A stretch of DNA of 64,000 nt from Lophium mytilinum (taxonomy: Eukaryota), in contig MU004189.1 of assembly GCA_010093605.1 (NCBI GenBank), positions 1,309,834-1,373,833 of the forward strand, written 5' to 3'. How positions within the stretch are numbered: the first letter of the stretch is position 1; each line of letters begins with the position of its first letter. The notes beneath the pieces are model-generated. The model was not told the DNA's origin, searched no databases, and saw only the letters and a list, made by a program, of their open reading frames with translations. Shown piece by piece: positions 1 through 64,000 of this stretch. A program made the position numbers and the translations under genes.

Positions 1-639
1 CTTTTACTAATCGCTTCCAGACGCAATGCCTCTAGACGTAGGCCGGCACAGTGCCACCAAAGTCCCCTAAAGTCCCCTGAAGTCCACTGCGCGGAGCCAT
101 TTCAGTCGTACGGCAAATCGCAATTCACAGCCCATCCAGCACATACAGTTCTAGGCTATACGTTTGCGCACACAAATAACACTGCTTAAGTGTCGCTTTT
201 GCAAGCTAGACGCCACTACCAGGCGCGTCCAGCGTCCACATAGCGAGACTACCTCTTAGTCAAGAGGAAGCTCAGATTACGCTGGCTAAAATTTGACATG
301 ACGCCTACGCTGTGGTCACCCAATGGAGGTATTTCTCGCATGCCCTCATCGCTGATATTCAATAGGATGGAAAATGGTGGCATTTAATTCCTGAAATCGC
401 ATCCCTATGGGTATAGAACCCGAAGTGAACTAATTTAACATGTGAAGCTCGTCCGATGCGCAAAAAGATAGTGGAAATTCTATGATACGTAGGCCCAGAA
501 GCACGTGGAATATGCAAATGATGTTGCGACATGCGACTGTTGGGTTCGCTGTGGGCAAATTAGACCTCGGTTTGGAAATAGCGACGACGAAGACGAAGGA
601 GAGACGAGCAGCGCAAAATTTCTTTATGAGACTAATCCC

Positions 640-1330
640 AGCAGCACCCTCGCGTACCTAGTAGCAGTCAAAGTCGAGGAACGTACGGCTATCCAGCCGG
701 GTACGGCGATCGAGCCAGGTACGGCGAAGAATGTCCCTTCCAGGCTGAGGTACGACAAGTATGCGTTCAGCTATCTTTGGTCTTGCTTACTTGACACCAC
801 TGTAAGGAGTACCCTAGCGCGCTAGGTAGCATGTGTTAGCCACGCTAGGTAACATGTATTAGCCTCGCTAAATAGTAGTGGTAATTTTCACTCTTATGCA
901 TTGATGTTACTCTTTAACACTTAGATCGAGCAGATGGAGCACCCTGCTTCTGTGCTAATAAGATGTCTCCCTGCTCTGAACCTACTTTTACTTACTTCAT
1001 ATCACTGGGAGTAATACCCTAGGTCCTATATACCAGCTATGCTAAAACGCAGTCTGATATCCCCTACATTGATAATTCTACTATAACTGTCTGTTTTGCC
1101 AGATGGTCGCCTAGTGGAAACCCAATTTGCGTAATACTCCTCGCCTATTAACTGCTGAACCATATAGCGATTAGTCCTCTTGATTATCGGGGGATTACTT
1201 ATCGGGGTGAAACTTAGCTCCCAATTGCAGTGCTGAATTGGAGGTGGCACAAGCCCATAATTGCTAATCGGGGGCGCCTTACTAATCTGGTGGGAATAAG
1301 TACCAAGCCACTAGCTACTAACTACTATGA
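640..1330 (-). pseudogene. Possible RIP-degraded relic of a gene or TE ORF
   Basis: The segment is TpA-rich. The frame of minus-strand ORF 1026..1250 continues downstream but is broken by TAG/TGA/TAA codons compatible with CAG/TGG/CAA transitions. Short tandem duplications occur at ~695-730 and ~820-870. No family recognised. Confidence 0.3.
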
Positions 1331-1600
1331 TATAGTGTCTGTGCAGGCCTCGGGGAACTCGCACTTTGTAGGCACGGATATTCGACGGAAATAGGCCTTT
1401 ATCGCCGTAAACAAGGCTTGGCATACCAGAAGAATAGAGGGACTCGGTCTCCTCTATAACATTGAACACGCGAACAGTCACTAAAGATTCAAGGTCTCTT
1501 GTTTGGTAGGTCTGACTACTCGTAAACCATTCCAGCCTCTGTCCTTCTTGTCATCAGCATCGTCAATTTTCTTATGTCCGCTATGATCGGTTGAGGCGAG

Positions 1601-3904
1601 ATGCCCACTTCCGCAGAGATCGAAAATCAACAGCCCGGTGCTTTGGGCTCTTTACAGCGACCGAAGCGTCACCAGGTCGCCCGCGCTTGCGACTGGTGCC
1701 GGGCGTATCGGATCAAGTGTGACGCTAGATCTCCATGTCGCAATTGCGACTCCAGTGGTCGTCAATGCAGCAGCACTGGCGCGAACCAGATACGCACATT
1801 CGCTACTGCGACTAGGTATGTTGATGGTTGATCTAACCAGAACATGCACGGAACTCGGAACTCATGCTTGTATAGAGAAATTGAACGGCTGAAGTTGCAG
1901 ATACAAGAGCTTCAACTTCAAGTCACTTACCAGCACCCTACGGAGAAAGATGAAGGTTCCAGCCGACCATTAACACTGTCTAAATCTACTCGTTCTTTGC
2001 CAACCTATCTCGACCCTTATAGAGAGCATGGCGGGAACTGGCGCCACTGGGAATGTTACTACTCACCGAGCGAGAACTCGCAGCAGCGTATTTGTTATGG
2101 GCCGGCATCTGCGGCCTACTTCATCGGCAGATTGAACACACATCTTAAATCAGTGCTTCCCCCGTCGCAAAACAATGAGTATATGCAACTAGACCTGACG
2201 TCGACGCGTGGGTATCCTGAGCTTCCCAACGAACCCACAGCCTTCCTAGCACCAGGTTCGACGGGCACGGAGCGACTTTCGGAAACTTCTCTCTCGCGAG
2301 CTCAAGAGGAAAGTTTGCTCGACTCATTTTGGCAGACATATCATCTATCATATCCGATTCTGGACAAAGATGAATTCCTGTCACACCTAGACTCATTATG
2401 GGCTCCATTGGGAACACGCCGCCAACCTTCAGCGCTCGTTGACATCGTTCTTGCTTTGTGTATTCAACACGGTGCTTCGAACCTACCGTCTGGCACCCTT
2501 GAAGGATTTAAGAATGCATCCTACACAGATCATGCACTCTATCATAGAAGTTCAAGTCTGCTCGGTGACCAGCTTGAAGAACCCTCTCTCGCCTCAGTCG
2601 CCACTTTACAGTGCCAAATTCTCTCCGTCGTCTACCTTTCCAACGCCTCTCGCCCAAACACAGCCAATATTGCGCTAGCTACCGCCATCAGAACTGCAAT
2701 TGTCCTAGGCTTCCACCGTGATCCACCGCAGGGCACGTCAATGGAAGAGGAGCAGACCCGAAAGCGGATATTTTGGACGCTCTATGCGTTCGAAATGGAT
2801 ACCGTCATGCAATTAGGCCGCCCACTCGCGGTCAATATGTCTCAGGTCACATGTAGTCTTCCGAAAATGGAAGAGAACACTCTGACCTCCAAAACGGACT
2901 CGTCATTGAATAGAATGAAAACTTGCTACGCTTTCAACCTACAGTTCATCAAATTGGTCCTTGCAGCTCGATCGACGTATGTTAGCTTCTACCATAAATG
3001 TGCTGACGTCCTCAAACAACACGATCAGGATAGCCTCTACAACAATGCCGAGGGCTTGGAAGCGTGTGCGGAGTTTCTGTCGCAGAAGATGGAATACCTG
3101 TATAATTGGAGTTATAACGTGCCAGAAGCTTTGAAGTACACACGAAAGAGCGCAGAGGAGCTTCTACCCACTGCCAGACCATCATTGGGGCGTTTGCAGA
3201 CACCTACTCCATGGCTAGAGCGTGAGAGAATCTTACTAGACCTCCGATACCACAACTTCGCCATGAATCTCTTCCGGCCATTCATCTGCTTCTCGGAAAT
3301 CGCCACAATGACTGTGCCATTCACCACCAGCAACGCGAACGCTTGCCTCTTCCATGCGAGAATCATCACCGAGACATTACTACAAGCGCTCACTGAATCG
3401 GAGCTCCTACATGGACGACATGAGATCTTTCGATTGCAATGGAATGCCGCCATATCACTCGTTGGGTACTTGACTGCGTATCCGGGTAGCGATGCGAGCC
3501 ATACATGCCGGGATTCAATCAACTACGCGCTTCAAGCCTTTGAGGTCCTCTCTAGCAGTTTCCCTGCGGCACGTCGTGCGATCAACGTCACTCGGGAACT
3601 TCTCTCTCGCGTCGGACCCCCAAAAGGCAGTCGGACGATTATCAACGATGAGCTTGCTCCGGACAATGCCGCCTTGTTCATTGAGTACCCCGATCTAGCA
3701 CACGATGCCATCGCTCAAGAATTGGGGCTGGGTCCCTCGCCGCTTAGTATGCCAGCGGAAGTTAACGAATGGGCCGCGCAACTACGGCCGCTCGGGCATG
3801 CCCCAGGCCATTCGCTCGATTTCTTGGATATGATGAGCTTTGAGGAACCGCGGGCGTTCAACACGTGGGACTTCGAGTTGGATGATGAACTTAGTAGAAT
3901 ATGA
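1601..3904 (+). CDS. Zn(II)2Cys6 fungal transcription factor with fungal-specific TF (middle homology) domain
   Basis: Exon 1 encodes ACDWCRAYRIKCDARSPCRNCDSSGRQC. Intron 1816..1875 (gtatgt...tatag) joins it in frame to ORF 1844..3904, which has YPILD, LGFHRD, RKRIFWTLY and LGRP motifs. Confidence 0.93.
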
Positions 3905-4365
3905 TACGACGCGGGTATTTCATCTTCGAGAACAGGATCCACAAGAGCTTGCAAGATTCGTGGAGACGTCGTTCGACACTCCATGCATGATTCGTTCAGT
4001 CGGTGCAGCTCAGATGTCCAGCCAATCAGACGTCAGGATGTGCCAAGCCGGAGTCTAGGAGATATTTATTGGTCACCATATCCCTAGAGACAGCGTTCAT
4101 GGAGTCTAGGAGATGTGCCCTAGTTTAGGATTCCGTGCTCAAGGGATCTAGCCTTTAGGAGTCTAGAGGTGGTAACACTGCCTTCGCTCTTAGACTAATA
4201 GTGAAGTACGAACTTTCAATTTCCAAATCACTTCAGACAATCCCCACCCGACCAAGACGCGCATGCACGCATTCTTTTTTCTTGAAGCATTTCTGGAGAT
4301 GACCTCTCTCTCGGTACCACCTCCAACATAATCTACGTTGCTCGCCTTCCCAAGAGACGCCTACC

Positions 4366-4680
4366 ATGTCCTCCGCTACCTCAACACCCATCTACGTCAC
4401 CTTCCTCTACCCTACCAACACATCCTTCAACATGACCTACTACCTCAACACCCACATCCCGCTCACCAAGAAGAAATATGCGCCGTACGGGCTGCGTAGT
4501 TGTGTCGTTTGCGACACCGCCGACAGCCCGGCGTTCGCTGTTATGGTCGTTTCCACGTGGGAGAGCATCGAGGGATGGAACGAAGCGCAAAAGGCAGAGT
4601 GTACGAAAGCGATTGTGGAGGATGTGAAGAATTACACGGATGGGGAGCTGGTGGTGCTTGTTGGCAAGGTGGTCGGGTAG
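4366..4680 (+). CDS. EthD-like dimeric alpha/beta-barrel protein (104 aa)
   Basis: VTFLYP...FNMTYYLNTHIPL and C-terminal DVKNYTD are EthD-family signatures. The start context accATG is good. Confidence 0.8.
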   Translation: MSSATSTPIYVTFLYPTNTSFNMTYYLNTHIPLTKKKYAPYGLRSCVVCDTADSPAFAVMVVSTWESIEGWNEAQKAECTKAIVEDVKNYTDGELVVLVGKVVG

Positions 4681-4792
4681 AAAAGCGATTTAGGGATGGA
4701 GAGCTGGAGCGAGGTTGAAGGAGGGTGTTATATCAGGACACTTGGATATAGATTGCAGATGCAGACTTCTAGAGATGGATTCTATCTTTGGT

Positions 4793-5409
4793 TTACTTAG
4801 AGGGTTGCTCAATCGTGATGTTCTTCTTAGCCCAGTCCATCTTCTTCTCCGCATACGCCTCCTGAGCCGGTGCTGCAATGTGGTTGAATAGTGATGCTTT
4901 CACGATGACCACTTCTGGATGTAAGGGGACCTCTGTGGTTACAGGACTTCTTTGAAATTAGTAGTGGTCTCAAACGTAGAGTCAGAGTTCGCGAACCTCC
5001 CGCAGTTGCCGCAAAAGTTACGCTGTGAAGAGAGCATTAGCGACAACTCTACGGCGCATGCTCGCCTGGCAATAAACTCTACACGTACTGTGATGGTGTT
5101 TCCACTATCGGTATTGCTATCGTGATAGCTCTTCAGGGAACCTTTTGGATCGCTAACGATGACGGCGGATTTCGCGAGGGTGTAATTGAAAGAGCCGACT
5201 ATGAACTATTAGCTAAAGGCGCCGGGTTGGTTGTGGTTACGTACGGCCGCCTCCAGCTCGCCGACAATTCAGGCTTGGTAGAATCAGAATAAATCGTCGA
5301 AAGCTTGCAGATGACGAGAAACGGACCAAAAGCAGATAAGAGAACCATCAGGGGGATCGGGCAGAGTGACGCGGACACTCCCGCAATTGCAGTGGCCTTC
5401 GGTCGACAT
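4793..5409 (-). CDS. GFA/Mss4-like (CENP-V/GFA) zinc-binding protein, 5 exons
   Basis: Manual splicing of four GT-AG introns gives MSTEGHCNCGSVRV...ICFCLNCRRAGGG...SYHDSNTDSGNTITRNFCGNCGSPV...VKASLF...EQPSK*, the GFA CxC/CxCxxCR/FCxxCGS pattern. The ORF track shows only fragments. Confidence 0.85.
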
Positions 5410-5866
5410 GTTAGTGGATGCAATACAACTCGTTGAGGACTTCCCGATGATTCGGGACAAGAGAAGATGGAAAGGGCAAACTGCAGTTCGAGCGAGGCGC
5501 CGCCACTTTATTCGTTCCATACCTTCCGGGAGCTAGACTGAGGAAGGATGTTAGAGGCCGTAAATGTGGATCGCTGTCGCGAGACCCACTTTATCCACTC
5601 TTTGCACTTCGAAAGTACGAATGGACGCGATTCGATCCGTTTTGTCCCTGTATTACTGCTATGATAAGAAATGCTGATCTCTAGACCTAATTACTATCAT
5701 ACGCAGGTTATATGTAGGATGTTATATTCATTGCTTAGAGTGACTAGACCGAGAACTTGTAGTAGGGAAAGTGAACATTAAGAGTATTACCATCGAAATT
5801 TTGGACAGATAAGAAGATGAGAAGCGCGTAGAATTTCAAAAAGCTCCCGAGAATACATAGAATTCA

Positions 5867-8561
5867 CTACCGGACGGTCCACAGGTTGACGAGATTCCTG
5901 TCGACTGTCGCTAGCAGCTTATTATCTGGCGAAAATGCTAGCACTGGCGAGGCATACATGCTTGTATGCTTAAACTTTTGCAACACCCCGCCTGTTCTAG
6001 TGTCCCATAGTTCTAGTTCGGCTTTAGATCGGTCGTATATAACCAAAAATTTGCTGTTTGGTGAGAATAACGGAACGTAAAGCGTGAAACCATGGAAAGC
6101 ATGTAGAATAACACCTGACCCGGCGTTCCAAAGTCTGATCGCATAACTGTACGCTACGTCAATAGCCGTTGATACCAGCATAGTTCCGTCTGGTGAGTAA
6201 GCCAAAGCAGTGGTATTTTGTGAACTTGTCCATATCACTTTACCGTCGCCACTGTTCCATACTTTGAGGACGTTGCTGCCTTCAGCTGCTGATGCAAGCT
6301 TCCCGCCGCCATGTGGCGACAAGGCCAACGGGCCCTTATGATTGGCTCCGATGTTCCACTTGTACACCCTTTGTTTGGAAGGTATGTCCCAAACCCTGAT
6401 ATAACTATCGCGCGTAACCGTTGCTATCATCTTGTCATCTGGCGAGACGACGTAGTATCTAACCGATCTCCGATGTTTGACCTTCCATTCTGCTGCTTTG
6501 GATCCAAGATATGATACGACGATGAGCGTTGCTCGACCGTCGTGCCTCATTATTCCATCATATTGAAGGACTATTAGTGGCGAGTTGAGTGGTGAGGGCA
6601 GAGTTCCGCGCACGGGCCAGAGAACCTTTTTATACTCTGGTCTGAGGATATTTTTGCCTTTTTGAGCATCTACGTCCCATAACGTAAGCTCATAACCGCT
6701 TGCCGACGCTACTGTCTTGCTATCATCAGAACACCAGCCTACCGCGATCAGCGGGTAATTATATCTTTTGCTTTTCAGCGTCCGCAGGCTGGCTCCGGAG
6801 TAAGGGTCGACAATCCTGACCCACCCATCCCTACATCCTATAGCCAGCAGCTTGCTGTCCGCCGAGAATGCCACGCAACCTACACTGTCGGTACTAACTT
6901 CTAGCGTCCGCAGAAGCTTCCATGGTTCCTCGAAGACTGAGCTGTCTGAAGGACGAAAGCCTACGGTTGTAGTTGGTTGTTGCGTCTGGTTTGTATCTCG
7001 GCCTCCGGATCCAAAGGATGGATACACTGTTGCTGCAATTCCCTCCGATGGAAATGGTGGGTGCAATGTCTGTGCGGAACTGACGGAGCTAGAGGAAGTC
7101 GATTGACTGCCGATATTCCCAGGGGATGAGTAGCCCTGCGCTTCGGGACGGGAGCGGTTCCGTGGACTGTTGTTCTCGCCTTCACGAGGCCTCTTACTCG
7201 TCCACACAGCTCTGTCTGGTTGAGGCATAAAGGTGGTAGAAGGAGATGCTGTAATTCTTGAGTACGTTTGGGGGTCGATAATCCTAGCGCCGGACGTCCC
7301 ACTCCAACTGGCGAATGCCTCTCGAACTGTTGCTTCATCACTTCCCCTCAAGGGCCGTGTGCGCGCTGACAGAGAGACGTCCACGTTGGGTGTAGTGGAC
7401 TGCGTAATTCCTCGAAAGGGGTTGGAGCTGTGCAACTGCATCCAAGGATGGCGAAGCGCTACTGCTGCACTCGTACGGAGATGAGGATTGACTGCCATAA
7501 GGCTGCTGATCAGGGCTGTTCCACTTCCTCCAGTAACAACCTTCAAGTGTTCTTTGGGATATTCCTGAACTCCTTGAACGTAATTTCTGAGCGCGTCTTC
7601 ATCCTGGAATGTGTAATCGCCTGTCAACATCTGAAATGCAATTTCACCTAAAGCCCATAAGTCTGCCGCCTTGTGATCGTAGGAGTCCGTGTATCTGCGG
7701 GCAAAGAATAGTTCTGGCGCCAAATACGATCTCGTGCCTTTGATAGTCGACGGCTCATTTCCATTAGAAGCGCGTTTGCTAACGCCAAAGTCGGCCAGTT
7801 TTACCAACCAAACCCCCGGTGGCTGCGATTCGATAAGAATATTCTATTTCATGTTCGTTAATCAAACTCCTCTGGTGCTCCACGGTTACTTACCGCGGGC
7901 TTGAGGTCCCGGTGTGCAAAATCGTTCTCATGCATCTTTTGCAGCCCTTCGAGTATTTGCCGCGTCAAAAACTGGGCTTCTACTAGCGGTATTTGTCGCA
8001 CCCGCGAGAGGTAGCAGCGTAGATCGCCAAGCGGGTAGTACTCCATAGCAATATAGACCGTGTTTGCATTTTCGTACCATCCGAAAGACTTCACGAAGTA
8101 TGTTTCGTACTGGATCGCATCAGCCAATTCCGCCGTCTCCAAGGGAGCACCTCCAAAACTTACTTTAGGGGCTGAAAACTTTGCCACGGCTTTCAATTCT
8201 CCCAGAAAATCTGCGATCCTGGCTTGCGGAACCTTCCGGATCTTCTTTACCGCGCGAAATGCCCCAGAATTTCTGCCCTCTATGCATTCCTCTAAACATA
8301 CCTCCCCGTATCCTCCTAGGCCAAGGCAACTTGCCTGCTTCCAGTGCTCTTGGAAAGTCGTCCGTCCTCGACTGGCGCTGGACTCGACATAGCTATGAAT
8401 GGTGCGGTCTTCGTGAACAGTCGTTTGGAGATATGAATCGAGCACGAGATCTTCTTGGGCATGATCTAGTATATGGACTCCTGTATTCGCGACCGTATTT
8501 AGTGTCCGTGGGAGTCGCGGTGACGATGGGCGAAGTTGGCCTCACCAGAAGATGCCGCCAT
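5867..8561 (-). CDS. Ser/Thr protein kinase fused to a C-terminal WD40 beta-propeller
   Basis: The kinase motifs are intact: LGLGGYGEV, RAVKKI, HRDLKPANIL, KLADFG, YLAPE. An S/T/P-rich linker precedes ~7 WD40 repeats (VAFSADSKLLA...; LAYSPDGTMLVS...IRLWN; LAFSPDNKLLAT). Inferred introns 8481..8545, 8110..8163 and 7844..7892 give start MAASSGVHILDHAQEDLVLDS at 8561. Confidence 0.9.
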
Positions 8562-8820
8562 ACTCTAACCCCGAACTTGGCTCGTCACACCCTCGACTTC
8601 TTTCTGATGAGGAGTGGGTCAAACCAACTGAGCAGGGCAGGAGGTGTATGTGCTGCGCCGGGTTTGCCTTCGTGCGGGGCTGAGGCTCTGCGTGGGGGCT
8701 GTGTTGAAATCAGGCAGCAATCCAGCCTTGCGAGGTCTATACATTCATCGGCACTAACGTTAAACACTGCCATGAACGCAGAGCCTGGCACTCACTCAGA
8801 ATCAAAATCTCAATCTCTCC

Positions 8821-10465
8821 ATGTCTGGCGCGGAACTCGTTCTCAGCGTAATCGGTGCCGTCGCGGCAGTGGATGTCGCAATCAAGTATATATTTAACAC
8901 CGGGCCCTCTCTACAGCACTGACCGCCAGCCAATAATGAACTTGAAGCTGACAGTTTCTCAACAGATGCGGTTCGAAATTCGTCGCCACGTGTTCCGCCT
9001 TCAAGAATGCGGAGCGCGAAATTCTAGAGCGAGTGCTCCGTATCAACAATAGATGGTACAGAACAAAGTCTCAGCTGGCCTTTCTGAGCCGCGTTTGGTC
9101 CACCCTTGATCGTGAGCACCAGGAGCTACAAAACCAACTACTCGCAAACCTCGTCTCAGCTCTTACCATCGCCGATTCCAAAGCGAGCAGTTTCTTAGCA
9201 GGACACTCGAAGCTAGGCAGAAAAGAGAAACTCAAGTATGTCTTTTTGAAGAAGATTCTAGATAAAACAATCGCCGACCTGGATTTGTGGCAAAACGAGT
9301 TTGACCCGTCCTGGTTTTTGATTCTGAAAATTGGAGGCCAAAACATCGACAAGGAGCTCAATGTTAACATACAAAAGACCCACAATACGATTACCACCGC
9401 TTCAGGCATCCGCGACTCAATCAGGGATAGTCCCCAACAGACTGTGGCTGTACTCTTGCCAAAAGAGGATTTAGATGGAGCTAGGTTCGATGTCCTACCC
9501 TACAGTTCCGCAAAGTTAGCACAGCGAGTAAACTCGACAAGCTGGCTCATTTTGGACCCGATACGAAGCGAGTCTTTACCAGACTTTCAGCAGATGCACA
9601 AGACGGTTCGAGATCTCGCCAGAAGGCTGACCAGGACTGACCCTCTAACATTCTCACTTTTGAAGTGCAGAGGATTAGTGGTGGACAAAGCACAGCTCCA
9701 GTATACCCTAGTCTTCAAAATGCCAGACAACATGGCGAATCCCCGAAGTCTGCGCTCTAGTCTCAACGCGACAGATTTGAAGCATTCTCTCTCCGACCGA
9801 TTTCAGCTCGCGCGACAGTTGGCCCGGGCAGTCTGTTCCATTCACACCTTTGGATTGGTGCACAAGAGCATCAGGCCAGAGAACATTCTCCTCTTCCGCG
9901 ACAACAGCTCGACACTCGGGTCTGCCTTCCTTGTAGGATTTGAGAGCATTCGCCCAGAAGAAGGTTGGACGAGGCTTCGCAGCGATCTTGACTGGGAGAA
10001 GAACCTTTACCGACACCCAAAGCGACAAGGCGTTCAACTTCAGGATCGTTACATCATGCAACATGACATCTACAGTCTCGGGGTCTGTTTGTTAGAAATT
10101 GGCCTATGGACTTCGTTCGTCCAGTACTCCGGTAGTTCTCCAGATCGGACATCTCAAGGTTTCAAGTTCTTCGATAACGTACCAGACTCAGTAAATACTG
10201 CAGATTCGGTGAAGCAACAAATCTTACTCTTAGCGGGAGAAGAGCTTCGAACACGAATGGGAAGCAAATATGCGCGCGTGGTCGAGACTTGTCTCACTTG
10301 TTTAGACGAGGGCAACGAAGACTTTGGGGATGAAACAGAATTTCAAGATGAGGATGGGGTGTTGGTTGCCGTTCGATACATTGAAACAGTGAGCTGCTCT
10401 ATTCCTTAACAAACAACCGCTCATATACCTAGGTCCTCTTACAAATCAGCAACATCTTAGTATGA
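8821..10465 (+). CDS. HeLo/HELL-like N-terminal domain plus pseudokinase (fungal het-s-domain/kinase-like family)
   Basis: Exon 1 encodes the hydrophobic N-terminal helix MSGAELVLSVIGAVAAVDVAIK. Intron ~8886..8964 joins it in frame (KCGSKFVATCSAFKNAEREILERVLRINNRWY) to ORF 9033..10409. The C-terminal kinase-like fold has HKSIRPENILLF, LVGFE, LYRHPKRQG and HDIYSLGVCLLEIGLW. Last intron 10389..10432, stop at 10465. Confidence 0.82.
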
Positions 10466-10515
10466 ATGATCCTGGACTTAGACGTTGCCCAAAACTTGAT
10501 GCCATCAGCAATTGT

Positions 10516-11067
10516 TCAGACATACTCGCCGCCCTTCATCCAGCCAAGCTGTTTCCACATATTCAGTTTATCCCACTCTTTCGTAAAGCTCTTCACTTTC
10601 CCGTCTTCTACCTCGAAAATCGCCGAGGCGGTCCATGAAGCTTTATTCCCCGTGGGCTGGATGCCGTTGTGTTCCTTGCCGCAGTGGCTCCCTTCGGCGG
10701 AATACCTCAAGCAGACCATTCCACCTTTCGCAAATATGATATCGTAGGATTTGATGTGCAGATCGGCAACAGCGGCCATTACGTGGGAATGCGAGTCGGC
10801 GTAGTCGAGAGGTGTGTGGCATCCGGGGAAGGTGGTGGGTGCTGTGAAGGTAGCGTTCTCCGCGACGAGGTGCTGGACGCTGTCACGGCCGGTGTTTTCT
10901 TTGGGGGAGTAGCTGATACGCATGTACTCTTTGACGACGTCGACGTTTTTCTGCAGGGTGTCAGTTTCATCGCCTGGAAATATGGGAGGGGTGTGAACGG
11001 CGATGGTACTTACAGACTCCTCATCGCTCTGAGCGACGGTCAGTTTTGAAGGCGGATATTTAGGCAT
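10516..11067 (-). CDS. SnoaL/NTF2-like ester cyclase family protein
   Basis: 183-aa ORF with ADLHIKSYDIIFAKGGMVCLRYSAEGSHCG...GIQPTGNKASW...FEVEDGKV...WDKLNMWKQLG, a SnoaL-like pattern. Confidence 0.85.
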   Translation of the reverse strand: MPKYPPSKLTVAQSDEESVSTIAVHTPPIFPGDETDTLQKNVDVVKEYMRISYSPKENTGRDSVQHLVAENATFTAPTTFPGCHTPLDYADSHSHVMAAVADLHIKSYDIIFAKGGMVCLRYSAEGSHCGKEHNGIQPTGNKASWTASAIFEVEDGKVKSFTKEWDKLNMWKQLGWMKGGEYV

Positions 11068-12722
11068 CGTGGGTGTTTATTTGATGGGGTATTTGATTAG
11101 GGGCATGTTAAATAGATGTAGTTGTTGGTATAACCACTAAATAGATGGAGTTGAGGTCATCATAACCTCATCTGGCGATCGCAAGGCGACGGCATCATGA
11201 CGTCCTCTCTTAAAATTTCCATCAAAGTAATCATTGAGATGCGAACTATCGGTATCCATAGATTGTCGAACGATAAGTAGAAATTGCCATAGGTGGAGCG
11301 GTGGTGTCGAGTGCGAAGTTGAAGCGTGCTACAGGAAATGCGGCGTGAATCTTCTCTAGAATCACAACCATTGGTCGGAAATTGATCAAATTTCTACATC
11401 ACTCATTGGCTAGATTGGGATTAAAAACAGGAGTCACGTGATACCAGGTATGCCTCCGCCAAATCTACGAATTTCGTTCCACATCCAAGAGCTGAGCATC
11501 CTTCAGGCTATGCTTATATTCTTTGGGCCCTGCGCCTTGTTTGTCTCAATAAAAGGGGAACAGATTCATCGATTGTTCTATCCTGCCCAAGATAAATCGG
11601 ACCTATCTTTGTGCCGTGAACTCCTAAGTTTCTGTAGCCTCAGCGCAGTATAAAACACGGCATACAATCACTCCGAATACCCCTCTGCGGCTCATGAACC
11701 CTCTCTGTTTGTTACCGGCCCCCGGAAGTCCGCGTTTTGGATCATTTCTGATTGCGCGCGCCAGTTTCTTCGCCGCATGCAGGAGGCCCTTCACTCCCAA
11801 ACTGCGAGCAACCGCCACACCAACACTGAACGTGTCATCTGCGTTTCAATTTAACAACGCACCCTCAAGCCTCCATAGGGCTGAATCCCCAGGCTGTGGT
11901 CATCTAAGGCACCTCCGCCTTTTGCACGCGCTGCCGCCGCTAAGCATGCACACCAGCGAGGCGCAGCTCGCATTGCGGCGTCCTTTGCCTTTTCTGTGCT
12001 GCGGATCAACATCAAAGCCCCATGACCGCTCTGCATCAGGGTCGCGCTTATGCAGAACTCGGACTGTACGCGCCCGCTTGGACTACAGCTGTATTTCCTG
12101 GGACTCTTGACTGGCCGCCTCGTGCCGGCAGTGTGGTAAGACAGAGCCAGATCCACTACTGCTGATGCGGAGTGACCCTGAATTAGACGCAAAATGCGAG
12201 GAGCCTCATCCATCACAGCCCCCAATACACCACCAGTTCACTGCCATTAGGTAACCAGAGATCGCTGGCGTCAGTATACATATAGGAGTCCCTCCTAATC
12301 TCTCTCACCGCAAACCCTATTACTTCCGCTTTCTATTCGTCAAGTGTCGTTCGTTGCCAGATATCGCCTTCCATTTTTAATAAGCTTGACGATCGTTCCT
12401 GCATCTACTACACTTTCGCCCGTCAGCACTCACCTCTTGTTACACCTAGACGTCACAAGGCAACTAAGAACTCCCTGTATTACAACTTCAATTCTTTGTG
12501 ACTCAAGTCTCCTACGCCTCGCGCAACGTCACCTAGGGTAGGCTTCTACGCCTCTCGAAGTTGTACATATACATACAAAGAATCCACGGAAACACGAAAA
12601 GTAGCCTAAGGACGAGTCAAGTTCTATATAAGCTCGAGCGCAAACCTTTATAGTTTACACCCACACGAATAGCACATTCACATCCCTCATACTTCAATTC
12701 TTACACGTTCTTACTGATTGCC

Positions 12723-14816
12723 ATGCACGACCGCAATCCTCACGGAACAGCAGGCATGGATCTCGCAACTCTCGAAACAAATCCACACGCGCCGTTGAGG
12801 CTTCTCTCCCTCGACGGAGGCGGTGTACGCGGCCTATCTAGCCTGATGGTTCTCGACGATCTCATGGAAAGTATCGCCATAGAAGAGAAGCGACTCGGTC
12901 GGAGACCACAAAACGACAGAACACCCCTCAAGCCCTGCGACTACTTCGATTTGATCGGAGGTACGAGCACCGGCGGCATCATCGCTATCCTCCTTTCCCG
13001 CCTTCGATTGGACACCAAGCAATGTATTGGCATCTACTCAAAACTCGCCGAGCAGATCTTCAAGCATGACCGGTCTATCAAAGTCGCGGGCATGAAACTG
13101 CCAACAGGCTCAACCCGCTTCTCCGGCCTCGTCCTCGAAAAATCCATCAAGTCTGCCCTTGTGGATCTAGGTTACGACGAGAACGAGCTCATGTGGGACG
13201 ACTCGCTCTTCGAAGAAGTGCCCGACAATGACCCCTTGCCGCGTGATAGCATCTGGGCCGACACCCACTCTCCGATTAACATGACCGTCTCCCCCGTCGA
13301 GTCAGCGAGAGCAGACAGTCTCCTCCCAACCGGAGGCGACAGCAAAGCACCCACCAGCAACATCGCAGACGAAATACCAATGCCCAAGCATGCTCTCACC
13401 GAGCCTTTTGGGCCAGGCCTCAGCAAACAAGCACGCACCTCGACCTGGAAGCTTCATCCACGCCAATCCGTGCACCAAAAAGTCGGCAAGAAAGGCTGCC
13501 GCGGCTTCGTCCTAACCTCCCTCAAGAACGCGCTCGGCCTCCCCCGAATCCTCTCCACCTACGACCCCAACGACCGCCAAACCCGCATCTGGGAAGCCCT
13601 GCGCGCCACCTCGGCCGCGCCCACCTTCTTCGAAGAGATGCAATTCGGCACACCCAAAGTAACCTACCTCGACGGCGGCGTCGGCTTCAACAACCCCTGC
13701 GCCGAAGTCGACTACGCCGCCAAAGCGCTGTGGGAAGGCCGCTCCATCGGCACCATCGTGTCCGTCGGCACCGGCCTGCAGTCGATCCCCTCGGTCAAGA
13801 AAATCGCCTCCTGGCTCCCCTTCGGCCTCGGCACCGACATCTCCCTCGCGTCTGCTCTCGCGAATATGGCGACCAGCACCGCGCGTGTTGATAACGAGAT
13901 GAAGCGCATGTACCTCGAGAGCGACACGCGCTACTACCGCTTCGACGTCGACCGTGGGCTCGCGAACATCTCGCTCGAGCAGTGGATGCGCGAGGACGAG
14001 ATGGCGGCGCTGACGGAGCAGTATATGCGCGACGCGAAGCAGCTAAGGCGCGCGCGGCAGCTGGGCGAGCTGATGGCGAAACTGTCGGCGCTGCCGCCGC
14101 GTTTTGAGATCTCGGCGACGCATTTCCGGATCGGCATGGACGGGCGCGGGCTCATCGATCAATCATTTAATCTTGCCCAGGTGGATTTCAAGACCGGGAT
14201 GCCCCTAGGCGTCGCGCCGCATCTAGATGACCTGCCGAAGATGTCGAAGTTCCGCAATTCGAGCCCGAGTGGGGAGAGCGGGTTGGCGATTGATGCGAAT
14301 GGGAGGATGCGGAAGGTGTATCCTGTGGCGTCGGATCTCGATGGGGATGGGAGGAGGCAGGAGGCGGCGGTGTTCCAGTGCGTGCGCGCGGATAATGTCT
14401 GTTTGAGGACGCTGAAGACGGGGATTCCGCAGGGGAAGTATCGTGTTGTGTTTATTGTCTCTTTCCAGAACAGTAAGTATACCGCGCCTGAGAATATCGT
14501 TTTCAGCGTTGGGAAGCCGTTTGATGCGCGGACGTTTACGCAGCGGTTTGTGGATGTCAATATCACGCCTGATGCTGTGGGCGTGCTGCTGCACCCGGAT
14601 GCGGTGAGGGTACGCGTTGGGAAGAAGAGGTATGCGGAGAACAAGGGGAAAGGGTGGTTGGAGATTGAGGGGGATGTGGAGGTCCAGGTGGGACTCGATG
14701 GGGCGTTGGGGTTTGTGGTCAGTAAGAGGTATGAGGAGGATTGCTTCGTGGATGGGTTTACATTCGGGGGAGTAAGGCTGGAACCGGTGTTCGGGGGCCA
14801 GGTTAGTAGGGGGTGA
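12723..14816 (+). CDS. Patatin-like phospholipase (PNPLA/iPLA2-gamma-like) with extra C-terminal beta-sandwich domain
   Basis: Intronless 697-aa ORF with LLSLDGGGVRG, FDLIGGTSTGG (catalytic Ser), ATSAAPTFF, YLDGG (catalytic Asp) and VSVGTG. Confidence 0.93.
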   Translation: MHDRNPHGTAGMDLATLETNPHAPLRLLSLDGGGVRGLSSLMVLDDLMESIAIEEKRLGRRPQNDRTPLKPCDYFDLIGGTSTGGIIAILLSRLRLDTKQCIGIYSKLAEQIFKHDRSIKVAGMKLPTGSTRFSGLVLEKSIKSALVDLGYDENELMWDDSLFEEVPDNDPLPRDSIWADTHSPINMTVSPVESARADSLLPTGGDSKAPTSNIADEIPMPKHALTEPFGPGLSKQARTSTWKLHPRQSVHQKVGKKGCRGFVLTSLKNALGLPRILSTYDPNDRQTRIWEALRATSAAPTFFEEMQFGTPKVTYLDGGVGFNNPCAEVDYAAKALWEGRSIGTIVSVGTGLQSIPSVKKIASWLPFGLGTDISLASALANMATSTARVDNEMKRMYLESDTRYYRFDVDRGLANISLEQWMREDEMAALTEQYMRDAKQLRRARQLGELMAKLSALPPRFEISATHFRIGMDGRGLIDQSFNLAQVDFKTGMPLGVAPHLDDLPKMSKFRNSSPSGESGLAIDANGRMRKVYPVASDLDGDGRRQEAAVFQCVRADNVCLRTLKTGIPQGKYRVVFIVSFQNSKYTAPENIVFSVGKPFDARTFTQRFVDVNITPDAVGVLLHPDAVRVRVGKKRYAENKGKGWLEIEGDVEVQVGLDGALGFVVSKRYEEDCFVDGFTFGGVRLEPVFGGQVSRG

Positions 14817-15222
14817 GTGAGCAGGTATGAGATTTCGGATTTCGAGCATTTCTTCGGCGAATTTCGGGGCGTTCTTGCGGTTTAAGATACCTATACTGCG
14901 GACAGTCATGTTTTTATGTTACCAATCACTTTTAGATTTAAAATATTTCAGCCCTTTCAATTCATGTTCACAAGAGTGACAAGCCAAAACTCTGTGCACA
15001 CTCGTTTGCCACGGCCAGGACTGCCCCCATGGGGTTACCGCAACGTGGGCGTCATGTAAAGCTTCAGACATTATGAACCAAGCTTCCTCTTGACTAAGAG
15101 GCTCGCTCCCAACAGGGCCGCCCCTGACAGTGCCATCCAGCTTACAAAAACGACACTCACAAGCAGTGTTATCCACGTGCCCAGACATATAGCCTAGTAC
15201 CGTACTGCCCACGTTTCTTCCC

Positions 15223-16767
15223 TTACTCCCCATCATCCTCCTTCAACACCCCCCACAAATTATTCAAACTCTCCGCCCAACTCGGATGCGCAAACACCAT
15301 CTCCCTCAACCCCTCCCACCCCACTCCCCCCACCATCGCCATCTGCACCACCGCCATCACCTCGCCCGCCTCGGGCCCCACCGCCGAAAACCCGAGAATC
15401 TTCCCCGTGTTTCCGTCTACTACTGCTTTCAGCATCCCCCGCGTCTCGTCTGTCTCCAGCCCCCGCGCGACCCACGTCCCCGGCATACTCGCCGTCATGA
15501 GCTTCCGCTTCGGCGAGAGTTTCCGTGCTTCGGCGAGGTGCAACCCCACGTGCGCGACCTGCGGGTCTGTGTAGCAGACGTAGGGGATCGTGGCGGCGCG
15601 GGCGGCGGTGGTGTGGAGGGAAGACGGGGCCGGGGTGGTTAGGATGTTGTCGCGGAGGATGCGAAAGTCGTCGTAAGAAACGTGGGTGAAGGCGGGGGGG
15701 CCGTGGACGTCGCCGAGGGCGTAGATGCCCGGGGCGGAGGTTTCGAGGGTTGGGGAGACAGTGATGTGGCCGCGGGGGGTGGTGTTGACGTTTGCGAGGG
15801 GGAGGTTGAGGGAGGCGGTGTTGGGGGTGCGGCCGGTGGCGAGGAGGAGGTGGGAGGCGGAGATTTGGGTGTTGGAGCCGTCTTGGTTGCGGACGGTTAG
15901 GAGGAGGGGGGTGGAGGGGGTAGTGGTGGCGGAGATGGGGGTGGTGGAGAGGTGGATGGTGAGACCGTCTTCGCGGAGGATGGAGAGGATGTTGGATGCG
16001 ATTTCTGGGTCTTCTCGCGGGAGGAGTTGGGAGCTGCGTTGGATGATAGTGACTTTGGAGCCGAAGCGGCGCCAGAGCTGGCCGAATTCGAGGCCGATGT
16101 AGCCGCCGCCTAGGACGATTAGATGTTCGGGAGCTTCTTCGAGCTCTTGGATTGAGGTTGAGTCGAGTACTCGAGTAGGATCAATGCTCTCTAAACCTTC
16201 TAGGTCGGGTCTCGACGGCCGTTCTCCTGTGTTGATAAATATCAAATCCGCGCTCACCTTCTCCTCCCCACCCCCTTCCATCTTGACCACCAGCTCTTTC
16301 GGTCCTACGAAACTTGCTTCACCCATCAAGACCTCCACACCCGCGCCTTGAAGCCTCTTCTCCCCACCTTCTCTAAAGCTCTTTACGATATCTCTTTTTC
16401 GTTCTCTGACTCGCTTGACATCGACCTTAACGTCTGGTTTAGCTTCCCCAAAGTGGACGCCGTACTCCCCAGCTCTTCTCGCCCAGTACGCCACCCGCCC
16501 ACTCGCGACCATAGTCTTCGTAGGAGTGCATCCTTCATTAACGCAACAGCCGCCAACATGTGTGCGCTCAATAAGACACGTGCGGCGACCTGCACCCGCG
16601 AGGGCAGAGGCTAGAGGAGTGCCGGATTGGCCGGATCCGATGACGCATGCGTCGAAGTGTTTGAGAGACATCTTTTTGACGAACTGGAATGTGCGTGAAG
16701 TTTGACGATTGAAATTTAGATTAGATGTTGCTGACTTGGGAACGAGATTAGAGAAACGGCGGATCAT
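15223..16767 (-). CDS. Class I pyridine nucleotide-disulfide oxidoreductase (mercuric-reductase-like/YkgC-RclA-like group)
   Basis: VIGSGQSG FAD motif, redox-active GGCCVNEGCTPTK, LGGGYIGLEF NAD(P) motif, ATGRTPN, YALGD and C-terminal AHPSWAE. Intronless. Confidence 0.9.
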   Translation of the reverse strand: MIRRFSNLVPKSATSNLNFNRQTSRTFQFVKKMSLKHFDACVIGSGQSGTPLASALAGAGRRTCLIERTHVGGCCVNEGCTPTKTMVASGRVAYWARRAGEYGVHFGEAKPDVKVDVKRVRERKRDIVKSFREGGEKRLQGAGVEVLMGEASFVGPKELVVKMEGGGEEKVSADLIFINTGERPSRPDLEGLESIDPTRVLDSTSIQELEEAPEHLIVLGGGYIGLEFGQLWRRFGSKVTIIQRSSQLLPREDPEIASNILSILREDGLTIHLSTTPISATTTPSTPLLLTVRNQDGSNTQISASHLLLATGRTPNTASLNLPLANVNTTPRGHITVSPTLETSAPGIYALGDVHGPPAFTHVSYDDFRILRDNILTTPAPSSLHTTAARAATIPYVCYTDPQVAHVGLHLAEARKLSPKRKLMTASMPGTWVARGLETDETRGMLKAVVDGNTGKILGFSAVGPEAGEVMAVVQMAMVGGVGWEGLREMVFAHPSWAESLNNLWGVLKEDDGE

Positions 16768-17713
16768 GAAATGATCTAGAGAGTCGAAAAAGAGGTTGAT
16801 AGACAGAGGAGAAATGAAAAAGGAACATTAGAACAGAAAAAGGAGAGCTGAGACACTCGACGCGCTGTTTATGTAGCCGTGATGGTTCTTTGATGACTGA
16901 TGAAGTCTAGAATGTTACAAAGGTAGTGCCCGTACCCGAGTTGGTGAGAGCTGTTAAAGAGATACACGCTAGGGATTTATGGATACCTCCATTTTTACCC
17001 AACAAACCTTTTTGACCTAGACAAAAAGGGCTCTGTGCGGATGACCTTACTAGAAGGAAAATTAACGGACTTTCTGAGGATAAAAAAACTGCAATATTGC
17101 CTTACGCGTTTCGATGTGTTTTTAAACGCCAACCCGAAGATGGGTAGCGCGAAGTGTACTTTTACTTGACCCTGCCGATCTACCCCTCACCACCACAGAG
17201 CTTCTAAGCCATTGGCGTATGAATAAGCTAGGTATACATATTTCGAGGCCCTAACGCAAGCAGTAGCTTGGCTTAGAGCCCTTTTATTGTTAGAGACTCT
17301 AGAAATGAAATTGGGTTGAACGGATTGCTCTACTCAACGTTACCGGCCATCTAAAAGGTGCCGTCACCGTGCAGGGAACAGTTTGGGATGTTGTGACGTT
17401 GCCTATAGAACATGAGATTTTATATGCTATCATGATTATTTCTTCCTTCCAACGTCTTGTCCAAGCCAGACTTTGAACGGAACCTCAATGCTCCCTCCGC
17501 CCCCAACTCCACCCACTTTTACAGCGCATCAACCCCGCTCCCCTCAACTGACCTTTTGGTCTACCGACCTCGAAACTAGTCAGCAGTTGGCTCAGGAGCA
17601 GTGCGGACTAAGGTTGTGAGGTTTATAAAATTTAGGATGCGGCCGACTTCTTATAGCTGGCAGATTGGAGCTCGCTGCGCTAGCTGACTCATCAGCGCTA
17701 GACCTATTAAAAT

Positions 17714-18385
17714 GGAGGAGCTTACTTATCACCCCCCCCTTCTCTGCGTATCACCCCCCTTTTCTTTGTATATCACCCCCCCTACATTAAGCTAGCTCCG
17801 GCCCGTATCAATAATGTTCCACCAATCCAACTCACTTGTTTGCCTCCGTGTCGGCTTAGTAAGGGCTGCGCAAAATAGAGAGTATGCATTATAAAATAGA
17901 AAGGCTGTACTATCTAGGCCAACAGGACTCTATTTGCTCTATCTATTGTAGCTACTCTACAAGCGGAAGGCAGCCGCTATCTAATTGCTGGCTGAAAGGA
18001 ACGCCAACTAGGCCTGTATACCATGGCCTTATACCCAAATATCCTCTAGTTCCTTCACCACAAGCAGCCTCTTCCTTAGGCGTAGATATAAGGGCATCCT
18101 TAGGGCCTGGTTGGCTGTTGGGGACTAAGGAAGTTGAACTCTTAAGTAGCTGTTGGAGTGCCTGCTTATCCGGCATGGTGGTGAGGCTGGTGATGTATTT
18201 CATTGAGAGAGTGCGCGCTGGTAACGTAAATTCCTTATTCATCGAGCAAGAGCAGGCAAGCAAGTGAGTTGGATTGGTGGAACATTATTAATACGGGCCG
18301 GAGCTAGCCTAACGTAGGGGGGGTGATATACAAAGAAAAGGGGGGTGATACGCAGAGAAAGGGGGGGTGATAAGTAAGCTCCTCC
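17714..18385. mobile_element. Non-autonomous TIR DNA transposon (MITE), Mutator-like, 672 bp
   Basis: ~132-bp TIRs at 17714..17845 and 18254..18385 start ggaggagcttacttatcaccc. They are flanked by the direct repeat attaaaat at 17706..17713 and 18386..18393 (8-9 bp TSD). The TIR copies differ only by transitions. Confidence 0.9.
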
Positions 18386-18499
18386 ATTAAAATGATGTTA
18401 TAATCCTGGTAGTACATATTTCACTAGCGTCTTGGCAAGTAGGTAGCAAAAGGAAGTTGGAGTTCCTGCATAGCGCGAATCGGGCCCTAGGTAAGAGGT

Positions 18500-18830
18500 T
18501 AATCTCGAGGTCGCGAGATGTATAAACAGGAGGCAGTCCGTGCGATTTAAAGTCGGTTGTGGCATGCTATTGGCGTACAGCTCAAATCAGACTTGAGCAT
18601 TGGGATTGCTCTCGAGGACGCAAGATGTATATACGGGAGCTAGTCCGTGCGACGGGAGCTAGTCCGTGCGATTTTAAAGTTGTTTTTGATATACTGTTGG
18701 CGAACGCTTCAAACCAAGCCTCCATAATAGGCTTGATTTCGAGGGTGCAAGATGTATAACGTGGGGCCAGTCCATGCGATTTGAAGGTGGTTTTGGCATA
18801 CTATTGCCTGACACGCTAGATCACAACTAT
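18500..18830. repeat. Degenerate tandem repeat, ~107-bp unit x3
   Basis: (c/t)tcgagg..gc(a/g)agatgtat...agtcc(g/a)tgcgattt(a/g)aag recurs at ~18504, ~18611 and ~18738. Copy 2 carries a perfect internal duplication of cgggagctagtccgtgcga. Confidence 0.75.
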
Positions 18831-19709
18831 TGCCCAGAATTTTGGATTTTTGCCTGAAGTTGACCTCCGGTATCAGAGAGGTGTGGGGCGGTTTAGCTTG
18901 GTCGAGGGAAGGGGCCGAAGAAGAGGAGCTTGCCGCAGGCATTGAATGTTGAAAATGTAGTTATAGACTTCGATTACGCTTTCGAAAAGGCTGTTACCCA
19001 ACGCAGGAATCGAGTGAGAAGAGGATTTGGTTTTAGTTCAGCTAAGTTAAGCTACGCTACGTTCTGGTTTTTGCTCTGCGCCGAGAATTTCCGCTTTTCC
19101 TTCTGAGGCGCTGTAGTATACAGTATGCGCTGGTGTGCCTTTCAGATAAATTCATAGGCTCAAGGGCTCCACGAGCCAGTCTAGAATGGAATGATACATG
19201 AGACTGAGAGTTTATGAGAGTGGTTGGTATACGAAACGATAAAGCTGATACAAATGCTACATTGGTGTTCATTGAAGGGCAATCTTCGAGAGCTGTCTTG
19301 CACTACGAGTCATGGCATATCAATCCGGTCCTTCTAGCCGCTCTTTTGTGGTGTTGTTTTATTGATAGTATCGGACTGAGGTCGCCCCCCAAAAAACCAT
19401 TGGCCTTGCTGTTACCATGCGACCGTAGTGGCATAGGTGAAAAGGAATGCAACTTCGCCGTTCTGAGCACAGACACGCTAGACCCGCCCGAATGATCTTA
19501 GGACCGAGAGGCTTTATTAAGAAAGAATAGCAATACGACTATGCAGTCGAAGAGTGAGCTTTTAGAAGATTGGGAATACGTGCAGGTATCACGCATATGT
19601 CTGCTGAGCCCCTTGGACCTTGGAATTCAGGACGTTAGCACTGAATGATAAACTCATCATGTAGTCGACAAACCTATATGCCACATCCAACTGCGCGGTA
19701 TAAATAAAC

Positions 19710-20519
19710 TCATTCCCAATCCATCGCATCCATGGCGTCGCCCACAGCCTCCCAAGGAGCATCATCCATATCCATTGCTTCATATTCAACCTCCTGGAGC
19801 CCCGTGCCTTCTCCGTTCAATACTAGCATCCCAGTATGTCCAGGCTGTCTATCCTTGACTACAAGACTTGCTTGCTCTAGCCCTGCTAGGATGGTCTTCA
19901 ACATTGTCCCTAGTTTCAAGTCCTCCAGTGTGATCCTTCCACCCTGACTATCCGTAGCATCGGGTCCTCCATCCAGCTCGTCGGCATCTTTCCATCGATT
20001 CCGGTAATCCTTCGCCCGTCCCAGGTAGATACGAACGTCTTGTTGTCCCAGCGCAGCGTGCAGAGGACACTCGAGTTCGTCTAGAGTTGCGAGAAGGTTC
20101 GCATGGAATTGGTGCATTCCGAATGTAGGGGTCGCGCCAGAGTGGTATGGGCCTTTGGCCGCTGTCAAGTCTTTCCGGGAGACACGGACGCCTAGGATTG
20201 CTAGGCAAAGGACTATGTACCTCTCCAGAAGTACGTAGAACTCGAAGAAATCGACTTTGAACATGGATTGTACCATAGCTCCATCTTCCACTAATGCAAA
20301 GTCGATAAGGGTGCTATGTGGGTGGTCGTGGTGTTCGTTGCTACGCAGCTTGATAGCATCGAGAGCCCGATTCCACGAACATAATAGGCCCTCGGCTTTC
20401 CAATATAGACGGCGAAGAAGCCGGTAAGATTTGTCTTTATCCTCGTTCAGCTGCTGGGCGGGAGTACGGCGCTTGGGTTGCTCCAGAGCCCATTTTGATT
20501 GTCCGAGGCCGGGGGTCAT
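19710..20519 (-). CDS. Conserved-looking fungal hypothetical protein (269 aa)
   Basis: Intronless ATG-initiated ORF with a helical core (FKVDFFEFYVLLERYIVLCL, HQFHANLL, AKDYRNRWKDAD), N-terminal GLGQSKWA and an acidic tail. Divergent from the 20839 gene. Confidence 0.75.
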   Translation of the reverse strand: MTPGLGQSKWALEQPKRRTPAQQLNEDKDKSYRLLRRLYWKAEGLLCSWNRALDAIKLRSNEHHDHPHSTLIDFALVEDGAMVQSMFKVDFFEFYVLLERYIVLCLAILGVRVSRKDLTAAKGPYHSGATPTFGMHQFHANLLATLDELECPLHAALGQQDVRIYLGRAKDYRNRWKDADELDGGPDATDSQGGRITLEDLKLGTMLKTILAGLEQASLVVKDRQPGHTGMLVLNGEGTGLQEVEYEAMDMDDAPWEAVGDAMDAMDWE

Positions 20520-20838
20520 CGATAACGATGGCGGAGAGATGTGGTTTTAATGGAGAGTTTGTGGTTCGAGAAAGCCCTAGAGCGCTGTGGAAGATGTCGT
20601 ATAAGCATTTGCAAGTACGGGAAGTGCACAGAAAGAGATAGAGCGTCGTAGGGGCATGATGGGTAGTTTGCGGGGAAGAAGTTGGTGAATGGAGAGGATT
20701 GCTATACTTGACCCTAACTCGCTTACGGTATCCCGTACTTAGCTGCGCTTTCACCTAACCTCAACCCAGAACCTTGCTGTTCATCACTTACCTACTCAAT
20801 TTGTTTTCGCGATCAGCAGCCTGATATTCCCATCAAAC

Positions 20839-21891
20839 ATGAACGGATTGAGAGACGCACAAGAGTCTCACGATGGGCCAGACAACGCGCCCGATGATCG
20901 AAGCCCGCGTTTCAAGAAGCGCCGTCTTTCGGCCAGCACCTCACCAGACAGCCGGAAGAAGGCCCTGAAAACTATAGCCTGGGCTGAGCTGGGCTCAAAC
21001 GATCACACTGGCGCCGCCATAGATGAGCAGCTGAATGTGCATCCAGATGAGCCTGCTGATACAACTTCGCCGACAGCAGCGCCCGCGTACCCAAAGTCTG
21101 GTCTCACATTGCTTGATCTTCCCACCGAAGTCCGGCTGGAAATATACGATTATCTCTTCGATGACCTCTTAATGCACATCTACAGCGACCCATCGGTCAA
21201 ATCTCGATTCTGCTGTTCCAGCAGTGCGTGCGCCCAGACAGCCGAATCATCACTCCTCTGCAAATCCCCAAACTGGACAATTGTTGATGGCTGCTGCAAT
21301 TACGAGACGCCCGAGGAAGACTGCAAAAATCGCCTGGTCTTTGTATTTACCAGCAAGAAGATCTACCAGGAAACAAGTCTGTTGCTCTATTCTCGACCGG
21401 CGTTTCACATTAGTCACGTGATCTTGCTTCCATTCCTCCGTTCTCTCACGCTCGACCAACGAAACGCCATCCGGCGCCTTACCGTTGCAGGACCTTTCAT
21501 GGGAGGCCGCCGGGCTGTCGCGAATGCCGGCGATGCCCTCGAAGAAGCCGCTGGTCTTCTCCCTGGACTACGACGCATTGGCGTGCAAGTGCCTGTTTCC
21601 AATGGACTGATGGCTGGGATTAGCTTGTTCCCGGGCTCCTATCCACGGTGGCATATGTGGAAATTCAGTCAAGTGCTACTATCCTTAAGAAGGGAAGGGA
21701 TTGAGCAAGTCGTACTGGAGACCACATTCTTGTTACAATGGGGAGAGACAAGCCTAATTGTGTTCAAGGCAAAGCAAGAAGCGAAAGAATGGCTCTTGAA
21801 TCGAGACACAAGCGGCATCAACACCACGACAAGTACTACTGTTCTGAGTGGAAAGTCATACATGCAGGTACGGAAGCATTGGCCATTTTGA
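20839..21891 (+). CDS. F-box-like (LLDLPxEVRxxIY) hypothetical protein
   Basis: LTLLDLPTEVRLEIYDYLF, LVFVFTSKKIYQETSLLLYS and FLRSL...IRRL pattern, typical of fungal F-box-like/2EXR-related proteins. Basic NLS-like FKKRRL. Confidence 0.7.
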   Translation: MNGLRDAQESHDGPDNAPDDRSPRFKKRRLSASTSPDSRKKALKTIAWAELGSNDHTGAAIDEQLNVHPDEPADTTSPTAAPAYPKSGLTLLDLPTEVRLEIYDYLFDDLLMHIYSDPSVKSRFCCSSSACAQTAESSLLCKSPNWTIVDGCCNYETPEEDCKNRLVFVFTSKKIYQETSLLLYSRPAFHISHVILLPFLRSLTLDQRNAIRRLTVAGPFMGGRRAVANAGDALEEAAGLLPGLRRIGVQVPVSNGLMAGISLFPGSYPRWHMWKFSQVLLSLRREGIEQVVLETTFLLQWGETSLIVFKAKQEAKEWLLNRDTSGINTTTSTTVLSGKSYMQVRKHWPF

Positions 21892-22675
21892 TGGCTACCA
21901 CTAGGGTTGCTTCTGATCTCTGCTGCCTTTTCTTTCTATTGCTTTATGACTCTCTCAGGTCTCAAACCCCCTTTCAAGCGTCGACATCGGGATATCATCT
22001 TCAAGGAGCTTCGTCTTTCCTTCTCGGGTTAAATCGATGACTTCAACAAACCGAAGCTCCAACTAGGTATTCCGCAACCCCCTTAGTTTCAGCGTTGCAT
22101 ATTCAATTTTGTGTCTGTCTGGGGCGTCTGTCGGGCAAACATGGGCTTCTCCCCCTCTCCGACATACAAGTACAACATCAACCGAGCATAGCACGAATAG
22201 ATCAGATGGTATATAGTCATGATCACTCACTGATGTGCCATGATTGCCCTATAACGACATTTACGATTCTCGATAAATTTCGTTCTCTTTGGAACGCCTA
22301 CCATGGACTTCAGCACTACAGATTCTGAGTATATGTATGTACTTCCTCCCCTATCGAGACATTTAGGTACACGTCGTGTCTTAATTGTCTCTTGATCCTA
22401 TCACTTTCACTAGAGACCGTTTTTCGGGGCCTTCATAGCTTATCAGAATGATAGCCTGCGACGAATCGACAGCTAACAGTGGTTGCGTTGTTGAATGCAT
22501 GAAATCTTTTGAGAGCCACCACGTACAAGCCTCGAACGCGCAGTAATGATCGGTATCTCTAATCATTCCCAAACCGCTCTATCCAGCGACTTCCCTTAAC
22601 TCTCTAATACGTCTCCGCAACCCCCACCCCACTACCGGCCCGACACCCCCAGAACAGAGTCGCTCGCATCCCATG

Positions 22676-22860
22676 CAGCAACCTGGACACTGGCACCTGT
22701 TCCTCGCCAATCGCAGGCCGTGAACATCGCCTGATTGAAGCGGCATTCCCGTTCCCGCTTCCCTCCGTCGGCTGTGCCCTCCACGCGAGGGGTATCCCTC
22801 ATGATCATTGAGAAGGGCCGCTGCTTACTTGCATGTTCAGGTCATACTCCTGCTTACTCT
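22676..22860 (+). repeat. Diverged direct repeat, copy 1 (partner at 32687..32883)
   Basis: cagcaacctggaca.tggcacctgttcctcgccaatc...gtgaacatcgcctgatt...gcggcattcccgttcccgcttcc...ctgcttactct aligns colinearly with 32687..32883. Confidence 0.9.
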
Positions 22861-23198
22861 ATTTTTTAACACATATGTGCACCTCACCCGACCCACCCTG
22901 ATCACGTGCGCCGACGTCGCTGTGGTTGTGAGGCTTCAATCTATGCAGCTAGCCCAGCCAAATATACTCTCGCCTTCATAATTGTTACCGGGTTCTGAAG
23001 ATACCTTTTCGGCCGTCGCTTCTCAGCCTCGCCTGCGTGCAGATGGGGGCGCTTTCAGCCTTGCCTCTGCAAGTTAAAAGACAGCCTGATGTCCTCCCTG
23101 CTTTATCACTTTGAACTAGCATTCCCCGATTTCCCGGTGTCTGTGCCATACTTGGCCTTCCAGCGTTCCGCTGTGTTGTCAAGACATCCTAGAGAGTC

Positions 23199-26100
23199 AT
23201 GGAGAACAACATCGAGCTTGGAGGCATCCAAGCCAAAATCCAGTCGCAAGGTTCCAGTTTCGACAGCCGCCGTCGTGAAGTGCGAAGACGGCGATTCCAG
23301 TCTAGCGAATACTCAACCCGCAAGAGATCCAACAACGACCACGCTCTTGAGGAAGAGTCAGCCTCACAGCCGCTCTTGCTGATCCTTCGTATTCTAAGCT
23401 ACCACAAGATTCGACTCTTCTCGGTTAACCCAAATCAAAGATGGAATTTACGACAGGCTCTCGGCGATGGAAGCACATTTTCTGTGGACGGGGCAGAGTT
23501 ACCTATCTGGGACGCCTTGGCTCACTTGAGATATCGCAACCTTGACATAAAGGGTCCCAAGGAAAAGTTCAACTTCGTCGATCATACGCGCATAAGCTGG
23601 CAGCACACAACGCTTGTAGCCTATAAAGCCTTGGTCGGTAGGAAAAGCATGGACAGAGGCATGATCATGCAGGATCTCATTACAGAACTCCGGGTTCTTT
23701 GCCATCGCCCGCTTCAGAAGCATCCCAATTTCGTTCGACTGCTCGGAGTAGCTTGGATCAGTGAGATTGACATGGGGTATACGGATGACGCCGAGCCACG
23801 TGAATGGCCAACAGTGGTCGTGGAGAAAGCACCCCACGGTTCGCTTCTTGACTTTTTGAGCTCAGAAGAATTCAAGACAACGCGCTCGTCGTTAATGGCG
23901 AAACTGAATCTCTGCATAGACGTTTTGATCGCAATCGTAGTAAGTGTTTGCAGTCCACTTTAGGAAGTGACGCCTAATATGAATTAGGCCCTACATGCGT
24001 GCGATATCTTGCATGGCGACATCAAATGCGAGAATGCTCTCGTCTTTAACACAGAAAAGGGGACAGCGGAAAACTGGAGAGTGAAATTATCGGACTTCGG
24101 TCATGCTATTCTGAACATGCAGGGCAAAGGTTCCAGTGGCTTCACAAGGCGAGAAGTTATTGGTACGGATTTCTACAGCCCCCCAGAGCTTAGTAGCGCC
24201 GAGGCAGTGATAGATGTTGCGAACATGAAAAGCGTCGATGTATGGTGTTGGGGTCTTTTGATGTGGAGAGTGTTGATCGACGGAATGGAATACAGCGATG
24301 CAGAGGGACATCAAATTGATCCAGGCGCAATGCGAGCGCTCAGAGAGCAGGGCAATATTGCTGCCACAGCAAAAGATGCTTGCAAGAATTACCTCAATCT
24401 ACACCACAGTCGGGAAGGCGCAGCTCTAAGTTCGATCGTTGGGATCCTAGTAGACGCCCTTTCCCATAACGCAGCCGACCGCCCAGATGCTCTCTCACTG
24501 CTCAGCCGTTTGAGAAGGGCCTCATCTGACAGGTGAGTGAGACGCCAGACCAGACTGGAAGGTTGCTCAAACTAATTTCGATTAGGGAAGCTGAGGCGGT
24601 AGAGAATTTAGTGCCGGAAAAGCCCCAGTCGATAGAATCTCTCGAGGCCTTACCTTTCTTTAATGTACGTATACCATTCTCCTAATTATATTACTCCATT
24701 CTAACGTCTAGGAAAGCTCACACAATACTACTACGACCTTTGGATGCTCTTGGCCGTTCCTCGCGACATATTGATCGAGCTGCAATCGTTGCATGCCGTT
24801 GACGCGGATGGTTCCCTAGAAGCCACTTTCCAGCTTGGACTCTGCCATGTTGCCGGCTTTGGAGTGCAACGAGACGGCCAACAGGCAGTGGACTTAGTCA
24901 AGCGCGCCGCGGAAGGAGGTCTTTCCAAAGCGCGATTGGCTCTTCCCCGGATTGCAGGCGCTTTTGGAGTCGCTCTGTCCCCCGAAACTCGTCAGCTTGT
25001 AATCTCTTGGCTAATCGAAGCATCGAGGAACGGCCCTGGGATCGCTTGGATGGAATTGGAGCGACTTGGCTTTGAGCAGCGGATCTTGGGTCCTTCCGAA
25101 CTCCTGCGAACTGCAACAAACATCGCCAAATCCCCACACGATTCTGGATTGCTGCATGCTGTAAAGCTAGGTGATGAAGAAGCCGTCCGGAAATTAAGTA
25201 CACATGGCAGTTTTCCTGGACAATTCGGAGAAACTCCCTTACATTGCGCAACCCTATTGCCCAAAAGCGTTGGTCTTCCAATTGCTGAAATCTTGCTCAA
25301 AGGCGGCGCCAACATATATCAGCCGACATCTCGACAATATCAACTATCGAGAGATGACTTTATCCTTGAAGCGATGCCTGAACACACCACACCGCTGGAA
25401 TGGGCCATCATAAACGACCGTGTTTCCTTCGTGAGACTCTTTCTTGAGTTTAGCGAAAGTTCAGATCTACCATCTGAAGTCTATGGATCGACAACCACAC
25501 CACTTGCATATGCCGCCAGGCATCAAAGTATCAAGTGCCTTAAATACCTCTGCAATGAGCATGGTCGCAGTAATGCTGATATCAACACCTTCGACAAATA
25601 CGGATTCTCGGCCTTTTACTACGCCGTGCGCCCCGATCTATTGGACCGTGTGTTACGCTACGTGCCGGAAGAGAGAGATGGGCCTACAAGATCGGATATC
25701 TCGCCTGTTGTCGCGCGCGAGGAAAGCATTATCAATATGCTTGTAGCTTCTGGCTCGGACATGAAGGTCAGCTCCGCGGGACATTTCAACTGTCTACATC
25801 TCATCACAGCATTCGGCGAGCCATCTACCCTTGAGGCGGTTCTAAATATTAAAGGAAGCGATCTACTCGTCAACCAAGAGTCTCAATACGGTTGGACGCC
25901 TTTGGTGGATGCTATTTTTTGGAGGCGCAAAGATTCATTCAAACTTCTTCTCGAACATCACGCGAGTCCAAAAGACATATGGCCCAAAACCAAGCGACAT
26001 GCAATTCACACATGTTGTCTCCTACCAAACACGTCGTCGGCGCTATTCTTCGCTGAAACATTACTCCATGAGCATCCATCCTGTCTGCATGCCCGAGATA

Positions 26101-27663
26101 CATGGAATCGAACACCCTTGCATTTCGCGGCTATTTTTGGCAAGCTAAAACTGATCGACCTGTACTTGTCTAAGGGTGCGAAGCTGCTTGTATTTGATAT
26201 TCACCGCATTACCCCTCTAGGATTGGCGGTAGAAGCTAGGTCGATGAGAGGTGTCAGAAGACTCCGAGATGAACATGACAGCAGGAACCTACCTCTCCTA
26301 GGATTCAAGACATCTTCTTTGTCGCCCAGGTACTTCTCGGTATTCCATTTCTTACTTCAACCTGGAGGGAAGTCTCCAACGTATGTTCGAAACTCTCGAG
26401 TTCCGTCACCTTATCCCGGTTGCGCCGATCATCCATTCTCAGGACCCTCTCTGAATGTCCTGGACGACCTACTCAGTCATTACAAATATCGGGTCAGTTT
26501 TGGCATCAATTTCATCGAAAGCATTGTACATTCTCCCTACAAGCATGAAAGCGGGATCAGGGAGGCCGTGCAAATGGCGAATTGGGATGCCGTTGACATG
26601 ATCCTGAAATCGGGAAAGTTCACGGTCGATTTACGGCACTTGCTCAAAATCGCGTTCGATCAGCGCATTCTGGGCTCAGGGCATTTTGCGAGCGAAGATG
26701 CGAGGAAAAAGATGGTCAAATACCTTTGGCAAGAACAAGAAGAGGAGTACCAAGCGCTGTATAAAACTCGCCAAACATCACTAATGCGTTTCCTATGGAG
26801 ATATCATTACCGGATGTACGGCACCATGGAACAGGAACAATATCAACGAGTCAATCAATGGCTTTTTGACAACCGCTACCTGTGGCACAAACCCATGTTT
26901 CCAGATCTGGACTTATGGGTCCACACCCGCTTGCCGGTCACGCTGATTCTTTCTATCTTCGTAGGGTGCTTGCTCTGTCCACTCCTAGTCTGCCTTGCCA
27001 TTATAACCGCTGATCCGGCCACGCAATATGGAACTCGCAACAAAGGCCGAACTGGTGTTATGGTGTTTTGCGTAAGTCAAGCGTTGATCCGATGCTGGTT
27101 GCATTCGCTGATTAGTTCCGTAAAGACCAGTACTCTACTTTTCTTTCCGCAAATGCTCCGCGGCTTGACAATCGCTTACTGTGCATCTCAGAAAACGCTA
27201 AAACTCCGCAGCTGGCAGATGCGACTTGTTCAATCTGTTCTTTGCTTGGCCGTACCCGCTCTCGGAGTCTTCAACATCTGGATTTTGAACCCTGAAAATG
27301 CCAACATTGTACGGTTTCATCCGAAATATTCGCTGGCGAAAGGTGTTGCATGGGATGCAAGGGTTTTGCCCCCCTGGAGACAGAACATCCTTGGGCATTT
27401 CTTCCGACTGTGTGATGTTCTACTCGCATGGTCTGTAATTGCTTATGTGTAAGTGTTTCCGTCGACTCCGCCGACTCATCTATTGTTCTCGACGACTGAA
27501 GGAGTACAAGCTGATTATATGCAGAGTCTTCCCAGTGATCATACTAGGCACTTGGTGGATTACCACGTTCAATTTCCGCAAGACTCCACGACTTGACGTG
27601 AGCGAGGTAAGCTTGCAGAAAACGTATGTTACATCGCGGAGGGGGTGGCCGTGGCTGGAATGA
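23199..27663 (+). CDS. Protein kinase + Sel1-like repeat + ankyrin repeats + C-terminal transmembrane region
   Basis: Kinase motifs LGDGSTFSV, VAYK, HPNFVRLLG, HGDIKCENAL, KLSDFG, YSPPE and DVWCWG. Introns 23940..23987, 24533..24585 and 24665..24716 join ORFs 23199, 24009 and 24744 in frame. Sel1-like ATFQLGLCHVAGFGVQRDGQQAVDLVKRAAEGG; ankyrin GETPLH, TPLEWA, GWTPL, RTPLHFAA; hydrophobic C-terminal helices. The 3' exons are uncertain. Confidence 0.85.
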
Positions 27664-27902
27664 GGTTGAACGACAAAGTATCGCAGTCAAACAGGGCCAT
27701 CATAGTTTGAAAAGATCTCCACCAACCCTCTTTCTACATTGATGGGTCGCTGTATAGCTTACAGTAATATACTACTGCGTATCTAGTGCCGCATTCCAAA
27801 ATTTGCTATCAGGAGGAACTTTCCATATTCTGTTCGGATGCATCGAGGCTCTTAGACAGTGTTAAGTACAAATGCAGACGTGTACTGAAGCTCTGTGGTT
27901 TG

Positions 27903-29075
27903 CTAGTTGTTTGACCCAGTGCCTGCGACGAATACTACTAATACCGTTGTGAACCTACACACGACAGTTTGATCGTGGTCAGTTCGGCCATTAAAATCTA
28001 GGAGAGGGAGATTGACATACGTTGCACCGGCTACAAATATCTCTCCTGTTCGTGCTTTAGTGAGCATAGACAACACTATGATAAATATCGTTGACGATAT
28101 TGCAATCACCAGCAGCCGCAATGCGACGCTATCAATCGCATTCACAATTATGACGGGTATGAGGAGAAGCAACACAAGCAGGCTCGCCACCAAAAAGCGC
28201 CCTAACCGAGCAACCAGAGCACTTGAAAAGATGTGCACATTTGGATCGCGCGAGACCTGCAGACGGGGGCTCTGGGACCGAATCAGTACATTCTCCCGCA
28301 CGTACAGCGTTTTCGGATTCTAGTGGGAGCCATACTTTGTTGAACTTCGTTGCAATCCAGATCAAGAAGCCCTCGATTGGACCCTCAAACGCATTTAATG
28401 CTCTATCCGCAGGGCTCGCTAATGTAGCCAGGTCTTCGCCTTTTCCAAGATACGCTGTTTCTTGCCGGGCCAAACACCCAGTGCTGTCGATCCAGTTCTC
28501 TAAGTTTGCAATGTCTCGCCGGTTTGGGCGCTCTAGTCCCAGTACCCGTTCATTGCGGTGGATCAGCTCATCTATCAACACCTCCTCAGCGATGACAGCA
28601 CATAAGAGAGCGAACAAGGAGACCTACCATAATCAGCTAATGCTGCATCGATGTTTTCTAGCACCTGCTTGCGGGCCGGGTTGCTATCGCGCCGGTAACT
28701 TCCAAGGAACAGGACCTTGGGCTCTTCGCGGTCGATTTGCTCGAGCTGTTCCTCAAGCTGGGAGAGCTTGTCTTGCTTGTGGAGGAGCATTCGAGCTCGC
28801 AGCGCGGAAAAGCGGCGACATATCTGGAAGTACGGATGGGAGCTAATGAGTGCTGCGAAACGGGGATAGCCAGATGGGAAGTCTTCGACTGTGTTTCATG
28901 GATTAGAGCTCATCTGGATAATTCGTCTACGTCTCATTGAAAGGGTACCTTGGGTGATCGGCGGTTTGACGGAAGTCTCGTTGCCACGTCGAAATGCTCG
29001 GAGTAAGCGAGTGCACAGTGAAGTAAGGCATCGCGGCATACGCTGAGAGGCTTCTAGTGGGATCAGATCAGCCAT
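27903..29075 (-). CDS. DUF6594-type fungal protein with C-terminal transmembrane helices
   Basis: Spliced translation ...VEDFPSGYPRFAALISSHPYFQICRRFSALRARMLLHKQDKLSQLEEQLEQIDREE...YLGKGEDLATL...LLLIPVIIV...IFIIVLSMLTKARTGEIFVAGAT...VLVVFV, which matches DUF6594 motifs. The start exon (ATG at 29075) is inferred. Confidence 0.82.
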
Positions 29076-30028
29076 TTCAGAAAGATGTAAATGCTACATC
29101 GATCTCTAGAAACCCGGGTATAACTCAGCGCTGCTAAAAAAAAAGGCCCTGCCAGCGGCTCTTCTACTTCAACGTCTTCCCTCGAGGATGTACCTCCCAC
29201 TCTCCGGCCTAAGTAGCTGCATATCTAATTCCCACGATTGGCTAGTTCTCAGATCTGCTGCATGTTCTAGGATGCACTGCCAGCTGGCTGACAAGGATGC
29301 GTGACCACTTACTATCCTGCAACGTAAGCCACAAGGTAGAGCAGCCAAATCCGGCGAACTTACAATTCTGCCTTGGCATCTAGAAAACCAACAGTGAGGC
29401 TACTGCTGCCTGGCGGCATGTGAGGATACCTCATAATACGCCTCCTCACTCCGCTCGATCCCGCATTCCGCTTCAGCCTTCTCACGCTACCATCTGCACA
29501 CCTCATTCTGCGAATACCATGGACGCCCAAAAAGCGTAAGGCTCCTCGCTACATATCGTGAAGCTTACTGAATGCCTTTAGCTCGAGGGCGTACAACCCA
29601 GATTGGGCCGCTGCTAGCTCTACCAATTCTGCTGGTCGTCCGACTATTCAGCGCGGCACGGTAAGTGTCACGATACTCCTCGCACTTGCATGTGTGGTAA
29701 GTAATGGTTGGTAGAGTAGTAGCTACCGACCCGAAGATAGAGTCTGGCTCTCGACAGAAGGCCGTCGAGGGCTTGAGGGCCCCTTTCTTGTAGCAAAGGT
29801 GTCGTCGCCAGGAATCTACATTCTCTGTTTTGAGAACGGAAATCCGGCAAAGGATGGTGCTGAGATTGAGGAGTCTCGATTGTCCTTAGCTCAGTAAAAG
29901 TTCTCGAGACAGAGTCTCGAGATTTCGTGTAGAAAGCACCATTGAATGTGTCGGCCTGCGAAGCTTCTAGAAATAAAATAAGGAGAATTTCAGAACGGGA
30001 AGAAGAGCAGATCGCAGGGTATCTTAAA

Positions 30029-32332
30029 TTATCCCTCTACATCAAAGAACGACGCCCCATCAAGGTCCAGTCCGGCATCGAAACTTTGCAAAACCCTCCC
30101 GTGGAAAGCCCTCCCCAATTCACACTCAATCTTATCGTCCTTCTCAACACCGAAGTCTCCCGTCAGGCAAGTGACCGCCGCATCCTCATACGCCAAGCCC
30201 ATATCATGGCTCAACAACCCTTTCGACTTGTTAAGTATCTCATGTCGCAGCGCCAGAAGTCCTTTCTGCTTCACAAATCTGCCAAACATACTTGGAAGAA
30301 GATCCCAAAGACCGATTTCGAGCAACAGTAGCCCGAAAGAGTAATAGTCGTGTATTTTTGAGTGCCTTTTGGGCGGATAGCGCCCTTGGCGGTCTGGGTG
30401 GCGGTATATGTCGTTGACAACGTCCTTCTCGTATCGCTTCGTGGACGACTCGTCGCTTTCGCGGGTGAAGTCGAAGCCGCACAGGTAGGGCTCCGAGTAG
30501 TCGATGCGATATCTGTTCTTATGTCTGAAGAAGACGATGTTGTAGCTCGCAATACCCTGATGAACCCACCCAACACCGTGCCACTTCAGCAACGCTTGGC
30601 CGATCTTTCGTGCGATGTTGAAGCGCTCACCTAATGTTGGCCGCTGGTGTCGTGATCGAGTGCTACTTGCCCTTTGACTGTGGTTCCAGAGGATGGTTTG
30701 AAGACTGACCGGCACATACTCGTTCCCGACGGGATTAATAAATATTAAGCCATGTCGACCCTGGTCTTCAGCGGAGAAATAACCCAGACACTTCGGAGTG
30801 CGAAAACCATCTGACTGAGGTGCTTGAAGGACGTCAGCAAGGCGTTTCAATCGACCTTGGCTGAGATCATCCAAGTTCTTATCGGAGTCATCGAGGTGCT
30901 TGTATTCTACAAGAACGGTTCCGTGAGTAGGGTGTTGTTCAGTGAACAGTGATACGGTCAAGGGAGTATCTGCCTGCGGGTCTGGTGTATACGACGCTCT
31001 TTCTAACAAGTTATCGGACTCTACCGGAAAGTTGGCCATCAATCGCACTTTGAGTGATTCTACAATCCCGAGAATCCGCATTTCAGGATCACTGATTGCC
31101 TTCGTCAAACAATCCTTTTGATGGAGCTCTGGCAATGCCATCACGTTCCTTTCAATCGTATCTTGCAAAGCTAGGATACTAGTCTCAAAGCTCCGCAAGA
31201 ACCTGTGTACTTTGATCTCGTCTACGGTTGCGCTGTTTTGGTGGTTTCCATAAGAAGAAAATGAGGTCGCCAGCAGCTTCAGAGCGTTTCCTAATCGAAC
31301 GTTGAAGATGTCCCAGGCGCTGCGGATCTCTTTTTTTGAAGGGTTGGGCATCTTTCTTAGTTGGGCCAGTGATTGGACCTGCGGTGGATGCTCCAAAACA
31401 AAATCGCGAAGACACTCAGCTCGAGACACAACATCAGTGACCATAAGTCCTGATATTTCTCTAGGAGCGTAGGTTTTGAGCCAGTAGATGATTTCGTCAA
31501 GAAGTTCCCCGGACAGTGGGCTGCGTACCGTCATTCTAAGCGTCAAAGCTGCCTCTTCGGAATTCAGCCGTGGCGTTTCAGCAGAAATAGAAATGAGAGG
31601 CTCTAAGCGTATTGTCTCTCGTCTACCTCCCAGCGGGAAGTACAGCGGGGTTTGGAGAAGGCAGCGGTCCGCGCGAGCAAGTTGATGATGTATATCAGCT
31701 ATCCGTGCGTGGCCTTTTGCCTTGAGAGAATCTTCTACTTCCTTGATCCAAGCTGTGGTGAAGGAGTCTTGGCCTGGGCTCGCGGCTTGACAGCCCATCG
31801 CACATGACGCCTGAAGCTCGACGTTTGGGGGGACAGTACGGTCACTAGCTCCTCGTGCAGCTTGTGCAGCATAGCAGCAGTCTAGCAGCAGGAGGACGTC
31901 CCCTCTGGCGTGTACTAGCTTTGGCTGTATTTCATACCAGTCCAGCGTTGGCCCATCCTCACTTTGAGCGGCCCAAACCGCACGCCGCCGCCTATCTTTT
32001 GAAGCGAGGAAATCTTGATCGCCATGACCCCCGTAATGGACGATTGCTAGAGACCGTTTCGGGGGAGACTCTAGCCGAGTCAGGAATTGTGCAATCGCTG
32101 CATCTAAGGCAAGGTGGCTATCGCGGGTTGGAATGGCGAATTGATGGACACGGAATTTCAGTAGCTCTTCGAAGAGCTTCTTGAGCCTGAGAGCTTCCGT
32201 CAGGAATCCAGGCTCGTCGCTCTCTTCCCAATAAAGAAGCAGGACTTGAATAGAGTCATAGTCGTTTTTCGGATTCCTGTCAAATTGCTCCTTCAAGCCT
32301 ACATTGATCTTACTCTTCAGTGCGTTGGTCAT
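30029..32332 (-). CDS. Caspase-like (peptidase C14-fold) domain plus C-terminal pseudokinase of the same family as 8821..10465
   Basis: Intronless, with ATG at 32332 in gccgccATG context. N-terminal VLLLYWE, LAIVHYGGHG (His) and DVLLLLDCCYAA (Cys) form a caspase-type dyad. C-terminal VLVEYK, PTLGERF, WVHQGIASYNIVFF, PYLCGFDFTR, IYRHPDRQG and HDYYSFGLLLLEIGLW. Confidence 0.85.
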   Translation of the reverse strand: MTNALKSKINVGLKEQFDRNPKNDYDSIQVLLLYWEESDEPGFLTEALRLKKLFEELLKFRVHQFAIPTRDSHLALDAAIAQFLTRLESPPKRSLAIVHYGGHGDQDFLASKDRRRRAVWAAQSEDGPTLDWYEIQPKLVHARGDVLLLLDCCYAAQAARGASDRTVPPNVELQASCAMGCQAASPGQDSFTTAWIKEVEDSLKAKGHARIADIHHQLARADRCLLQTPLYFPLGGRRETIRLEPLISISAETPRLNSEEAALTLRMTVRSPLSGELLDEIIYWLKTYAPREISGLMVTDVVSRAECLRDFVLEHPPQVQSLAQLRKMPNPSKKEIRSAWDIFNVRLGNALKLLATSFSSYGNHQNSATVDEIKVHRFLRSFETSILALQDTIERNVMALPELHQKDCLTKAISDPEMRILGIVESLKVRLMANFPVESDNLLERASYTPDPQADTPLTVSLFTEQHPTHGTVLVEYKHLDDSDKNLDDLSQGRLKRLADVLQAPQSDGFRTPKCLGYFSAEDQGRHGLIFINPVGNEYVPVSLQTILWNHSQRASSTRSRHQRPTLGERFNIARKIGQALLKWHGVGWVHQGIASYNIVFFRHKNRYRIDYSEPYLCGFDFTRESDESSTKRYEKDVVNDIYRHPDRQGRYPPKRHSKIHDYYSFGLLLLEIGLWDLLPSMFGRFVKQKGLLALRHEILNKSKGLLSHDMGLAYEDAAVTCLTGDFGVEKDDKIECELGRAFHGRVLQSFDAGLDLDGASFFDVEG

Positions 32333-32686
32333 GGCGGCGAGACCTCGAGAGGGGAGATTCAAGAGAAGAAAGGAGTATTGGCACCAACAGGCTGCCTAGG
32401 CTGAAGGCAAGCAGCAAACCGCCTCGAAAGTGAGCCTTGCGGCTTTAGCGCCATAAATGCGCCTAGCCTCCTGCATGTCTCCAAGAATAGCGGCATGACC
32501 GGTCAATGCGGCAGTATTTGATCAGGGGATACTTCGAGTCTCTGGACATGTTGGAGAGTGGTGGAGGTGATACGGGGAGCCCCGCTGTAGAATACGATCC
32601 CGGCCTGGTGGAGTGAGGCTGACGGTGTGCAGATCAGCCTCGGGCTGTTTTCCATCAAAGATAAGTTTACTCGAGAATATCTCACA

Positions 32687-32883
32687 CAGCAACCTGGACA
32701 ATGGCACCTGTTCCTCGCCAATCACAGCCTGTGAACATCGCCTGATTATAGCGGCATTCCCGTTCCCGCTTCCGCTCCGTCGGCTGTGCCCCCTCTACGC
32801 GAGAGGTGGGGTATCCCTCATACTTAATCATTCAGCAGGGCGGCTGCTTACTCGCATCCCCAAGTCATACTACTGCTTACTCT
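32687..32883 (+). repeat. Diverged direct repeat, copy 2 (partner at 22676..22860)
   Basis: Colinear match to 22676..22860 with substitutions and small indels. Confidence 0.9.
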
Positions 32884-33224
32884 GTGACACAGCTACTACA
32901 GCTACTTTTGAAGTAACACAGCAGGGATAGTAGTAACGGTCCAAGATGCCTGTCCTGCATGAGGAAGATGGAATTGTTGGGGGGAGCTTCAGGTTGATGT
33001 ATGCAAGAGATAGGCTTTCCTAGTTCTACACATACAAAGCCTCATAAAAATTAACGAGACTGATGTATGAGTATCAGGCGGGAGCATATGATACGGACCA
33101 GGACTCGACTCTGGGGCGAGAAAACGATGCAGCTTCCTAAGTCATCCCTTCAGTCACTCTCACATCTCAACCCCAAAACTTCTCAATCACCTCCCATTCC
33201 TCCACACCCTCACACCTCCCAGCA

Positions 33225-33370
33225 TAACCACCTCCCTCTCCTCCTCCATTACCGCCTTCCGCCACGAAAACGGCCGCCGCTACCACAACCACGGCGACGG
33301 CCTCACCTACCCCTCCCCAACGACACCGACGAAATCAACCGACTAGAACTGCAACACAACGTCTGGGAAC
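33225..33370 (+). pseudogene. Frameshifted fragment of a LaeA-like/Methyltransf_23 SAM-dependent methyltransferase
   Basis: SSITAFRHENGRRYHNHGDGLTYP, then a 1-nt frameshift, then LPNDTDEINRLELQHNVW. This matches the family motif ENGRRYH...YxLPNDxxExDRLDLQH. The SAM-binding core is absent. Confidence 0.75.
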
Positions 33371-33961
33371 CCTCGCCGAGTAGACTTGGATACCCGCTGT
33401 CATATCTCTAAATTAGCTTTAAGTAAGCAGACAGTCTATGGAGAATTTCTAAGGCCTAGCCTAATTCCTGCTGCGAGAAAGCTTACTTGTTGCATGAGGG
33501 AACGACGAAGCATGTTGCGCGTTGCTTTAGGGAACGTGAGACATTGATGGATTGACCTTCGGTTGTATACAATTGGAATCCTTATCATACCATATTTCTG
33601 ACTTGATGAGCGATGCTATGACGGATCAAACGAATCCTCAACACGTTAGCTCTCAACATTTCTCGAAATAGAGATATATTCAGGACTTAGACCAGTATGT
33701 GTACCAAAAGCCAATGTATTCGAAGTAGTACATGGGTATATCTAAAGGCTCCTGCGCGTTTTACATACGTAGACGATAACAACATAGATGTGCCTACTAT
33801 GAGGATATAGAAAAAAGGCGCGGTTATTTAATCGCTGTGAAATCGGAACCTCTTTTCACAGGATCAACCGGTGACGCTGCTGATGTCTTTGTTATTCGTT
33901 GCCGCTGAGACTTAGGTTCTGCCCTCTTTAGCGATTCTGTCGACGGCGTTACCGATTCTTT

Positions 33962-35485
33962 TTAGGCGGCCTGGGACTTATTATGGGGTTCATTAGCTTG
34001 GCTCAGCAATTCGGTCGACAAGGTAGAGGGCTTTAAGCTGTGAACGAGAACCGGTTTTGAGTGTCTATAGCAAACGCGAACGGAGAGCGGTCCTGAGTGC
34101 CTATAGCGAACGCGAACGGGGAGCGGTTCTGATTTCTCAGAGCTAGCACGAACGAGACGAGTGTGCTTTCTCTTGCCTCTCGCCTCATATTGTTCTTGTA
34201 AGCGACGGAATACGCGTTTGGACTCTTCAAATATCCTGTCGTGCTTCTCCACGCTCACTCTCGCTTTCCGCACTTGGTCCTCAATTTCAGCGTCATCCAG
34301 CCGAGTAATACGAAACGACGAAAAGATAGCAGTGTCGTTCAACTGTCTCATAGGACGATACAAGGGTGCGCATTTTACCAGTTGAATCATCTGAAGCACC
34401 TTGTTTCTCGAAGAGTGATGAGAAGCCCGTTTGTAGAGATCCTGTTTTAGAAGCTCTAAGATAACTTGTACTTCATCGATATGTCTCCCAATACAGAAGT
34501 GAGGTCTCTGAAGAGCATCGTAGATCCAAGTTCTCGGGTCTCTAGCTCGCGCCCTCCTAAGAATTATTTTCTCCATCTGATACTTCGCGTTTTCTAAATC
34601 TCTTCTGTAAGCATTGAGACGAAGGCTTGTTGAAGACCTGAGGAGCTGCCACACGTTCCGCTGTGAAGTTTTTTCGAAGAAACTGCCCATTTCAATCATC
34701 CTGGATAATTCTGACCAGCCGTGAATGGTATCACGGAAGATTTCTGTGGCAACTACTCTCTCTGCTTTCATCTTGCGGAGGAACCCGTCAGATCGTTCCG
34801 AGCTTACTGATGCAAGTAACTTCTGTCCCTTGCGTACCTCCCGGAAACCTATATGAAGGCTTTTAAAGATGGAGTGAAAAAAGTCAAACTTGGGGAGTGG
34901 AGCTCCGTTCAACATTATCCGAATTTTGTTGAGACCCATCTCTACAGCGTTGAACGGTTGCATCGACACCGAGTAGTCCAGTAATTCGCGAGCACGTATG
35001 AGTTGTAGTCGTAGAACCGGTGTTCGTTGCTCGGAGGCAGTCGCTATAGCTTCCTCGAGACTTCACACATCATCCTTCATGTCTTGGAGACGATGAAGTC
35101 TGCGAGACTCGTGCGGCGCGGGGAATTCGGACCCGTCCCAGTGATTCCAATCTGTGATGCAAATATCACCGTATTTAAGAAATCTACTAGAAAGGCGTTG
35201 GCGTTCATGGATCGGGCGTTTGGAAGGTACCAGCCTGGGAATGGCCGGCTTCACTACCGGGCGTTCCACGCGTGGCTCCTTGAGAGTCGGCGACTTGGCA
35301 GTCGAGCGAGTAGAGGAATAACGCCTTTCAAGGGGTACAGAATCTGCAATTGAACTTCGGTGGGGGTTGAGAACAGATGTTCTCGCCGCGGCGAGTATGC
35401 TATGACTGGTACGTGGACGGGCATGGTGAAGGAGGAGGCGAACTTCGAGCGGCGGATGACAACAAGCATAGCAACGCATGGGCAT
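33962..35485 (-). pseudogene. Hypothetical protein gene interrupted by a single in-frame TGA
   Basis: ORFs 35063..35485 and 33962..34969 share a frame, and the intervening codons (SLEEAIATASEQRTPVLRLQLIRARELLDYSV) are open. The only stop is TGA at 35063..35065. A 36-bp tandem duplication lies at ~34060-34130. Confidence 0.55.
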
Positions 35486-36220
35486 GTGAAGAGGCCGGGG
35501 TGCTCTCCGGCTCGAACAGTACGGATGTGTTGGTCGCTACGCGTCTCAATAGGTCGCTGGATGGCATCTGGAAAATAAGGAAGGAAAGCGGGTGGATCAT
35601 GTCATGGCCGGAGGGTCGTGGTTTGCATTGGTTGTAGTGATTATTTGTGTCGGTTGACGAGCCTAGAGGTCATCTATAGAGTAGAAGGAGGATGTCAAGA
35701 TGGCAGGATGGCCAAACGTAAAACAAAATCGCGTCGGAGCGGCCAAACTATGCACCGTTAGGATGCTCGAAAAGCGAAGCACTTGCATAAAGTATTCCCT
35801 GGCTCGCCCTGGATCCCACGTGACGGGTACCATATAAGAAATACTTGCATAAACTACCCCCTAGCTTGCATCTGGACGCCTCGACGCCTGGGCCTCACGT
35901 GGGGCTTTGGAAGCGCCGATTGTGATGTCATGGGCGCTTGCGGGCAGCGACAACGAGACCCAGTCGATGGCAGGATTTACCAAAACCTCAGACAACCATC
36001 CCCCGGCCTCCGCACTGCAAGCACCGCACGCCCTCCAGCTTTGTTTCAAACACCATCGGTACGTGATTTGATCTGCGCAGGCAGCGCGTCTGACTGTGGC
36101 CCAATTTACGCAACCGCTGGCTGCCGCCGTGCACCACCTCAAACACTCGCAGTGCAGGGTACACTGCTAACAATAGCCCTACAGAACTCTATAACTGCCT
36201 CTCTGCCGACTCTTCTCACC

Positions 36221-37617
36221 ATGTAAGCTGGCCTTCAATCTCCAATTCCCTCCGTTCTTATTCCCTGCTACTTTGTACCGCATCTATATTTTGCATTGCA
36301 TCGTTCCGCTTGTTGCCGCATTTCACCGCATACCTTCACTTCATAGCATTGCTTCAGTCGCGTTCAAGCGTTCCTCTGCCTTTCCACTATGGCCATCTTT
36401 GCCTACCCCCAGCATCCCCCTCCTCCGCCGCCTCCACCATACTCCGGCTATCCTACATCTCGCACGCCTTCACGATCTCGTTCGCTTACCATCATGCCCA
36501 CGCGTACTAGGAATCGCTCCCTCTCTGTCCGCTCCAAGAAGGAGTCCGGCAGTACTGAGAAATCGGTGCCCAAGCATCGCTTCACCATGGCCTCCCTCCG
36601 TGGCATGCAGCAGCCAGACCTTTCCAAGAAGCTGTTTAAGCTGATCAAGACGGAGAACCATGCCATCGGCGCGCACGAGACTGCCGGGCGCGAGCGAGCG
36701 GCCATCGCCTCGCAGCTCTCTGAGTGGGGCGAGGCGACAAACGACGACGCCTTGTCGGAAATATCAGACAAACTTGGGGTGTTGATGGCTGAGATCGCGG
36801 AGCAGGAGGATGTTTACGCGCAGAACCTGGAAGAATACAGGGGCGTTTTGAAGCAGATCAGGAACACCGAGAGCTCAGTCCAGCCGAGTAGGGACCACAA
36901 GGCGAAGGTAGGCATTCAAGATTTCCGCTGGGTGTTACATGCTGACAGATTGAAAGGTGTCCGACGAGATCCAGAAACTCAAGTACAAAGAACCACAGAG
37001 CACTAAAATTGTGCAATTGGAGCAGGAACTAGTCCGCGCCGAAGCACAAAGCTTGGTAGCTGAGGCTCAGCTCACCAACATTGTACGTTTGACACCTCAT
37101 TGTATGATCAGCCTTGCTAATAGGGCTATAGACCCGCCAGAAGTTCAAGGAGGCTTACGACCTCCACTTTGCCGCCACGATTGAACGCGCCGAGAAGCAA
37201 ATTCTGTTGGCAAAACAAGCCCGACGCCTCGTGAACTTGGTCGACGACACACCAATCGTTCCTGGCGACGTGCATCACCCGTTCGAGCACATGGAGGTTG
37301 CCCGGCAGGTTCTCAACGACGCCGAGGACGAGCTTCGCGCGTGGACGCCGAACATGGAGCCTATCCATTCGTCTGCTGGCAACCTCGGCGCCGGAGCCAT
37401 GCCCGGAAGTCATTCAATTGCCTCTGGTAATGGAGGCTACGAGCAAGACCTACAAGATACTCATCCAGCATACAGAGAAAAGACTACCAGCAGCAGAAGC
37501 ACAAGCGGCGAAAGACGCGTCACCAGCGGCACTTCCGTAAACTCGACCGTCGGCACCGAAACCAACCCGCCATACCCCGTCAGCGAAGTCGAGAGGCGAG
37601 AAGCTGCACAGGTCTAG
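36221..37617 (+). CDS. PIL1: Eisosome BAR-domain protein, Pil1/Lsp1 (PilA/PilB) family
   Basis: QQPDLSKKLFKLIKTEN, QLSEWG, ISDKLGVL, IRNTESSVQPSRDHKAK, KLKYKEPQSTKIVQLEQELVRAEAQSLVAEAQLTNI and TRQKFKEAY. Introns ~36908..36956 and ~37083..37131. The start is probably split AT|G by intron 36223..36510. The paralog (PilA vs PilB) is not resolved. Confidence 0.93.
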
Positions 37618-38501
37618 GTAGTGTTCGATCGTGGCCTATTGACGACTTTTGACGATGCGTTGATACCTTGCTCATTTGTTCTTTCATGTTGCTTCTTTAG
37701 TATGACTTCTCGAACGGCGGTCTTACATTCTTGAATCATGGAGAGGGCGGCAACATGTTGTATGATTAATTCCTTTGGTACTTTTTTGGGTTGCTAGATC
37801 GAGGACCCGCATGCCGCTGGCAGCTTGATGAAGATTCTTTATGACTTTCAAATCTTATGTGCAGGGTCCAGGGCGCGAGGGCGAGTGAACTGTGTGAGAA
37901 CTATATTGACACACCGTATTTGATGCCAGTGGCATGAGACTCCCACTGGCTATGCTGGGGCTCAATGACTCCTCTTCACGCTCTCCAACGGCAGATGCTG
38001 TAGTGTGGTGATCTGTCCTCAGTACCATCGTTGATAGATCTCGTCGCGGAATTCCCCCGCTGCTACTCTTTGGTTAGGGCTACCCATCATAGCAATCATT
38101 GAGATTGCTCAGATTTAGGCGATGGGTTTCGGGAACGAAAGACGCGATGATTTATGCCGGCTTGGTGGGGTTGATTTTCACTTGTGTCCCGATGTCAGTG
38201 CACAGTGCCAAGACCCATGTTCCCAAGGTTGTTCCGTGGCCTCAATTCCACCCACCTCGCCGTCCGTCCATATCGCCAATAGCTACCACATACCACCTTC
38301 TAGACAGGTGGTGCTTCGACTAGGCATCTACTCTTTCCCTAAACCTACCTACTTAAACGTACCCCGCCGCCTCTTTCCACAGCTACTCCAACTCCCCGCC
38401 TTGACTACAGCACTTCACCGCTACAGAATCCAACAGCTATCTCGTCTCGTACCGCCGGGAAAGCAGGCTCCACGGCCTAGGGGACAGCATCATCCTGCAG
38501 C

Positions 38502-41306
38502 ATGGAGTATGAGGGCGCCCCCGGGGGGCACAAGAAGAAGCGCGCATACGCCGCCCAGGCCTACGATTTTGGCGCAAATGCACAACCGGCGGGAGGAGCA
38601 CCAGCACCCATCGGAGCTCCTATTGGATCTCCTATTGGGGCTCCTATCGGGACACCTCTTGGGGGAGCACCAGTGCCTGGAGTCCCTCAGGCGCCTCAAG
38701 ATCCGCTGGCACCACAATTCGGGCAGATGAATTTGGGCCCTCAGCCTGCAGGTGTGCAACCGCAAGTTCCCCAGATGCAAGCCCCGCCACAACAGTTAAA
38801 CCAGCTGTATCCTACGGATCTAGTCAGCCAGCCTTTCAACGTACTGGAGCTCGACTTGCCGCCCCCACAGATCAATCTTCCACCAAATGTGTGTCTCATC
38901 GATTCAACTACTGGTCTGCACTGGCTAATCCGTACAGACAAGCGCGACACCTTCGCCTTACGCGAACTGCCCCCCGAAGTACGTTCGATCGACGCTCAAC
39001 TGTGTCCCCACCACACACTCGCTGTTGAAGAAGTCCCGCCTTCCCTTCGCTCTCGTAATCCAGCCATATACCTCGTTACATGATGCGGAGGATCCCGTCC
39101 CTGTTGTTCCGGACCAGGTCATATCGCGGTGTCGGAGGTGCCGAGCGTACATCAACCCATTTGTCACATTCCTGGACCATGGACATAGGTGGAGATGCAA
39201 CATGTGCAATCTCACAAATGATGTCCCGCAGGCCTTCGACTGGGACTCGGCAGCCCAGAAGAGCGTGGACAGATGGCAGAGACCAGAGCTCAACTACGCT
39301 GTGTGCGAATTTGTGGCCCCACAGGAGTATATGGTGCGACCGCCGCAGCCCCTGGTCTACCTATTCCTCTTTGACGTTAGCTACGCTGCGGTCACAAATG
39401 GGCTGCTTGCTACCAGTGCCCGTTGCATTTTGGAGAGTTTGGACAGGATACCGAATGCGGACCGAAGGACACGGATTGGTTTCATGGCCGTAGACTCCAG
39501 TCTACACTACTTCTCCATTCCTCGGGACGGAAGCGAGAGTAACGAGCCGGGAATGCTTGTCGTAAGTGACCTCGACGAGCCATTCCTTCCAACCCCACAG
39601 GATCTTCTAGTCAACCTTTCGGAATGCCGAGCAAATGTGGAGATTTTCCTTGAGAAGCTGCAATCGATGTTCCAGGATACACCAAACACAGGGTCGGCAA
39701 TGGGCTCCGCGTTGAGGGCAGGTCATAAACTCATATCCCCCGTGGGTGGCAAGATTACCGTTCTCAGTGCGTCACTGCCAAACATTGGTTACGGGAAGCT
39801 GGAGATGCGAGAAGACAAGAAAATGCTTGGAACCAGCAAAGAAGGCAGTCTGCTTCAAACCGCCAACAGTTTTTACAAGAGTTTCGCCGTCGAGTGCTCC
39901 AAGAACCAGGTTTCTATTGACATGTTCCTCTTCTCCTCCCAGTACCAGGACGTTGCAACGCTTAGCAATCTGCCGAGATACACTGGTGGACAGACTTACT
40001 TCTACCCTGGATGGAATGCGGCTAGGAGCGAAGACGCCATCAAGTTTGCCAGGGAGTTCAGCGACTACCTATCTGCCGAGATTGGACTAGAAGCCGTTCT
40101 TCGTGTCCGGGCAACGACCGGTCTCCGGATGAGCACGTTTTACGGCAACTTCTTCAATAGGAGCTCTGATCTTTGCGCTTTCCCTGCCTTCCCTCGTGAC
40201 CAGGCCTATGTCGTCGAGGTTGCGATTGATGAGACGATTACGAAACCCTACGTCTGCATGCAGGCGGCGGTACTTCACACCACCTGTAACGGTGAGAGGC
40301 GGATACGAGTGTTGACTTTGGCGCTGCCAACGACGGAGACATTAGCAAACATCTATGCGTCGGCGGACCAGGCAGCTATCACGGTCTACTTCAGCCACAA
40401 AGCAGTCGAGAGAGCGTTGGGAAGCGGACTCGATGCCGCTCGTGAAGCACTACAATCCAAGATTATCGAGATCTTGCAGACGTACAGGAAGGAGTTAGCA
40501 GGTGGCAACATGGGAGGTGGAGGTCTTCAACTGCCCCACAACCTACGAGGCTTGCCCGTCCTATTCCTTGGTTTGATTAAGAACGTGCGTATCTTCTGCG
40601 TCTTTCCATACTTCTATGCTAACCTCCTTTTCTAGGTCGGCCTCCGAAAATCCGCACAAATCCCATCCGATCTCCGCGCTGCAGCTCTTTGTCTTCTGTC
40701 AACCCTTCCATTACCGTTGATGATTCAATACATGTACCCGAAGCTGTACTCCCTCCATGACATGCCCGACGAAGCCGGTGTCCCAGATCCGCAGACTGGT
40801 GAAATCCTTCTCCCTGCTCCTTGCAACCTCTCATCCGAACGCATCGTTCCGTACGGGCTTTACCTCATTGACGACGGCGTGAATCAGTTTGTCTGGGTAG
40901 GACGAGATGCCGTACCGGCTCTGCTACTCGACGTCTTCGGTGTCGAAGATCGGACGGCCATTAAGCAGGGCAAGACTACACTGCCTGCGCTCGACAACGA
41001 GTTTAACGAAAAAGTGAGGGCTGTCGTAGAGAAGAGCAAAGACCATCGCGCAAAGGGAGTCGGAAGCATCATCGTTCCAACGCTGTATGTCATCAAGGAG
41101 GACGGTGATCCAAGCTTGAAGCTCTGGGCGCAGACACTGCTGGTCGAGGACCGGGCGGATCAGGGAGTCAGTCTGCAACAGTGGATGGGGATGCTGCGGG
41201 AGAAGGTATGTGGATCTAATCCGGAAGGGATAGTGCCTTTGATCTTGAGCAGTTGGCCGGATTGAGGACTTGTTGCTAATCTTCGGTGGCGCAGGTTGTG
41301 CAATAA
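38502..41306 (+). CDS. SEC24: COPII coat subunit Sec24
   Basis: [14 protein letters not shown], zinc finger [12 protein letters not shown]...[25 protein letters not shown], v[26 protein letters not shown] and a gelsolin-like C-terminus. Introns ~38889..38941, 40585..40635 and 41206..41294; ends VVQ*. Confidence 0.96.
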
Positions 41307-42194
41307 ATGCCTTATGGACACGATCAACAACACAGGGCGATGACGGGCTTTGTATGAAAAAGGCATTTCTGCCCACGAGTCGACGGACTGGAAGCGACGC
41401 TGGCTGCGGCGGAGAGTTTGTCGGAACGGTGCTTTAGTTGGGCCATGTGGTGGGCTTGGTGGATAGCGCTTTTCTTGTATCACAGAAACGAAACGGGAGA
41501 GGGCGGCTCATGAAGCACTCCGTAATGAATAGGAACGGTTGCTTTTCTACGTGAGCGGTTTCGTAATACTCCATGTCCTGCCAGGGTTTTGCTATCGCCG
41601 TAATCTTTGACGCTTGGCAGGTGTAATCTGTTTAGGATCACAGCCTCAACACTATGCATTACGCCGGCATCTGCCCTACTCGGGGGACGTCTGACTAACG
41701 CAGGTGCGTGTAAGCACTTGCGCTCTCCTGTGGATACCACGAAAAGCTAAAATGGTTGAGTCGCTCATAGGGAGAACTGGGATAGTTATTCGGCAGGGTC
41801 GTCACGCTAAGTGGAGGTAGGAAATATACGTTGTATAAGAAAAAGCTTCAGCCGCGTCGATTGCAGCATTGGTTTGGGTTCTTAGCTCATGCCGCCGTGC
41901 GTACTTTCACATCTCATGTTAGCTGCTGACTCGATTACAGCAAAACTCCAGAATTTAGATAGAAGGTCATAAGCAAGCGCAGCTCGGACATCCCTTGGCG
42001 TCAACACGTGTTGACAAACTCCCTAAATTCACACAGTCTATACCGTTTCGAAAAGATTTAGATGGATGAAGAATGCCGAACTTGGGTAGAGTTCACTGAT
42101 TAGAGGTTAGCGGGCTTGGCGGTCATCAATCCTTCCACCTGCATTTCACACCTTTTTTCCAACCTCAACTTTCCAACCCCAACACAACAACACG

Positions 42195-42707
42195 ATGGAT
42201 CCAACCCTCGTGAACACCGAGTTCGTGAGCGCGTTCGAGGCGAAGGACAAATCCGACGCCAGACGAGAGTTTCTCCGGAAGGCGGAGAAGGATGTCGCCG
42301 AGCGTGCTGGGGTCCAGGGCGCGTTGATAGCGAAAGTTGATGAGGCCAAGGCGGCGGGCGAGTCGCTCACTGCTAGCCTTGCGAAGGTTACGGCAGCGCG
42401 ACGGGCGCGTCTGGCAGCGCTCGGTCAGCCGCAAGGGCGTCGAGAGGAGGTTTCTATGGAGACTCCCATGGAGACTCCTGCGGTAACTCCTGCGGTAACT
42501 CTTGCGGAGGATGCGAATGCCTAGATCAGGTCGCTCAGCATGAGCCTGGCCAGTGAACAGGCGAAGCTGGCGACTGCGGAGGTGGAGGCTGAGGCGTTGG
42601 GGGTGTTGGTAAGGCAGAAGGACGGCAGCCTTCAGTGGAAGGACGTTGACCTTCATCAGAAGGAACGAGAGATTGAGGCTTTGCGGAAAGCACTCCAGCT
42701 TGCGTAG
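42195..42707 (+). pseudogene. Coiled-coil hypothetical ORF with an internal in-frame TAG
   Basis: After TAG 42522..42524 the same frame stays open for ~60 codons of coiled-coil-like sequence (SLASEQAKLATAEVEAEALGVLVRQKDGSLQWKDVDLHQKEREIEALRKALQLA*). Confidence 0.4.
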
Positions 42708-45700
42708 ACTCATCGTTAAGACTCCTTTGCGTGTGGTTTCAGTGAGTCGTTTTGGAGAGTTTGAGCTCAAGTGGAATGCCCAGGAGACAGATCCTTGTGC
42801 AGCCATAAAGATGTCTCTCGAGGAATTCGCACTCTTGTGTTACAGAGGTGCGAAGGGGGGTTTGACCTGGAGGGCTAGCAGATGGATGCGAGGCCACTGC
42901 TTTGCAGATGTCTGGCACAGGCAGCGCAAATCGCAAGCTTGTGCTGGTGGGTTCGATTTCGTGTATTTGTTCAATAGATTGCGTGTCTTCCAGATCGTCT
43001 TCTTCTTCCTATCTCTCTTTATAATGAACTGAACGTTGGTAATATCAAAAACACTACTCATCTGAAAGCAGAACAAAGGCTAGAAAATGTCTCTTATCCC
43101 GAAGTTATTTCGTACGTATATGAAGGTGATCGACTGGATTCATCTCCTCAGGCGGAATCGTTGAGGTACTATGTCAGAGCTGCAATTATTTTTTAGGTTC
43201 ACCACTGGTAAATGTCATTGATTAAAGAGCAATAAAGGCTGAAAGTCACCGAGTTTGTATGGCATACATCAAAAGAATCGGCGATCGTATTCACGACGAT
43301 CGTCTCATCTCCAGCCTCGATCGCGGGTGCCCGTGGCGAAGATTAGCTGAAGATTATATGTATCGGCGTTGCAGAGTGCAATCACTCCTCTAGGCGTTTA
43401 GTGTATCCGTCCTACGTTTGGTATCTCAGCGATAGCCGTTCAACCCCTAATCGCGAACGCCGACTTGTTCGGATCTGCTCGGGGTACCGCGATAGGCTTT
43501 CGAGAATCAAGATAAAATATCAAGCTCTATGCAATGGTAATAAGGCTGCTGTTTGACACAGACGCCGGGGGACGTCTTAACAGAGGTCTAATGTCCTCTA
43601 ATTTGAATTTGGGGGCCATTCAAAGCGGTTAAGAGTGGCTTGAATTCAGCTTTCTGGTCCTGGAAATAAACCCCTTTGCAACATGCATTTTGGATTTTAA
43701 GCTCAAAAGTTTTCTGATTACAAGAAGTACGGCAACAATCGACTTGAAAGAATTCGATTCCCCTCTGCCCTTGCATCTGAGACTATTTAGACGTTATAAG
43801 TGACTTTGAAGTGTGCGTGAGTGAAGCCAGTTGTACCCCTTTAAACGTAGGCCGCGCCTTCTAAGCTGGGTCACCCCTTTAGGCTTGAACCGCGATTCTG
43901 AGCTCGGTTCTGATCCAATTTTGAAACAAACAGCGGCAGTGGACTCGGCGGGGTTCAAAGAATACACCCAGTGTGTTTGAAAGTGATGGGAATGAAAATG
44001 CGTTTTCTACATTGCCGGAGACTTACCTTACCCCGAGTTCACGTGAATTGCAAGTTTGAGCTCATTTTTTAAATACCTCCTAGCGCTTTCTGACCTTGTA
44101 GACGCCTCAGAACTTGCCAAACCGCGTTAGGTCCTTACGACGCGATTAAAGCTTTCCAGACGCTGGCCTTCAATCAACAGGCCCAGTGAACTAGTCCAAG
44201 TTAATTTCTTGCACGTCTGCGTGCGAAAGGAGTCGTATTGTAGTCTTTTATTTGTGTCGCGGGATTTCCAATCTGACACGAACGAGTGGCGACAGCTGGA
44301 ACCCAAGACTCCCCGCCGCTCGGTTTCCCAGAAACGGCAGACGCCGTTCCCTCGCGGCGTCCAGTGGCTCAGTTTCTGACGTGCAGCGTCGTCGAACAAA
44401 CCGGGAACCCTTCAACGCTCGAAGCACCCGCCGGAGCAAGACCCGGAAGAACTCTGCAAAAAAAAACCACCCTCCTCACCGCCTTTATACGCATCTGCAA
44501 CCCGCGTCCCACAAAAGCTCGCACAGGAGCGTGGGTTCAGACTCGAGGACTATGGTACAGCTGCGACGGGGACGACTCGCAGGGCGGGACTGGACTGCCT
44601 AGCCCTTTCGCTTCAGCAAGGTACAAGAGGTACCTTTTCTCGCTGGTGGATCACGCACTTGGGGCCTGCATCCCCTTGCAGCCCGCCTGCTTTGCTGGTT
44701 AGTTCGCGGCGGGTCTCTGCGGCGGGCCAATTGGCGGTACGGGAGGCGGTGGGAGGTGGGCGAGCCGGCTTTTTCTGCTGACGGGGCCTGGATGTTGCTG
44801 CCCCTGCCCTGCTGTGTTCTGAAGTCGGGAGAACGGCATGTGAAACCGGGCGGTGCGACGAGAGGGGAGGGTTGAAGAGGCGCCAGGCACGACGAGGGCT
44901 GGATATATCGGATGTGATGCTGGAGCTTGAAGACGCCTGGGCTTGCAGATGGATCTCGCAGCATGCAGGCGCCGCTGTTAGGGCCTCCGAGCACCGTCAC
45001 GTATGCTTTGCCGTCGGCGGCTCCCCCAGCTGCCCAGCGTCAAGCGGCATATTATTCCCACCACCTGGCTGAAGGGCGAACGCGTCCAGTCGCAGCGCGG
45101 GCCGTCTCCCACCAACTACAGCACTCCATACAATACTCGGCGCTGTGGATCGGCTGCTGTCGCAAGGCGGATCGCGCATTTCTGAGCCCCCCCGACCCGC
45201 ACACACACACGACAAAGGGCGCTAGGTGGTTGCGTTCTACGGTACGGGTTTCTGCCAACCCCTCGCATCGCATGCCGCAGCAGCAGCAGAGACGAACACG
45301 CAATTCCATACTCCCTCCCACCACACACACCCACTCAACATCTGGCCCGGCCTGCAGCTGTCCTGTCCTATCCTATTGCTGAAGACGCCGAAAGACAGAG
45401 CCGCACCATCCCTCCCTCGACCTCGACCGCGACGCCCGTGCCTCTGTGCATCTGCAGCCTGCTGCTCACCATCTGCCCAAGTGGCGGGGATCGCCCCCTC
45501 CAGCACCTTATCGCGGCGTCACTGGCCATCCATACCACGACGACCACTCCGCGTAGCCGGCCGCCCTCGAAATCACCACGCCCTTCTCGCTGACGAGACT
45601 CTACACGACTGACGACTGACGAAGCTACGATTTCTGTTCTTTCTGCGACCGGTACCAGCTGGAGTGTGTGTCGGTCGGATGTCGTTGCAGCGCAGCCCTA

Positions 45701-45888
45701 TCGACCGTCAGCTGCACCCCGACAGCCTTCCACCGCGCGAGCATCGTCTGCACTGCGTTCCTGAGGCCCAGCGCTGGTGATTCGAGAGCCACTGCTAAGC
45801 CGGAGGAACCGCTGGACTGCGCCGGACTGCGAAAGGATTCCCAGCGTTTCAAGTCAGGCTACATCTAGCACAACTCAAATACAACAAT

Positions 45889-48145
45889 ATGTCGGGATTC
45901 CAGGCCGTCAACACCACCCTCCTCGTGCCGGAGCACCCGCCAGCCCGCCTGGGCGAGGAGACGACGCCAACAACCCCCCGCCCGAACAAGTTCTTCGCCG
46001 AGGATGCGCGCGGCGACGAGGCCAGCGCGAAGACGCCCACGCGGAACAGCTTCGGTCTGTCAGCCCAGCGGCCCTTACCGTCGTCGCCCTTTACACCCGC
46101 GCGCGAGGTCAGCAAGACGCCGAGCCGCAACGGGGGCCAGCTGAGCCGGGAGAACTCGCACCGGTCGACGCACTCGGTGGACTCGCAGGACGTGGAGATG
46201 GGGGACGAAGACGATGGCCACGACGGGTCGGACGGCGAGAGCGTGAGCAGCGACACGACGCGGCCGTCGAAGAAGAAGAAGGGCCAGCGCTTCTTTTGTA
46301 CTGACTTCCCGCCCTGTCAGCTGAGCTTCACGAGGAGCGAGCATCTGGCGCGACATATACGGTGCGTAGTGCAATATATATGTGCTGAGCCTTGCTGACG
46401 ATAGCAGGAAACACACTGGCGAGCGGCCGTTTCAATGCCACTGCTCCCGCCGCTTCTCCCGCCTTGACAACCTGCGCCAGCATGCGCAGACGGTGCATGT
46501 GAACGAGGACATACCGGGAGATTCTCTCGCGGCAACGGGGACGAGGTTTCAAAGACAGATCCGCACGGATAGGGTCAGGCCGCCGGGAAGCAGGTCCCGG
46601 GCGAATACACTGGGTAGTCAGGGTGGGCATAGTCGCGGACACAGCCGGAATCTCTCTTCCTCCAGCATTACCTCGACGACCTCGACGATCAGCACCGTCA
46701 GCACGCCCCAGGACTCGCGACGACGTCCGCCCCCTCTGGCAATGGCCAACGACGGCGCGGCGAGGGCCAGGCTGTCGCTGGAGACGTACAATCCCCCGCT
46801 GATGGGCAGTCCGGGGCCGCAGTACACGAATTACGGCAACCAGTCCCCGGGAGTCACCACGCCCACCTCTGCCACCTTCTCCGCATCCGGCAGCCCTAAC
46901 AGATTCCCCTCTGGCCTGCAGTCGCCGATCTCGACCGTCCCGCGCTCCCTGACATGGGGCAGCAGAACGCCAGGACGGCGGTTGTCCGTGCCATCGGGAG
47001 CAAATCCCTTCCAAGGGCCTCAGGGGTCGATTCCCGCGCCTCTGCCTTATCTAACCCCTATGCCATCCTCCACATCCTCCACGTTCTCCGCCAATAACAG
47101 CCTCTTTGCCAGTCCCACCAGCTCTGTCTTCTCTGAATCACGCCGCGAGTCCAACGCATCGGAGTCGGACTGGAGACGGCGGACCTGGCATCCCGGAACC
47201 TACTCCAGCCTGGGCCCCCGTCCCGCGACCAGTGGATTGAGCTACTATCAAACCCCTGACGCCCCCCACCCCTCGTTCTCTTCTCAGCCTGCCGCGAGCC
47301 AGACCACCCGCCTGCCTGGGATCGAGAGCTTTGATCACGCCCCTCCCCCGCTCTCACTCGCTCGACGACCAAGCCCGATGCAGATAGACCCCCCTAGCCG
47401 ATCTGCGTTCCCGTCAATGCAGGACCAGGCCCGGGCCGGCGATCGAACAAGCATCTCCTGGGACAGCTCGCTCCAGAAGGGGCTGAATCGACTCGACATC
47501 ACCAGCCCTACGCCGCCACGAGAGACGCAGGGATGGTCGCATTACCAGGGCCCGCAATCGCAGGCAACATCAGTCCGACCGACAACCGCGCCTCACACCG
47601 GATACTACAGCTACCAGGCTTCCGCTCCAATTCCTCAACAAGCCCAGGCCCCACCACGTGAAGACCGTCTGTCCCAAGAACAGCCAGTCACGCCCCGCAA
47701 GAACAAGCGACACGGCTGGTACAATGGCCCTCTTCCCCAGTCCCAGCCAGCACCCTCTCAAGCTGGCCGCACTATCCAACGCACCTCTCCCGAAGACTCC
47801 AGTAGCAGCGAGGGCGTCCCCACCCCGTCCACCTCCTCGCTCGCTGAATACCACCCCGCCATCGTCCACAGCAACGGCTACATTGAGGCCCATCCTCCTG
47901 GCGTCCCCGTGGACGAACACAAGCCGACGGTTCCGCAGCCAGTGGTAGACCGCGGCACGGTGTCGTTGCAGACGTACCCGACCGCAGGACCGCCTCCCCA
48001 GCGCGCATACCAGGTGGAGCACGACAGAATGGGATTCGGGCAGCGACCACACGATTCCCACCCCGGGGCGAACGACATGCGGAGGCTGGACGTGCTGGTC
48101 GCAGTTGCTACGGGGGAGCAGGCGGGCGTCCCTTCGCGGCCTTGA
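45889..48145 (+). CDS. USV1: C2H2 zinc-finger transcription factor, Usv1/Nsf1-like
   Basis: [61 protein letters not shown] across intron 46362..46407. Long S/P-rich C-terminus ending [10 protein letters not shown]. Confidence 0.88.
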
Positions 48146-49952
48146 GGCGAGGTTGGGGTAGTATCCTCACAATCCCGCTTCAAACCGAAGCCTAGGGCCT
48201 TGAGCTCCACAGAATCGCACTCGCGTCGACGAGGCGGTTGCTACCGGGTCGTGGTCTAATCTACCGCTCTGAAACATTCCAAACTATCTACACGCCATAT
48301 CTTACACTTCTTACACCTCAACACGAACGTCACGACGTCATGAAATCATTACTGGGCACGAACACACGAATCTGCTATGAGACCGATCCATCTATCACAT
48401 CACACAATTACTCCATCCGATACCATGTTTTTCTTTGTTGAGACTGAGAATCATCGGTGCGAATATGATACCCATGAGAGAACGGGCAGGGCGGGACGGG
48501 GCGGGGCAGCACAGGAATTTTTATGCTTTTACAGCTATTGTCACGCGTTTGGGAGGGTATTGAATGAGTACAGACTTTCTTTATACGCATGCATCGTGTT
48601 GCTTGTTTGGCTTTTTTCTTTTGTCAGTCGTTTTACTTGCTGGGTTGGGTTGGTTGGGTTAGCGTTCTGCGGGTTTGCGATGCGTCTGTGATTTTGTTAT
48701 GCGGTATGGGTTATGAATGAGATGTGAGATGGTACGGCGGATTAGGAGGGTTCTTACCGCATTTCTGGCGGGGCGGTGGTTAGGTTTCTTGCGTGTCGTT
48801 TTATTGATTCAGCTGCCTCTCTACTCCACTCTTCTCTGCTCTTCTTGGTGTGGTGAGGTGAGGTGAGCGTCGTCGATATCTCCTCGCTTTCTTCTCTGTG
48901 GGATCGCAACTCGGGACCCCGATCACACCTCCGAGCTAGGAGACGTCCCCACGCGCCGCCTCTGATGCACGAGCGCCATGCCGATGCCGTGAGTCGGCCC
49001 GGGGATGTCCTACTCGACAGTCTCATCATCTCCACTCCCGACATCGCGACCAGACCTCCTGACACCTCTAATCCGACTTCTCTTATCTCATGACCCGTAG
49101 ACTAGCCAATCTCTTCCAGCGCGTCTCTCATCTTCTGCACGGCGGTTTAATCAATTGGGGCTTGTGTATGTAGCTTTCAATCCAGATAATCTACTACCTT
49201 CTCTTGAACGCTGCTGTGAATGTGTTCTGCTGGAGGTTTTTACAGTTTCCTCCAGAGACGGGGGGAGGGGAGGGGGAGAGGGGGGTGTATGACCGTATCC
49301 CGCACCCTTCGTGCTCAGTTCTGCGTGTCACTTCACCGCCTCCGTCTGCTTCACATGCTTAATTCAACCCCTCTCCCGTGCTCGGTTCCCCGTTCGCCGT
49401 TCTTTAGTAGTCTAGTGGTCGCGTGCTCTCGAGTACTCCCTCATCCCCCTCCCTACCCTACCCTCCCTCTTCTGAGTCTTCTCGTAAAGCGGCGGTGTGT
49501 GTCGTTCCCCGTCACGCTCCCCATCACGCTCCCTATCACGCTCCCCATCACGCCCCCTCTCTTCCGCTTCTCCTCCGTCAGTATCGGGACAACTCGCGAG
49601 GCATGTGAGACTGACGTGTCCCCCCGCTGCCGACGTCGGAGGGGTTGCGGTATATTAGAAGGGGCTCGCTCGCGGTTTGGGAGGTAGAGCAGAGGAAGGG
49701 AAGGAAGGGGGAGAGGGAGGGGAGGTCGGGATCAAAACTGATCAAGTCAATGGACGAGTGGATATGGGAAGAGGGGGTTGGAGGAGGGGAATGAAATCTA
49801 GTCGATAACATGGACATGGGGGAAATCAAAATACTCTGAGGGAACAGTTTAATGGGAGGGGAGGAGTTGAAGTTCAGCTGGGAACATGTCGAATGGAGTG
49901 GAGAGGGGAGGGGTGGTGTTGAAACAAGATAACCCATTGTTCCGCATGATGA

Positions 49953-49973
49953 GGGGGGGGGGGGGGGGGGGGG
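49953..49973 (+). repeat. G21 homopolymer in a G-tract-rich region
   Basis: 21 consecutive G, within purine/G-rich sequence 49680..50070. Confidence 0.9.
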
Positions 49974-50089
49974 AATATCTCCCCTAGAGCGGGTGGGACA
50001 TGGAGGGGGAGAAGAAAAGGGGAGTTCGACAAAAGTTCCACAATGTTCTCATGGGGTGGGGAGTCGACAGCGGGACAGGAAAAACGCAT

Positions 50090-50830
50090 GGAATGGTGTG
50101 GGTAGTTGTGGACGAACTCAGAACTAGCACGCTAGAGATGGTATGGGTCGTGTGTGGTGGACTCGAGCTATCAACAGTGGCTTAAAAATGCAGCAATGGA
50201 GAGGAAAGGGTGCTGTGTGTGGTCTTGGATAAACTCAAAACTGGCACGCTGGTATGGGTCATGTCTGGTGGGCTCGAGATATCAAAAGGCGGTATATTTT
50301 CCTAGCATGGAGAGCTGCTGTGTCTGCTGAAGAACAAGTTCTTCACTCCCGTGCTTCATGTGGTTGTCTTGTGTGGTGGCCTCGAACTTTCGAAATCGCA
50401 AAACTCTTTCGGATCATGGAGAGAGTGTTGTGTGTGGTGGAGAACAAAACATACCGCACATATCTACAATGGAGGTGTCCTGCGTAGTGGTTTCGAGCGA
50501 TCAAAAGCAGTCGAGACCTTCCCTCATGGAGGGGTACTGTGTGTGGGGGATAACAACCGCATCTTATTAAGTTTTTATGGAGGTGTCCTGCGTGGTGGTC
50601 TAGAGCGTTCAAAAGAGTGAAACGCGTTTCCTTCATGGAGAGGGCGCTGTGTGTGGTGGAGAGCAATGGATGGGCCATCCGCCATGGTGGAGTATTGGTG
50701 TGTGGTGGGCTGGTATCAACTTCCCTCTCGATGCCAGACATGGTGGGAGGTTCCTGGAGGCTTCGAGCGCGGGTCAATCAATATGCGAAGAAGATTGCAT
50801 GTGGGGTGTGGTGTGGACAACTCTCCTGCT
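50090..50830 (+). repeat. Degenerate GT-rich tandem array, ~110-bp unit x~6
   Basis: atggag(a/g)g...tgtgtgtgg recurs at ~50196, 50307, 50417, 50526 and 50635. It alternates with gtgtcctgcgtggtggtc(t/c)cgagc..tcaaaa. Confidence 0.8.
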
Positions 50831-50849
50831 AAATGTCACACAATTTCAG

Positions 50850-53800
50850 GCCATGGGGGAGTCTTTGGATCTGCATCAAACCTAGCAGGCCGCACAAGAA
50901 TGGACCGTTCAGCAAAAGCAGAGGAACTGGGAAATGGGTGTGGGAAAGTCCGCGTATTGGGTGACTCAAAATACTGGATATCTTATTATGGCAGTACCAG
51001 AAGTTCCCAATTTCTGAAAAACGTGTTAGCATACCCTGCGATGATTCGCCAAAGTTCGCACTTCCACGCCAGTCTTAAATAGGGCTTCCAAAGATCCATC
51101 TCTCCCTGGGTTGATTCAAAGCACGATAACAGAAGGTCAACATGAGCCGTGGTTCGAACTTTTGGGGGCCACCTTCTCATGTTCAGCCCTTCCTTCCAGG
51201 ATCCAAAAACCTCGTAGGCACAACGGTATGTTCGCCGTCGGAACTTCAAAAGTTAGCTCGTTCTTAAAGGATGGACCCTGGACTTCAACAATCAAGGCCG
51301 AAGGTGAGAATGGCATCGGCGGACTGTTCCTCTTCGATCAGACTGGGGCATCCGAAAAGTTCATGGTGCTTCTAGACAGACTCAATCACGGGACCTATGT
51401 GAGAGTTGGCTGTGGACGCAGTCTCCAAACGATGAGTATCTAAAATATCATGGCATTGGAAGATCGGATCTGCTGCCAAAATTGCATAGTCTCTTGAAGT
51501 ATGACACTTTCAAATTTGAGCGCAATAACAAACCAATGTGAGAGTTGGTCGTGGACCTGGACTTCAAACCTCCAGGCTAAGGAAAGTCACGGTAGCGAAC
51601 CATCGGGTCTGCTATCAAAACCAAGTATACCCATTCATCATGGTACTTCCAAAGTATCCTTCAGTAGTGCTGATGTGAGAGTCGGTTGTGGACTCGGACT
51701 TCATATTCAGTTTTTCGAGGACCTCATGGCAACAGACCATCGGGTCGAGCGTTGGTGTAGGAACCATCATACCTACTCTCAACAGCGTGGAGCACGTCGG
51801 GACGGATCGCGTTTATGGTCGGAAACCTGGCCCTCACGCTCTCTCGACTAAATATGACTATGGCGTTCGGGCTGAACATGGCGAGCGAAGAGCGTCAGCA
51901 AGCGACGTATCTTCTCTGCTATCAAACCTGCATAGTCTAATGGGGTATGGTGGTTTTAAAACGGCCCAGCAACACGTGGATGTGAGAGTTGGTTGCGGAC
52001 TTGGACTGCAATTATGCATCGTTTGGAGTTCATGGCATCGGTGGGCCGGCCGCTTTGTCAAAACTGGGTACACTACAAGGGCATGGTGCTTTTAACACAC
52101 TTCACGATAGTACCGATGTGGGAGTTGGTTGTGACTCGTACTGCTATGCATTATCGGCAGCTAATGGCATCGGCGGAACGGGACCGGGCGTTCTCCCAAA
52201 ATCTCGATCGCGTAAACCGTCCATAGCCTGTTCATCATCACTTTGAAGAAATGAACTCAATGTCGGAGAAGTTTGTGAACTCTGACTTCAGAGCTCTGGA
52301 GCTTAGGGAATATATGTGGCGGGGATTGGGATTGCTATGAAAGATGCGTTTTAAGTGCTCTGCTGCTATGATGGCTCGTCCAACATCAGACTTATACGAA
52401 ATTCTCCATGTGAGAGTATTTTGTGGACTCGGACTTTAAAAATATTCTCTAGAGAACTCATGGCAGCGGCTACTTGGACCGGCTATCAAAACTGCTCGCT
52501 ACACTGGGTTTATGGTTCTTCCAACTACAGAAAATGATGGAATCGTCGATGTGAGAGTATTTGTAGTTGTCGGACTACAAACCCTCATCCTAGAAGCTCA
52601 TGGCAGTGGGATAAATTAGTCATTCGACGATCATGACACATCTCACTTCTCGTCCATGTATGCGACCAAGAAAGATAAGTCATTCACGTTCGGTATGGAA
52701 TTGAGCAGTGATTGTGGGAGCGCTTAGTTACACTCGAGGTTGATGAAGATCGAGAAGATCAAAAGTACAGTTACTAAGCATCAATGAGCAGGACGCCCTA
52801 AGCTCATTCACTTTAGGACTGGCAATAAGTGCGGCAGTATCGTGTAATGACTGCGGCTGGGAGATTGGGTACAGGATGGGAGTATTTCCAGGGGCAATAG
52901 AGCGTTAGGCTATGACGTTGAAAGAGGTCGGGCCTCCTTCAAAAGGATCTTGGGCACTGGATCATGGCTCTTTCAATATCCCATCAACAGATCATCGATG
53001 TGAGAGTATTTTGCGGACTCGAACTGCAACTATAGCGCTCGGCTCGTTGATGGCTTCAGAAAACCATTCGGCTTCTTCCAGTGAAGAATAGGCTGAGGGA
53101 ATGGCGCTGCCAAAGAGCATTCCCAGGGCTTGAAAGGGGAGCTAGTTGAGGACTGAACTTTGAACTGCAGCCAAAATCTGCGGCCAAAAGGTTGATGGTC
53201 TCGGGGGATCGGGCCTGCTATCAAAACTACGCACTTGAGTATGGTCGTAGTAACCTTGGACTGGGCTCCGGTAGATAGGTGAGTGCGTTGGCATCATCAA
53301 AGTGCGTCGGCATCGCACATGGCATCGGGGTGTGTTTCCATTTCGCTCAATATCAAGCTAGGGTCGAAGCCATGGCGCTTCCAAAAGACCCGTTTGCGGG
53401 TCTAGTATGGAACTCTTTTGTGAACATAAGGCTTTAAAAACTGGAACCAATCGGAACTTATGGCACTTGGGAGTTGTTCCACTCCTTAAACATTCTCTTC
53501 TCCGACAGCATTGAAAACGCATTCTCAAACAAGCATGCCATGATTACCGAACTTGACATCTAACAAGTCGGAAATTCATGGCACTGAAGTATCACTCTAC
53601 GCTCTCAAACCTCGTACATATCGGCGAACATGTGCTACGGATTACTCCACCGGTAATTTTCCATATGTGGGAGTGCTTCGGCACCATGAGACTGAAAGGC
53701 CAAATAATATCGACCCATGGCATCGGAGAGATGTTCCCCTCGTTTGATTTCCAGTTTGGTTTTGATGCTCTGTCTTCCCGAAGAGCATTCGGAAAGCCTT

Positions 53801-56700
53801 ATATGACAGACTTTATGTAAACTTCTGACTCCAATCGCCAATCCAAATATGTCATGGCATTGGGCAATCTTACCGCTTCTCAAATCTACGACCCACGCTG
53901 AGAGCCGTGGCCTATACAGCCTCGAAAAAACCGTTTAGAACGAGGCTGTCATGATCGACAGACTCTGCAACCAATGAGTGCGAAATTCATGGCACTGGCG
54001 GATCATTCTGGGTCTATTGAATCTCAGAATGTGGGCGTGATTCTATGTTTCCTCGACACCAAGTCTATTTCAGAATGATGCGCAAGAGCTTTGCGATTCT
54101 CGAAATCCCAACAAAATCAATTCCTGGAGGCGGTCATGGCATTGGGGAACAGTTTCGCCTCTCAAAACTTCACGCTAAGCCATGAATCATGACTCGTACC
54201 TGAGACTCCTAGAAAGAGGCATTGGTGCAAGTAGGTCATGATCTGTGGATTCTAAATTGAGCGAGTTTAGTGCTCATGGCATCGGTACATCAGTTTGCTA
54301 CTATTGAACGAGGATTCGCCTGTATTGATGTGATTACTCGAATAAAAAGAGCAAGACCGTGCATGAAAAAGTGTTTCATGATCCTTGGGCTTTCTACGCA
54401 CCAAGATATCATTCCTATGGAGCTGGGCTCTGTTCTTCTCCTGAAGATTTGGGCCAAGCAAAAAAGAGTTTGGTGTTGCTCGCATGGAGAGAGGCGTCCC
54501 GTGTCAATTTGGAATGATCCTCAATATGTAAGAAGTAATCGAAGAAAAGTATCATGGCATCGTTGGATCGTTCCAGCTACTATCGAACGATCATCCGGGC
54601 TCGAAAAATGTAAAACCTCGAACAAAAAGCCATCCTTGAGGTGCGCATATGAGAGTACTTTGTAAACCTTGGACATCATTCAAAGCCGACAATCTAGACC
54701 GTATCATGTCGTTGGGGGATGTTTTGTCATCGAGGGTTTGGGTCAGACCAATAACAAATGGGGGCGCGTAAATCCATGGAAAGCCACGTCCCTCTGCGAA
54801 TATGATATAATACTCGGGTCCAGAAAACTCAAACTCTCGCACTCCATGGAATTGGTAGAGATTGCTGCTGTTACTAAAAGCTGATCGACTCGTATCGATG
54901 TGGTTTCTCAAACAAAAGGCCCATCAAAAGGGTGCATGTGAGAGCGCTTCGTGGCTCTTGGGGCTCAACACCTGAATTTGAGAGATGGATGTATGCTTAC
55001 ACAGAGAGATCGCTCTCTCCGTCCACTGCGGATGTGTTCGGGCCGGTGTCGTGTATTCGAGATTTCAAAACCAATCGCCGTGGCAGATAATGGGAGGGTG
55101 CTTCGTGGTTCAAACCTCTACACGACTCCCACTAATGGCACAGTGACAGCGAGCGACCGTCTTTTCTATTAACGCGAAAGAATTGCTTGGCAAGATGTTC
55201 AAGCCTCAGCGATTGGGGATACTGTAAGCACTGGGTGGGGAACCGCTATGTGCTGTTGTTCGAAGACCTACAGGCGGTTATTCAATGATCTGGTCTCTAA
55301 CAAAACATTTCTGCCGTCTATGCATGGCCATTGCTTGAGCCTGGAACTGCGGCGATGTTCTCCGCCTTAAACCTTTCCCCAAAAGATAGCGATGATCTAT
55401 TTTATGGCATTAGGAGTGGTGTTTATCCACGTACTGCGTAGTGTACCCACTCCGGCTCTGGTCAGGAATGAGAAATGACATGGTTGTCACTGCATGGCCC
55501 AGCTTTTCAATCAACAAAAATTTCCTATCTCGCATTATGGGACTTCGGGAAAGACACTACAGAGACGCGTAGGACACCTCAATTGTCCGGTTTATTGATT
55601 GCCTATGAGCTTCTGTTATCAGACTGCTATTCGAGGCCATGTATGTGCGAGAAGGTGGTAATACTAAGGGCCTCGGATGGAAGTTCGAAACACTACTTTC
55701 TGTCGTCCGATGCGGAGACCGTGGAAGACCCTTTTCTGATTGTGTTAGAGGTCTGGTATGAAACCGCGACGCCATGTCATACTATGTGTCCTTGCTTGGA
55801 TTTGCATCTTATTCTTAACAAGTGTATATAATATTGCTTCCAATAGGTAGTCAGGACACTTCGATGGGTATTCATGCGCATCGAAACCCTCATACGCTTT
55901 GGAGAAATGATCCTGAACTTCACAGTAGTTCTGGAGTTCCAAAGGGCAGGTCTTTTGTTCGAAAATGGTTTGAGGAGAATGCATGTGGCTGCTCTGAGTT
56001 GGCACTCGGTCAGATGCGTGATGAAAAGAACATCGTACTGCTCTGGGGTGCATGTCCCCGTGTGCGAAAGTACTGTACCGCTATAAAATGTCCAGTCTTC
56101 AATATAATCTCTCCCTCCTCCTCATGATCATAAAATGACGTTCTAGTAAGCGATGACAAGAACAACGGAAAGATATCTGTTAGAAACTAAAAGACCTGTA
56201 TCCTTCGGACATACTCACTGAAGTCTCAAAGGGTATTCGGACGCTATTCGTGATCTTGGGCACTAAAAGAAAGACTGCAAGGAGCCATGGCACTGGCAAA
56301 TCTTCCCTGCACTAAAAGCTTAGTGATAGCACTTTTGGTGCTTTCAAAACTCTGAAAGGCAGCATCGCATGCTGTAAACAGCGGTCATGCTACTGGGCCA
56401 TGTCTTTTGTTTGAAAATCTCCGAAGTTGACTCAGACCGTCTGATTTTGATATATCCCTTCTTGACATGACTGTGGATGGATTTTTAAACGACTGGGAAT
56501 AATATCCGATGCTGCTTGGACTTCAAAGGATTTATTCATCGAAGCAATGGCACTCGCAGATCTTCCCTGCACTGAAGAATATATGGAAAAAATGATCGTG
56601 GTGTTTCCAAATCTGCCATGCCAAATGGTCATGCTGCGAACAGCTGCGATGCTCCGAGATCATGCTCCGTATTCAAGAAGTTGAATAATATCTATATTCT
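50850..56700 (+). repeat. Long degenerate tandem array, ~140-bp unit with conserved boxes and variable spacers
   Basis: Box atgtgagagt(tgg/att)ttgtggactcggacttcaaa at ~51397, 51536, 51673, 51980, 52116, 52260, 52408, 52549 and 52998. Box tcatggca(t/c) recurs every ~135-150 bp through ~54850, and again at ~55403, 56287 and 56547. Confidence 0.8.
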
Positions 56701-59604
56701 GATCCGTCGTCAATAGCAACTCCAATCCCTTCATGGTCGTGTCTGAAACTGTGAAGAAACTCTTCTGGGCGGATGCCTCATGATCCGAGGACTGCAGGCT
56801 GCACCGAAAGCATGCATTCTTGGATCTGTTGGCCTCCGAGATACATGCTACAAACAGATATCCACGCCAGGGATTTGCCCCGGTCTACAAATTTGCACTG
56901 GGTGCAATGCATGGTTTGGTGTCGAATGAAAGGTACAAACGACGACATGGCCGGTGTGGGAGATTGAAAAATTCCAGTCGGCAGTTTTGTGAACCTTGAA
57001 CGTCATCCAGTACCCTATTTATATTCAATGAAATCGGCAGCTGTTATTGTCCATAAAGTGGCGCTTCATACTCCAATGGCTCCATCTACTCCCGACCGTC
57101 GAAGTCATGTGGCACACCTTCGGATTGCTTCGGAGGTACGAGAAGCAGTCCGAGCTGTCTTCCAAAATTTGTCAGCAGAACTGGCTCTGAATTGATACCC
57201 AAGAGGAGGATCGAAGGGTGCCCAGAAGTGGTCTGGCCACTTCAAGTATAGTAGGATATTGGTATGTTAGCCATGAGCACCGGGCTTTGGAACGCGTCCA
57301 TTCACAGATAAATTTGCATGCCTGGTCGTTGCATCTTTATAAGCTGTCGAATCAACGATTGCATGATCTTTCTGGCCTGCTGGGGAGAATGATGCCTTAT
57401 TGCATCTATTGGTCCACCGGAAAGGTGACATTCTTCGTATCGGGATACAGCGTTATTGAAGCACTAAGTCAATGACCTTTAAACCCACAAGTAAAGAGTG
57501 CCATGTGGCTTGCCGGAGTTTGAACCAAGATTAGAGAGTACTCGATGATCTGAAACCTCTCAGTCATCGGCTACAAATACGATCGAGATCAAACCGAAAT
57601 GTCGAAAAGAGGCCGCCCAGCAAAGTGATGTGCTTAAAGCTGAAACATGGTTATTTCAAAAGAGTCTTTAAAACCTGAGATCATGTGCCAACGGAAGCCG
57701 TTCCTAGTTCATCATTATTGCTGACGCTGGGACACCTTGTTAGGCCAATTTGTCATGATGATCGGACTCCATAACAATCGGCAAGAAGATCCCATGGGAC
57801 CATTACACAAGTGGAGCATGTTTGCCACTGGTATTTTGAACCTCACAACCGAACTTGCGAATGGCGATCGGAATCGAAATACCTGTACGGGCACGCCGTG
57901 ACACCGTATCATGCTGGTCAATCCCAAGGCTATGGAGTTGCATGTCCGCCGAAGAAGCTTAATGTCCTCGGACTCAGCGAATGAGATCTCGAGTCGAGGC
58001 GGCACCGTCGTCTGAACTTGGAATCTCAAATCAATATCGCGACTTGTGGCGCTGGCTCCTGAGTAGTTAGCTCATACCAAACCTCTTCGGGATGCATAGA
58101 AGCTGAAAAGATGAAATTCCACACCGTAACAGAAGTGGAATCCGTTCTTCCTACTAAGAGTAGTAACTGTTCTATGCCCCTTCCCGTCCTGTAAAAAGCA
58201 CGAATACCGCCAGCTCATCAAGTTCTGAGCACAGAGTCAACTTCATGTAAGAAGCGCCAGCAATTCGCTGGAGACTTTTATCAAGTGAACATCCAACTCC
58301 GAATGATCACAGTTGCTGGTCCTTGGATCGTTCAATGACAATGAATATCATCTTCTAGAGATATATTGACTCCGGGAATCGCCGAAAGCTCGAGTTTCGG
58401 TCAAACATCCTCACCAAAACATTCATGACCACTTCTGTGAGCCTAAGAGCTACAGAAAAGTCGACTTCGGCCAGATTTTATGTCCAGAGACTTTACTGGC
58501 TGCTCGAATATCCATCCTACTGTGTACCGACGTCTAAAGCGAGATAACCAGGTATAAATCTGGTCTCCCGTGAGCTTGAGCTACCACGTTCGCGATCCGT
58601 GTCTTTGGATCTCGGATTTAGGTCATCTCTGGTCATGCCTCATGGTTCTCGGGGTACAAGGTTACCCAGAAGCCAATGTCACTCATTTCGTATGGTGCCA
58701 CTGGCCTGAATGATGACCCTTAAGCATTATGGTGGAAGAATAAATCACTGCCTACAAAGTAAGTAGCCACGGGATTCGAAGACTTAAAAGGAACTGACTC
58801 GCACTATGTATTCTGGTGGCATTTGGACCTTTCTACTTTAACCTCTGAAGAGTAGAATAATTGCGGAAGCTGTATGTCACAGCTTTCGCGTCACCAGACG
58901 AAAGCAATTAAGAAGGCCTCGCGATTGGATGAGAGCGACAAGCTGTTCACTAGAACACCCTTGAGCGATGTCACTACATCGACTTCATGTACAGATTGAG
59001 CACTGACAGACTTGTATCAGTCTTGCGAGAGAAGCTACGAGTGGCTGTCTCAGAATACCTGAGTATGTATCGCGACGTCAGCGATGACGTATCTGGACAT
59101 CGGCGCAACCTATTATCTACTTCCCAGATGAGATCTTCATGCTCGTCTCTTCGGCGAGAGTTGGAATCTAGTGGAAATAATCCCTGCCTGCCTTCTACAT
59201 GTTCTCTAGCGGGATTGAGCTTGCTCTTAAGTGGAGTCTCCCATCAACGCCAACTAGGAGTAATCTGAGCTTATAGTCGGCCGAACTTGACGCTTTGCAG
59301 GTAGAAGGTTGGTTGAACAGCGGCCTGAATAGATTAATAGGCGTCATTGTGAGACAGGTCATGTTTCTTGAATTGTTTCCAGGATTTGATCCATTTCACC
59401 ACTTCTCAGTAAGTTAATGATTGAAGTGTTCCACAAGTTACAAGTCAGCCTGCGTATATATATTTACTTCCAATCTAGCTATGCTCTATTTGATATGGTA
59501 GCTAGTAATTGCATGAAGTGCACGTGATAAGTGCGCTAGCCCTCTCCCAGCTCCCTGCTAGCGCCCCGCTCGTCCCGTTCCCGTCGTTCTTGTTTCCACC
59601 ACCC

Positions 59605-59858
59605 CACGCGGGTGACACATTAAGCAATACACCAAACCTCCAAAACCGCTTAGATCAGCAAAAGTCTCCCAACAACACGACGCTCTACAGCCACCAAAAG
59701 CATGAATTAATTGATAAGAAAAGTACCATATATTTGAGCTGCTTCTGGAGACTGTAAATATCGATTTTTGGAAGTGGCTGTCTTGCAAAATCTTGGTGCA
59801 ATTTGTGGTTGAAGAGGGTAAGCTGTTTTGGTGTATCGCTTAATGTGTCACCCGCGTG
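59605..59858. mobile_element. 254-bp MITE with 32-bp CAC-terminal TIRs and 5-bp TSD
   Basis: Left cacgcgggtgacacattaagcaatacaccaaa. The reverse complement of the right end is cacgcgggtgacacattaagcgatacaccaaa (1 mismatch). caccc lies immediately outside both ends (59600..59604, 59859..59863). Confidence 0.8.
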
Positions 59859-60841
59859 CACCCTTCGCCGATCACGTATCAACCACTACAGCCAACGGCC
59901 AAGCTGAGACCTATAGTCACGGCACAATCTTCAGCTGCCTACCTAAGCGGGCGTCACATGCATGTAAGGGTTTATCACCTGGATCTCAAACTGTGCCGCC
60001 TCGCTCTAGTCTCTCCGTGGCGTCCGAGCTGAAAGCTGATCACGAAGATGCACTAACCTATCCGCTATTGAAGCATACACCTCTACTGGGAAGCCATGTC
60101 GTCAAACTCCGTCGTGGTGCTTGTCAGCTTACCTTAGGCGGTGACCTCTGAACGGTCTTTCTCTCAACTTCCCTGCCTTTCGCTTTCTCTTTTCGATACG
60201 CAAAGAGGGGACCTTTTCTTCTCCCGGAGTACCCAGAGAAATATCCCGCATTGCGTTATACCTCCCGATAAGCACTACTGTCTTACAACGCAGTCATAGG
60301 TGCCGGTACTTCGTTAATTCAATTCGCTGGCTAGGTCATCACCACCGCCTGCGGCTGTTGCGCCACCAAAGTTAAATGTTGTCATTCGTTTGTAGCGCAT
60401 ATCACTTCTAGTCACACTTTCTGCATCTTAGGTCAAGCTGTAACGGCACATTCCGAGAACATGGAATCTGGGGAATCTTCAGCTGCGGCCTTGACGCCCC
60501 TAGCTAACCTCTCTTTGGTTGCACTCCGTATTATCACTAGCCATGGCTTATTTGAAGATACCAACCATTGGCAATGGCGCAGTTCTGTCATACAGCTACG
60601 CTCAGCTTTTCCGGTTTTCAGCTCCACCCACTCGACACAGCATACAGCCAACTAGGAGAAAGCGCCACGCTATAGTATACCAGTTATAGTATGTCGTATG
60701 TATATAAACTCTTCAGCGTTATCTTGCGACTTCATCTAGTCTATTTGCTACTCACTTTATTTCGAAACCTCGACTGCTCCCTCAGTTCAACGACTCGTCG
60801 AATTCAAGGATTTCGGTCGCCTCATTCCAGCGTAGACCACC

Positions 60842-63008
60842 ATGGCCCCTCGTCACACTGATGCACCATGTTTTGTCCCTCCTCATCCCGACCTCCTTGC
60901 TCGTACCCGGACTGCGGCATTGAAGGTGCAAGGGACTGCGAACGAAGGCTCCGTCAAGGTAACTGCCCATGATCTCGTCGGAGGAGAGCGAAGGTTGCCG
61001 GGTATGAATGACGGGACAATCTTTCCCCCGTCTCATTTCGCGCAACGCACCTCTATCATGGCAATGAGTAATGCTGCGCTGGAAAGAACCCCTTTGAGTG
61101 GTGCCCTCAAGTGAGTCGTGACACGAATAGCGGTCATTGTGATATCTAACCCCGTGCACTCCCATAGGGTCGCAATTGTTCTTGTCGAGTTTCAAGACGT
61201 GAAAATGGCGGCTGGCGCGAAGGACCACTTTCAAGATCTCTTCTTTTCAACCGGAAAGATTCCGACCGGCTCTGTCAGCGAATACTATTCAGAAGTCTCC
61301 AACAAGAAGATCTCACTCACTGGCGAGGTTGTTGGACCCTTCACACTTAGCAAGAACTTGGCCTACTATGCCAACAATAGTACATAGTCTACGTCACCCC
61401 ACACTTAGAGGTGTTTGCTGACTTTAGGTTGAGATTACGGCCGCGTCTGGCCGGAGCCGAACTCCACGACCATGGCGAACGAATCACTAGACTTTGCCAT
61501 CGGAGATTTCGACTTCGCGCCATATGACAACGATGGCAATGGATACGTAAGACTCTGAGGCTCATGTGACTTAATTTTCCTTTGCTAAAGCAGCCCCAGG
61601 TCGATGCCTACGTTGTTGTTCATGCAGGTAGCGGTGCCGAAGAAACGGGAAATCTGAATGACATTTGGAGCGTCAAATGGACTTTGCCAACAGAGCGAGA
61701 AGCGAATGGTATCGTTTCATCTCATTCTACGTAGAATGAACTCTAACATACGTCTAGGCGTGAAGATATATGGATTCTTGACGGTCCCAGAAGATGCCAA
61801 GTGTGGTGTGTGCGCACATGAGTTGGGGCATCTACGTGAGTTCACTTGCGATTTTCCGATTGACGCAATCAACTCATCAATGATAGTGTTCGGCTGGCCT
61901 GACCTCTATGACACCGATTATAGCTCTGCAGGTATCGGAAACTGGTGTTTGATGTCTTTCGGTAGTTGGGGAGGTGGTGGGGACCGACCTGTACATCCTT
62001 CAGCATGTATGATTCGTTCCAGATTTATTACGACGATGTGTCCCTAACATTTTTGAAGGGTGCAAGCAAACGCAAGACTGGATTGACACCGTCACGGAAA
62101 CGGAGAACCACCAAATCAGCCTTCAAGACGTCAAGTCTGGCTTCAAAACCCATCGACTCTGGACTAATGGCAACTCAGCTAGCCAGGAGTACTACCTTAT
62201 TGAAAACAGGCAACTCACAGGCTTTGACGAGTCCCTACCTGGTGCCGGCCTACTCGTTTGGCACATCGACGATGCCGTGTCCTCCAACACAGACGAAAAC
62301 CATCCCAAGGTCAAGATCATGCAAGCCGACGGGCTCGATCAGCTCAAGGCCAACTTCGGCCGTGGAGACGCCGGCGATGTGTTCCCTGGCCTCGCCAACA
62401 ACCCTACATTCAACACTACATCCAACCCGAACAGCAAAGCGTATGCTGGAAACGATACTTATGTCTCCGTGACAAGCATCCCCCCGCCAGCTGCTTCCAT
62501 CACGTTCAACATCACCGTCAAGCCCATAGATCAACCCCCTACGGGCGACTTCGACCCAAAGAAATGGTACCGCCTCAAAAACACCTTCCAGCCCCAGACC
62601 GACTCCCTCGACGTCATCAACGACAACGGTTCTAACAGTACCGGACTCCTCCAAATGGCTCGCGATGGCAATTTCAGTGGCCAGTTCTGGCAGATTAAGT
62701 CCAACAGCGACGGCACCTACGCCCTTCGCACCCTCTTCCTCGGCCCAGATCGCCAGCTCGATGTTTACAGCAACGATAAGCTGACGCCAGTTCTTGATAA
62801 AGCCGGCTTCTTCACAGGCCAGTTCTGGATTATCAAGCCTTGGGGCGATGGCACATGGCATTTGGAGAATGCGTACGGTGGGCCGTTTCTGTACCTGGAT
62901 ACTTTGGAGGGTGGGCCGAAGGTTGCGATGAATCAGGCGAATACGGGGAGGCCGACGCAGAGGTGGACGATTACGCCGATTCGGGATATCACTGAAAGTG
63001 GATTTTGA
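60842..63008 (+). CDS. M6-family (immune inhibitor A-like) zinc metalloprotease with C-terminal ricin-B lectin domain
   Basis: VAIVLVEFQD, GSVSEYYSEVS, DFAPYDNDGNGY|VDAYVVVHAGSGAE, zinc motif AHELGH|VFGWPDLYD, WCLMSFGSW and EYYLIENRQ. QxW repeats GQFWQI, GQFWII and TQRWTI. About six GT-AG introns. Confidence 0.9.
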
Positions 63009-63353
63009 TTGAATGTGGAAAGCCTGGAGTTTTGAAAGGCCTTTCTAGCTCTTTCCCAATATCATTAGTTCGAACATACGAGAAAAGGCAAGCAAATAAG
63101 GTTTTATGAGGTAGTATGAGTGCACAGTGCTGCACATTGGGACGTTCAAACTGGTTGACCTTCAGTCGCAGGTACACAAGGTTCTCGAGATTTATTCGTT
63201 TAGGGTTTTTGTACAAGTAATTCAAGTAATTCAACTCTCACTGGATCTTGCAACGGTTGATGAACAATGATAACATTATCATTGAGTTGTAGGTAATAGC
63301 AGGACTATACGAACGCTGGGAACCCCTACAGCCCCTTGGAGTGCCTACCAAAT

Positions 63354-64000
63354 CTACCCTTTTCTCAACATCTTTTCAGGAGGCGGAGGGTCTTCCTTTG
63401 GTGGCTGCAGCGCTTTGATGACACACTCCTCCCAAATTTTGCCCTCTAGCACGTACAGAGCCTCGAAAGTTTGCTCAGCAAATGCTGGGTAGGGCCCGAT
63501 AGCGCGAATTGAATTTTCGTATGTCGTCCGAATATACCGTATTGTGTCAGAAAGCCATGCTCGAGCCTCAATCTCCACCATGGCAAAGTAGTCAGGGAAC
63601 CATTCGTCCCAATGGGCTACTACGCCGTCAGCTTCGGGTACGTTCTCCTCCAGAAGCACCAGTCGGTTTCGAATATCATCGCGAACGTTGAGGAACCTCT
63701 CTGATGCGGCGTCGTCATTAAGGTAATTGAAGACCCCTATTGTCTATTTAATGTAGAGTTAGCGATGCGTTTTCTTCGGTAGCTTCTGCTGCGCACTCAC
63801 CCCTCTCAAAGTTTGGAGCAAGAGCTCATGGGAAGTTTGATTTCCTGCCATGGCCTCCCTAGTGGTCCTCCGTAATACGTCCACGTGCATTGGGTCGTTT
63901 AGGGCGAATACTGCCCCCTTATAGTTGTTGATAAGCCGTGCAGTGGGTATGAAATTTGCTGCGTTGAATCGTGTGCCAAACGCTTCCCAGACACGCTGCG
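63354..64000 (-). CDS. 3' end of a gene continuing beyond the window; resembles the C-terminal region of large fungal GH18 chitinase-associated proteins
   Basis: Spliced frame QRVWEAFGTRFNAANF...INNYKGAVFALNDPM...LRG|TIGVFNYLNDD...WDEWFPDYF...AWL, with an intron at ~63748..63800. The family is assigned from recalled motifs only. Confidence 0.5.

Follow-up and report, generated by a model that had tools for sequence, protein, structure and literature searches.

A conserved divergent kinase–pseudokinase gene pair of Lophium mytilinum as a candidate RIPK3–MLKL-like module

Described death effectors and the Lophium gene pair

Necroptosis is defined by the phosphorylation of MLKL by RIPK3, and MLKL, the effector of this vertebrate system, joins an N-terminal helical bundle to a C-terminal pseudokinase. 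Relatives of the killing domain have been described in fungi, with NLRs and amyloid templating as their reported triggers. Both operate in the HET-S/NWD2, HELLP and HELLF systems, in which, according to excerpts of a 2025 review, the genes of effector and controller are neighbours in a cluster of two and the controller carries the same repeat types as those found here (PMC12881547). The same excerpts describe fungal gasdermins that adjoin proteases fused to WD40, TPR or ANK repeats, an arrangement that sets a pore-former beside an activating enzyme fused to superstructure-forming repeats; they already mention a HELL-plus-pseudokinase architecture in passing and, in section 18, ask for work on the extent to which necroptosis is conserved (PMC12881547). 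Outside animals, the plant MLKLs also combine a HeLo-like domain with a pseudokinase, as stated in an extract of their description (10.1101/681015).

Two genes stand head-to-head in a 64-kb window of Lophium mytilinum DNA, by which we mean the whole stretch that was analysed. Gene A, on the minus strand, encodes a kinase–WD40 protein, and gene B, on the plus strand, encodes a helical bundle followed by a pseudokinase domain. Their ATGs lie at 8561 and 8821, in agreement with the earlier note on this DNA, which had described two divergent genes with starts about 260 bp apart. The 259-bp spacer between them (8562..8820, from the gene models) is presumed to be a shared promoter; a promoter and terminator scan of it, run with models of bacterial type that are not apt for a fungus, returned nothing. 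The pair resembles the HET-S/NWD2, HELLP and HELLF systems in that we propose an executioner with a hydrophobic N-terminal helix, but it has neither a NOD domain nor an amyloid motif, the regulatory part of B is a pseudokinase and its neighbour is a kinase. In the gasdermin clusters the enzyme is a protease and the effector a gasdermin; here the enzyme, A, is a kinase, and the place of the gasdermin is taken by B, a helical bundle joined to a pseudokinase. For the plant MLKLs, we know of no linked sensor kinase. Full-text literature searches found no paper describing this kinase/pseudokinase gene pair.

A CAMK-like kinase beside a DUF7580-type pseudokinase

Gene A spans 5867..8561 and encodes 841 amino acids in four exons read from the sequence (8561–8546, 8480–8164, 8109–7894 and 7843–5867). 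It corresponds to the public protein P0121, which matches the exon-4 translation at 100% identity and whose contig equals in size that of P0001, the protein encoded by B. Only with the annotated first intron (8481..8545, 65 nt) removed does the ATG at 8561 lead into the frame of the kinase. The kinase domain (residues ~53–319, 7436..8340), detected by Pfam Pkinase on both exon pieces, is predicted to be active, with GLGGYG, the beta-3 lysine Lys84 (8247–8245), HRD (7914–7906), DFG (7792–7784) and APE all recovered in a motif scan. A predicted WD40 beta-propeller region of divergent repeats forms the C-terminal part (residues ~489–841, 5870..6928): Pfam WD40 and beta-propeller families match residues 306–657 of the exon-4 piece, and the WD40 protein 2ymu matches A at E 1.7e-32. 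Tandem Repeats Finder, run on gene A, reported no DNA tandem repeat in this region and only a trivial 28-bp match. Pfam gave only Pkinase and WD40-type families for A, with no NACHT or NB-ARC. The motifs and Pfam matches bear out the earlier description of A as a catalytically intact kinase with a WD40 propeller.

The solved kinases nearest to P0121 are CAMK-like, namely CDPK, RAD53, STK17A/B and CaMKII (E 1e-29 to 1e-23), followed by PKA. The core tetrad of a RHIM is [IV]Q[IVLC]G, which a regular-expression scan of P0121 and P0001 did not detect in either protein. By its nearest solved relatives A is not a TKL/RIPK kinase, and because A is CAMK-like and lacks a RHIM it is an analogue, not a relative, of RIPK3. 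Unlike RIPK3, a TKL kinase with a RHIM, the fungal partner is CAMK-like and ends in a WD40, TPR or ANK tail, and unlike the genes of the vertebrate pair, the fungal genes are adjacent and divergent.

Gene B (8821..10409) has two exons (8821–8885 and 8966–10409), separated by a GT..AG intron read from the sequence (8886–8965), and encodes a 502-amino-acid protein that is 100% identical to P0001. Its kinase-like domain (residues ~180–486, 9438..10358) gives weak Pfam matches to DUF7580, PK_Tyr_Ser-Thr and Pkinase. When a profile of the whole B family was compared with the PDB, the best 60 of 970 matches (E≤1) were BRAF, RAF1, LIMK1, JAK/TYK2, RIPK1 and eIF2-alpha kinases, and these profile matches (BRAF, LIMK, RIPK1), together with Foldseek, support a kinase fold for the C-terminal part of B. 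As had been read from the letters before, the domain has HKS for HRD (9861–9869) and GFE for DFG (9936–9944) and lacks a Gly loop, GxGxxG being absent from the whole protein in a motif scan. Across 59 aligned family members, H321, K322 and G346 never vary, and at least 90% have F347 and E348; position 357, nine residues past GFE, is Thr or Ser in 59/59 (Thr357 in B, 9969–9971). Judged by these alignments, the B family is one of pseudokinases throughout, its catalytic residues having been lost. MLKL also reads GFE in place of DFG, and the GFE of B, the conserved hydroxyl residue after it and the active kinase partner that is implied are likenesses to RIPK3–MLKL, whereas the missing Gly loop and the lack of an identifiable beta-3 lysine set B apart.

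Although DUF7580 (PF24476) matches the kinase-like domain of B, the score of 22.9 bits lies below the gathering cut-off of 27, and B is therefore a divergent relative rather than a formal member. The family was matched by 16/59 close B-family members at E≤1 and by 47/67 wider pseudokinase-domain relatives at E≤1e-4, some of them above the gathering score (for example, P0219 with 45.8 bits and P0286 with 46.1 bits). No function is described for DUF7580, and a full-text literature search on 'DUF7580' found no paper. Other domains are joined to the same pseudokinase: among the 67 relatives scanned, Pfam HeLo stands in front of DUF7580 in four and a caspase-like domain in four. The window holds a second pseudokinase gene, at 30032–32395, which is of caspase type.

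Transcript evidence came from contigs of one run, X1, presumed to be RNA. One contig skips two GT..AG introns of A (7844–7893 and 8110–8163), and contig record 1 is colinear with the genome over 8164–8574, leaving the first intron of A (8481–8545) unspliced. Another is colinear from 8783 to beyond 10700, spanning B, and no X1 contig covers 8575–8782. The 5' introns of A and B are thus both unspliced in X1 contigs, forms that would truncate both reading frames.

The N-terminal domain of gene B

The earlier note had proposed that B begins with a hydrophobic helix and a HeLo-like or four-helix-bundle (4HB) domain. The helix was recovered. In exon 1 (8821..8885, residues 1–22) the best 17-residue Kyte–Doolittle mean is 2.15, compared with 1.11 elsewhere in the N-terminal domain, and nowhere in that domain is hydrophobicity higher than over residues 1–21; the highest 17-residue hydropathy falls within the first 28 residues in all 17 B-family N termini tested. 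The N-terminal domain as a whole (residues 1–175, 8821..9425) was modelled by AF2 (pLDDT 78) with four long helices (3–32, 39–68, 71–100 and 108–133) and two shorter, brace-like ones. When the full-length B model was searched with Foldseek, mouse MLKL (4btf) ranked first (E 5.7e-8, 495 columns), albeit with a TM of only 0.30/0.36, and this match speaks for the proposed likeness of B to MLKL.

Fold scores for the N-terminal domain taken by itself were generic. VIA Z-scores were 12.0 for Rx-CC, 10.1 for the CC-R of NRG1.1 and 8.7 (rmsd 3.0, 112 aligned) and 8.6 (rmsd 3.2, 114 aligned) for the MLKL executioner domain, a span of 8.6–12 that is usual for any helical bundle. In the VIA-wide comparison, neither MLKL nor HET-s was among the 50 matches listed. 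Bundles with no lytic role, among them Cbl TKB, IncA and designed repeats, were numerous among the fold matches. A Foldseek search of the PDB with the isolated domain yielded no match at E≤0.001; IncA (0.057) and Rx-CC (0.24) came closest.

Sequence comparisons gave similarly little sign of a HeLo domain. Pfam HeLo (PF14479) and HeLo-like (PF17111) matched 0/59 B-family members at E≤1, P0001 included, a further difference from HET-S, HELLP and HELLF. A profile of the B N-terminal domain returned 13 matches among PDB sequences at E≤10, with no MLKL or HET-s; by this search the domain shows no sequence-level homology to the MLKL 4HB, which is another difference from RIPK3–MLKL. Alignment by hhalign of 17 B N termini with four HeLo–DUF7580 proteins was in register, with a probability of 0.64% and an E of 0.089 from two thin profiles, and a homologue search with residues 1–178 against shorter proteins gave no match at E≤0.01. 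By contrast, the ESM Atlas placed PF14479 HeLo clusters at the top for residues 1–178 (0.94 with 181 shared features, and 0.92), matches that the tool rates as leads and not as proof, and the structural neighbours there included HeLo–DUF7580 clusters, plant Rx_N (TM 0.60–0.62) and PF17111-bearing clusters. Language-model similarity is the one line of evidence that hints at a HeLo identity. Of the N terminus as first proposed, the hydrophobic helix stands and a helical bundle is predicted; the HeLo assignment stays weak, Pfam and profile searches being negative.

Conserved linkage and its possible meaning

To judge the linkage of B relatives with kinases, we used 80 metagenomic loci that encode B relatives. 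An A-like kinase, defined by tblastn at E≤1e-5, a threshold that would let in other Ser/Thr kinases, lay on the opposite strand directly upstream of the B relative in 38/80 loci. Merging loci that were at least 95% identical reduced the 80 to 65 clusters, of which 19 were too short to judge; among the 46 assessable ones, with B relatives at 34–51% identity, 32 had the divergent A-like kinase, six had another arrangement within 3 kb and eight had none. In the distal flank, more than 3 kb from B (335,491 bp), A-like matches occurred in two loci only. Because it recurs in 32/46 assessable non-redundant clusters, the adjacency of A and B is not due to chance. Assignment of the partners to a specific clade of kinases rests on common motifs and a common intron after HRDLKP. 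Two pairs of near-identical loci differ in arrangement (L004 vs L038 and L023 vs L037). Pfam on the ORFs around the eight partner-less B loci revealed no common alternative neighbour, with unrelated enzymes or nothing found there. At one of these loci, L013, an NB-ARC–TPR gene lies 2.3 kb away.

The protein database gives independent hints in the same direction: the closest B and A relatives lie on contigs of matching size (36,803; 113,219), those of Bathelium have adjacent locus tags (ending in 009111 and 009112), and a single gene model of Monosporascus fuses A-like and B-like proteins. The kinases encoded beside B relatives retain the residues needed for catalysis (DFG Asp in 43/43 rows, HRD in 25/30 and RAVK in 29/35), and their tails vary, with WD40 in ten, ankyrin in two, TPR_10/12 in one and KA1 in one of the 31 loci examined. 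A and B also co-diverge (Mantel r = 0.66, 35 pairs, 0/2000 permutations as high), which could be due in part to species phylogeny, and the paired state occurs on both sides of a quick B tree. The earlier note had named in advance, as one of the points on which its reading could fail, that B homologues should keep company with kinases; such linkage was found, and to repeat-bearing kinases with the residues of active enzymes.

Since related fungi keep both genes together, A and B probably form one switch. We propose, with a probability of roughly 0.55, that they constitute a module in which a sensor kinase acts on a pseudokinase executioner, analogous but not homologous to RIPK3–MLKL, and that this module is co-inherited as one signalling unit of filamentous ascomycetes. 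A would be a catalytically competent CAMK-like Ser/Thr kinase whose C-terminal repeats serve in ligand sensing or in assembly, and B an MLKL-like effector whose hydrophobic N-terminal helix and four-helix bundle are restrained by the DUF7580-type pseudokinase. Once activated, A would bind that pseudokinase and phosphorylate its activation segment, with the conserved Thr357 as the best candidate acceptor site. The pseudokinase would then free the N-terminal bundle for insertion into the membrane, and the cell would be killed or arrested. We infer each of these steps, from binding to the death outcome. As regards the RIPK3/MLKL-like death switch first suggested for this locus, the kinase linkage, the MLKL fold match and the family-wide pseudokinase speak for it, and the HeLo identity and RIPK kinship do not.

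The same data have to be weighed under other readings. Kinases are common and fungal genes densely packed, and A and B might be unrelated neighbours whose adjacency has no functional meaning; the divergent arrangement in 32/46 clusters at 34–51% identity, against two matches in 335 kb of distal flank, together with the co-divergence of A and B, already contradicts this reading, which we consider very improbable. Pseudokinases can activate or localise active kinases, and B might instead act on A allosterically or as its scaffold, in a pair that does not kill, its N-terminal domain serving as a coiled-coil or membrane anchor. Adjacency and co-divergence fit any obligate partnership, and both the lack of a sequence-level HeLo signal and the many non-lytic bundles among the fold matches suit such a role. 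However, full-length B matches MLKL best, the same pseudokinase is joined elsewhere to death-type effectors (HeLo in 4/67 and caspase-like in 4/67), the hydrophobic extreme N terminus is conserved in the B family and the partner tails are of NLR repeat types, and we hold a pair without killing to be unlikely, though deserving of weight.

The direction of control could also be the inverse, as in a guard: A would hold B off by constitutive phosphorylation or binding, and the cell would die once A had been lost to inhibition, degradation or titration, whether through a pathogen, a non-self allele or some other cause, with the repeat domain of A acting as bait rather than receptor. The linkage data apply equally to such an arrangement, and divergent transcription from a 259-bp spacer suits a stoichiometric pair of toxin-like protein and keeper. 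Eight clusters lack the kinase, and B is therefore not always dependent on it, which also fits; yet kinase-less B genes would then be constitutively lethal unless otherwise restrained. The present data do not distinguish the direction of control, and we judge a guard-type arrangement to be rather unlikely.

What is new here is the conserved linkage of B-family genes with A-like kinases. For the sensor-kinase reading, this conserved divergent pair supplies a concrete candidate for the missing upstream kinase, and whether fungi undergo a phosphorylation-driven, necroptosis-like death is a question that can now be tested directly with two genes. The variation among WD40, TPR and ANK tails suggests that these kinases are a class of receptors parallel to the NLRs but lacking a NOD domain. 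More tentatively, and with some doubt on our part, the DUF7580 pseudokinase may be a general phospho-receiver switch through which repeat-fused kinases of the Pezizomycotina, as NOD-less innate receptors, fire interchangeable N-terminal executioners, namely MLKL/HeLo-like bundles, exemplified by gene B, and caspase-like proteases, exemplified by the gene at 30032–32395. If true, fungal regulated cell death would have an entire branch that runs on kinases and needs neither NLRs nor amyloids, and its members would number in the thousands.

Gene models and transcripts of the divergent pair

Gene A, which encodes a kinase with WD40 repeats, starts at position 8561 on the minus strand and comprises exons 8561–8546, 8480–8164, 8109–7894 and 7843–5867; its product is the 841-residue public protein P0121. 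Gene B, which encodes a helical bundle joined to a pseudokinase, has its start codon at 8821 (plus strand), and 259 bp separate the two start codons. Exon 1 of B (8821–8885), which supplies a hydrophobic N terminus of 22 residues, is joined to exon 2 (8966–10409, ending at the stop) across an 80-nt GT..AG intron (8886–8965, plus strand), giving the 502-residue public protein P0001. The window is of fungal origin, and the public proteins that match its products exactly carry the species name Lophium mytilinum. One transcript contig from X1, a sequencing run tentatively labelled as RNA, lacked 7844–7893 and 8110–8163, both of which have GT..AG ends on the minus strand. The contig thus skips two introns of A, indicating that spliced RNA of this gene exists. 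A second contig covered B. The 5′-most introns of A (8481–8545, minus strand) and B (8886–8965, plus strand) were unspliced in these contigs, which we took as evidence of presence and never of absence; if unspliced, an early stop is expected in both reading frames. This may reflect regulated intron retention or a choice made by the assembler.

The annotated C terminus of B may not be the true one. In many B relatives, a YIEK motif is followed by a short intron and then by a conserved tail of about ten residues with the pattern [VI]L.L..I.[VI] (corresponding to window 10384–10509, plus strand). The public model of B runs through GTGAGC at 10387 and stops at 10409, and a KLDAIS-like stretch without a stop lies downstream at 10492–10509.

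Linkage of B relatives to A-like kinases

We scanned metagenome contigs with an alignment of the B family, which yielded 80 loci, and ran the A kinase domain against these by tblastn. An A-like kinase lay immediately upstream of the B relative on the opposite strand in 38 loci, with gaps of 336–1328 bp measured between the blast-matched segments rather than the start codons. Merging loci that were at least 95% identical left 65 clusters, of which 32 were divergent, 6 had another arrangement within 3 kb, 8 had no kinase although at least 1500 bp of upstream sequence was present, and 19 were too short to assess. Thus, among assessable clusters, 32 of 46 carried a divergent kinase and 38 of 46 a kinase in any arrangement, which bears out the linkage to kinases that the earlier note had made a test of its reading. 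In control sequence flanking B at a distance of over 3 kb (335,491 bp), an A-like match occurred in only two loci, one of them being a partner 2.75 kb away. Two pairs of near-identical loci were discordant in arrangement (L004 versus L038, and L023 versus L037).

Independent hints of the same linkage came from the protein database: the closest relatives of A and of B lie on contigs of matching size, and the Bathelium relatives of A and B have adjacent locus tags. P0068, a 732-residue protein of Monosporascus sp. MG133, contains a complete B-like protein, an A-like kinase fragment (HRDLKPA) and highly regular WD40 repeats, and looks like a merged model of two neighbouring genes. P0095 (720 residues) may be another merged model. 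The identity between B relatives tracked that between their partner kinases (Mantel r = 0.66; none of 2000 permutations reached this value). In a quick tree of B, the paired state was scattered across the whole tree, as would be expected if the association were old and had now and then been lost.

The partners largely retained their catalytic residues, including the DFG aspartate (43 of 43 rows), HRD (25 of 30) and RAVK (29 of 35), and many shared an intron directly after HRDLKP. On the C-terminal side, a hand-picked set of ORFs lying beyond the kinase (42 of 198 listed ORFs, from 31 loci) showed WD40 repeats in 10 loci, ankyrin repeats in 2, TPR_10/12 in 1 and KA1 in 1; no domain reached E ≤ 1e-8 in the ORFs picked for the other 17. 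Kinase and repeats lay within one ORF in several loci (L012, L020, L049 and L058). The KA1 domain, a kinase-associated, membrane-binding domain, takes the place of repeats at the C terminus of the partner kinase at L017:7142–8932 (minus strand; E 3.3e-10). According to PMC12258605, the repeats canonically found in fungal NLRs are of the WD40, TPR and ANK types. At one locus that lacks a kinase neighbour, an NLR-type NB-ARC and TPR gene (L013:5208–7250, plus strand) lies 2.3 kb downstream of the B-like gene.

An intact kinase and an MLKL-like pseudokinase protein

The earlier note read the pair as a candidate RIPK3/MLKL-like death switch. As it proposed, A combines an intact kinase with WD40 repeats: GLGGYG, the beta-3 lysine, the alpha-C glutamate, HRDLKPAN, DFG and APE are all present, and Pfam matches Pkinase and WD40. 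The DNA of the WD40 repeats is divergent. The comparison with RIPK3 held for catalytic competence but not for kinship, as the nearest solved structures are CAMK-like (CDPK, RAD53, STK17 and CaMKII), with no RIP or other TKL kinase among them, and a scan of P0121 found no RHIM-like tetrad.

The C-terminal half of B has a kinase fold, with profile matches including BRAF, LIMK1, JAK and RIPK1 and weak Pfam matches to Pkinase, PK_Tyr_Ser-Thr and DUF7580 (22.9 bits; cut-off 27). The degeneracy that the earlier note had seen in it was confirmed: B has HKS instead of HRD, GFE instead of DFG and no Gly loop, and the catalytic losses are family-wide. All 59 aligned relatives share H321, K322 and G346, and at least 90% keep F347 and E348; conservation is also strong along the activation segment, where each of the 59 has Thr or Ser at position 357. 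The family is large (1784 proteins at E ≤ 0.001 among 8000 candidates scored) and spans Pezizomycotina, with named members in Dothideomycetes, Leotiomycetes, Sordariomycetes, Eurotiomycetes and lichen-forming lineages.

For the N-terminal domain of B, evidence for and against a likeness to MLKL or HeLo was weighed. AF2 predicted four long and two shorter helices (pLDDT 78.2 at full length, 77.8 for the domain alone). Mouse MLKL (4btf) was the top Foldseek match of the full-length model (E 5.7e-8, 495 columns), above plain kinase domains, and the most hydrophobic stretch was the extreme N terminus in 17 of 17 family members. In ESM Atlas features, HeLo clusters adjoin residues 1–178 (0.94), whose structural neighbours include clusters combining HeLo with DUF7580 and plant Rx_N. 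The domain also superposes on Rx-CC (Z 12.0), NRG1.1 CC-R (Z 10.1) and the executioner domain of MLKL (Z 8.7 and 8.6). On the other side, every fold score of the domain falls within the range common to helical bundles. Pfam HeLo or HeLo-like matched 0 of 59 family members, sequence searches found no short HeLo-like homologue of this domain and no link to MLKL or HET-s in the PDB, and hhalign against relatives bearing Pfam HeLo gave a probability of 0.64%. We therefore describe B as having an MLKL-like architecture; the HeLo affiliation of its N-terminal domain, which the earlier note had proposed, is unproven.

Related modules and a possible mode of action

A patatin-like phospholipase gene (12654–14813, plus strand; Pfam Patatin, E 1.4e-22) lies 2.2 kb from the A–B pair; patatin is another effector domain type of fungal NLRs. 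The pseudokinase family has another, distant representative in the window, the 788-residue ORF P0189 (30032–32395, minus strand), with 30% identity to B residues 251–480 (E 5e-19). Its N terminus is caspase-like (Peptidase_C14, 23.7 bits; cut-off 21.4) and contains the His and Cys motifs; its C terminus is DUF7580, with HQG instead of HRD and GFD instead of DFG. A kinase–ankyrin gene (23193–27449, plus strand), which has HGD instead of HRD and keeps DFG, lies 2.6 kb away in convergent orientation, with one unknown ORF (28163–28843) between; the two may form a second pair of a repeat-bearing kinase and an effector pseudokinase. phmmer with the pseudokinase part of P0189 retrieved 3923 representatives at E ≤ 0.001. 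Among 67 of these scanned for domains, 47 carried DUF7580, and the domains in front were Pfam HeLo (4), Peptidase_C14 (4) and ankyrin repeats (1). The pseudokinase is thus a C-terminal module joined to varied death-type N-terminal domains.

The B-type architecture is already known, as a HELL–pseudokinase is mentioned in the 2025 review PMC12881547. A full-text search of openly accessible articles returned nothing on a conserved neighbouring repeat-tailed kinase or on DUF7580. The closest logic is that of RIPK3–MLKL in animals and, in fungi, of the cluster of gasdermin with a protease bearing WD40, TPR or ANK repeats described in that review. Most likely, A acts as a sensor kinase that controls B, an MLKL-like effector, through the pseudokinase domain of B. 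Whether this control would activate or restrain B, which residue would be phosphorylated and whether cell death would follow are matters on which we can only infer; A may serve as the sensor and B as the effector of a kinase-controlled switch.

Follow-up and report, generated by a model that had tools for sequence, protein, structure and literature searches.

The window, by which we mean the whole 64,000-nt stretch of Lophium mytilinum DNA that was analysed (GCA_010093605.1 MU004189.1:1309834-1373833), contains within the region studied here (5,867-32,332) two genes whose products have homologous C-terminal domains, each lying near a gene for a repeat-bearing protein kinase. The first, gene A, occupies 8821..10465 on the plus strand (exons 8821-8885, 8966-10388 and 10433-10465), encodes a predicted MLKL-like protein of 506 aa, and stands back to back with a putative sensor kinase gene on the minus strand (5867..8561), whose exons 8561-8546, 8480-7894 and 7843-5867 form one open frame for an 859-aa protein with a kinase domain and a WD40 propeller (Pfam Pkinase and WD40). 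Their start codons, at 8561 on the minus and 8821 on the plus strand, are separated by a 259-bp divergent intergenic region (8562..8820) that is presumably the shared promoter of both genes. Farther along the plus strand follow a stand-alone patatin-like phospholipase gene (12723..14816; Pfam Patatin, E 1.4e-22) and a gene for a 1393-aa protein in which a non-RD kinase domain is joined to Sel1 and ankyrin repeats and to C-terminal hydrophobic segments (23199..27663; domains by Pfam). A DUF6594 gene (27903..28895, minus strand; Pfam, three exon ORFs) then precedes the single-exon gene B (30029..32332, minus strand), whose 767-aa product combines a predicted caspase-like domain, a conserved middle region and a DUF7580-type pseudokinase domain. 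The interval additionally contains SnoaL, pyridine-nucleotide disulphide oxidoreductase and DUF7730 genes.

The kinase-ankyrin fusion proposed from the DNA alone is real: one spliced RNA contig of 6703 nt joins kinase to ankyrin exons with GT..AG joints, and the resulting exons (23199-23939, 23988-24532, 24586-24664, 24717-27071, 27126-27448 and 27525-27663) keep an open frame that ends in three hydrophobic 19-mers. The introns at 24533-24585 and 24665-24716 are seen in this contig, and the public model of the gene ends at 429 aa. Gene B is likewise covered by RNA contigs, so that the genes of what we call module 2 (23199-32332) are transcribed; a minus-strand intron joint of the DUF6594 gene is also seen in an RNA contig. 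Catalytic motifs are kept in both kinases (GLGGYGEV, AVKK, HRDLKPAN, DFG and APE in the kinase-WD40 gene; VAYK, HGD, DFG and PPE in the kinase-ankyrin gene), in agreement with the sequence-only reading, which had placed an active kinase near each pseudokinase gene.

That reading had also considered the C-terminal domains of the gene A and gene B proteins homologous by eye, and the motif pairs it quoted are all found in the translations. BLASTP aligns the two domains over 252 columns at 30% identity (E 8e-22), and comparison of the two family profiles gives a probability of 100% over 250 columns (E 6.5e-41); the observation of two homologous C-terminal domains with different N-termini is thus confirmed. 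Both proteins align to positions ~121-286 of Pfam DUF7580 (PF24476) with scores below its gathering cut-off of 27 bits (22.9 for gene A and 23.0 for gene B), the family is present in the precomputed annotation of many gene B relatives, and no mention of DUF7580 was found in the literature searched. Judged by their residues, both families are kinase-like domains without catalytic residues, i.e. pseudokinases: the HRD aspartate position holds N, S, T or G in 36/36 gene A relatives and G, S and similar residues in gene B relatives, with D in only 2/120; the DFG aspartate is replaced by glycine in 36/36 and 120/120, respectively; and the beta3 lysine is retained in just 3/36 gene A relatives. In gene A itself, HKS stands at the HRD position and GFE replaces DFG. 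What is kept throughout is a serine or threonine in the activation segment, in the motif G-F-[ED]-x2-R-x5-[ST] (36/36, 120/120 and 6/6 rows), which corresponds to T357 in gene A and to the equivalent S630 in gene B.

On this common scaffold the N-termini vary, as had been predicted for interchangeable effectors: of 113 representatives in which 200 aa or more precede the pseudokinase domain, 72 are caspase-like and 16 carry HeLo, with the middle region only in 11 and nothing recognised in 14. The predicted caspase-like nature of the gene B N-terminus is indicated by its match to Pfam Peptidase_C14 (23.8 bits, above the cut-off of 21.4; E 4.2e-5) and by a His/Cys dyad in its family (His in 34/37 and Cys in 73-74/75 covered rows), and such an N-terminus is common to 104 of the best 120 of the 169 gene B relatives found. 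Run against PDB sequences, the gene B family profile retrieves no caspase at E <= 0.1, and its best matches are MLKL pseudokinase domains (4BTF at 9.1e-9, 6VBZ and 4M68). For gene A, the AlphaFold2 model (pLDDT 75.7) predicts an MLKL-like architecture, with a bundle of four long helices (3-32, 39-68, 71-100 and 109-133) followed by two shorter linker helices (138-158 and 167-176) and then the kinase fold of the pseudokinase. Its top PDB match by Foldseek is full-length mouse MLKL (4BTF; E 5.2e-8 over 480 columns, with low TM-scores of 0.35/0.41), followed by RIPK1, RIPK2, BRAF and IRAK, and the gene A family profile run against PDB sequences places BRAF first (6.2e-9), MLKL being absent among the 60 matches listed. 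The proposed difference between a HeLo-like and a caspase-like N-terminus accordingly stands for gene B by Pfam and only in part for gene A: the nearest Atlas neighbours of its N-terminus are HeLo (PF14479) clusters (score 0.94, 181 shared features, a lead only), but gene A and three relatives have no match to Pfam HeLo (PF14479) or HeLo-like (PF17111, Helo_like_N) at E <= 1, and hhalign gives a probability of only 20% against the N-termini of HeLo-DUF7580 proteins. Some proteins sharing the scaffold carry genuine Pfam HeLo domains, for example at E 8e-36.

The relation of gene A to its kinase neighbour was followed across 80 gene A-related metagenome loci, dereplicated to 61. Fourteen of the dereplicated loci extend for 4 kb or more to either side, and in 11 of these a homologous active kinase is found no farther than 4 kb away (12/17 loci at 2.5 kb and 18/25 at 1.5 kb); nine of those 11 are divergent like the pair in the window. 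At distances of 0-2 kb there are 31 kinase genes in 165 kb, whereas the 180 kb at 4-10 kb contain 1. These neighbours are 32-58% identical to the window's kinase and retain HRD-D, DFG-D and APE-E in 28/28; the kinase is missing from 3/14 well-flanked loci, and where a gene A-type gene stands without it the neighbours are mostly unrelated. Trees of gene A relatives and of partner kinases are congruent, with clades in common, and the two sets of distances correlate (Mantel r 0.79, with 0/5000 permutations as high), a correlation that linked genes can show through common descent even if their products do not interact physically. Together with the divergent kinase-WD40 gene, gene A thus forms a conserved two-gene module, and for this pair the neighbourhood enrichment and co-evolution expected by the earlier reading are both observed. 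Its notion of interchangeable sensors is likewise borne out here, since the C-termini of partner kinases from 16 loci comprise WD40 (6), TPR (1), ankyrin (1), KA1 (1) and none recognised (7). Some partner kinases have 126-nt repeats at the nucleotide level, and no repeats were found at that level in the window's WD40. One partner kinase (locus L049) has Rad53, Chk2 and CaMK as its top PDB matches, with ASK1 also near, and is CAMK-like without affinity to the TKL-group RIPKs; since the partner kinases are not RIPK relatives, any likeness to necroptosis is a functional analogy at best. In a public Monosporascus model (P0077), a gene A homologue, a kinase fragment and WD40 repeats are merged. At another locus (L032) an NB-ARC-TPR gene lies 2.3 kb from the gene A-type gene.

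In light of these results we favour, with moderate confidence, a reading in which the region comprises two cell-death-type modules that share one kind of pseudokinase "receiver" but are separate, not parts of a single island inherited together. Module 1 (5867-10465) would consist of a CAMK-like Ser/Thr kinase-WD40 protein and an MLKL-like protein with a HeLo-type bundle, encoded as a divergent pair. By analogy with RIPK3-MLKL, the repeat domain would sense a cue, the kinase would dock onto the pseudokinase and phosphorylate the invariant Thr/Ser (T357 in gene A), and the helical bundle thereby freed would attack membranes; phosphorylation of the activation-loop residue with release of the effector is, by inference from that analogy, the most likely mechanism. 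Module 2 would pair a membrane-anchored kinase-Sel1-ankyrin protein with the caspase-like protease-pseudokinase, as a candidate pairing that may act in the same way, with proteolysis as output and S630 as the equivalent site. That such a pair "replaces the NACHT switch", as the sequence-only reading put it, may be said as an analogy. A broader proposal is possible, and we advance it tentatively: ascomycetes would possess a widespread kinase-based counterpart of NLRs, a mobile two-gene cassette arisen or kept outside animals, in which a sensor kinase with WD40, TPR or ankyrin repeats of the NLR type phosphorylates an MLKL-related receiver that gates, in a necroptosis-like manner, either of two interchangeable effectors, a HeLo pore-former or a caspase-like protease.

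Pair 1 might instead be an ordinary signalling module, its pseudokinase serving as an allosteric partner or scaffold, as STRAD does for LKB1, and its helical N-terminus as a coiled-coil adaptor. Adjacency and co-divergence show a functional link only and not its nature, gene A has no Pfam HeLo match, and the DNA of the pair is of transcribed type and ordinary-looking, with a WD40 region free of nucleotide-level repeats. We nevertheless regard this alternative as unlikely: the top solved match of gene A is full-length MLKL and its nearest Atlas clusters are HeLo, the same scaffold elsewhere bears Pfam HeLo or caspase-like domains, both of them death-effector classes, and the partner kinases bear WD40, TPR and ankyrin repeats, the three types that are typical sensors of fungal NLRs, some with the 126-nt repeats. 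For gene B and the kinase-ankyrin gene, by comparison, there is about an even chance that they are mere neighbours, in which case control of gene B would lie in self-association of the pseudokinase domain or in a kinase whose gene is located elsewhere, or would involve no kinase. The two genes are convergent and 2.4 kb apart with the DUF6594 gene in between, and the kinase-ankyrin family is tiny (4 members found) and that of gene B large (169), which argues against general pairing. On the other side, a ~70%-identical relative appears, judging by contigs of equal length, to hold both types on one contig of 18,204 bp, although this is expected from close synteny anyway; ankyrin repeats and a caspase-like and pseudokinase protein are combined in the representative P0341, either as a fusion or as a merged model; and the invariant activation-segment serine of the gene B family (120/120) suggests control by some kinase.

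More ambitious is the proposal that selection has acted jointly on both modules and the patatin gene as a single immunity island, with kinase-pseudokinase pairs as a general substitute for the NLR switch. Within the 27 kb there are indeed two kinase-repeat genes besides the homologous pseudokinase genes A and B, and a patatin gene lies between A and B as had been read from the DNA, with the motifs DGGGVRG, GTSTG and DGG. Two pseudokinase genes within 20 kb are unusual, because the 445 kb flanking the 61 dereplicated loci contain no second one, but the upper bound on the background rate from these zero events allows, as an estimate, roughly 0.1-0.3 to be expected by chance. The patatin gene belongs to an Atlas cluster of 198 members, and its structural neighbours include Patatin-NB-ARC-TPR clusters, at weak TM-scores of 0.42-0.47. 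Against the proposal, the interval also holds the SnoaL, oxidoreductase, DUF7730 and DUF6594 genes, and of all the window's genes the kinase alone is found again in the DNA flanking the 80 gene A-family loci, where neither patatin nor gene B-type genes nor any of the others recur. For this last reason the idea of an "immunity island" lacks support, and we consider it distinctly improbable; two separate modules on one receiver remain the reading we prefer.

Several known systems offer points of comparison. The HET-Q2/HET-Q1 protease-gasdermin clusters (PMC8851545) resemble gene B in that regulatory domains are attached to a caspase-like protease of a putative death pathway, and the review PMC12881547 mentions proteases fused to "predicted kinase-like domains". 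Gene B differs in matching Peptidase_C14 and not CHAT. In the window ORFs of 110 aa or more Pfam identified no gasdermin-like neighbour, and the unannotated ORFs close to gene B gave no match to any Pfam family, a search that fungal gasdermins may escape. The fungal NLR/HeLo clusters (NWD2/HET-S and HELLP), as presented in PMC12881547, are like pair 1 in that a WD40, TPR or ankyrin sensor gene adjoins a gene for a HeLo-type executioner. A figure legend there, noting a HELL-pseudokinase architecture only, is the closest published text, and no description of a kinase paired with an MLKL-like pseudokinase was found in the literature searched. These clusters use amyloid templating, whereas the pair in the window would signal from kinase to pseudokinase, and Pfam detected neither NACHT nor NB-ARC in the window ORFs scanned.

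The nearest functional parallel is the vertebrate necroptosis switch RIPK3-MLKL, where the executioner likewise begins with a four-helix bundle and continues through linker helices to a pseudokinase at its C-terminus, and where an active kinase partner goes together with a conserved Ser/Thr in the pseudokinase activation segment; MLKL is, moreover, both the top structural match of gene A and the first match of the gene B profile. RIPK carries a RHIM, whereas the fungal partner kinase is CAMK-like and bears WD40, TPR or ankyrin repeats; the genes of the fungal pair are adjacent and co-inherited, and both phosphorylation and killing by the pair are putative. To our knowledge, plants and fungi have the executioner architecture and no RIPK3, and we know of no linked upstream sensor kinase gene described for plant MLKL. 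The plant MLKL family (Mahdi et al. 2020, as cited in PMC12881547) shares with gene A a HeLo-like bundle joined to a pseudokinase outside animals, with an immune role. Seen against these systems, a conserved, adjacent and co-diverging active kinase with sensor repeats is a concrete candidate activator of MLKL-like proteins outside vertebrates, and one invariant Ser/Thr to mutate makes the question of activation directly testable. Furthermore, the reuse of the pseudokinase receiver on a caspase-like protease suggests that regulated cell death in fungi makes general use of a scaffold whose effectors are gated by kinases.

Gene A (8821-10465, plus strand), which encodes an MLKL-like protein with a helical N-terminus, and gene B (30029-32332, minus strand), which carries a caspase-like domain, share homologous C-terminal domains, as the sequence-only reading had proposed from paired motifs that are indeed all present in the two translations. 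Aligned across 252 columns, the two domains are 30% identical (E 8e-22), and the profiles of the two families match over 250 columns with a probability of 100% (E 6.5e-41). Judged by their catalytic motifs, they are pseudokinases across both families: the HRD aspartate position holds N, S, T or G in 23, 10, 2 and 1 of 36 gene A relatives, respectively, only three of which retain the β3 lysine, and the corresponding loop is HQG in the gene B family, where only two of 120 relatives have D at the aspartate position. The DFG aspartate position is G in all 36 and all 120. Common to the gene A, gene B and HeLo-DUF7580 subfamilies is an activation segment of the form G-F-[ED]-x2-R-x5-[ST], the hydroxyl residue of which (T357 in gene A, S630 in gene B) is T in 35 and S in one of the 36 gene A relatives, S in 120/120 gene B relatives and S in 6/6 HeLo-DUF7580 proteins; this residue, a candidate phospho-acceptor, may be phosphorylated.

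The exons of gene A (8821-8885, 8966-10388 and 10433-10465) encode 506 residues; the public model (P0006, 502 aa) reads through the last, 44-nt intron, and the spliced C-terminus resembles those of homologues. The product matches a Lophium mytilinum hypothetical protein at 100% identity and belongs to a family with at least 1779 matches at E ≤ 0.001 among 8000 candidates scored, whose members are conserved over their full length across Ascomycota (about 45% identity). From 36 relatives, AlphaFold2 yields a model (pLDDT 75.7) in which residues 3-133 form four long helices, followed by two shorter ones and a kinase fold. In Foldseek comparison with solved structures, the model finds its best match in full-length mouse MLKL (4BTF; E 5.2e-8 over 480 aligned columns), with RIPK1, RIPK2, BRAF and IRAK kinases ranking next; the TM-scores to 4BTF are low (0.35/0.41), as expected if domain orientation differs. 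Evidence for a HeLo-type identity of the N-terminus is mixed: it has no match at E ≤ 1 to the HeLo or HeLo-like profiles of Pfam, and hhalign against HeLo-DUF7580 N-termini reaches a probability of only 20%, which is not decisive. In the Atlas, residues 1-180 lie nearest to HeLo clusters (0.94, 181 shared features), and the Atlas structure search returns plant Rx_N coiled-coil bundles.

The gene divergent from gene A (5867-8561, minus strand; three exons, 859 aa) encodes a kinase-WD40 fusion, and the two start codons lie 259 bp apart on opposite strands. We scanned metagenomes with the gene A family, kept the best 80 of 238 confirmed relatives as loci, and used the kinase-WD40 protein of the window as a tblastn query against these, counting hits outside the gene A match; dereplication at 95% nucleotide identity, retaining the longest locus per cluster, left 61. 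Of the 80 loci, 45 hold a homologous kinase, with segments at 32-58% identity. With flanks of at least 4 kb on both sides it lies within 4 kb in 11/14 loci, and the corresponding counts are 12/17 at 2.5 kb and 18/25 at 1.5 kb; it lies at most 1.5 kb upstream in 21 of the 32 loci having at least 1.5 kb of upstream sequence. Of the 11 pairs, nine share the window's divergent arrangement; in the other two both genes lie on one strand, with the kinase upstream in one pair and downstream in the other. The density of kinase genes by distance from the gene A relative, which serves as an internal control, falls from 31 in 165 kb of flank at 0-2 kb to three in 100 kb at 2-4 kb and one in 180 kb at 4-10 kb, in line with the neighbourhood enrichment anticipated for such a pair. 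In an isolate genome, adjacency is independently supported by the Monosporascus public model P0077 (732 aa), in which a gene A homologue is run together with an 'HRDLKPA' kinase fragment and WD40 repeats. Additional kinase genes were also seen, namely a second Pkinase ORF about 1.2 kb past the partner kinase in one locus (L004:6038-6817) and, in L038 and L042, another related kinase lying 8.6-8.9 kb downstream.

The partner kinases look catalytically active from their motifs, with HRD-D, DFG-D and APE-E kept in 28/28 and the β3 lysine in 20/21 covered rows. Distances between gene A relatives correlate with those between the partner kinases across 28 dereplicated pairs (Pearson 0.79, Spearman 0.65), with the observed value reached in 0/5000 permutations. 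Both trees, the gene A one built by a quick method, share clades, among them {L049, L041, L073}, {L025, L038}, {L015, L019, L047}, {L014, L036}, {L021, L045, L059} and a six-member L046 group. The predicted agreement of the paired phylogenies is therefore borne out for this pair and shows long-term co-inheritance of the two genes, a correlation that alone does not show physical co-evolution.

The C-termini of the partner kinases vary. Among the longer candidate ORFs (47 of 146) of the 16 loci whose sequence reaches 2.5 kb or more past the kinase, WD40 repeats occur in six loci (L015, L036, L013, L046, L055 and L066), TPR, ankyrin and KA1 domains in one each (L044, L077 and L023, respectively), and no recognised domain in seven. 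In the gene A tree, L040, with WD40 repeats by tblastn, is the sister of L077, which has ankyrin repeats; sensors are thus swapped between close relatives. Nucleotide-level repeat arrays with 126-129-nt units at 72-85% identity are present in L046, L055, L015 and L044; no tandem repeats were found in the window's own WD40 or ankyrin regions, nor in L077.

Effector variation is visible on the pseudokinase side. An exhaustive search with the gene B pseudokinase domain returned 3923 representative clusters at E ≤ 0.001, and the domain is C-terminal in all 150 best of these. Of those 150, 113 have at least 200 residues ahead of it, which by BLAST are caspase-like in 72, HeLo in seven and limited to a conserved middle region in 11; Pfam scans of the 23 unlabelled ones identified HeLo in a further nine (E ≤ 0.01) and no recognised domain in 14. 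This catalogue, with 72 caspase-like and 16 HeLo N-termini among 113 representatives, supports the proposal of interchangeable effectors on one pseudokinase scaffold. One of the caspase-like proteins, P0341 (1091 aa), has ankyrin repeats at residues 324-396, followed by an entire gene B-type protein, and is either a true fusion or a merged model of neighbouring genes. The caspase-like assignment of gene B itself comes from a Pfam Peptidase_C14 match just over the cut-off (23.8 vs. 21.4 bits); its N-terminus is common to 104 of the 120 best relatives by BLAST, and the family keeps the histidine in 34/37 and the cysteine pair in 73-74/75 covered rows. Against all solved-structure sequences, the gene B family profile retrieves MLKL pseudokinase domains first (4BTF at 9.1e-9, 6VBZ, 4M68/4M69 and human MLKL), then LIMK1 and IRAK4, and no caspase at E ≤ 0.1.

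Gene B lies 2.4 kb from a convergent kinase-Sel1-ankyrin gene (23199-27663, plus strand), with a DUF6594 gene (27903-28895, minus strand) between them. RNA contigs, which come without expression levels, were compared over this stretch, gene A and the kinase-WD40 gene lying outside it; the run matching the window is RNA, because its contigs are spliced. The kinase-ankyrin fusion was read correctly from the genomic sequence: in a single 6703-nt contig, two small GT..AG introns (24533-24585 and 24665-24716) are removed between the two ORFs; two further introns follow, of which the one at 27449-27524 takes out an apparent stop at 27450, giving a frame of 1393 aa that ends at 27663 with three hydrophobic segments near its C-terminus. 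The public kinase model (P0249, 429 aa), which ends at a stop absent from the spliced contigs, is thus truncated. The same contig also spans 20772-23939, linking the DUF7730 and kinase genes across a 120-nt intron (22335-22454); this link could reflect read-through, an extended 5' UTR or merging during assembly. RNA contigs cover the gene B region, with little or no cover over two intergenic stretches. Gene B and the kinase-ankyrin kinase are at most a putative pair: only four relatives of this kinase were matched among longer proteins, which is weak evidence, and the predicted complex of its kinase domain with the gene B pseudokinase domain scores 0.00 in a run without controls that argues neither way. 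A relative of about 70% identity seems, going by equal contig sizes, to keep homologues of both genes on one 18,204-bp contig.

Among the stop-to-stop ORFs, Pfam matches place further genes around these modules: a fungal transcription factor gene (1832-3904, plus), SnoaL (10516-11076, minus), patatin (12723-14816, plus), a pyridine-nucleotide disulphide oxidoreductase (15223-16827, minus), a gene without annotation (about 19164-20487, minus; 278-aa ORF, no Pfam match), DUF7730 (20743-21891, plus) and, beyond gene B, Pil1 and then Sec24. No NACHT, NB-ARC or HET domain was found by Pfam in the window ORFs scanned. The unannotated gene has an RNA contig depth of 450 vs. about 6-37 for the other genes compared, and a minus-strand intron at 19617-19671. 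A GC-rich stretch (44000-48200; 0.60-0.64) holds a 591-aa ORF without Pfam match (46370-48145, plus), and ORFs matching Peptidase_M6 (immune inhibitor A-like) and Ricin-B lectin lie close to the window end (61658-63008).

The patatin gene, which had been named as a member of an effector class within a clustered immunity island, has intact catalytic motifs and belongs to a 198-member Ascomycota cluster, its weak structural neighbours including Patatin-TPR and Patatin-NB-ARC proteins. The island itself finds no support: patatin, SnoaL, the oxidoreductase, DUF7730, DUF6594, the ankyrin region, the caspase part of gene B, Pil1 and Sec24 have no tblastn match in the 80 gene A-family loci, and there is no second pseudokinase gene in 445 kb of flanks from the 61 dereplicated loci. 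The conserved unit is thus the two-gene pair. Two such pseudokinase genes lying within 20 kb of each other are unusual, yet may still be a chance arrangement. In the eight of ten kinase-less dereplicated loci that were scanned (43/67 neighbouring ORFs), the neighbours are mostly unrelated; an NB-ARC + TPR (NLR-type) gene lies 2.3 kb downstream of the kinase-less gene A-type gene in one locus (L032:5208-7250), and an APH-family gene lies nearby in another (L010).

Together, these data partly support the modular, NLR-like relay put forward in the sequence-only reading: the kinase-WD40/gene A pair and the modularity of effectors and sensors are strongly supported, and the gene B pair and the island stay putative. 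The architecture itself is already known. In the parts of the published accounts consulted, gasdermin-controlling proteases can carry fused 'predicted kinase-like domains' and a wider exploration of HeLo/4HB proteins is called for (PMC12881547), only the HeLo/MLKL-like N-termini of NLRs are treated (PMC9815663), and the word 'kinase' is absent (PMC8851545). Within the literature searched, which lay outside subscription journals, no paper mentions DUF7580, and nothing relevant turned up on MLKL or RIPK3-like pairs in fungi. Three features appear new: the conserved sensor kinase as partner, the invariant Ser/Thr common to the subfamilies, and the MLKL-type affinity of the pseudokinase that is linked to the caspase-like domain. 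As a well-motivated mechanism, we propose that the pair would operate as a necroptosis-like phosphorylation switch. The one partner kinase compared, that of L049, is closest to Rad53, Chk2 and CaMK, so the partner kinases are CAMK-like instead of RIPK relatives.

Follow-up and report, generated by a model that had tools for sequence, protein, structure and literature searches.

We identified a cassette of four genes in Lophium mytilinum (contig MU004189.1), encoding a non-RD kinase, a DUF6594 membrane protein, a 92-aa microprotein and a caspase-pseudokinase fusion protein, hereafter CMP. The four genes very probably form one functional unit, which we tentatively read as a fungal defence or cell-death module joining two smaller modules. 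Coordinates are positions in the window, i.e., the 64,000-nt stretch of DNA that was analysed.

Layout of the cassette

The cassette spans positions 23199-32332 and is bracketed by a direct repeat. The features are as follows.

22668..22860, + strand: left copy of the direct repeat (~200 bp)
23199..27663, + strand: kinase gene (non-RD kinase, Sel1-like region, ankyrin repeats, C-terminal hydrophobic helices), 1393 aa, 6 exons (23199-23939, 23988-24532, 24586-24664, 24717-27071, 27126-27448, 27525-27663)
27903..29075, - strand: DUF6594 membrane protein gene, ~303 aa, 5 exons (29075-28949, 28888-28628, 28571-28336, 28256-28021, 27954-27903), Pfam PF20237 on three pieces
29519..29897, + strand: SH3/Tudor-like microprotein gene, 92 aa, 3 exons (29519-29535, 29582-29660, 29715-29897)
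30029..32332, - strand: CMP gene, 767 aa, single exon (Pfam C14, E 4e-5; predicted model and fold search)
32679..32883, + strand: right copy of the direct repeat, adjoining 32631-32678, a short stretch with further matches on other contigs from these runs

An earlier note on this DNA had described a three-gene cassette. All three of its genes are real and intact, but the microprotein gene had been overlooked. The kinase and DUF6594 genes, which it placed about 240 bp apart in convergent orientation, are so arranged, with 239 bp between the two stop codons. The microprotein gene is divergent from the DUF6594 gene and convergent with the CMP gene, and its gene model is identical to annotated protein P0196.

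Run X3, taken as an RNA run from its GT..AG joints, shows the cassette to be transcribed; its cover is close to nil over 28115-29617, which carries no weight on expression. All five kinase introns appear as GT..AG joints in X3 contigs, and these joints are absent from the DNA run X1. For DUF6594, the start codon and third intron come from the gene model, and the last intron was seen in X3 at low depth.

The two repeat copies are identical in 173 of 205 columns. No match to the repeat was found in the 70 loci compared, and no empty site across it was seen in the two runs, whose contigs can show presence only. The cassette pieces scanned gave no Pfam match to NACHT or NB-ARC, the fungal NLR core, and PADLOC returned generic kinase matches only.

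The catalytic motifs of the kinase are intact (GxGxxxxV at 89, VAYK at 140, HGDIKCEN at 256 and DFG at 283). The protein matches Pfam Pkinase, Sel1 and Ank, with the Sel1 match (E 2e-4) below the Pfam curated cutoff, and its hydropathy profile peaks at 1199, 1275 and 1338. Motifs, Pfam and hydropathy agree with the intact kinase with Sel1, ankyrin and hydrophobic segments described before. The membrane anchor suggested there is not general among the partner kinases: a peak of at least 2.0 was found in one of 17 stretches examined (several of them cut by contig ends or introns), and one partner-kinase lineage consists of a kinase with a short tail. All 36 readable kinase catalytic loops were non-RD. 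The kinase homologue search yielded three true relatives among eight matches.

A caspase-fold protease fused to a pseudokinase

Three parts were distinguished in CMP.

Residues ~22-250: protease domain of caspase/metacaspase fold with a His/Cys dyad
Residues ~270-440: helical middle, of which the C-terminal 70 aa share homology with the brace and last HeLo helix of HeLo-pseudokinases
Residues ~440-760: MLKL-like pseudokinase with an invariant Ser630

The protease motifs are HYGGHG (99-104) and DCC (151-153), giving the dyad His103/Cys153. In the kinase domain, HQGIASYN replaces HRDxxxxN and GFD replaces DFG. The predicted model was similar to metacaspase 4 (6w8r; Z 19.9, rmsd 2.9, 211 aligned), to RAF/IRAK/RIPK-type kinase folds (Z 17-20) and to MLKL (6vbz; Z 17.6, rmsd 4.4, 243 aligned). 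Motifs, Pfam C14 and predicted fold agree on a His/Cys caspase-type dyad fused to a dead kinase, as had been proposed. At E <= 0.05, Peptidase_C14, DUF7580 and Pkinase were the only Pfam matches, with neither S8 nor CHAT and no HeLo. The spread of CMP is patchy (29 matches), and we found no paper describing a caspase-pseudokinase fusion of this type.

The dyad motifs are intact in 28 of 30 caspase domains. Asp151, two residues ahead of Cys153, is invariant in alignment A2 and is a candidate residue of the S1 pocket. According to an excerpt of a source on metacaspases, an acidic S1 pocket leads to cleavage after Arg/Lys (PMC13304501). The G and F of the GF[DE] motif are invariant in all 34 locus domains, with E or D following in 29. 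Ser630 is likewise invariant (27/27 in alignment A2, 34/34 in locus domains), while the positions around it vary, five ahead and three behind. Counted from the G of GF[DE], it is 11 residues downstream, farther than T357/S358 of MLKL, and its conservation could be structural.

Ancestry of CMP and its partner kinases

The CMP pseudokinases occupy one side of a branch with support 93 (FastTree) within a family whose remaining members are HeLo-headed. These HeLo-pseudokinases have kinase-ankyrin neighbours, with a kinase in 14 of 15 informative lineages. Residues ~371-440 of CMP aligned with the helix and brace of HeLo-pseudokinases at an hhalign score of 33.8 (probability 40%), with 30 reversed or shuffled controls scoring at most 17.6. 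CMP retains the brace and the MLKL-like GF[DE] motif of these proteins. Sequence comparison thus indicates that CMP derives from kinase-paired fungal HeLo-pseudokinases, with a His/Cys protease replacing the HeLo killer head.

A single clade of partner kinases is rejected (AU p 9e-5), and at least three changes are forced. As judged from these trees, the partner kinase is exchangeable and at least three kinase lineages have been recruited. Because the kinases form no single clade, the kinase-CMP pairing is not one inherited accident. Ancestry among HeLo-pseudokinases and the invariant Ser630 specifically support a kinase-to-pseudokinase link, and the kinase probably acts on the pseudokinase.

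Linkage of the four genes

Loci were picked by CMP alignment alone and represented 19 CMP lineages, with most loci being metagenome fragments. Seven of the 19 lineages were uninformative for DUF6594 and eight for the kinase. The microprotein adjoins CMP in 17/17 informative lineages, DUF6594 lies beside CMP in 11/12 and a non-RD kinase in 9/11 (absent in two). Among controls, i.e., related pseudokinases without a caspase domain, the corresponding counts were 0/20 for the microprotein and 0/9 for DUF6594 (Fisher p 6e-11 and 3e-5, respectively, with lineages not fully independent). Locus tags of CMP and the microprotein are consecutive in Plenodomus and Alternaria. The earlier note had made its reading depend on the genes occurring together elsewhere, and ten single contigs from six lineages carry all four. 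Gene order varies among loci while the four genes remain neighbours, as they do across many unrelated fungi, and the genes flanking the cassette are otherwise unrelated between loci. A HET-NB-ARC-TPR gene lies near the cassette in L006.

In L003, CMP, the microprotein and DUF6594 are intact, and no kinase was found within 7.3 kb upstream or 10 kb downstream. Another kinase-less lineage, L069/L070, has a CMP that is fragmented and lacks the His motif. The kinase was unseen in L002 and L014/L018, where flanks are shorter. A kinase fragment near L067, which we take to resemble casein kinase 1, was left out of the counts. L008 and L009 have no DUF6594 within 10 kb on each side, and the microprotein is kept in L008.

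Divergence between kinase and pseudokinase was uncorrelated at CMP loci (rho -0.06, n = 8) and correlated in HeLo-pseudokinase pairs (rho 0.70, n = 15), both without a species-tree control. The uncorrelated divergence at CMP loci, the loci where the kinase is missing or unseen and the immune-type genes near some loci, such as that in L006, would fit two modules without cross-talk. The protease, microprotein and DUF6594 would then act as a trio alone, with the pseudokinase as a sensor or decoy and the kinase as a passenger kept through ancestry or shared immune islands. We consider this improbable: within one lineage the kinase shifted from upstream (L004, L023) to downstream (L006, L007, L010) while remaining in the cluster, CMP is paired with kinases from at least three lineages, flanking genes are otherwise unrelated between loci, Ser630 is invariant, and the CMP of L069/L070, one of the two kinase-less lineages, is fragmented as described above.

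DUF6594 and the microprotein

Hydropathy shows three hydrophobic helices in DUF6594, and a homologue, modelled at pLDDT 89, is helical except for two strands of three residues each. The core of gasdermins is beta-rich. A gasdermin identity was ruled out by the all-helical model, the three hydrophobic helices and a Pfam match to DUF6594 only. A fold search with the model recovered generic helical hairpins only (best Z 9.0, rmsd 3.1, 69 aligned), Foldseek gave no match at E <= 0.001 and the Atlas search returned DUF6594 itself only; from these searches, DUF6594 can neither be called a new fold nor be dismissed as a pore former. The family has 1743 representatives at E <= 0.001, and no mention of it was found in the literature searched. 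No cleavable extension is conserved, as N-terminal extensions differ in length and sequence and share no conserved basic site.

Microprotein homologues were found at 30 of 70 loci. The SH3/Tudor-like (small beta-barrel) label rests on an Atlas lead of 0.90 to a KOW-type cluster and the UniRef name on P0202. No Pfam family was found across 28 members, barring three single weak matches, and structure search gave no convincing solved relative. A conserved basic motif in the N-terminal tail was rejected as a candidate, being present at only two of 22 loci.

That DUF6594 is the direct substrate of the protease is possible, though on sequence evidence we would put it at somewhat less than an even chance. 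The four-gene unit may instead be wired otherwise, with the microprotein or another cellular protein as the substrate, or with DUF6594 acting upstream of the protease, either as a guarded sensor or as a membrane scaffold. Under this reading, the logic may be that of allorecognition (het-type) or of a toxin-antidote pair in which the microprotein is the antidote. Microprotein linkage is tighter than that of DUF6594 and persists in L008, where DUF6594 is missing; the microprotein has a variable N-terminal tail of ~30 aa; and the Tudor domain of Podospora HET-Vb has a proposed reader role (PMC9262711). Set against this, the divergence of DUF6594 tracks that of both CMP domains (rho 0.71; n = 11 for the pseudokinase; no species-tree control), and three of the top 150 DUF6594 matches carry annotations of a fusion with a protease from another C14 clade. 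A separate membrane effector also fits, since the HeLo killer head is no longer part of CMP. On balance, we regard other wiring as unlikely.

Proposed mechanism

In the tentatively favoured module, the ankyrin-bearing non-RD kinase would sense a trigger and phosphorylate the CMP activation loop at Ser630, like RIPK3 acting on MLKL. MLKL carries GFE in place of DFG, with the RIPK3 sites just after it (PMC6013482), and, according to the portion of the source available, its phosphorylation leads to pseudokinase dimers and brace-mediated tetramers (PMC10603135). The phosphorylated pseudokinase of CMP would then oligomerise via the retained brace helices, and the oligomers would bring the N-terminal caspase-fold domains together, switching on the protease, which would probably cut after Arg/Lys. 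In the output, the weakest step, the protease would activate DUF6594, most simply by cleavage, and the microprotein would serve as adaptor or inhibitor. Activated DUF6594 would disturb the membrane, and the cell would be killed or arrested. A kinase-triggered protease pathway, so far undescribed, may thus control cell death.

Kinase-gated proteolysis could also have a non-lethal output, e.g., by the regulated processing of a membrane protein during development, transport or stress. An excerpt of PMC13304501 assigns numerous pro-survival roles to metacaspases, the cassette is transcribed in X3 and no Pfam family match links DUF6594 to a pore former. Accessory immune genes are a better fit than housekeeping genes for the patchy spread, the exchangeable sensor kinases, the repeats on either side, the unrelated flanks and the ancestry among HeLo-pseudokinases, and fungal death pathways are often clusters of two or three genes (passages of PMC12881547). 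We therefore hold a non-lethal output to be quite improbable, and return to the cell-death module.

Its boldest form is speculative and, in our view, rather doubtful: an MLKL-type switch rewired so that an exchangeable sensor kinase would, by phosphorylation, turn on a caspase-fold protease, which would release DUF6594, a helical membrane executioner of a new class, the SH3/Tudor-like microprotein serving as cofactor. If true, a single cassette of four genes would combine a necroptosis-like input with a pyroptosis-like output, and cell-death parts would be wired in a new way, with a pseudokinase gating a protease. The module also offers a first testable role for DUF6594, a large fungal family, and a compact system for asking whether fungi use kinase-to-pseudokinase switching as in animal necroptosis. 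The test is cheap, as it involves a single residue (Ser630), a single dyad (His103/Cys153) and just these four genes.

Comparison with known systems

As in RIPK3-MLKL and the fungal HeLo/HELL-pseudokinases, an active kinase lies beside a pseudokinase (PMC6013482 and, in the portions available, PMC10603135 and PMC12881547). CMP also resembles MLKL and the HeLo-pseudokinases in the missing catalytic Asp, GF[DE] for DFG, brace-like helices preceding the pseudokinase and a candidate phosphosite in the activation loop. Unlike them, its N-terminus is a caspase fold rather than a four-helix/HeLo membrane killer, and the cassette has two further linked genes and an exchangeable kinase with ankyrin repeats. 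Passages of the 2025 review note HELL-pseudokinase proteins without naming an activating kinase (PMC12881547).

The gasdermin-protease clusters het-Q1/het-Q2 (PMC8851545) share with the cassette a multi-domain protease gene beside a candidate membrane effector and a patchy occurrence as small clusters. They differ in that the effector here is the all-helical DUF6594, the protease is Peptidase_C14 rather than S8 or CHAT, and the cassette also includes a microprotein and an active kinase encoded by a gene of its own. The main text of that paper does not use the word kinase, and passages of the 2025 review describe gasdermin-controlling proteases fused to kinase-like domains (PMC12881547).

Podospora het-V (HET-Va methyltransferase; HET-Vb MLKL/HeLo and Tudor; PMC9262711) likewise places an enzyme gene beside an MLKL-related protein and includes a Tudor-type domain, a likeness to the microprotein by domain type only; it has no protease, pseudokinase or DUF6594. 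With metacaspases (clan CD, C14), CMP shares the His/Cys dyad, the caspase-haemoglobinase fold and an Asp two residues before the catalytic Cys, whereas its fusion to a helical region and a pseudokinase, and its 8-18% identity to solved members, set it apart.

Gene content of the cassette

The cassette region holds four intact genes bracketed by a direct repeat:

23199-27663, + strand: kinase gene, 1393 aa, five introns
29075-27903, - strand: DUF6594 gene, about 303 aa, three hydrophobic helices
29519-29897, + strand: gene of an SH3/Tudor-like microprotein, 92 aa, three exons
32332-30029, - strand: gene of the caspase-middle-pseudokinase protein (CMP), 767 aa, single exon
22668-22860 and 32679-32883: copies of a roughly 200-bp direct repeat, 173/205 identical (84%)

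An earlier note had described a cassette of three genes; these are intact, but their number was too low. The modelled microprotein agrees residue for residue with P0196, an annotated protein. The introns of the kinase gene were first modelled from the sequence and then compared with contigs of X3, a run taken as RNA from its GT..AG joints, and of the DNA run X1. All five were present as GT..AG joints in X3 contigs and none of the five in X1, and the last X3 splice joint set the start of the final exon at 27525. A DUF7730 gene and the kinase gene are joined in one spliced X3 contig (20772-27071), which shows a further intron of 120 bp with GT..AG ends (22335-22454); this contig reflects either merged transcripts or a 5' UTR that is long. 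The intact kinase with ankyrin repeats proposed earlier was borne out by its motifs (GDGSTFSV, VAYK, HGDIKCEN, and DFG) and by Pfam matches to Pkinase and ankyrin repeats, with Sel1 reduced to one repeat below its cutoff. The spacing between the kinase and DUF6594 genes, previously put at 240 bp, measured 239 bp from the kinase stop. The bracketing repeat was not found in related loci and may mark how the cassette arrived; the segment beside its right copy (32631-32678) has matches in further contigs from these runs.

Further features of the window were as follows:

5867-10409: another pair of kinase and pseudokinase; on the - strand a kinase-WD40 gene with an HRD loop, head-to-head with a pseudokinase (8952-10409, + strand) of the same wider family as the CMP pseudokinase
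12654-14816: patatin-like phospholipase, C-terminal half without annotation
17706-18393: 140-bp inverted repeats, 95% complementary, separated by 408 bp; looks like a small non-autonomous transposon
50139-56576: several degenerate repeat families spaced about 110-140 bp, no long open frame; could be a repeat-protein gene that has decayed or is rich in introns
62013-63008: immune-inhibitor-A-like metallopeptidase tail with a fused ricin-type lectin domain

Domains and conserved residues of CMP

The homologue search yielded 29 proteins among 8000 candidates scored; the named ones belong to Dothideomycetes, Leotiomycetes, Sordariomycetes, and lichen fungi. In the alignment of 27 of these 29, DCC was invariant and the HYGGHG-type motif occurred in every row covering that part. 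In the predicted model (pLDDT 76.8), residues 26-246 matched metacaspase 4 (Z 19.9, rmsd 2.9, 211 aligned), and residues from about 440 to 760 matched RAF, IRAK, RIPK, and MLKL kinase folds, tied at Z 17-20. In the kinase-like domain, the catalytic Asp is missing and DFG is replaced by GF[DE]. Motifs and folds agree with the earlier description of a caspase-type His/Cys protein fused to a dead kinase. In the same loop as GF[DE], Ser630 was invariant (27/27 alignment rows; 34/34 CMP domains from the metagenome loci and the window). Of 32 related pseudokinases, 29 had Ser or Thr at this position, whereas the surrounding columns 625-629 and 631-632 were variable. Ser630 sits in a low-confidence loop of the model and is one of 10 columns in which Ser/Thr reaches 85% or more. 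According to PMC6013482, human MLKL has GFE at the DFG position, adjoining the RIPK3 sites T357/S358.

Conservation of gene linkage

Scanning metagenomes with the CMP alignment, and ignoring neighbour genes in the choice, we took the best 80 of 334 confirmed stretches, which gave 70 loci. Script-built profiles divided these into 39 CMP-type loci and 31 control loci with a related pseudokinase lacking the caspase domain; clustering at 72% identity yielded 19 CMP and 22 control lineages, the window falling into the L001 lineage. Informative lineages for a given gene were those that contained it or had a sufficiently long flank, the lengths required being 600 bp downstream (microprotein), 3.5 kb downstream (DUF6594), and 7 kb on each side (kinase). 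The microprotein was found beside CMP in 17/17 informative lineages versus 0/20 controls, DUF6594 in 11/12 versus 0/9, and the kinase in 9/11 (9/13 under a looser rule) versus 14/15. One of the nine kinase-positive lineages (L020, L025, L050) was pieced from different contigs. Failure of the three genes first described to co-occur elsewhere had been named beforehand as grounds for abandoning the proposed pathway; all four genes stood together on ten single contigs from six lineages. In two named genomes, CMP and the microprotein had consecutive locus tags. Exceptions were L008/L009 (DUF6594 absent), L003 (no kinase), and L069/L070 (no kinase, CMP fragmented and without the His motif); at L069:5340-12173, a decaying copy, the microprotein and DUF6594 matches were weak.

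Locus L001 has the gene order of the window at 65-70% nucleotide identity, and the similarity ends at the two outer start codons. The flanks of the other loci were unrelated (58 of the 80 listed frames scanned). Among neighbours, a HET-NB-ARC-TPR NLR lies directly upstream of CMP at L006:6092-9304 and an AbiEii-like nucleotidyltransferase downstream at L026:13877-14752.

Origin of CMP and the partner kinase

HeLo was matched by Pfam in 9 of 40 control-locus frames (40 scanned of 71 listed frames of at least 200 aa), and most partner kinases of the control pseudokinases were followed by ankyrin arrays. The control pseudokinases are HeLo-pseudokinases. In a FastTree phylogeny of 63 of 66 pseudokinase domains (L048, L069, and L070 were too short), CMP domains formed one side of a branch with support 93, their nearest outgroup being L027, a HeLo-pseudokinase with a kinase-ankyrin neighbour. 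CMP residues from about 371 to 440 aligned to HeLo proteins at their final helix and brace region, with a score of 33.8 (probability 40%) against a maximum of 17.6 for 30 controls. The simplest history would be that a caspase domain, bringing the microprotein and DUF6594 as partners, took the place of the killer head in a kinase-paired HeLo-pseudokinase; we infer this direction, because the tree has no outgroup root.

CMP-neighbour kinases fell into several groups intermingled with HeLo-pseudokinase partners (tree of 37/40 rows), and an AU test on 26 rows, with 14 near-copies, short or long-branch sequences left out, rejected a single clade of CMP-linked kinases (p-value 9e-5, LG+G4). Across loci, the kinase component of the cassette varies. 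Most partner kinases carried ankyrin repeats, and one lineage had a kinase with a short tail. The putative membrane anchor attributed to the kinase is seen as a hydrophobic tail in the window's kinase gene, but such a tail occurred in 1 of 17 partner-kinase stretches examined, several of them cut short. The catalytic loop was HGD, HAD, or HSD in all 36 readable kinases (4/40 were unreadable by pattern); PMC4295470 describes a correlation of such non-RD kinases with innate immunity, both in plants and in animals. Calculated without species-tree control, pairwise identities of the pseudokinase correlated with those of DUF6594 (rho 0.71, n = 11), weakly with those of the microprotein (0.32, n = 17), and not with those of the kinase at CMP loci (-0.06, n = 8), versus 0.70 (n = 15) for pseudokinase and kinase in HeLo pairs.

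Proposed mechanism

The analysis establishes intact genes, their splicing and conserved linkage, the folds, and a conserved His/Cys dyad and serine in CMP; the steps that follow are proposed. Phosphorylation of Ser630 would cause CMP to oligomerise through its brace, by analogy with MLKL, where PMC10603135 describes phosphorylation as driving brace-mediated oligomerisation. By the same kind of analogy, proximity of CMP chains would switch on the protease. The invariant Asp151, a residue of the acidic S1 pocket in metacaspases, suggests Arg/Lys specificity for CMP; the general rule that ties an acidic pocket to Arg/Lys cleavage is given in PMC13304501. The least supported part is DUF6594 as the effector cleaved by the protease. 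Its predicted model is a long helical hairpin followed by C-terminal hydrophobic helices, and no conserved site was found in its N-terminal extension. Another C14 clade was fused to DUF6594 in three NCBI gene models (P0057, P0062, and P0156; 3 of 150 DUF6594 matches), none with a microprotein match. These may be real fusions or merged neighbours; in either case they show that DUF6594 also pairs with a protease of a second type.

Comparison with known systems

DUF6594 was named in no paper of the literature searched (most subscription papers lie outside it), and no published description of the four-gene cassette was found in that literature under fungal pseudokinase, caspase-like, HeLo, and cluster topics. 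The cassette was compared with PMC8851545, PMC12881547, PMC9262711, and PMC9815663; caspase-kinase fusions may be among the entries in Dataset S1 of PMC8851545. The parts of the cassette have precedent, since the review PMC12881547 reports that some HELL domains carry fused kinase or pseudokinase domains and that proteases controlling gasdermins are sometimes fused to kinase-like domains. The cassette is a real, conserved four-gene module. By analogy, its action would resemble that of a RIPK3-MLKL switch coupled to a protease and a membrane effector as output. Although its switch is likened to RIPK3-MLKL, it is not a member of the MLKL family, nor, despite the form of its proposed output, of the gasdermin family.
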